Shown here piece by piece: positions 1-38,207 of a stretch of DNA of 38,207 nt (the first letter of the stretch is position 1; the number at the start of each line of letters is the position of its first letter). The notes below the pieces were generated by a model. That model made no database searches. It saw only the letters and a list, made by a program, of their open reading frames with translations, and was not told where the DNA came from. Made by a program: the position numbers and the translations under genes. This DNA is from Chiloscyllium plagiosum. Lineage: Eukaryota. The stretch covers positions 7,518,728-7,556,934 of the forward strand of contig NC_057752.1 of NCBI RefSeq assembly GCF_004010195.1, written 5' to 3'.

Positions 1-312
1 TTTATTGGTCAGATTATTGAGTACAGGAGTTGGGAGGTCATGTTGCGGCTGTACGGGACATTGGTTAGGCCACTGTTGGAACATTGCATGCAATTCTGGT
101 CTCCTTCCTATCGGAAAGATGTTGTGAAACTTAAAAGGGTTCAGAAAAGATTTACAAAGATGTTGCCAGGGTTGGAGGATTTGAGCTACAGGGAGAGGCT
201 GAACAGGCTGGGGCTGTTTTCCTGGAGCGTCGGAGGCTGAGGGGTGGCCAAAATTATGAGGGGCATGGGTAGGATAAATAGACAAAGTCTTTTTCCTGGG
301 GTGGAGGAGTCC
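1..312 (+). mobile_element. CR1-type LINE ORF2 C-terminal fragment
   Basis: ORF 40..240 LYGTLVRPLLEHCMQFWSP...KRVQKRFTKMLPGLEDLSYRERLNRLGLFS is the typical CR1 post-RT region. Confidence 0.92.
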
Positions 313-1620
313 TGAAAATTCATCAGCTTCAATCCCATCAATTTCTGCAAACCATTTCTTTACTAATACAGATTTGCTTAGATCTTCAATCTCACTAAAC
401 CCTGTGATCCACCATCATTTTTAGTATGCTATCCATGTCCTCCTTTGTGAAGGCAGAAGCAAAGTATGAATTTAGTTTATCGGCCATTTCTTTGTTCCCA
501 TTAAAAAATCCCTGTTGTTGACTGTAAGGGACCTACATTAGTTTTCACCTATCTTTTTCTCTTTACAACTATAGAAACTTTTACAGTCAGTTCTTATGCT
601 CCCAACAAGCCTCCTCTCATACACTATTTTCCTCTTCTTAATCAATTTCTTGGTCCTCTTTTGCTGATGACTAAACTGTTCCCAACTCTCAGATCTATCG
701 TTTTCTCTTGCCAATTTGTATGCCTGTTTTTTCATCTATTACTGTCTTTAACTTCCCTCGTAAGCCATGGTTTAGCCATTGTTCTCTTTGTATTCTTGCG
801 CCAGACAGGAATAAACAATTTTCGTAGTTCACCATTCATTCTTTGAACATTTGCCATTGCTTATTGACTGTCATTCCTTTTAGTAACATTTCTCAATTGA
901 TCATAGCCAACTCATGCCTCATACCATCGTAGTTTCCCGTATGAAGATTCAGGACCCAGTCTCAGAACCAACTATCTCACTCTCCATCTTGATAAAGAAT
1001 TCTATCATATCATGATTGCTCATCCCCAAAAATGTTACCAATTATTCCTTTCTCATTGTATAATATCCAGTCTAAGGTTCTCACATTGGTTCATCACATA
1101 TTCATCCAGAAAGCCATCCCTTATACATTCAAGGAATGTAATGCCTCCATGTCTTCATAATCCCAACTACCCGTTTATATCTATTTATATGATTAATTCA
1201 TTCAATTCATTTCTAATGCTTCATACATTTAGGCAAAAAGCCTTTAGGGTTACATTTTTAATGTTTCTTATTCTGTTCCCATTATTTTTTATTGTGGCCT
1301 TATTTGATCCTGGCCTTTGATTTCTCTGCCTATCACTTCTCTTAGTCCCCTTTCTGTCTTTTGTTCTTGTCTTTGACTCCCCTTTCTTTGACTCCTTACA
1401 TTGATTCCCATCATCCTGCCAATTTATTTTAAACTCTCCCTAACCACTCTAGCAAATACTCCCTGTAGGGCATCAGTCCCAGTCCTGCCTAGGTATAATT
1501 TATCCAGTTTGTACTGGTCCCACCTTCCCCAGAACCAATCCCAATGCCCCAGGAACTTGAAACCTCCCCTTCACACTATCTCATTAGCGACACTTTTATC
1601 CAATATATCCTGCTATTTCT
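313..1620 (-). mobile_element. Decayed CR1 LINE: ORF1 esterase end plus ORF2 endonuclease/linker remnants
   Basis: Minus strand ~1465-1567 reads GFKFLGHWDWFWGRWDQYKLDKLYLGRTGTDALQG (SGNH esterase-type CR1 ORF1 end); ORF 538..735 KKQAYKLAR...KSFY is the CR1 EN-RT linker. Confidence 0.82.
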
Positions 1621-1779
1621 GCTATCTGGGGTGTGTCTCAGAGTGAGCACTATAACTTGTATCCTCTTTGGGATGTATGGAGAGCCTGCTTAACTCTGAT
1701 ATGATAGCCAGTAACTAGTCCTTACAGCTAAAAAAAAAATCAGAAGTGTGACAATTGAAACTGCATAAGGGTATGCTAC

Positions 1780-3900
1780 ATGCTACACATGTTCCCTCAG
1801 AGCTTTTTTATTTCTTTCCCTCCCACTAAATCCTGGTGCTTCCCTGGGGCCTGCAACTATAGTGTAGTGAAGCCTGTTGGCCTGAAAGATTTGCACGGAT
1901 GACTGTGGGGACATTTGTGGCTTGAATGCCCAGACATGATGCAAAAGGCCCGGCAAAGATGCAAGCTCACCCTCAGCTGCAACATCCACAGAGTAGGGGA
2001 TCACAGGCACCTGACACCTCTGGAGTGTCCTGAGAAGCAATTTTTGGAGATCCTATGAGTGGTTCCTCCTCCGTCTTGGTGCATGCGAGCATCACATTGT
2101 CCTCTTGAGAGGAAGGGGAACTAGAGTGAAGTCGAGGTCCCTTGTTCCCCTCTTGCCTTGCCACTGCTGCTGACCAACAATGGCTAAAGCAATTGGGTGT
2201 CGGTCTGCATACATATCCAGTGGTCAGTGAGCATTTTGCTGGACCTGGTATTCCATAGCAGCCACCAACCTGTACATGGAGACAGCCCGATGCATGCTTT
2301 CCAGAGCCAGCATGGTACTGATAGCATTGATAAACTGACAACACTGGATTTTGATCCAGTTTACTGAGTGTCTCTGGCAAACCTGCCTGCTGCATCTGTG
2401 CCTGTCTGTGCATTTTCTACAAAGTCATTATCGGCCGATTGATCATCTTCTGCCTGGACCCGAGCAGCTGCCTAGTCTCTGGCAGCCCTCTGAGTGTTAA
2501 TGCCCTAGGACGTTCTTCCTCAACCAGCTGCGGAGTCATGCCAGTGATGTGCTCACCAGATTGTGTTCCCAAATTTAAGCTGGATAGAGAACCTATGAGG
2601 TGAGAAGATCTGAGCTACTGAATGTTTCGGGTGGATGTTTCTGTGGGATTTTAAAAAAATAATTTAAATCTTTCTTTCATTAGCATTACAATCACTGAAC
2701 CCCTGCTCCCATCCTATTGTCAACATCCTGACAATTGCCATTGACCAGAAACTGAACTAGACCAGACACGTACATTCAGTGACTACAACAGCAGGTAACC
2801 ACCTACTAATATTCAATGCGTAACTTACCTGCCAGCTCCCAAAAGCCTTTCCACCATGTAAAACACAATTCAGGAAAGTTGTAGAAGACTCCCCACTTGC
2901 CTGGATGAGTATAGCTCCAACAACACTCAAGAAGCTTGACACCATCCAGGACAAAGCAGGAGATCCAACCAGCACCTGCCACAATCAGTCCCTCTACCAC
3001 CAGAACACTGTGGCTATACAAGTTACAGTGCAGAAGCAACTCACCAAGGCTTATTCAACATCTCCACCTAAACCTGCAACCTCTACTATCCAGAAGGAAA
3101 ACAGCTCCAGATGCATGGGCACACCACCAGCTGTAGGTTCCCCTCCAAGTCACACACCATCCTGACTTGGGACTATAGATCATTCTTTCACTGTTGCTGG
3201 GTCAAAATTCTGGAACACTTTACTTAGCAGCACGGTGGGAGTATTTTCTGCATAAACGCTATAGCAGCTCAAGGAGGTGGCTCAGCACAACCTTCTAAGG
3301 GACAATTAAGTATGAGAGATGTTGGCCTTGTCAACAATGCTGACATCCCATGAACAAATATAAATAAAACATGTTCAGTTTGGTGTCATGTGAGCTCAAA
3401 CTGCTGCCAGCATGGCTGTAGTGTCTGTGCAAATGAACTTTCAGATTGTCATAGCATTCCAACAAACCATCATCCAGCAGATTATGATGATTTCTGAGGA
3501 ATGACCTGGGGTTTGGAGGAAGTGAATCCGTGGAGCAGAAATCTGATGTCCTTCCACAGCTAAACTGCATTTGTGCTCCAATCTCTGCCAGTTCGTCAGT
3601 GTTAGTGCTGTTGCGTGTCAACCAGACTGCTTGCACTCATCATAAGATGGTACATCTACAGTCTTCTCCACCAGCAGGTAACCATGCTGCAGCTCTTTTC
3701 ACTATCACCAAATCATCTGTGATTCTCCTGAAATGAAAAGCTTACAAGCACTGCCCATCACTGTCCTTGATGGGGAGTGCAACAACAAAAGTGAGGGGAG
3801 GTAGGGAAAGAGGGAGGGGACTAAATTAAAATGCAGTTGGAGGGGGAATAGAATGGCCCACTCACATCTCTCTGAAAGCTTTGATGGCTTTGATGGACAC
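1780..3900 (-). mobile_element. Decayed Harbinger-type Myb/SANT gene remnant (interrupted by a LINE at 2682-3368)
   Basis: Minus-strand 2510-2575 (tctggtgagcacatcactggcatgactccgcagctggttgaggaag) resembles 18606-18651 of the Myb/SANT gene at 17682; splice-like sites near 3730 and 3860; boundaries approximate. Confidence 0.45.
2682..3368 (+). mobile_element. LINE (CR1/L2 group) 3' fragment
   Basis: SPLAWMSIAPTTLKKLDTIQDKA motif (ORF 2905..3165 and upstream); 3' tail catcccatgaacaaatataaataaa shared with the SINEs at 8177 and 12377. Confidence 0.8.
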
Positions 3901-5335
3901 TGTATCTATTTATAATGGGAGAAGCAGATTTGGTGGTGCATTATGAAAAAAAATACAGAAAAGGGGAACAGCTAGGAATGTGTTTGCAGAAGAGAAATGT
4001 TGCTGTGGTCCCATCAATAAACATTGTATAAAGGTGACTGAATCTTACGTCTTTTTGGCTAAGTGTGAGTTTAGTCAAGTTTTTTGGTAGGATTCTCACC
4101 TCGAGGTCCAGCATGATTTTGGGCCATAACGTACCAAATGCACCTTATTAACTACCTCCCCAGCCCTGTGTCATCCCTTGTGTCTGATTCCATCCCTATC
4201 TTTTCACACACCATTCCTAGAATAACTCACAACTCACCTGATATCCGCCAAAAGGCCAGCATCTCTTCCATCTGTGTCATCTTAAAGCAACCCATTGTGC
4301 ACTTGGACAGGCACTGTCGCTCTGGGTTTGCTCTGCACAGTTCCTGATATTTGCCTGGGATATGGTACCACTAACCCTGCACATCCTAAGTGCTGCCTAT
4401 TTGCTTGTTCAGGACATCTCCCCACGTGCACCTAAAATAACAGCTGTACAAACCATTTCCATCTCCCTTAATACGTATCTCTCTCTAATTCCAGGAGGAA
4501 AGCAACCCGCAACAGGGCAAAGACTCAATGTGGTGGTGGGCTGCCCAGCATTTGCCTCCTCATGTTTTCTGAGGAAATTGTACTGACTTCGACTGTCCCA
4601 AGTGGCTGACCCACCATTTTCTGAGCCCTTGGACTGGTATCGAAGGCTACTCTTGACTTACTGTGTTGGGACCCCTAACTGGAGATGAGCTGCATTTGTG
4701 CAAGCAGTAGCAGTATTCAAGATGCTTGATAATTTTTAGAATGAATGTGTCAATAGATCACATACAGTGTCCTGTCAGAAAAGAAAACAAAGAAATGAAA
4801 AGAAAGGGACAGGGAGGTAAAAGAAAAGAAATGGAAAGAAGGAATAGGTAGGGATAAATGAATAATTTAATTATTACTTTGTATTTAGCAAAAGGAAAAG
4901 AAAATAGAAATGGGAAACAAATTATGGAAATATAAAAAAATGTCAAGGTACCTAAAATAATTATTTAAAAATAGTATTTAATGGTCTTACCAAAGAATAT
5001 TTATATTGGCAAATCACTTGCTTTCAAATTAAATTAAAATTTGCCAGGAAATAAACTGGGGATACCTAAAATCCTTAAGAGTATGAAGTGTAACAAGCTT
5101 ACTATCTCTGGAGTGTCAATAGAGGTACTGAGATCCAGTTTGCACTCAGCTCACTCTTAAAAGCGATTCTCAAAAATATACTGTGTGCACTACCTGACCA
5201 CCTCTGCACGCCATTTCCATTGCCGTTGTCTCCTTTTAATCTGAAATACAGGTCCCAGTTGTATAATTCTGTAAGAAAATACTTAACAGTTAAGTTTTTT
5301 TCCCCAAAGCATTGAAGGTGGCAGCAGCTTCATTT

Positions 5336-6061
5336 TGTGACCAACACGGGGTAAACACCTTTGCTAATTTAAACCCGACACATAGAGAAGCTCACCTCGT
5401 GCCATAATATGTTAAATTTCAAAAGGCAAAGAACGATCCCAGAGGTCACTATTTAAAGTAAAAATTAACAACTTTGTTCTTTAAGTCCACCAGAGAATAT
5501 CAAAACCAACAACTATTTACAACTCCTTCCTCTTAAACCTATCTTTTACCTCCCACTCTATAATGCTAGTCTGATAAAAAAAATCCTGATTAAGATTTAC
5601 AAAAAAAAAATCACATTTCAAAACCAGTCAGCTTTGCCAATTCTCCTTTGTAGATTCTCTCCAGGTCGGCCTCGATGTTCTGCTGCATACTCCCCACAGA
5701 CAGGTACCTCTCAGAGAGCTCTTCAGCTAGCAGTTTACATTTGCTGGTCCGTGGCAGTTGCCCGCCTAACTGTTCAAAATGTCCAGTTTTATACCCCAAA
5801 ACATCGGATCGTTTCATTGGTTTTAATATTATCAAAATACTAAATTCAAATTTGATTGGATTTTGGTATCTTGGGGCACAAGTTAAACTGATTAGCCAAA
5901 TTTGAATTCGTTTTTGTTTCATGGCAACCCATCTGCTGCTATTTGTTTCGATCAAGTGTTACATTGTTACTTTGTTCAGGATTCTCTTCGTTACCTTTTT
6001 TAGTCCTTGCTAGCTTTTCAACTCGCTTAAAGGTACAGTACACCTCTACACCTTCATAACA
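5336..6061 (-). mobile_element. Solo LTR (same family as 24329-25016, opposite orientation)
   Basis: TG...CA termini; reverse complement starts tgttatgaaggtgtagaggtgtactgtacctttaag vs tgttatgaagttgaaggcatgtactgtacctttaag at 24329; TSD only approximate (catt(t)/caat). Confidence 0.75.
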
Positions 6062-6627
6062 CAATGAACATATCACCTAATACTTGGGCTTTCTATTATA
6101 CAGTAGGGCAGTAGTACAATTCAAACAGACCCTGAAGAACATTGGAACATCTATGGTCCTCTCCCAAATAGACTTGTTCAAACAATATTAGTTTTTATTA
6201 AAAGGAAACCCAACTTAATTTTATAATTATTTGTGCCATATATGTTACTCACGTGGAAGCACAGAGGAACTTTCAGCACAAAATCTAGTGCATTGTTGGA
6301 CTCACGTGATAGAGAGTAAATTATATTCTGTTTTTCAATTCTCTTCCCTTCTTCCCTGGAGGAAGTGATTCCTGCTGACTTCAAATTTCACAGGTACACA
6401 ACAATTCTTAGGTAGTTTGCCCTAGTAGCCAAACTTTACATATGCACAAGAGAGAGTATCAGTAAGCTATTTGGTAATGGAAGATACTGCACCCAACTCA
6501 GATCCTGCCCCTTATCTAAGATTCACAGATGCAGATTCCAGCATTGGATTAACTATAAAGTTGTCAGAAATTATGAACCCTGGCTGAATTAACAGAGACC
6601 AGTGATCAGATCTGGGACTTCCTAAAT

Positions 6628-6838
6628 AAAAACCCAAAGAACTGCAAATGTTGTAAATCAGAAACAAAAACAGAAGTTGCTGGAAAAGCTCAGCAGGTCT
6701 GGCAGCATCATGAAGGACATCATCCACAGCCAACTGATGAAGGAGCAGCGCTCCGAAAGCTAGTGCTTCCAAATATACCTGTTGGACTATAACTTGGTGT
6801 TGTGTGATTTTTTAACTTGGTGCACCCCAGTCTAACAC
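6628..6838. mobile_element. Two fused short Penelope-derived fragments (6628-6710 minus; ~6725-6838 plus with hammerhead)
   Basis: gttgctggaaaagctcagcaggtctggcagcatc shared with 26178-26280 and 34320-34398; the right part matches the 3' end of the Penelope element at 10010. Confidence 0.75.
6731..6765 (+). ncRNA. Minimal type I hammerhead ribozyme motif (family A)
   Basis: caa-CTGATGA-a-ggagc(agc)gctcc-GAAA-gc-TA-gtg: core boxes, 5-bp stem II, palindromic AGCT stem III, CUA cleavage triplet; stem I imperfect. Confidence 0.75.
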
Positions 6839-7339
6839 GTTGAAATCATTATTATTTATTGTAAGTGTGAGTTACGTGTAATTTTTAAAAAAATAATTAA
6901 ATCTTGCTCTTTGTTGGAAGGAAGCTTTTGACTGGAGCTCTGTCTTGCTTGGAATGACATTTTGGACATCTACCAATAAATATTGTTGAAGAAAATATAC
7001 TGCATTGATAAATTGGGAATCGGCTGCATGATCCAGTGACCTGCTATCGAAAAGTTCCACAGAAATGGTATGGCATATAATTTCTTTGGAAATGTTGTAA
7101 AATGTTATTATGGGTAGAGCAATCCTGAAGAACCATGCAGTAGACAATGAAGAGGAAATGAAGCTGTCAGTGCATTTTAGTTTGTTTCTAAATTGGTTGT
7201 GCAAGCATCATGTAAATGTCATTTTATGAGGATAGAACACCTCGCCTCAAACAATAGAAACCAAGCTGAAGGTGATTTTGTTCACTGCTCTATCTGTTTG
7301 CTTATCATCTTTAATAACTTAAATCGACATTGCACCCAT

Positions 7340-8135
7340 AAACACAGTTAAGCAGCTCAGAGGTGAAGTGAGTGGACATATATTTCACTGATGAACTACA
7401 GTGTAGAGAAATGTAAAATTTTCACATTAGTAGGGGAAAAAGAAAAGTGGGATGTTTTTTAAATAGTGAGAGACTGGGAGGTGTTAAATTTCAAAGGGAC
7501 TTTGGTGTCACTGAGAGACAACGTGCAGGTGCAGTCAGCAAATGGTATGTTGGTCTTTATTCCAAGAAGATTTGAGTATGTTAGTAAAGATGTTTTATTG
7601 CTATTGTATAGACTCTTTGTGAGACCACACCTGGAGTATTGTATGCAGTTTTGGTCTCCTTACCTCAGGAAAGATATGCAAAGGTTCACCTAACCAGTAC
7701 CGGGATGCAAAGATCGTCCTGTGGGGAAAGATTAACTGAACTGGATGAGAAGAATGACAGGTGATCTCATTCAAACATGCAAAATTCTTAAAGGATGTTC
7801 TGTGTTCCGTGTGTGAATTGACAGCATAGATGCAGGAGGAATATTTCCCTTGACTGTGAAATCTAACACCGGGGACACAGTCTCAGGCTCAGGGGCAGGA
7901 CATTTAGGACTGAGCTGAAGAGAAGTTTCTTCACTCAGAGGTTGATCACTGTGGAGGCTCAGTTGTTGAGTATGTTCAAGATGGAGACTTATAGATTTCC
8001 ACATGTTAAAAACATCAAGGGATACGCAGATAGTGCAGGAAAATGGTGTTGAAGTAGAAAATCAGCAATTTTCTCATTGAATGACAGAGCAGGCTTGAAA
8101 AGCTGAATGGCCCTCGACTGCACCCACTTCTTACA
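7340..8135 (+). mobile_element. Decayed CR1 LINE 3' portion
   Basis: ORF 7466..7693 LYRLFVRPHLEYCMQFWSPYLRKD; CR1 3' UTR-like end gctgaatggccc...cccacttctta. Confidence 0.85.
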
Positions 8136-8176
8136 ATTAAAAAAATGGATCTCGGTTTTGAAGTTTTCAATTGAGG

Positions 8177-8497
8177 GGGAGGCAATAGCCTAATGGAATT
8201 ATCACTGGTCTGTTAATTCAGTGACCCAAGTAATGTTCTGGCACCCAGGCTTGAATCATGCCATGGCTGATGGTGGAATTTGAATTCAATAAATATCTAG
8301 ATGTAATCCATTGACGATTGTGAGGAAAGAAAACGATCTGGCTCACTAATGTCCTTTAGGGAAGGAAACTGGCCTACATGTGACTCCAGACTGACAGCAA
8401 TGTGGTTGACTCTTAACTGCCCACTGGGCAATTAGGGTTGGGCAATAAATGCAATGCCCAGAAATGCCCTCATCCCATGAATGAATTATTAAAAAAT
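8177..8497 (+). mobile_element. tRNA-derived SINE with LINE-derived tail
   Basis: A-box-like tagcctaatgg and B-box-like ggcttgaatca; tail gggcaattagggttgggcaataaatgc...catcccatgaatgaat followed by an A-run. Confidence 0.75.
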
Positions 8498-9381
8498 TGA
8501 CTATCAGTCTCAACAGCCTTTTCGGGAGACAGTTCCAGATTTCCACTATCCTTTGTCCAAAGAAAACCCATTCACTAAATAGAAGATCCTTTCCAGCCTC
8601 ATTAAAAGTTATTGAATCATACGGCATAGAAACAGACTCTTTGAAGCCAAGTATTTTCATTTCAGACTCTGGCAAACAATGCACAGCTCTAATTTATTCG
8701 TGTTATGTGAAGAGTGCCTTTCCCTTTTAGTTCTTGCTCTGGTGTCTGGCGTGACTATTCTCCCACACACACAGTAGGAGTATTTATTTGCTTGTCAGGA
8801 TTTTCTGCTTAAGCCATTCTCCCGACATTGCTTCTGACAGAGGCTTGCTCCTGATATGAAACGACGGCTGAGGCAATGGAGGGGAATCAATAACTCTGAC
8901 CTTAATGCCAGTTGCAGAGCTCTGATGCAAAACCAGTTTGCTTAAAGTGAGAAAAAAAATTATTTGCTGCAATTAATTTTAAATTCTGACAGCCAGACTG
9001 TCGAGGTGCGAAGAAAAATGGTACTTTACCGTGAATTATACTTGAGCTCTGTATCTGACAAATGTCTCTGAGACTCGATTAAATGACTTTGTGGTTTTTC
9101 AGGTGTGTCTCAATAAATAAATTGGTTAGAAGGTCAGCCCCAATATATTGTATTGATAATCATACTGTTGAGCTTTACTAGTCCTGCAGAGAAGCTTCAG
9201 GTTCCAATAGTAAACACCCTGACTGACTTGCAAACAGTGGACCTGGTGAGAGACTGGGAGATGTTAAATTTCAAAGGGACTTTGGTGTCACTGAAAGATA
9301 ACATGCAGGTGCAGCAAGCAATTAGGAAGGCAAATGTTATGTGCCAGTTAGTTCCAAAATTCTCCATACTCCTAGATATTG

Positions 9382-9545
9382 ACATGACATCAGGTTATAG
9401 TCTAACATCAGGTTATAGTGAACCTGACGAAGGGGCAGTGCTCAGAAAGCTTGTGATTTCAAATACATTTGTTAGATTATAACCTGGTGTCATGTGACTT
9501 CTGACCTTGCCCACCCCAGTCCAACACTGGCACCTCCACATCATG
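9382..9545 (+). mobile_element. Short Penelope-derived element (family A) with degenerate hammerhead and an inverted 5' segment
   Basis: CTGACGA-aggggcagtgctca-GAAA-gctt at 9424-9452; downstream sequence matches 6765-6838; 9382-9407 is an inverted copy of 9470-9495. Confidence 0.75.
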
Positions 9546-10065
9546 ACCACACTTTTTTGTGCTGTGTTTCACTTTGGATACTCCATGATCTACTCTATTA
9601 AGCTCTATCACAATGATTTGTTAATGCACATGGATGTCTTGCTGTTTCTTCACTATTTGGTCAAATTGCACTGTGGCACTTGGAGCAGTGTTATATGTAT
9701 GAAGGTGATGTGAAGCTTACGAATGTCAGATATGAGTCCTCATTGATAGAAATCATTGCCAGGCGAGTGATGAGGATGCGCTGAATGGTGCAGTATCTGT
9801 GGCTAGTAATGCAGCTATTAGAATATGGTACATTAAGGTGCATTCACTGCCCTTGGACACACATGTATAGTTATTGAACTTCTTGTGGCCCGACATCCAA
9901 GTTTTCAGGGCTTGACCGCCGAGAGTTGACCTCCATGCTATCTGCTCCCATTGCTTCCTGACCATTTGTTTGGAGGGCTTCTGCAACTGGGGACATCACT
10001 TCTCCTTTTCACCAAGTTAAAAATCTCACAATATCAGGTGATAGTCCAACAGGTCTATTTGGAAG

Positions 10066-10100
10066 CACTAGCTTTCGAAGTGCTGCTTCTTCATCAGATG
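10066..10100 (-). ncRNA. Minimal type I hammerhead ribozyme motif (family A)
   Basis: Reverse complement: cat-CTGATGA-a-gaag(cagca)cttc-GAAA-gc-TA-gtg; stem I cat/gtg, 4-bp stem II. Confidence 0.8.
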
Positions 10101-10504
10101 GTTGTGGAGCAGCATCATAAGACACAGACTTTATAGCAACAGGATTGCAACGTAATATTAAACAAATTTAGCTTAAGTCTTTCATCTTTTAGAATGACCA
10201 TGTTAGTTGTGGTTCCTTCATATGTAATCTCAGAACTTCTTTAAAGTTACGTTCTCAAGATAGTTTTTAACAATAGATGTCATCTCAGCTCAGATAACGC
10301 ATTGAAGGTATGAAGTTAAAGTCTGTCTTGTGTCCCAATGTTAGGTCAGACTGATTCTACTTCTAAAGTGGGAGTTACAGAATCTTGCATGGGTTTATGC
10401 AGTTTTTGAGCAAAAGAAAACGTAATTCTGTAAGTACAAATTCACCCACAAGCTTTTATGTGGGCATGTGTGTGCAGGGGAGACCAAGTGAGAGTGTGTA
10501 TTGG

Positions 10505-10588
10505 GTTGGGATATCTGGTCAGCATGGACAGGTTCGATCGAAGGGTCTGTTTCCATGCTGTACATCTCTATGACTCCATGACTCTATG
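10505..10588 (+). mobile_element. CR1/HE1-type 3' tail fragment nested in the Penelope UTR
   Basis: ggtcagcatggacaggttcgatcgaagggtctgtttccatgctgtacatctctatgactccatgactctatg with 8-mer tail repeats. Confidence 0.75.
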
Positions 10589-11151
10589 TGGGTGTGTGTA
10601 TGGGGGTGTGAGTGTCTGTGAGAGAGTGTGTGTCTGTGAGTGTAGTGGGGTATTCATCTGTGAGAGGTTGCATGTGTAGGTGTGAGTGTGGGGGGTGTGC
10701 GCGCATTTGCGAAAGGGTGTGTGTACATAAGAAAGGTAGAGAGAGTGTGTATAGTACAGTGGGGCACCTGTAGTGTGACATGAACCTAAGGTCCCGGTTG
10801 AGACCATCCCCATGGCTACCGAATTTGACTATCAGCCTCTGCTCGGCCACTTTGCGTTGTTGCCTGTCCCGAAGTCCGCCTTGGAGAATGGTCATCCAAA
10901 GGTCCAAGGCCGAATGTCCCAGACTGCTGAAGTGTTCCCCGACTGGGAGGGAACACTCCTGTCTGGTGATTTTGTGCGGTGTCCATTCATCTGTTGCCAT
11001 AGCTTCTGCTCGGTCTGATGGCCAATGTACCATGCCTCAGGGGTCTCAAATGCAATTTCGGAAAACCTTGGAGCCTTCAAAGTTTGTGCGAAGATTTGTA
11101 GCTCGGGTGCTTGTTGTTGTGGTTCTGTTCGCCGAGCTGGAAGTTTTTGTT

Positions 11152-11191
11152 GCAAACGTTTCGTCCCCTGGCTAGGCGACATCATCAGTGC
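11152..11191 (-). ncRNA. Minimal type I hammerhead ribozyme (family B, left arm)
   Basis: Exact reverse complement of 11480-11519. Confidence 0.82.
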
Positions 11192-11479
11192 TTGGGAGCC
11201 TCCTGCGAAGCGCTTCTTTGATGTTTCCTCCGGTGTTTATAGTGGTCTGTCCCTGCCGCTTCCGGTTGTCAGTTTCAGCTGTCCGCTGTAGTGGTTGGTA
11301 TATTGGGTCCAGGTCGATGTGTTTGTTGATGGAGTTGATGGTCAACAAACACATCGACCTGGACCCAATATACCAACCACTACAGCGGACAGCTGAAACT
11401 GACAACCGGAAGCAGCAGGGACAGACCACTATAAACACCGGAGGAAACATCAAAGAAGCGCTTCGCAGGAGGCTCCCAA

Positions 11480-11519
11480 GCACTGATGATGTCGCCTAGC
11501 CAGGGGACGAAACGTTTGC
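11480..11519 (+). ncRNA. Minimal type I hammerhead ribozyme (family B, right arm)
   Basis: gca-CTGATGA-t-gtcgcct(agcc)aggggac-GAAA-cg-TT-tgc: stem I gca/tgc, stem II with one mismatch, palindromic AACGTT stem III, GUU triplet. Confidence 0.82.
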
Positions 11520-12376
11520 AACAAAAACTTCCAGCTCGGCGAACAGAACCACAACAACCTTGGAGCCTGTTCCTCTAATAATGGTCCATTGTTATTAATG
11601 TTTCCCAGGTTGGAATTATTTCCTGAATGACTGACAAACACAACGCACCTCTCCTTTATGAAGTGTGTACCAGCCATTAAGTGGTGCCAGCCATTAACAA
11701 CATTAGCCTCCTGCTGATACTTTCAACCAAGTATTGTAGCTGCTTAGATGCTGATAAAAAGGATATGAGCAGGCATCATGAAGTTTCCTTGCATTACCAA
11801 TAGCCTGTGCAGTTCAAGTGTGTATTGCGCTCCCTATGCTTAATTTTGGCTATTGAATTTACTCCTTATTTCTTTATTGTTTGCTTTCCTTGAGATATAA
11901 AAATGACAATGCACAGTCCTGTAAACTCTCCTGCAGACATTGTGAGTGAAACAGAGATACTAAGATACAGCAAGATTCTTCCAAAGAGCATTTTACTTAG
12001 GTGGCAGAAATGACGAAACTGTGTGGTCTGATTAGAAAACTCTTGACATTTTGCTCGATTGAGCACAGACAGCAGTTGTCAACGTGGTATTTACAGAGGA
12101 GATTTGGAATACAGACCCTCAGCCTGTCAAAACGTCCTTCAGTTGTGGGGAGTTTGATGATGCATAAGACAGATTCAGGACAAACGAAGAGATGTGGAGA
12201 CAACCTGTTTCAATATTGTGCTCAGATTAAAACACGTACAACATCACTTTCGAACAAAATGCACTGTCTATCTGGTAAAATTGAAACAGTCACTTGATAG
12301 CACGTGCAGATGGAACAGAAAATAAATGCTATTTCCATTAGCAGCAGATTACTATTGTGCTCCAGAGTTTGGGTAT

Positions 12377-12805
12377 TTTTTTTATTCATAGGACTTGCGC
12401 ATTGCTGGTTGGGCTGGCATTTATTGCTCCTCATCCCTAGTTGCCCTCGAGAAGGTGGTGGTGAGCTGCCTTCTTGAACCACTGCAGTCCACGTGCTGTC
12501 TTAGCCACTGTTAAAACTTGCTAGGCCATTTCAGAAGACAGTTACGAGTCAATAAAATTGTGGTGAGTCACATTTTGGCCAGACCAGGTAAGGGTGGTAG
12601 ATTTCCTTCTGGAAACCAGATAGGTTCACCCCTCAACAATTGACATGTGGTTTTGTGGTCCTCATTAGACTTTGATTTCAGATATTTATTGAATTAAAAT
12701 TCCATCATCTGCAACAACAGGATTTGAATCCAGGTCTCCAGGACATTAGCTAAGTTTCCTAGATTAAAAGTCTAACAATAATACCACAAGGCCATCACCT
12801 CTTCA
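12377..12805 (-). mobile_element. tRNA-derived SINE (related to 8177-8497)
   Basis: T-run then ctggcatttattgctcctcatccctagttgccctcgagaaggtggtggtgagc tail; head ends ...taacaataataccacaaggccatcacctc. Confidence 0.75.
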
Positions 12806-13644
12806 CTATACAGCCTTTCTACTACAGCAAGGGCTAATTTGGAGGTTTTATTAGGATTGGGTAAATTCTAAGATCAAAGGCCTCAGAAGACAAATGTTTG
12901 GATACCTCAACAGTTGGTGTGAGATGCACTTCAGCAAAAAGATTCCAGATGATCAAAAATCTAATTTGCCAGTGTTGAAGACCATTTGATCTGAAGAGAC
13001 AGGTGAGCATTACTTAGACATCATGAGAAGCTGCTCAACAGCTACCAGCACCAGCTTAACAAATGTGTACATGAAGTAAGATTTTATGTTTTAAATTCCA
13101 GATCCGACCACTGCTCACAGTTCCCACTGTAAAGTAATCAACATGGCATAGAAATGTCATGTGCATTGTGAACTATGAAAGTAAAATTGATTGGGCAAAT
13201 ATTTGGACACCTTAGCCACTACTCTGACAAATGCAGCTACAGTTTAGTAAGGCTAACTCCACAGAAGAAGAGAAAGGAAAAGGATAAAAATAATTGATTG
13301 AAAAATCACAAGAAAAACATTCTGTGAAAGGCATCTTTCTAGTACCTGATGTTGTCCTGTCTTCGCGCTTGATTGTATTTTGAACAGTCCAATGTTATTG
13401 TTGCTACTATCAAAAAATTATCACTCAAAGAATAAAATTCTTCGTGCTGACTGCTTTATATTTCCTTCTCCATTTAATTTTGTTTCTATAAACCGGTCCT
13501 ATTTTCCTGACTTACTTTGAAATAGTATCCTAGAGTTATACTATTTAGTACTTGCCCTGCTTTAATATCATACCACCATTTCTCCAGTTTGTCAAGCTTG
13601 TTTTAATTCATATTTTTTCATATACATCCCATTTATATTGGGGA

Positions 13645-13810
13645 CAGTGGTTCAATTACAATGTTTAAGAACATTTGAATGGATACATGAATAGGAAAGG
13701 TTTGGAGGGATATGGGCCAGGAGCAGGCAGTGGACGTGTTCGGCATGGACTGGTTGGACTGAAGTGTCTGTTTCCATGCTGTATTACTCTATGACTATGT
13801 CCCTATGACT
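13645..13810 (+). mobile_element. CR1 3' UTR fragment
   Basis: ggatacatgaataggaaaggtttggagggatatgggcc...ggcatggactggttggactgaagtgtctgtttccatgctgt...ctatgactatg. Confidence 0.8.
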
Positions 13811-14100
13811 GTCAGAGCGGTTGTCTATAGATATGTCCACCCACCCTCTCAGGTGGACATAAAAGATTCAGTTGCATCATTCAGAGAAGAATAGGGAGGT
13901 TTTCTGTTATCTTGGTCAACTTTTTCCTCAGCCTACATCACCAAAACAAATTATCTCTTCGTTTATCTCAGTATGCACACATTGGCTGCCATACTTGCCT
14001 GCAAATAAAAGCAATTGGACTTCAGATGTAATCCATAGCTGTGAATTGCTATGGGACGTCTTAAGAAGGTGATGTTTGATGCAAGTACATTTTATTCTTT
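13811..14100 (+). mobile_element. Deu-domain SINE fragment (SacSINE1/AmnSINE-like)
   Basis: ccctctcaggtggacataaaagattc...attggctgccatacttgcct...gctgtgaattgctatgggacgtc; recognised from memory of the Deu domain. Confidence 0.65.
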
Positions 14101-14106
14101 CATTTA

Positions 14107-14468
14107 GGTGGCATGGTGGCTCAGCGGTTAGCACTGCTGTCTCACAGAGCCAGGGACCCGGGTTCGATTCAGGCCTCGGGTGACTGTGTGTGTGGACTTT
14201 GCACGTTCTCCCCATGTCTGTGTGGGTTTCCTTTGGGTGCTCCGGTTTCCTTCCACAGTCCAAAGATGTGCAGGTCAGGTAAATTGGCCAAGCTAAATTG
14301 TCCATAGTGTTCAGGGATGTGTAGGTTAGATGCATTAGTCAGGGGAAATGGAGAGTAATAGGATAGGGGAATGAGTGTCGGTAGGATACTCTTCGGAGGG
14401 TTGGTGTGGACTTATTGGGCCAAATGGCCTGTTTTACACACTGTAGGGTTTCTATGATTCTATGATTT
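14107..14468 (+). mobile_element. Full-length HE1-type V-SINE
   Basis: A box tggctcagcgg (14117), B box ggttcgattc (14161), V-core tttgcacgttctccccatgtctgtgtgggtttcc...ccacagtccaaagatgtgc, tail tctatgattctatgatt. Confidence 0.92.
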
Positions 14469-14490
14469 ATAAACTCAACACAACAATCTA

Positions 14491-15183
14491 AGGCAGAATC
14501 TTGATGGAGGTGCCAGCCAGCTGGAGAGGTGGCGCAGGATCAGTACAGCCAATTCACAGACAGGCCCACTGAACTACAAACCAATTAGACAGTGAATTAG
14601 CCAGTGGAGATCCTTTGTCTGGTATTAAGACCTTGATGGTGAAAGTCCTGCCCATTGAGTGCTTCCAGCTATTCAAAGTCCAGAAGCTCTTCTGCTCAGA
14701 AGCATTGCAGGAGGTGGTGGCTATTGCTGTAAGAACACCCACTCGAGTCCAAGGATCATGGAGAGACCCAGGCCACAGGATGCAATGTCCTGGGTGGGTG
14801 TTGGATTTGCAGAATGAAGGTTGCTGGGAGAAGGGGGCTGGGTGGTCAGCTGCAAGGGCAGAAGCCCACAACTCCCTTCTCAATTTCAACTCCCTCATAC
14901 TGAGTGCCTTTTATCGACAGGCGCGGCTGCATGGCTTCAGCTGCCTTGCACACCACATGATGGCAGGCCTGCCCGAAGCTGGATAAATACCAGTGCCAGT
15001 CGAATGTGATACCTCAGTGCTCTTTAATTAACAATTTAAGGGTCTTAGTTGGTGTCAGGGTGGGAAGGTCAACCATAGATCTTAATTAAGGCAGAGGTGG
15101 GAAGGCAGCAGAGTTCAGGTACACAACCCTGTCTGATTAAACTTCTCCAAGATCACCACTGTGAGAACAGAAGATTTCATCCT
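14491..15183. mobile_element. Non-autonomous DNA element (probable Harbinger-type MITE)
   Basis: Imperfect TIRs aggcagaatctt ... aagatttcatcct, similar to the termini at 22441/26026; GC-richer than flanks, no coding signal. Confidence 0.5.
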
Positions 15184-15424
15184 ATGTGTGGTCTGGCCAG
15201 TGCACATATTTGATTCTATTGAAGTTTCACTTTTTCAAATCGCGCAGTTATGTCTTGGTCTTTATGGTACTGATTGTCAAACAATCTGTAATCCTATTGT
15301 AATTACCAGCAGCTAAAGGCATCACTAATATCCTGGTCCTTTGTAAGGACCAGATGCAGATGAAAACTTGTACAATATGCATTAGTTCTAAATCTTTCAT
15401 CTCAACTTCATTAAGATGAAGTAC

Positions 15425-16140
15425 TTGCATTTATTTAGTACCTTCCACAACCTCAGAACATCCGCAACACTTGACAGGCAGTGAAGTATGATAAAATGTT
15501 GTCACTGTTGAAATGAAAAAAACACAACTAGTTGTTGTGTTTGTGTGTTCTCCATGTGTCTCCAGTTTCCTCCCATAGTCCAAAGTTGTGCAGGTTAAGT
15601 GAATTGGCCACGGTAAAAAACTGCCCTCGGGTGACCAGGAATGTGCAGGTTAGTTGGGTTAGCCATGGTTAAAAAAAACCTCATGCAGGGTTACAGGGAT
15701 GCAGCGGAAGTGTGGGTCTAGATGGGATGCTAGGAAGGTCAGTGCAGACCCAATGAGCTGAATGGGCTCTTTCTGAACTGTACGGATTCTATGATTCTAA
15801 TTCAAGCACTGCAAGTTCCCAGAAAGAGCATTGTAATAATGACCAGAAAATCTGTTCTTGGATGTTGGCTGAAGAGTAAACCCTCTCCAGGATACGAGGG
15901 AGAACTTCTCTGCTCGTTGCTATAGGAACATTAATGTCTACCTGAAAGGAAAAATGGGGCTGAATTGTAACCTCTCATCCAAAATGACACATCGACATAT
16001 GATGCAACACTCCATCAATACCACATTGGTGCATCAGGCTAGATGTTTTGCTCAAATGTTTTGGAGGGACTTGAGTCATCCCTCCTGACAGTGATGAAAG
16101 AGCTACCGAATGTACCAAGTGAGCCACAGCTGACACATCA
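15425..16140 (-). mobile_element. Deu-domain SINE interrupted by a 5'-truncated plus-strand V-SINE (~15535-15800)
   Basis: Similar to 20795-21225 (ttgtcactgttg...; cactccatcaataccacattgg...gacttga...gagccacagctgaca); insert has V-core tttcctcccatagtccaaag and ttctatgattcta tail. Confidence 0.7.
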
Positions 16141-17082
16141 TAAGCAACCAAAGCATAATCGCTCTAAAAGATTATATATGCTTACTGCATGTTCCGGCAT
16201 TTATGTAAATTCAATTGACTCTGAAGTTTAAGGGCTGTGTTAAACTTTTATATGATTCAGTGTGGAACTCACTCCCTTTGTCAAGTGGAAGGATTTTATG
16301 TGAAGCCCCTGGTAGAATATTTTGAACTAACCTTTACTTAATTTGCTATCTGAATCAATGCAGCAAAACAGATAAAATAAGTGATTTAATAAACCAATCC
16401 ACGTTTCAATGTATCTAAGAAGCTGTAACCTCCAGGCACCTGAAGTAGCTTTTAACCAGTGACCCTTACCAGAAGGATGTGGAGACTTCCTTCTTCAAAG
16501 ATCATTACCACCCTGTAGTCAACAAACCTAACAAAATAACTGAGAGGTTCCTGCCTCCAGTCAGCCTTAGCATCTTGAAGCTGAAAAAGAACCTTACTAA
16601 TGTACCTTAGAGGTTTGGTCTGACAGATATGCATGGAAGCTTGTTGTCAGTGAACCATAATGAGTCCAGTTGAGAGCATAATTGCCTTTCTTTGTGTACA
16701 CAGATTTCCTTGCAGTCAGGTCTAAAATAAGCCTGTTTTATTGCAGCTACTTATAATTGCTGTTTTAAGTTTTAATCCTGAAAGTTTCTCGGGTGTGCAG
16801 GGATGTTCCATGGCTGTTGCAGAAGTTTGAGGCTCCTTAACTGCTATGGGCAAGAAACATGCTACCTTTATTAACATACTAGATTGAATAACTTCAGAAA
16901 ATTATTACTAAGAAACTTTTATGAGATGTTAATATTTGAATACTTCTTTTGTAATCTCTTCTGTTCATGAAATTATCAGCTGCTGGGAGATGATCAATAT
17001 TGTTGGAAAAATGTTATTGAACACCAAGGTATAACTCTCTCTTCCAATCTTTGTTCCCTCAGCTGGGACATTCTGCAATTCC

Positions 17083-17214
17083 GAGGAGAAAGTGAGGACT
17101 GCAGATGCTGGAGATCAGAGCTGAAAATGTGTTGCTGGAAAAGCGCAGCAGGTCAGGCAGCATCCAAGGAACAGGAGAATCGACATTTCGGGCATAAGCC
17201 CTTCTTCAGGAATC
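17083..17214 (-). mobile_element. 132-bp Penelope-derived hammerhead element (family C) with 10-bp TSD
   Basis: ctgcaattcc at 17073-17082 and 17215-17224; minus strand starts gattc-CTGAAGA-agggc(ttat)gccc-GAAA-tGTC-gattc; near-identical to 18873-18987. Confidence 0.88.
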
Positions 17215-17681
17215 CTGCAATTCCATCTATCACCATCATGATTCAGTTTCACAACCGACATTTGCCCCATGCATTGTGGCACTGAACATTAGTGCCATAA
17301 TAAGTGGTGCAATACCATTCCCCTTGTACTTCAACACAGCTCAAGACTTTGGGCTTCATCTTACTTTGTTTTGGTTAGGTGTCAGTTTCACTGAGTTTCA
17401 TGAAGGTTTTCTCACCGAGAGGCCTGGAAAGATCTCTTCCTCTCCTCATTAAAGTCCTACCCCACCCTTATGGCTCATTTCTCGCCCAATTTTAGCCCCA
17501 TTCTACCGCAAGCCATTCTGACAACATCTTGCCACTCCAGCAGATATCTGCCAAAAGACTAGCATCTCCGGCGCCCACATCAATTTTAAAAGTCCATTTT
17601 GCACCTAGGCAAGCGCTAGCATTCTAAAGCTGCCCTGCTCAGTGACAGACTATCATTCTGAACATATCAGAGGAGGGGAAA

Positions 17682-19300
17682 ATGGTGCCACAATTCTCCA
17701 GCAGGAACCTGGAGATCCTGGTGGATGGGGTGGTGCAAAAGAGAGCTGTCATTTTACTGGAGAATCAGTAAAATGACCCTTGCAACCTGGGATAGTGTGA
17801 TCTCCACGATCCAGAGCAATGGCCAGCAATGCTGCAAGGTCGTTAATGCCTTGCTGTACTCTGCTAGGCTAAGTGCCACGTTCACCTCTCTGTGACCTTA
17901 CACTAACTACCTCTGCTACTGCACCCACCTCCCACCAGTGCTCACGCCCTGCCACTCTCACTATCTTCCCTCACTGACTCTCATGTCCCCACAACCTCCC
18001 ACACCACTAACCCTGCATGACCTCTGCACTGCCTATTCATTTGCTCAGGAGACCTCGCCACCTTTCAAGCACCAGCACCAGCACCAGCACTAACAGCTAT
18101 GCCGCCCATTTTCAGCTCACTGAATACCTCCTTTTCTCTCAATCCAGGCAAAAGCAGCCCATAACATGGCAGAAAGAGCCATAATGGTGGAGGGGTGCCT
18201 AACATCAGGCTCCTCATCCACTATGGGTAGAGAATTCTGTCCCTTGCAGGTGAAGACTAAGACTGCTCCAACAGAGACGCCAAGACATCCATGTCTTGAC
18301 AATTGTGTAAGTACCATTCTTCATTCCACTGCAAATCTCACATTAACCCTTTTGTCAGTGTCATTCATTGCACACCACGTCTAACCATTTGTCATGAAGC
18401 CATCTCTTCCTTGCATCTTGCAGATACCAGCAGAATGTCCACTGAACTGCTGGAGAAACGGCCAGAAACCACCTCATTGAACTCTGAGGAAGAGAGTTCC
18501 AAGGCCTCAAAAGAAGTATCAGCGAGCCTGCCTTCTGCACCCACCTCCAGTTCAGATGCTAACACCTCCATGGGAACATCACGTTTAGGGGATTTGTGAG
18601 CACAAGCTGGTGAGCATCTCAATGCTTCGACTCAGGAGCTGGCTGAGGAACAAAAAAACAACAGGCAGCTGGCACTCGGAGGAGTGCACCTGCACTCTCC
18701 TTCCCACCACGTCTCAGTGCACACCCAGGTTCTGCAGCTGAGTTAGAGGGAGCCCCCTGGGTAGTGGAGCCCATTGGCTCCGGAGGTTTGGTCGGGCAAG
18801 AGTCAGGTCCAGCCTTCAGACACACAAACACCTGCACTTCATCACAACTCTTATTGGTCCTCATGACTGAAGGAGAAAGTGAGGGCTGCAGATGCTGGAG
18901 ATCAGAGCTGAAAATGTGTTGCTGGAAAAGCGCAGCAGGTCAGGCAGCATCCAGGGAACAGGAGAATCGACGTTTCGGGCATAAGCCTGAAGAAGGGCTT
19001 ATGCCCGAAACGTCGATTCTCCTGTTCCCTGGATGCTGCCTGACCTGCTGCGCTGTTCCAGCAACACATTTTCAGCTCCTCATGACTGAAGTCATGGTGA
19101 CAGGGGGATGGAGAACCTGGCGAGCACTCCAGGTGCACATTCTTCCCAGGTGCCCCTTCCTCACAAGGAGACAGGAAGAACACAACCAGAGGAGAAACTA
19201 TACATAGACGCTCAGAAATCTTCACTCAGGACACTCCAGAGGTTGTTCGACTCACCATCTCCATCCTGCTTGTGCTCCTCCGACCTTTGGAAATTCAAGC
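17682..19300 (+). pseudogene. Decayed intron-containing Myb/SANT-like DNA-binding gene of a Harbinger-type transposon
   Basis: Exon 1 MVPQFSSRNLEILVDGVVQKRAVIL...GQQCCKVVNALLYSAR; exon 2 from 18148 AKAAHNMAERA/GGGVPNIRLL..RILSLAGED with gtaagt at 18307; Ser/Glu-rich exon 3 after ttgcag at 18423; stops and frameshifts present. Confidence 0.75.
18873..19078. mobile_element. Palindromic family C hammerhead element with ~15-bp TSD
   Basis: Inverted arms 18905-18987 and 18996-19078 (83 bp, 1 mismatch, 8-nt spacer); tcctcatgactgaag at 18858-18872 and 19077-19091; core CTGAAGA-agggcttatgccc-GAAA-cGTC at 18987-19014. Confidence 0.9.
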
Positions 19301-20794
19301 CAAGGTTGGTTCACTTACTTCTGATGAGACAACCCTCAGCATGCCTGGGCCTTCTGGATACAAACACCCACTCGGTTGTCCGACCAAACCTCAGGGGCCA
19401 ATGGGCTTCACTACCCAGGAGGCTCCCTCCAATCCAGCCTAACAACTTGGGTGCGCACTGAGACATAGTGAGAGGGAGAGAAAGAGAAAAAAAAAACAGC
19501 GTTGAAGTATTTGAGGGCACTTTGACTGTATGGATAACACAGCATTATATATGAAGTTGCATATTTGCAGATCTACAGATTTGTTTGCATATCTGTCGAG
19601 ACCTGCATGTAACTGCGCCAGGATGATGCTTAACATCATTGCCACATAGGTCGCATTGTGGATCAGTGTCAGTGTTGAGAGCCTGCTACAGCATCCAGAA
19701 GCAAGAGGAACAAGATGTATGTCGGGCAATGGGTTCTTTTAATGCCATTACCTTATGGTAAAATATCACTGTTCTTTCCCTGGTCTTTGTGTACAAAAGT
19801 GTTGGTGTGAACAAACTGGTCAATAATGTGTGGAGCAGGAAGGTGTACAGCAAACAGGGAGCCAATGCATTAGGATCACCAGGGATTAGGAGGCCCACAG
19901 GTCTCTGTCCTGTTCAGTGCATTGGTCGGTGTGCAATATTATTGTCCTCTAAAGGCCCTTATATTGGTGCATCTTGAATTCTTGTCCCTTATAGATCAAG
20001 ACACAACCTGCTTATTTCAGGTGTGGTTGCGTCCATTTGCCTTCATATTGCACAGCTTCGATTTCCAGCATGATGGAAAGTGACTGTGAATGTTCTTCAG
20101 TCAGTGGAATCACCTCTATGTGTTGGTGAAACCCTTAACATCCTGATAATTGTTCCCATAAGTTCTATAGGCTTTTCACCTCCCCAGGTGCCCACTCATC
20201 TATATGAGTCTGCACCAGCCTACCTTTCCCTCCCAGCTCCTGGCATATGAGGTGGCCATGCCAGGTGTGATCATACACTATCACCACTTGAGACCAGAGT
20301 GCTTCTGACCATGGACAAAGGTTCCCTACCCACATAACCCTGTTTCCTTCTATTTTATTCTATCCTCCCTTACAAATACAGTCATGCCCCTTTCACAATT
20401 GGCATCCTCCTTCCCCAAGCCTGCAGCCCTCAATCCACACAAATCGGATCCCAAGTCTCCTTTCTGAGGCAGTGGCCCCCTTTATCACCCCAAAACCTGT
20501 TTCCCCCAGTTTCTTAGGGTGACAGACTGGCCGCAGCCTTCCCTCATGAGCAACCTAATTGGACAGCCCTGGGCAAGAAGTGTCCAGATCCGTGCCTGGT
20601 GGTTGAACCTCTCTCCAACTACACTGGCCCTACCACCCAGAGTAACTTGAAGGTTAAAATTCTTCAGCGAGCTACAACTTGTGAGCATTCAAGTTGCAAA
20701 CATTTCAGTAGTCTCATGCCAAGAGTTAAAAGCAATTCTTTTCCTTCTGTCCATGTCTGAGGTACCCTGACACATGTTTATAAAGAAAAAGAAA

Positions 20795-21225
20795 AACTTT
20801 CATTGACATAACACTGTTTATAATTTTAAGAGATCCCAAAATGTTCTACATCTTTCTGAAGTGTAATCGCTTTTGCAGTATAGAGAATGCAGCAGTCAGT
20901 TTGTATACAGCAATTAGATGCATTTTATTTGAATTAAATCTGTTTTATTGGTGTTTGTTGAAAGATAAATGTTGGCCAGGGCAATGGGAGAAAGTAGCTG
21001 CTTTTCTTTGGAATAATGTTTTGAGATTTTTTTGCACCCATCAGAAAAAGAAGTCACTTTCTCACTTTAACATCTCTTCTGAAGGATGGTGCATCTGACC
21101 ACGCAGCACTCCTTCATTACTGCTCCAGAATTGTCAGTCTAGATTCTTGCTCACATTTCTGGGATTGAGACTTGAACTGAAACCTCTGACTCTGAGGCAA
21201 GAATGCAATCCACTGAGTCACAGTT
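20795..21225 (-). mobile_element. Deu-domain tRNA-derived SINE (SacSINE1-like)
   Basis: Minus-strand head ctgtgactcagtggattgcattcttgcctcagagtcagaggtttcagttcaagtc (A/B boxes) followed by gtaatgaaggagtgctgcgtggtcagatgcacc. Confidence 0.75.
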
Positions 21226-22004
21226 TATACTCTGGGAATGTATCTAGATATTTTATTTGCAAAGTCAGTGTATTTTCAATTTATTTCTGTGAAACACTCA
21301 TGCTTCTGGTCAACTCCTGAGTAACCTTTCTAACTGCATTATTAACCAATCAAGGACAACAATCCATTGCTCATTTTGGGTTCCACTCCTCAAATGCCAT
21401 ATCTAATAAATACTTCACCCCTTATATGCCTGACTCATCTTACACCGTGTCTATTATTCACCTTGTCTGTTATATGTGTTGAGATGCAACTATGACAAAA
21501 AATGTGAAAGAGTGAAGCCAGAAGCTGGTATATGAGATGCAGCAGATACAGATAACCATTGCACACTGTTTTATATTTAAAGACAGAGTAATTGATACAT
21601 AGAATCTGGGCAGATGTTGGCAACCCCATTTCAACATTTTGAATTGCAGAATAGAAGACATCTATAATGTCATTCACGCTACAGGAATATCTTAATTCAT
21701 TATGTATGTTGAGAGGATCAGAGCATGGAGTGCTGATTGCTGCAGACAGCAGGGAGTTAGCAGAGATAAACTTAGCTTCAGCATGGTGCTGCATTTTCTC
21801 ATTTTCGTATTAATTAAAGCACACTTCTTCATTATTCCATAAGTGTGAGTTTTATTGAAGAACCCACAACCCATGACATGATGGATGGACCTGAAACAAA
21901 AGTTGATGGAACCATGGTAACCACCAATCTTAAATCAGAGGAGGGGCAGTTTGTGTTTCTCTTGGTGTTTGGGAAGTTTCACTGTGTTTAGGTTGCTGAC
22001 CCAT

Positions 22005-22350
22005 GCAACATTCCTACAGGACTTGAATGGAGAGATAAAAAAAGGATGTTTCACCTGGCTGGGGTCGAGACACAGTCTCAAATGATAAAATAAGGCTTTT
22101 AGGACTGAGTGAGAATTTCTTCACTCAATGGGTATTGAATCTTTGGAATTCTCTACCCCAGAGCGTCCCAGAGTATTTGAGTATATTTGAGGCAAAGAGA
22201 GAAATAATTCAAGATATAGAAGCTATCAAAGGATAGCAATAATGTAGGAATATGGTGTTAATTTAGAAGATCAGCAATGATTTAGTAGAGTAGTGAAACA
22301 GGTTCCAGGAGCCAAAGGACCTACTGTTGCTGTTATTTACTAAGTTCCTA
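22005..22350 (+). mobile_element. Old CR1 3' fragment
   Basis: ggatgtttcacctggctgggg...aatttcttcactcaatgggtattgaatctttggaattctctacccc...aaaggacctactgttgctg. Confidence 0.7.
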
Positions 22351-23145
22351 ACTAAGGAGCCAACTACAGAGGAACACCTCTATTCTCTGTTGATAGGAAA
22401 AATATACTGATCATCAAGTGGAAATGGGAGCAAAGAAGTAGGGCAGAAACTTATAGGCCCTGAATAACACGAGCTATGGTGAGAGAAATCTGGGAGAATG
22501 ACATGAGAAGTCCAGAGAGGCCTTTCCCAATGTCAGGAGTATAGCTACATTTTCCAACTAAATTCTGGGTATTGTGATTACATTCTTGCTCAGGAGCAGT
22601 GAGGTGTCTATTGTTGGGGATTACTGCTTGTTAACAGACTCATTAACACTCAGCTTCCCATGCAATCACCCACCGCAAGGAAACCAGATACAGTATTAAC
22701 AATTCCTGACCTGAAAGCCTGAACAGGTAACTGGTGACTCCAGTTCATTGCTTGATCTTCCAGGATGCCATCTTGGACACTTGGCAAAAATTTCTTAGGC
22801 TATGCTCCAAGCCAGCAGCTGCCCACACCCTACCTCCACATATGTTGGCATCCAACACCTGCAGGCCTCTCAGAACCCTCATGCCACCTTTCCAATCCCC
22901 TTGCAGGATAATTCTGCACTTTAGTGCTGCACCTGGGGGCATCAGCAATCAGCATTGAAATGTTGCTGGAAGGATTTGTGTGTAGGGACAGCCAGCCAAC
23001 TCACACATTGCAAGCTGCATCTTTGAGCTGTTCGCTCATTCTCTTAGCAATCACTCACTCAGAGCCTACTTGGATGCTCAAAGCATCCTTGACTTGCCTT
23101 GCCATGTCTTTTTGTGCTTTGACACCTCCCCACCCCCCAACCCCC

Positions 23146-23712
23146 TGTGGTGTAAAATTATGTCCCAATACATGTGTGAATCATAATGTAACACATGTAT
23201 TGGGCCAAGCAGTGGAATGTGGTGAAAGGGTTAAAATTGTGTCCCAATACATGTGTGAATCTAACCGAAAATGGAAGGTGTCGCTTAGTCCCGTGTGAAT
23301 CTTATTACACACCTTCCCGTGTGAATCTTCTTATCTGTATGTGACCAGAATGGAATGTGTTTTTCAGCCTTGCTCTGCTGTTCACATGAATGTTTAGATC
23401 TCGAAAAGAGTATATCAGCTGGAAAAGTCTCCAGTTCAGTAGAGTCTGCTCCGGGGTTGCGTTTAACCGCCGAGCGTGGGTTGTTGGCAACCGCTCTACG
23501 AGAACTGACGGCTCCCAGTTCCGGTAACACGTAGAGTGAGTATAAACCAGACCCGTTGTAAGTACGAGACCTGGTTGTGGCGACACTGCGGGGAATAAAA
23601 CACTTATATTCTAGCAGACTCGCCTCTTGGCTGTTTGTTCTGTGTCAGACTACTTTCCTGCGAGCCTGATCCTTGACCTTGAGAATTTTTTAAAACACCC
23701 CCAAAGATAACA
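23146..23712 (+). mobile_element. CpG-rich LTR-like element
   Basis: TG...CA ends, TATAAA 23541, AATAAA 23594, repeated gtgtgaatc motifs; no TSD found, so boundaries are tentative. Confidence 0.55.
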
Positions 23713-24328
23713 GGCTCATAGTACTGCTGTCTTGCCTTGCTGTTTAGCATAGACAAAAGCTGGAAAGCTTATCACTGTTATCAGCACTGTTCAACCATGT
23801 CAAGGTAGACAGTCATCAGTCAGGGGTCTTGGTCAAGTAAATCAAGGGTAGCCTCCAAAACCAGTCCAGGGACATGGACACAGTCAGTCAGCCAATAAGG
23901 GTGGTCAGGGTCAGGATCCTCTCCTTGTAAGGGCCAAATGTCAATCAGTCCACCACCTGTCTGGCTCTTTCTTCCCTACTGTGGGTTGTTTTCTCCAGGA
24001 ATGTGAGAAAGGGAGGGATTGAATGAAATGAAGATGTTGGCACAGCTATTAGCTCTGGTGCTGATGGGTGAAAGGTGGTGAGTTATCTTGTGTAAGTGAG
24101 TAGGTGGCACAGACATCATGCAGACGTTTGGTGGTGTCAGGCATTGGGGTAAGTGAGAGTGAGTAAGATGTTGCATGCGTTAGTGAGAATAGTAGAGTAT
24201 GAGCTTGGTGGGAAGCAGGTGTTGTAACAGAGATAAAGTGAGTGAGAGGTAGCAAAGAGAAGATAGTGGCCCTTACCCTGGCCGAGTGGAGAAGGTCATT
24301 GACCTTCTTCCTAAAGTGCAGGGTATAT

Positions 24329-25016
24329 TGTTATGAAGTTGAAGGCATGTACTGTACCTTTAAGAGAGAGTGAATGCTGTTCTGAACTGAGAGATTACAA
24401 GCACCTGTGTATATGACTAGATGGCAGTCCCAGAGTGTACTGAAAAATTGAAAATATGTAATATTTAGCTGTGAAATGGATACCTGAGTTTTGGTTACTG
24501 TTTTGACAGCAATTCAAATTTAACTAATCAGTTTAAATTATGCCCCAGGATACTAAAACCCAATTGAGTTTGAATTTATTGTTTTGCCAACATCAAATCA
24601 ATGAGACAATCCAATGTGGGGGGTATAAAAATGTGGATATTTTGAAAATTAGAGAAAGAACAACTGCCGTCGAGACAGAAATGCATGGAGATCTAATATG
24701 TAATATCTAATAACTCAGGGAGATCCTCCGGAAGAAGAAAGACACAGAAGATGACAGCAACTATGTGGTTTTGAACTTAAGTTGATGTCATTTTATTAAG
24801 TGTCTTATTGGAATGGCATATTATTACAGAGTTGAAGGCAGATAGTAAGCAGTGAAGAGAAACGAGGGTTTAGATTTGTGAATAGTTGTTATTTAATGTT
24901 GGTTTTTAGAGTTAGGGATTTGGGAGTTCTCTGTCACTCATATTTTATGAGGCGAGGCAAGCTTTGCTGGGTGTTTGAGTTTAAGTAACAGAGGGGTTCA
25001 CCTTCATGTCGTAACA
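24329..25016 (+). mobile_element. Solo LTR with 4-bp TSD
   Basis: TGTTATGA...TCGTAACA inverted termini; ATAT at 24325-24328 and 25017-25020; TATAAA near 24624; removing it restores the Myb reading frame. Confidence 0.9.
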
Positions 25017-25311
25017 ATATCTCCAGACAGTTGAGAGTGCACTGTCCCAAGTGGCAACTTTGAACCAGGCTAACATGGTCAGATACTGTGACCTCTGCTG
25101 CTGGTCCTGGGGAAGAGGAAACCCCATGTTAGTATCACTGTCCAGCAGGATCTCCAGTTCCCTGTCCACAATCAAAATGCAATTTCCCCTTCTATGTCAT
25201 ATCTGGGACAAATGTCAGACATTGTGCAGAGTAACTCTGGACTGACAGTGCTTATCCAGGTAGTAATGGACTTTCAAATATGGCACTGGTGCCAGTCTAT
25301 TCCATAATAAC

Positions 25312-25856
25312 TGTTACGGACCAGGCCAAACCCCCTCCAAACGTTTTAAGAAGGTAGCCCAGACCCTAACTTATTACTTTTTTTTAGGCAGATGGAAAGT
25401 GGATATTCCAGGTGTTAAACAAAACAGAATTTATTTAAACATTACGGATTACAGCAACTTAATGAAGCTGTTCCAATCCCTGCAATATTTCATAAACACA
25501 CCCTTTGTCAAAAGGTAAATTCAAACACAGGTTCTTACAAGCAGGAGAGGTTTTAGACAGAAGAGTCAGATGAGCAACATCCATCGAAGCGTGGAACCTC
25601 TTTTTACTGTAGTTGTTTCTCTAGGTCCCCAGCAGTTTTTTGACTGCGTACTAAAACTAAATCAAACTAGAAAAGCCTGAACTGGGAGAACTGGCCACTC
25701 CCCTTTCATTGTACAACTGTTTTCAAAAAACCTAAAGGCCTCTTCTGATTGTGGACTTAGGCAGTTTCTGTCAGCCATTTCAGCACCACTGCTTTTACAA
25801 CCCCTCTTCAAAAAAAAAGGACAAAATAACCTTGTTAAAGGAGCAGCATCATCACA
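25312..25856. mobile_element. Solo LTR with 4-bp TSD
   Basis: TGTTACG...CATCACA termini; TAAC at 25308-25311 and 25857-25860. Confidence 0.85.
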
Positions 25857-26177
25857 TAACCCAGCAGTGGTGAATTCCTCCGAGAATGGTGTGTGATTAG
25901 AATCAGCTAATTACTGAGGTGAGTTTGGGATGATATGGTGAGAAATCCTGTTTGGCATTGCAGGGGGAAACTGTCCATAAAACTCAACAAAATTCCCACT
26001 TAAACAAAATATGACAAAATTCAGCCTGCAAAGTTGAAAATACCATTATTACAAAGCTCCCATATGCTAGGGGTGAAGGCATCCATTAAAGTTACTGCTT
26101 CATGAGCTAAAGTATGAATTTAGTGGCCATGAAAGTGAATGATATTACTCTTGCTAAATCAAATACTGTTGACCCTG

Positions 26178-26280
26178 AAACTAAAACAGATATTGCTGGA
26201 GAAACCTAGCAGGTCTGGCAGCATCTGTGGATAGAAAGCAGAATTAACGTTCAGGTCCTGCGACTCTTCTTCAGACCATG
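26178..26280 (-). mobile_element. Short Penelope-derived element (family D) with degenerate hammerhead
   Basis: Minus strand CTGAAGA-agagtc(gcag)gacct-GAAc-gtta; GAAA box damaged; related to 6628-6710 and 34320-34398. Confidence 0.68.
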
Positions 26281-26646
26281 TGAACACCTGTTTTTGTTTA
26301 GTACTTTTGACCCAGATGTCAATGAAAACTATTTCTAAGATAGGCCTAATGCAGAGTAAAGCTCTTCCCAAGCAAAAACAGTTCTCCCACTTCTTTGCCA
26401 AGGGCTCCATTTCATACAGCAACAATCCTTTGCCTTCTCTATTGACATTGCCAGTGTTGGCAGTTCTGCTTTGTGAATCTATGTGTTGTGGAGAAAGTCT
26501 GTATCATCAACACATTTTATCTTATTCTTGAATGTTATTTCTTTCATTGTTGCGGGTAATGCTTGTGTTATATGACTCGGTGGCATTTATAGTGTAGTTT
26601 ATTTATATTATAATTAAGACCTAAGACTTGACAAAAATGCTGACTA

Positions 26647-26865
26647 CAGGCCGTTCTGCTATAACGCACATTTCATTAACGCTTATTCGCTATAACACGA
26701 TTGGCGAACTGGGGACGTTGTTTCTAAAGTGCAAAGTTTTAAAGAGTGTATTGGTTCTACCGTGATTCCGGCCCCATTAGTTTAGTTGGTGCTGCTAATA
26801 CACGATTGTCTTATAACATGGAATTGCACGAGAACGGAACTGCCACATTATAAAAGAGCTGACCG
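26647..26865. mobile_element. TA-flanked MITE (Tc1/mariner-pogo/Tigger-like)
   Basis: TA|caggccgttctgctataacg ... cattataaaagagctgaccg|TA, with internal repeats of gctataac. Confidence 0.75.
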
Positions 26866-28919
26866 TACCTGCATTTTCAAAATATTGACTATTATGGAAA
26901 CTTGCCTTTATATTAATCAGCCAGTTCTGTTTTGGAAGACAAACTGATAGCTGTTCTAATCTTTTTTGGTCTGGATGCTTAAAAATTTCATGAATTATTA
27001 TTTTAAGATTTGACTAATTTAAATCCCCCAGGAAAGGAGGGGAGAAAAGGACTGAGACAATATAAGAAAGAAAACCAATCTCAATATTCGTTGATTGGTT
27101 TTAAGTTCATAAGCAGGATGAGAATGTACAAAATCTGTTTAAAACACTGAATTAATGAATTGAATTGTTAAAAGTTAGGTGGATGTGCTCTTTTGAATCA
27201 CAATTGTTTAGTTACATTTCAGCTCTTCCCTGGTGAGTTCTTCACCTTCATTTCTTGGAGAGATTATTATTGACAAATTGCTTACACTCAGAGGATTGTG
27301 ATCATTCTTTCCATGCATGTGATAATAATCAGTATGCAGAAGAATTCAGGAAATATCTGATACAGTTATAACTGGGGATAAAATAAGCAAAAAGAAATCA
27401 CATTGGCATAAAATATCTCATGTTATTATTATCAAAATCCACCTTACCTGCATCAAAGAAATGGTTAGGTTCACATATTTATGGATTACAATAATTTAGA
27501 TCTGCAAATAAGCTAAATATGATAAACCATATGTTGAATGGAGATGAAATGTTAGAGGAAAAACTATAATACAACTAAGTGTAAGATTGTGAATTAATTA
27601 TGCTAATTTAGCAATTAACTTGTGCAAAATATATGCAAAGCAAAATAGATTTTCCCCTGGACCACAAAACTTAGATTTCAAATCCTATAGAAGGCTAATC
27701 CTAGTTTAGGGAATAGTGAAACGTAATTAAGAAAACATATTTTCTTAAAACCACACTTAAATCATTTCATTTCTTCTTCATCTGTTGAAAATAACTTTGT
27801 GCTTGAGCAGTGAAGTGCTGCTTATTTTATTCAGGGCCCTTGCAACCAGCAGGTGAATCTAGGCAGTTGCCTGGACCAGCAAGATTTGACAGGGGAGGAG
27901 AGTGGCTGGCAAGAATCTGCCATATTTTAAAAATCAGAATGGAAAGCCAGCCAGAGACCCATAAAGCTCAGCATCAATCACCTGATACCCAAAAAGAAAA
28001 ATTCCAGACGATTTCAAAACAATGTTTTAAACAAAGCAGTCCCTTAATTCATCACTGGCAAACAAGGGACAAGAAACTCCATCCTCCATCTTCATGAGGC
28101 ATTGTAAATGTTAGTCTGAGTGGGATGGTTATGAGCTGGGCTTTTGACCACTTCCATTTCAATCGGGCTAGTGATTTGTTTTTAAGTTTTACTTCAAGTG
28201 TTCTCACATTATTTAGATTAATGACTATGACCGGAAGTTAACCAATCTTCAGCCTGCCCATTGCTCTGATGTGTTCACACAATGAGGAGTTTGAGTTCCC
28301 AGTGTAGAAGCACAGTTCACAGTTATTTAAATAATTTAAGTGCAACAGAGAACCAATTCCATGTCACATGTAGACTTTTCCCAAATGTTAAAAGTTGGTG
28401 TTTCTCCAGTGCAGATTACCTTCACCATGCTGTACTGTTGCTTATATATTTTATAGCTAAACTTAGTAAGGACAGAGCCAAAAACCCTGGGTAGATTTTT
28501 GGAAACAAAGGATCCTATTTTAGTGAGAATAGGTGCTGAAAAGGGAACTCATGTTTAATTGTGGACTGTACCGTTTGCTTGCTTAACCAAAATATGCATT
28601 TTCCCCACCTACTGCAGGCGAAATTCCTCTACGTCTGTGTGCAGTGTAGTTGTCATAATATCTACTTTCTCATACATGAATATTCATATAATACTGCTGC
28701 ATAAAATGTCTGGGTATTTATAATATGTGCAACACATATAATAAAGCCTTTAATGTATATGTTTATATAACATTGTAAAAGGTTGAGTGCCAGATCTGCC
28801 ATAGTTCCACTATCATTAACAAATATTACGTGAGATGTTGTACTATAAGGCCTGCTGGTGACTGTGTTATTGCTCAGTGCAATCAGCTTGTTTCTGTAAG
28901 TGGTTTTATGGTCATTATT

Positions 28920-28995
28920 TTTATTTGTTTGGGAGACATGGGCGTCGCTAACTGGCTAGCATTTATTGCTCGTCCCTAGTTGCCCTTGAGGATGT
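28920..28995 (-). mobile_element. SINE/LINE 3' tail fragment
   Basis: gcatttattgctcgtccctagttgcccttgag matches the tail at 12417-12452. Confidence 0.7.
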
Positions 28996-29199
28996 TTGAC
29001 TTTGCAAAAGGTATAATGCTTGGTATCATTGCACTCTTATTTTCAAAATGTTGTATTGCTTACAGATTTTATCTGCTGCTTGATCGAATGTGAATTCCCA
29101 TGTTAACTTGCTCCCTAAGTCCATCCCCAAGTTCCCAGGATTTGATTCCTCTTAGCAATTACTCATGCTGCACTGATGGTTTTTCATGTTAGTTCCATT

Positions 29200-30330
29200 A
29201 ACATCTCCCAGAATATGTCCAGAGTTGGCAGATCCATTCACTCTATGTATCTGTTCTGTTTAGGAAATGCACATGTAATCAGTGTTCTTCCTTCTTTGAG
29301 TGCTTTTGGGGGTGTTCGGGAGAAGATTGGGGTGCACCAGGCTGGAGTTTTCTGGGGCAGCACGTACCCTGGTGTTGGCCTTGATTTTTTCCTTCTTTTC
29401 AGTCGACTATCCTGTCTGTGTTATTCTGCACTCAGGATGGCCAAACATGTTATACATGTGTGTGGTGCCTGATATTGCAATCCCTTCTGTCATTCTTTTC
29501 GGGATTTGCTCCTCTCCTTCTTTGGTCTTTGATTTTTGGTCACCAGATGTATGGAACAAGCAAGTTAAACAGGGAGATCTGCTAGTTGTTTTGCTTCTGG
29601 GCCTGTTAAAAGCCAGAATGTGCAGGTACAAGTTTTAGAAGATTATCAGGAGTGGTCTCTGTCTGCAAGCCTATATCTGAGAGTTCTGTTATGTTCTCAG
29701 GTCAGGAAGGAAGCCAATGGAAGGCAGATTGGAAATTGCCAGCTGTTTTAATGTAAGACTGGGAGGACCACTCCTACTACTGTTAATTACATATTCAGGT
29801 AAGTAAGAAACTTTCAACATATTTGAACCTCTGGTTGTTTCTTTAATGGCCATGGTTTTGGTACAGGGCATGAGAAATCTGGTTGCAGAACTTATGGCAC
29901 AGGCTAAAAACATGGGCACTGTACAATCACATTTCTCAGCTATTGACACAGTGAAGTTTTTGTTTTTCAAGATTCTTTCTTGCTAAGATGATTCTGTCCA
30001 TTTAAAAATATGAAAGACCAATAACTGAAACAATTAAGTTATTGTTGAATAATTTTCTGAAGGTCTTGAACATTATTGAACGAGCTCCTGTTGCTTTTAT
30101 TTATTCTGGGCAGTTATTTGCAAATAAAAATGCATCAACTATTATTCCACCTGAGGTACAAACATGGAAGTGTTTGTGTAAACTGCAACCACATGCAGGG
30201 GAATTGATCCCTAGATTATACGATTCACTAGTTTGTTGTTTAGAGACTTCTAGTCCCAATCTCCTCAAAGTAACTTTGACTTTTCTTAATTCTCTCGCAT
30301 AACATGATAAGCTAGAAGACAAAAATGCTA
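29200..30330 (-). pseudogene. Ancient, highly decayed Gypsy-type integrase region
   Basis: Collinear degenerate motifs: CPE*IKATGARS (HPGI..MK..ARS), YLPEYVINSSRSGP (GLPE.IVSDNGP), LADR/TTP..LVPAH/LAFNR (LAYRTTP..SPAELLFNR), TPKSTQRR. Confidence 0.55.
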
Positions 30331-30554
30331 ATAATATTTACACAGACAGGATACATCACTGGCTCATTCATTATATGGTGTAGAATTTTACATTTAATTA
30401 TCACAGCTATTAATGAATGTTAGCATTTGTGCAGGATTTTATTCCACACAAATTATTTCTTCCATTCATAATCCATCTTTACTCAATCTTTTGCTGGCAA
30501 TTTCTTTCTCTTTGTTCAAGTTCATTTAGCTTATATGTGGTCAGTGTATAAAGC

Positions 30555-30772
30555 TTTGTTGGCTGGACAGCTAGTTTGCAATGCAGAATGATGCCAACAG
30601 AGTGGGTTCAATTCCTGCACTGGTTGAAGCTACCATGAAGGACTCTCCTTCTCAATCTCACCCCTTATCTGAGGCATGGTGATCCTCAGGTTAAACAACC
30701 ATCAGTCATACCTCTTTCTCTAATGAGGGAGCAGTCTTATGGTCTGGTTATACTATGGTGATGTTACCTTTA
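30555..30772 (+). mobile_element. tRNA-derived SINE
   Basis: gttggctggacagctagtttgc...gtgggttcaattcc (B box) ... tactatggtgatgttaccttta tail. Confidence 0.65.
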
Positions 30773-31470
30773 GTGCCTTGAAGGAATAATTAAATTTTGC
30801 TTTTCAACAAACATATGAGTTTTGTTTCACCCAGTTTTGAAGACATAGTTTCTTTATTTCTTTTGCAAGTCTAACCAACAACTCCCATTTTTTTTATCTT
30901 ATGTGGATTCAGTCTTAACCTTTCTTCATCCTATGACATCTCTGACTCATTATGTGCTCCAACCTTAAACAGGGCTCCGACATCTCTTTTATCACTGAGG
31001 TTGTCTTCAAAAACTAGACTTGTCCCATCACAAAAACAATTTCCCACCAGTGAGTTCTTAGTTCAGTATAAATCCTATACAGTATTAGGGATTGGGTTGA
31101 ATTTGCAATTTTAGCTACCAAACATTTAATCCAGATGTTTTAATGATAATCTCCAAAACTGAAACCTCCCTCAGTTCCTCCATAATCAGACACTGAATTT
31201 GTTATTTCATCAGAATAAATTTTAATTGTTTGTGATATAGATTACCAGGTAAAGTCATTGAAGCAGATCGTATAAATGGATTCAAAGAATAACTGGACAA
31301 GTTACTGTAGAGAGAAGGAATTAAGCAACCCCATAAGAAGATATATAGGTGAAACTGTTCTTTGTAAAAGTGGAAAACATGTTTGGATTTGGATGGTTCC
31401 TAAAAATACTTATCTTCTTTAACTTTTACTGGTGGCGGATATTGTGGAGGACTGCTTGAAGTTATAAGTA

Positions 31471-31666
31471 CAAGTCGTTCTGCTATAATGTGACAGCTGT
31501 GTTCCTCTGCAACCTTGTGCTATGGAAAACTGCTATAGAAAATCCCGCTGTAGAAGATTGCTAATAGAAAATTGCTATACCTGTTCAGTAGAAAGTTCGC
31601 GTTATCCAAACAATGTCCACAATTAATCAATCGCGTTATAGCCAATTTGCGCTGATGAAACGCCTG
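31471..31666. mobile_element. TA-flanked MITE, same family as 26647-26865 (reverse orientation, one end partly deleted)
   Basis: TA|caagtcgttctgctataatg...cgcgttatagccaatttgcgctgatgaaacgcctg|TA. Confidence 0.72.
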
Positions 31667-32748
31667 TAGGCTCCAGTTACTGAATATTAAAACAAACTGA
31701 AATGCTACTCTCAATTATAACTGATCTCACTTTTATTTATCATTAGAGGGGAAGGTCTGTGATCTTATATTACAGGATATTGATACATATGGAACTTTTG
31801 GTGCCTTGATTTATCAGCGTCACTGGAACCTTAAGATCAACATTTACATTTTACTTGTCAATGTTTTTATCTTTATTTCCCTGAAGGTTCTTGTATTTTC
31901 CTCAATGTTAACTATAAACCAATTGAGATATGTGAAAATAATGAAAACTGTCTGACATTGTGTTACTTTATGCACAAATATAATCATTCCACCTAGTTGA
32001 GGGGAGTCCTTCATTAATTCATGAGTACTGTGGACAATTGGCTCAATGTATTGATAGTGTCTAGGCTGGGAAAACTTAGTTGTAGAAATAGCAATTCCAT
32101 TTTGTTTAACCTACATAAATCCTGTAAAAAAGTGGAATTATGCTTGTCAGTGTCTAAAAATATATTCCACTACATCTATAATCTCGACAAAATTAAACTA
32201 TCTCCTGGTGACAATCTTTTGACTTATAGGACATAATAAAGATTTTAAAATACAGTAGGCTACTCAAGCTGTAGTAATATAAAAGTTTGTTTATCTGATT
32301 TCAGAAAGCCTTCAGCTAATTCAGCAATCAGATTTGATCCTTCTCTCAAGAAAAAGACACAAATGTCTTCAAGGGTTCTACTCCCACCAGCGACAAGAGT
32401 CCTTTGCCAATAATTTCATATTTTGTGTTAACATAATGAAGTTTGATAGCTTAGTGTTTTCACCACAGAAACAAAAGTTTTGTCAGGGCAAAGCCTAACT
32501 CAAAATTCATGATCTGCCATTGTGTTGTGGGCTTTTGCTTCCAGCAGGGTATTTATACCTAATGGGTTAATACTTATTTAAGTTTCCAGAATATAAGAAA
32601 TAGATGTGGATAACATGGTACTGAAAGATTCAATAGATTTTTATTACAGCTTCTGGTATGCATATATATTATAATCACAGGAATTCAAGTGCCTGGGCTA
32701 GTACTAAGTATTCAGTTACAAACACTAGCACCCGACAATCAGCATGCT

Positions 32749-32877
32749 ATCCTGATGAAGGGCTTTTGCCTGAAATGTCAATTTTCTTGCTCCTTGGATG
32801 CTGCCTGACCTGCTGTGCTTTTCCAGCACCACACTCTTGACTCTAATCTCCAGCATCTGCAGTCCTCACCTTCGTCT
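32749..32877 (+). mobile_element. Older family C hammerhead element
   Basis: atc-CTGATGA-agggc(tttt)gcct-GAAA-tGTC-aat, then ggatgctgcctgacctgctgtgcttttccagc...ctccagcatctgcagtcctcac; CpG-decayed relative to 18987. Confidence 0.82.
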
Positions 32878-33249
32878 ATGCTTAAAGAGGCCCCAATTAA
32901 GATAGAGACTGAAACCTCAGGACACATGCTGTGAGCCAGTGATGGTACCTGGAAGGTACATAGCGTACTAGCTGTGAGACATACCACAACATCTCTTAAT
33001 TTCAAAAAGAAAAGCAAATAAATCCCAAACAGGTGTACATGATTATGCACGGGCATGTGTTGTCAATTTGATAAGTATACAAACAGTTAAAAAAAGTTAA
33101 CATGATTAACAGTTCAAGCTTCACTGTAATGTTTTGGAAATTTAACAACTGGATTTGGAGGTTGTAAACCTGTCTGAAGAGGTGTGTTGTGCTCAGATAC
33201 TGTTGGTCGACAGTCCTGGTTGTCTTGCTGCTGCTTCCTGTCATTCACA

Positions 33250-34320
33250 TCGAAGCACAATCATCACTGGAGTCTGTTTCCACACTCTCTTCATGATTGA
33301 TTGATGGGTCATACATTGGTCTAAGCTGGCTTCTGTTCGTTCACAATGTAACACCATGATCAGTAATGACTTACACGATCTGGACTGGTTACATATACTA
33401 GAAACCTTTGCTGGTATCCAAGTATCCCTATCTAGATTTCTGACTCGTACTCTCTGTCCAGTGCATAAGTTTGTTAGTTCTCTAGCTGTTCACCGGTCAT
33501 ACATCTCTTCCATTCTCCTTTGTTTTTGACAGAAAATGTCCCACATCTCAGAATGGTTGATAATTGGTTGCTGGGCAAAATTATTTGTACTTACCTTCCA
33601 AGATAAGTTGTGCTGGGCTTGGTAATTCCTTGTCCATTAGTGTTGCATGAAAATTCAGCGATACAATATGACAATCTTGTTCTGTTGCTTCACACTCGAT
33701 GATCAGATTTGATAGTATGAACCATATATTCTGCTAGACCATTTGAGCAAGGATAGTGGAGTAATGATGTGATATGGGTCACATGCCTTCACACAAATTG
33801 TCAGTGAACTGCAGTCCATCGTCAGATACTATCCATTCCAGTACACCAAATAATCTGAAAGTAATGCTCATCAAGTCAACAATGGTTGCATTTGTTGTGT
33901 TGCGAAGCTGTCGAAAAATGGGAATTTTGGAGAAGTAATTGATCACAAACATGCAATCTTCCCTATGCCCAGTAAATATAGTTGTTGCTGTTTTTGTCCA
34001 AGGAGTAAATGGAACATCATTTATATCTAGAGGCTTCTTCCACTGGTGGGGTTGGTGCATTTGGCATGCCCCACATGCCTTCACCAGTCATTGAATATCC
34101 TGGTTCATTCCTGGCCAGTACATAAATTTACATGCTAGCATTTTTGAGTGTTCAATACCCATGTGTCCTGGTGTAACATGGACATGTCATCCTTGCAGAA
34201 TGCTTTTGGTATCAGAACTTCTTTCCCTTGCCATAATATACCAAGTTGTTTCTGTATGGCCACATAAGTGAAGGTTCTCAGGAACTTTTTAATTTTGTCA
34301 GGCAATCCTTGGATAATGTA
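33250..34320 (-). pseudogene. Gypsy integrase remnant
   Basis: YWPGMNQDI; ORF 33779..34084 KACGACQ..PFTPWTK..VINYFSK..FGVLEWIVSDDGLQFT. Confidence 0.82.
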
Positions 34321-34399
34321 GCAAAACTCAGAAATTGCTGGAAAATCGTAGCAGGTCTGGCAGCATCTGTGGAGAGAAATAAGAGTTAACACTTCAGTA

Positions 34400-36676
34400 A
34401 ACTGTCTCTCTTGCTTAGAGGAGTCTTGTGTCCAGCATTGGCATTACTGTTGCCATTTCACCCTCCCCCCAGGTTGGGAAGATCAGATTTAACCTGGTGT
34501 GGGGTCTTCACCCCATTAGTAACTCTGCTGGAGCTATCCCTGTAGTTGCATGAGAGGTAGTCCTATAATCAAATAGGAACCGGGACAGTTTGGTATTGAG
34601 TGAAGCCGTAGGCTGTTTCTTTAAGCCTGTCTTAAAAGTTTGGATTATTTTTTCCACCAGACTGTTGGATGATGGAGCTGTCCTTATCTGCCGAATGCCA
34701 TTCGACTTTAGGAAATACTCAAATTCCATGCTGGTTAATGATGGCCCATTGTCTGTGACCAACACTTCCAGAAGCCAGTGTACTGCAAAAGATGTTCGCA
34801 ACTTTTCAAGCGTCATCCCTGTGTTTGACAAATAAACTCTGCACATCCAACCACTTTGAATGGGCGTCCACAATGACTAAGAACGTTGAGACCATGAAAG
34901 GACCGGCATAGTGAACGTGTAACTGAGTTCAGAGTTTACTTGGCTATTCCCATGAATGTGGGGACGCTGCTGGTGATAATATTTGTTCTTTCTTGGCATT
35001 CTGGGCACTGCTCCACCAACACAGTTATGTCTGCAACCAATCCTGGCCACCAGACATAACTTCTCACTAACATCTTCATTTTGGACACCCCTGGATGACC
35101 CTGGTGGAGTTCAGCCAGTATCTGAACATGACCTTTGCTCAGGACAACCCATCTTGCCGTCCTCTATGGTGATCTTGTCTTGCCAGGTCCAGAAAGGTTT
35201 CAATTCTGGTCATGACGGCCCTTTTGTTTCCCTCATCACCACCAGCTGTTTTAATTTTGCTAGGACCGGATCTTTTTGTATCCACAGTCGGATATTGTCA
35301 GTGGTGATGGGAAGGTGTCCATGGGAAGGTGGGAAAGTTTAAAACCAGAATGGACTGTTCCAGTGGCAGTGACACCGGTGAAGTATCTGCCAGTTGGGAG
35401 GTGTCTCAATGCATCACTTTTGCAACTTGGCTTCCCAGATGGTGTTCCAACTTGTAATTGTGTGCACTCAGAATGACAGCCCACTGTTGAATTTGACCTG
35501 AAGCTATGGACAGCCCTGCCTTGTCTTCATTGAGTAGCCCTAGCAGGGGTTTGTGGTCTCTTCCTGTTACAAATTTATGTCCGTAAAGGTATTGGTGGAA
35601 CTTTTTCACACCAAGGTTGACCATATTTGCGCTTTGCAGCAGCCAAAGTCCGGGAAGCATACAGTATTGGGCGTTCCTCTCCATTGGGTCGTCTGTGAGC
35701 CAATACGACCCTGATACCGTACAGGGAGGCACTGCATGTCAGCATCAGATCTTGCTTGGGATCATAAGTGTGCCAACACCTTAGACAATGATAGCTGTTT
35801 CCTCACTTCCTGAAAGGCGACTGTTTAACTACAAGACCATTTCCAAGACTGACTCTTTTTCAATAGCAGATTTAAGGGTGCCAGGATGGAGGTGAGGTTA
35901 CATATGAATTTTCTGTAATAATTCACCAATCCATGGAAAGTCCTAACCTCTGGTACAGATGTGGGAGCTGGGGCACCTTTGATCACCTTCACTTCATCTT
36001 CCAATGGGTGTAACTCGGTCTTGTCGACTCTGTAACACATGTAGGTCACTTAGGGTGCCTGGAACGCACATTTTTCCCTTCTAAGGCATATGCCGCCTTG
36101 GAGAAATATCTAAAGACTATGTCGAAGTTCTCCAAGTGCTCTTTATTGGTCTTCCCAGTTATTAGCACGTCACCTAGATAAATGGTAACCCGGGATGGAC
36201 CTTGTAAAATGTTTTCCATCGTCCACTGGAAAATGGCACAGGCTGACGATACCCCAAATGGCAGCCTTGTATATTGGGACAAACCCTTATGGGTATGCAC
36301 TGTAGAAGACTTCTGGCAATTCTCACCTAATCACAATTGCATAGCTCATGTCCAGCTTTGTGAAGGACAGCCTTCCTGCCAGCTTTGCATATAAATCCTC
36401 TATACAAGGCTTTGGGTATTTACCCAGCTGTGAAAAGTGGTTTACTATTTGTTTATAATCCTTACAAAGGCAAATTGGCCGTCGGGCTTCACAATCGGTA
36501 TAACAGGTGCCGCCCATTCCACAAACTGGATTAGTTTGATGATTTCTTCATTTTCCAGCCTCCTGATCTCTGTCTCTACTTTGTGCATGTCAGGCAAATG
36601 GCACTGGACGGGCCTTGCAGATTCGTGGAATTGCTTCCTGGTCAATATGTAAGGTGACCTTGGTTCCTGTGATAGT
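34400..36676 (-). pseudogene. Gypsy pol remnant (RT - RNase H - integrase), multiply frameshifted
   Basis: EWAAPVIPIVKPDG; LPFGVSSACAIFQ..YLGDVLITG; GLVNYYRKFICNL; GVKKFHQYLYGHKF..DHKPLLGL; VTDNGPSLTSMEF..YRTTSHATTGIAPAELLMG; RT-RH-IN order. Confidence 0.93.
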
Positions 36677-37802
36677 CACAGAGTCTTATATGTTTACAGC
36701 ATGGAAACAGACCCTATGGCCTAACCTGTCCAGACTGTCCAGTTTTCACAATTAATCTAGTCCCATTTGCCTGTGTTTGGTCCACATCCCTCCATACCCA
36801 TCCCATCCTAGTACCTGTCCAAATATTTTTTAAATACCAAAATTGTACTCACCACCATCACTACCTCTGGCAGCCCATTCCAGACACTCACCACCCTCTG
36901 TGTGAAAGAAATTGCCCCTCTGGACCCTTTTGTACCTCTCCCCTCTCGCCTTAAACCTATGCCCACTAGCTTTAGACTCCCCTACCATGGCTAAAAGCTG
37001 TTGGCTTTATCTACCTTATCTATGCTTCTCATGGTTTGATAAACCTCTGTAAGGTCACCCCTCAGTCTCCTATGCTCCAGGGAAAAAAGTCCCAGCCTAT
37101 CCAGCCTCTCCTTATAACTCAAACCTTCCAGTTCACATAGCATTCTAGTAAATCTTTCCTGCAGTCTTTCTAGTTTAATAATATCCTTTCTATAGTAGAG
37201 TGATCAGAATTGCACACAGTACTCCAAATGTGGCCTTAGCAACGTCTTGTACAACTGCAACAAGATATCCCATCTCCAATACTCAATGCTCTGACCGATG
37301 AAAGCAAGCATGCTGAAAGTCTTCTTCACTGCCCTGTCTACCTGTGACTCTACTTTCAAGGAGCTATGAACCTGTTCTCCTAGATCTCTTGGTTCTACAA
37401 CACTCCCCAGGGTGCTACCATTGACTGTGTCAATCCTGCCCATGTTTGACCTACCAAAATGCAACACATTGCAAAATTAAACTCAACTTTCCATTCCTCA
37501 GCCCACTGGGTCAGTTGATGTATTCCCAGATAACCTCCTTCATTGTCCAACATATCACAAATCTTAGTGTCACCCATAAACTTACTAACCATGCCTTTTA
37601 AATTCACATCCAAATCATTTATATTAATGATAAATAATAGTGGACCCAGCACCGATCCCAGTGACATACCGCTGGTTTTTCCAATTTGAAAAAACTGTCC
37701 TCTACCACCACCCTCTGTCTTTGACCTTCAAGCCAATTTTGTATCCAGTTGGCCAGCTCTCCCTGGATCCTGAGAGATTTAACCTTACTCAACAACCTAA
37801 CC
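36677..37802 (-). mobile_element. CR1 LINE 3' portion (RT to tail)
   Basis: GSVLGPLLFIININDLD..SKFMGDTK; LYKTLLRPHLEYCVQF; tail agggtctgtttccatgctgt near 36700. Confidence 0.92.
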
Positions 37803-38015
37803 TGGGATTTTAACTTTCCAAACATTGACTGGGACAGCCATAGTGTTAAAGGTTTAGATGGAGAGGAATTTCTTAAGTGTGTACAAGACCCTGGATCCGT
37901 GAGATTTAACCTTACTCAACAACCTAACCTGGGATTTTAACTTTCCAAACATTGACTGGGACAGCCATAGTGTTAAAGGTTTAGATGGAGAGGAATTTCT
38001 TAAGTGTGTACAAGA
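37761..38015 (+). repeat. Tandem duplication, 128 + 127 bp
   Basis: ccctggatcc...gtgtgtacaaga at 37761-37888 and 37889-38015. Confidence 0.93.
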
Positions 38016-38207
38016 CAATTTTCTGATTCAGTATGTGGATGTACCTACTAGAGAAGGTGCAAAGCTTGACCTACTCTTGGGAAATAAGGCAGGACAGGTG
38101 ACTGAGGTGTCAGTGGGGGAGCACTTTGGGGCCAGCGACCATAATTCTATTCGTTTTAAAATAGTGATGGAAAAGGATAGACCAGATCTAAAAGTTGAAG
38201 TCCTAAA
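37803..38207 (+). mobile_element. Young CR1 LINE, ORF2 endonuclease C-terminal part (runs off the window)
   Basis: From ~37933 open frame DFNFPNIDWDSHSVKGLDGEEFLKCVQDNFLIQYVDVPTREGAKLDLLLGN...GASDHNSIRF. Confidence 0.92.

Follow-up and report, generated by a model that had tools for sequence, protein, structure and literature searches.

A 38,207-base stretch of the genome of the shark Chiloscyllium plagiosum (the window) contains a series of hammerhead ribozyme motifs, which raises the question of whether these belong to small mobile RNAs in their own right or to larger retroelements. We find that they are very probably minimal type I hammerheads of the pseudo-LTRs (pLTRs) of Penelope-like elements (PLEs), left behind where at least two autonomous PLE lineages produced short insertions. 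The copies are best read as truncated, mostly decayed PLE end-pieces rather than as separate tiny elements.

Hammerhead motifs and the chance level

Hammerheads were detected with a descriptor that specifies the core, an optional extra base, at least four of the first five stem II pairs, GAAA-N-N-U-H with pairable N-N, and stem I. With one stem I mismatch permitted, eight minimal hammerheads match in the window (38,207 bases), whereas 500 block-wise dinucleotide shuffles gave a mean of 0.004 and a maximum of 1. With zero mismatches, three match (10097-, 11188- and 11483+) and the 500 shuffles gave none. The CTGA-N-GA...GAAA cores that an earlier note on this DNA had listed at 6734+, 9424+, 10097-, 11188-, 11483+, 17209-, 18987+ and 32752+ are all present, and its ninth motif, 26274-, is degenerate as claimed, with GAAC in place of GAAAC (one core A missing) and G10.1-U11.1. 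Five of the nine motifs are clustered at 6.7–11.5 kb.

We give practically no credence to the reading that the motifs arose by chance or through errors of assembly. It could draw on an Rfam search that retrieved no hammerhead match at E<=5, and on the one chance match that a looser descriptor admits, 7388+, which is accepted solely when stem I is disregarded and falls within a LINE reverse transcriptase remnant. Chance is, however, already refuted by the eight observed matches against the shuffle mean; furthermore, stems I and II differ in sequence between families yet still pair (alignments judged by eye), and both palindromes described below are bounded by target-site duplications (TSDs). 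The miRNA matches in Rfam are these two palindromes, with scores below the gathering cut-off. Other CTGA..GAAA strings, at 3494, 7125, 31652, 20100, 13931 and 326, all fail the descriptor.

Structure of the hammerheads

The minimal type I core, CUGANGA...GAAA-NN-UH without a helix III loop, is found in all motifs except 26274, and all nine have an extra base after A9. The pair G10.1-C11.1 is G-C in six motifs, G-U in two and broken in one (9424). The 15.1-16.1 tetramer is AGCT at 6734, 9424 and 10097, ACGT at 11188, 11483 and 18987 (four ACGT once 26274 is counted), and the non-palindromic ATGT at 17209 and 32752. The earlier proposal that all intact copies have a self-complementary tetramer therefore holds for six of the eight core-intact motifs but not for the two with ATGT; when the degenerate 26274 is included, the tetramer is palindromic in 7/9. 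As the window has a CpG observed/expected ratio of 0.25, ATGT is probably a CpG decay product of the tetramer.

All three stem I pairs are retained in only three of the nine motifs: for instance, the innermost pair is lost at 6734 and 32752, and the 5' strand of stem I is absent at 18987. Stem II comprises 4–5 bp in families A–C. Covariation among three family A copies is limited to one compensatory pair and is not significant (161 of 500 shuffles scored as high). Predicted folds count little in either direction: stem II formed in most monomers, the full hammerhead fold was absent from monomers and dimers, and the hammerhead dimer was not the minimum-energy structure in any of four tries. In one RNA run, read ends did not pile up, though a 27-nt 3' product could not be placed. 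Our model is that solo copies are most likely inert; judging from the literature, the hammerhead of the parent element probably cleaves weakly, either after dimerising via the palindromic tetramer or aided by the PLE protein.

Families and insertions

The division into about four families of PLE-type minimal type I hammerheads (A–D) was borne out, with families B and C related to each other (71% over 82 nt). Since 11188- and 11483+ sit on opposite arms of the same palindrome, the nine motifs represent eight insertions. Units of ~100–150 bp, as proposed earlier, describe copies such as the 132-bp 17083..17214 but not the family D insertion (about 480 bp) or the element at 10097 (probably about 1 kb). 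PLE end-pieces, with bounds as drawn in this analysis, make up ~6.6% of the window (2534/38207 bases). For contig comparisons, we used contigs from two organisms. Summed contig depth, which is not copy number, is 14–59 on unique flanks versus about 1e5–2e6 on element ends, where it declines toward the 5' side. In a Pfam search of 123/123 frames of 65–99 aa and 10 of the 39 frames of at least 100 aa, only retroelement domains and no host exon scored above the curated cut-offs.

Families D and A and their PLE proteins

The family D insertion (11077..11555) is arranged head to head: the minus-strand arm is tailed (11077-11112), the plus-strand arm is tail-less, and a 12-nt spacer separates the two. 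The arms measure 217 nt and are 99.5% alike, and the insertion is flanked by a 13-nt TSD (11064..11076 and 11556..11568). Other family D copies, in contigs of the two organisms, terminate at 11076-77 or 11112-17. The strict descriptor match at 11155..11188 (minus strand; ACGT, H17=U) has its mirror copy at 11483..11516 on the plus strand. The insertion contains the C-terminus of a Penelope/Poseidon-type ORF (11172..11342, minus strand; mirrored at 11344-11499 on the plus strand), whose stop codon falls within hammerhead loop II and which has 81% identity to PLE proteins of C. punctatum and Hemiscyllium ocellatum. Judged by these sequences, family D is a Penelope/Poseidon-type PLE. Both the D and the B palindromes are predicted to fold as near-perfect hairpins, and the hammerheads of palindromic copies would most likely be locked in such long hairpins.

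Family A is likely a Neptune-type lineage, as judged from the sequences around the hammerhead at 10069..10097 (minus strand; AGCT, H17=A; strict descriptor match). This hammerhead belongs to a probable 5'-truncated Neptune-type PLE (10019..11050, minus strand) that comprises a GIY-YIG remnant, a CA-rich 3' UTR, the hammerhead and a tail-less end. The remnant (10767..11044, minus strand) is C-terminal and frameshifted, lies upstream of the hammerhead on the same strand, and is 81% identical to a Chiloscyllium punctatum protein (tblastn E 1e-31); its relatives carry RVT_1 and GIY-YIG. Two features break up the stretch between remnant and hammerhead: a low-depth CA-rich bin and an unrelated LINE 3' tail within the 3' UTR (10500..10586, plus strand; 77–81% to 13737-13807 and 36674-36751), which we take to be CR1-like and which has heterogeneous loose ends at 10575-10586 in the contigs. 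The element's continuity across about 10500-10750 is inferred, as no listed contig piece spans that stretch.

The presence or absence of a linker between reverse transcriptase (RT) and endonuclease (EN), CX2-5CxxC, distinguishes the Neptune/Nematis from the Penelope/Poseidon clade. When tested on relatives of the two families rather than on the window sequence itself, the linker was found, as C-x4-CxxC, in 3/3 relatives on the A side (P0001, P0008 and P0009) and in 0/3 on the D side (P0022-P0024), which matches this split.

The other two family A copies are stubs on the plus strand. One, at 6710..6855 (core 6734-6762), has a partly deleted tail and a 5' end between 6710 and 6723. The other (9423..9545; core 9424-9452) is of a second subtype, has a tail and ends where other family A copies in the contigs of the two organisms also terminate (9543-9545). 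At its 5' junction, 26 nt of the family A 3' region recur in inverted orientation (9382..9407, minus strand; 92% match).

Families B and C

The 132-bp solo stub of family B (17083..17214, minus strand; core 17209-17182) has a tail, starts 5 nt ahead of the core and is flanked by a 10-nt TSD (17073-17082 and 17215-17224). A second family B insertion, 18873..19076, is again head to head: its tailed minus-strand arm (tail about 18873-18904) has its 5' end inside stem II, the tail-less plus-strand arm begins at the core (18987-19014), and a 15-nt TSD encloses both (18858-18872 and 19077-19091). An older tailed stub lies at 32749..32877 (plus strand; core 32752-32779, G10.1-U11.1; 87% to the 17209 copy). 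Family C comprises a tail-less stub with the degenerate hammerhead (26177..26277, minus strand; core 26274-26246) and a tailed 3' fragment without a hammerhead (6625..6709, minus strand), which begins some 20 nt downstream of the cut and matches 26177-26225 at 86% and the 3' end of family B at 78%. The 5' bounds of the 32749 (B) and 26277 (C) stubs are limits of alignment only. A further family C fragment without a recognisable core, at 34329..34390 (minus strand; 87% to 26187-26248), was absent from the earlier list.

The window search revealed no PLE ORF match near family B or C. A pattern scan for the two families returned no locus in a viral collection and five metagenome loci, which we rejected as chance since only 23–25 nt match and no PLE protein is adjacent. 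That Penelope RT/GIY-YIG mobilised these elements is shown for family D, where the ORF end lies inside the insertion, and likely for family A with its same-strand upstream GIY-YIG remnant; for families B and C, we infer it from architecture.

Insertion ends, polyadenylation and proposed origin

Three insertions have TSDs, of 13, 15 and 10 nt, versus 0/2000 random pairs; a TSD of at least 10 nt was found in 3/11 boundary sets tried, and none for 6734, 9424, 10097, 26274, 32752, 6709, 34390 or the C+A composite 6625-6855. Tailed and tail-less ends occur in all four families, and the tail measures 32–36 nt.

We propose that PLE RNA is transcribed through the pLTR, as established for PLEs, and that the GIY-YIG endonuclease makes staggered nicks, which would give rise to the 10–15-nt TSDs. 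Reverse transcription would start within the RNA at one of two sites that lie 32–36 nt apart downstream of the cut site; the tailed and tail-less ends are observed, and the mechanism that would produce them is taken from Frangieh 2024. Synthesis of the cDNA would usually end prematurely, in many cases where the hammerhead begins, and leave a stub; sometimes both target ends would be primed, and the two cDNAs would join head to head into a palindrome. A single folded-back cDNA could hardly account for the B palindrome, whose spacer belongs to the tail-less arm. As the copies span the cut site, the template would have been uncut RNA. Decay of the copies would have followed.

Polyadenylation offers a possible reason for the stubs. 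In one poly(A) single-cell RNA run, the poly(A) tail of family A RNAs begins about 27 nt downstream of the cut (10041-10042, minus strand; 568 and 225 reads have poly-T loose ends), a position upstream of the two proposed RT starts (about 50–59 and 92 nt past the cut). The poly(A) signal (10059-10054, minus strand) is AATAGA in this copy and AATAAA in most reads, with T at 10055 in 1085/1131 first-mate-plus reads. The unique flanks had zero reads in the same run, of which about 2 in 100 were read. Tentatively, stubs may be a built-in by-product of the design of PLE RNA, an idea that we hold to be possible but rather doubtful. The transcript would start in the 5' pLTR just upstream of the hammerhead; with the poly(A) site before the RT starts, the mRNA would offer a start only in the 5' pLTR, so that RT would copy 100–130 nt and run off, and palindromes would result from priming at both nicked target ends. 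If true, this arrangement would explain why stubs outnumber full copies, and the stubs would spread strand-specific poly(A) signals through the genome, which would supply the host with poly(A) sites.

Alternative explanations

Families B and C, and perhaps some of A, could instead be separate non-autonomous mini-PLEs, whose own master RNA of 100–130 nt would begin just before the hammerhead and be copied in trans. The 5' ends would fit this idea: the TSD-bounded 132-bp copy begins 5 nt ahead of the core, the arms of the B palindrome begin at about 0 and +9, the 9424 copy begins at about -1, and loose ends precede 9422 in 631 contigs, where agreement is low (0.41); in addition, no B or C ORF was seen. 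However, RT that starts in the 5' pLTR of normal PLE RNA and then runs off gives the same clustering, 5' ends were counted only for core-retaining copies, which biases where ends fall, and families A and D reach into ORF sequence. We therefore regard mini-PLEs as improbable.

The earlier note had called the elements retrozyme-like units. As non-LTR retrozymes, they would be hammerhead-to-hammerhead monomers that are circularised and reverse-transcribed as monomers or arrays. The units are indeed small and dispersed, a derivation of retrozymes from PLE pLTRs is known, and one chondrichthyan genome has retrozymes. But 0/3 TRF arrays in the window contain a hammerhead, all hammerheads are minimal rather than canonical with a helix III stem-loop, and ORF sequence is carried by, or precedes, two of the insertions. 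None of the copies starts at the cut site. Their 3' ends coincide with PLE tail positions, and they have PLE ends, TSDs and inverted 5' arms instead. The name is not supported, and a retrozyme origin is highly unlikely.

Comparison with known systems

Non-LTR retrozymes are described as tandem arrays of 150–450-bp units with canonical hammerheads, or by at least two consecutive complete hammerheads (Cervera & De la Peña 2020, PMC7229834; 10.64898/2026.07.22.740005). The elements analysed here share with them the type I hammerhead, the small size and the relation to PLEs, and dispersed monomers also occur there (PMC7229834; 10.64898/2026.07.22.740005); the window has none of the tandem arrays that, together with circular RNAs, define retrozymes (PMC7229834; Li et al. 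2026, 10.64898/2026.07.22.740005).

The PLE end-pieces are closer to the minimal hammerheads of metazoan PLE pLTRs, whose marks are the extra base after A9, G10.1-C11.1 and a palindromic 15.2-16.2 (Cervera & De la Peña 2014, PMC4209133). Shared with these are the type I core without a helix III loop, the same marks, several families per genome, and mostly solo copies of truncated PLEs with some close pairs on opposite strands (PMC4209133). Stem II has 7–8 bp there versus 4–5 bp in families A–C (PMC4209133). About 4,000–9,000 motifs per genome are given there, and one per about 4 kb here implies far more if the window is typical; the vertebrates named in that source, with no shark among them, are fishes, coelacanth, Xenopus and reptiles (PMC4209133).

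Insertions of EN+ PLEs have an inverted 5' pLTR, an optional 30–40-bp tail and a TSD (Arkhipova 2013, PMC3846280; Craig 2021, PMC8557442). Head-to-head inverted arms, a tail at one end only, TSDs and strong 5' truncation are likewise found here; in contrast to the EN+ PLEs described, whole insertions measure 130–480 bp with little or no ORF, and TSDs are 10–15 nt rather than 8–10 nt long (PMC3846280; PMC8557442). PAc, a Poseidon element of Anolis (Frangieh 2024, PMC11167929), starts reverse transcription at two internal sites, which define the tail, as we also propose here, and its AC-rich RT start resembles family D. Its template is uncut RNA, and both target strands are nicked and extended, which we propose here from sequence; the ORF of PAc begins at stem II, whereas the upstream ORF of family D ends in loop II (PMC11167929).

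A literature search retrieved no title on shark PLE hammerheads; Cervera 2014 and Li 2026, the latter with one chondrichthyan, may already include these families in their supplements. Very many short TSD-bounded insertions are a record of where PLE reverse transcription starts and stops, and they bear on the origin of inverted pLTRs and tails and on the purpose of the hammerhead. This kind of sequence has been described since 2014 and is not a new mobile RNA; our analysis adds shark examples to a described class.

Hammerhead motifs and their families

The window is repeat-rich and CpG-poor (GC 0.42, CpG o/e 0.25). Eight CTGA-N-GA...GAAA motifs lie exactly where an earlier note had placed them (6734+, 9424+, 10097-, 11188-, 11483+, 17209-, 18987+ and 32752+). 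A minimal-hammerhead descriptor permitting one stem I mismatch found the same eight in the window and none besides; 500 shuffles averaged 0.004 matches, and none gave more than one. With zero mismatches, 10097-, 11188- and 11483+ pass. The ninth motif, 26274-, is one A short in GAAA. Across all nine, the stem II pair G10.1-C11.1 is intact in six, G-U in two and broken in one. Three motifs have AGCT as the tetramer standing in place of helix III, four (26274 included) have ACGT and two have ATGT, so that a palindromic tetramer in all intact copies had been overstated. An Rfam search of the window returned zero hammerhead matches. We conclude that the motifs are real, though the majority of copies are damaged. 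Two further candidates were rejected: 7388+, gained by a looser descriptor alone, sits in a LINE reverse transcriptase remnant (7361-8046) and is attributed to chance, and CTGATGA at 31652 failed the descriptor.

The motifs fall into four families: A (6734+, 9424+, 10097-; mutual identity 75-88%), B (17209-, 18987+, 32752+; 84-99%), C (26274- and the core-less pieces 6625-6709 and 34329-34390) and D (11188- and 11483+). Families B and C share 71% identity over 82 nt. Between families the stems differ in sequence and, judged by eye, keep their pairing. Among the three family A copies, one stem II pair is altered on both sides, which does not exceed the shuffles (161 of 500 scored as high).

Association with Penelope-like elements

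Both arms of family D translate as the last 52-56 residues of a Penelope-like element (PLE) ORF, with 77-81% identity to shark proteins that are annotated with RVT_1 and PF26215, and the stop codon lies within hammerhead loop II. The 10097- hammerhead is preceded on its own strand by a frameshifted GIY-YIG C-terminus (11044-10767), whose relatives contain RVT_1 and GIY-YIG domains. Some 670 nt separate this ORF end from the hammerhead, and all of this stretch is multi-copy. Because this interval is broken by a LINE tail, has one CA-rich bin falling to depth 636 and is not bridged at 10500-10750 by any contig piece among those listed, we regard it only as likely that the 10097 hammerhead belongs with the GIY-YIG remnant. 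An ORF link was looked for in families B and C and none was found.

The C-x4-CxxC linker is present in 3/3 relatives tested on the family A side and in 0/3 on the family D side. As its presence or absence separates Neptune/Nematis from Penelope/Poseidon in Craig 2021 (PMC8557442), the linker in these relatives points to Neptune/Nematis for family A and Penelope/Poseidon for family D.

The retroelement remnants have their nearest proteins in Chiloscyllium punctatum and Hemiscyllium ocellatum (81%), which makes a host related to the carpet sharks probable. Pfam detected no host exon in the window frames scanned. Three shark gene models (PPP1R12A-like, XRCC5 and a 5'-nucleotidase-domain protein; P0002, P0012, P0025) contain these PLE ORF ends, reflecting either exonisation or annotation error. 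The window also holds a decayed LTR-retrotransposon pol, presumably Gypsy-like (33779-36330, -; its RVT_1, RNase H, integrase zinc-binding and rve pieces lie in different frames and follow the order RT-RH-IN), inside which lies the family C fragment 34329-34390. Broken LINE reverse transcriptase remnants, which we take to be CR1-like, occur at 1-312 (+), 7361-8046 (+), 22105-22233 (+) and 36763-37831 (-), and further dispersed repeat pairs (69-80%) at 17842-18193/23950-24303, 5773-5908/24511-24646 and 14215-14344/15536-15668.

Insertion ends

Target-site duplications (TSDs) flank the D palindrome (11077-11555; 13 nt), the B palindrome (18873-19076; 15 nt) and a solo B copy (10 nt); none of 2000 random pairs reached at least 10 nt, and TSDs of this length were absent for 8 of the 11 boundary sets tried. 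Each palindrome has one arm with a 32-36-nt 3' extension (the tail) and one arm without, and tailed and tail-less 3' ends were seen in all four families. In contigs of two organisms, among the best-supported matches listed, D copies have their ends at either 11076-77 or 11112-17, and those of A copies fall at 9543-45.

The 3' ends of copies lie 39-99 nt beyond the cut site. Where a TSD or junction fixes the 5' end, its position relative to the core is -5 for 17214, ~0 and +9 for the B palindrome, ~-1 for 9423, -141 and -153 for D and ~-950 for 10097; the bounds of 6734, 26274 and 32752 are alignment limits only. None of the copies has its 5' end at the cut site, and hammerheads are absent from the tandem arrays of the window. 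The proposal of about four PLE-derived families is supported by the ORF end for D, as likely for A, and by architecture for B and C; that of retrozyme-like units is not supported, the defining retrozyme features being absent from this window. Tandem repeats of other kinds are a 127-bp duplication (37761-38016, 98% alike) at the window end and a 13-bp array (31518-31579) adjoining a short dispersed repeat (31627-31660 and 26671-26703).

Some 15-25 nt separate the D palindrome from the point at which the family A element is truncated 5' (11044-11077), and at 6709/6710 a family C piece and a family A stub meet head to head; PLE insertion may be favoured next to other PLEs. An inverted 105-nt pair (83%; 18695-18799 and 19376-19480) flanks the B palindrome and is perhaps an older element that hosted it.

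RNA reads

From one single-cell poly(A) run, of which ~2 in 100 was sampled, 4450 reads were placed; 2899 of them have identity <90% and therefore come mostly from other copies. Hammerhead sense is favoured on all three hammerhead-bearing ends covered. Poly-T loose ends pile at 10041 (568 reads) and 10042 (225 reads), with AATAAA 12-13 nt before the pile in 1085/1131 reads (signal and site 10041-10059, -). This family A poly(A) site comes ~27 nt after the cut site (H17 at 10069) and before both family A 3' end positions. Read depth carries on upstream across the core, and thus uncut polyadenylated family A RNAs probably exist; these may be host 3' UTRs that use decayed copies. The poly(A) run has no read-end pile-up, and a 27-nt cleavage product could not have been placed.

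Proposed mechanism and comparison with known elements

Seen in the window itself are hammerheads of the PLE type, together with ORF ends, TSDs, inverted arms and two positions for 3' ends. The PLE literature describes TPRT by RT/GIY-YIG, internal initiation and an uncut RNA template, with hammerhead cleavage that is weak and helped by a dimer or protein. Solo copies would be inert. RNA that reads through the palindromes (fold z of -23 for B and -54 for D) would form long hairpins hiding the ribozyme. A start of reverse transcription in the 5' pseudo-LTR (pLTR), with run-off at a nearby RNA start, could yield short stubs beginning at the hammerhead; in Drosophila Penelope, RNA starts 46 nt before an intron, whose end meets helix I.

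Inverted arms could arise by a single fold-back, and self-priming on an antisense template has been proposed for PLEs (Arkhipova 2013, PMC3846280). The D palindrome is compatible with this and with two priming events alike. The 8-nt spacer of the B palindrome has the sense of its tail-less arm, which makes fold-back the poorer explanation, because cDNA begun at the tail would give an antisense loop and cDNA from the tail-less site has no tail for copying back. In this one case, separate priming at each of the two nicked target ends would fit better.

Among the paper titles listed by the literature search, none concerns shark families of PLE hammerheads. The family A poly(A) site and the B-palindrome spacer argument derive from the present analysis. 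The hammerhead families themselves belong to the described PLE class, for which solo copies and opposite-strand pairs are reported in Cervera and De la Pena 2014 (PMC4209133). Two internal RT start sites are given as the origin of the PLE tail in Frangieh 2024 (PMC11167929), and the two-ended 3' architecture of the window matches the PLE tail and inverted pLTR described in Arkhipova 2013 (PMC3846280) and Craig 2021 (PMC8557442).
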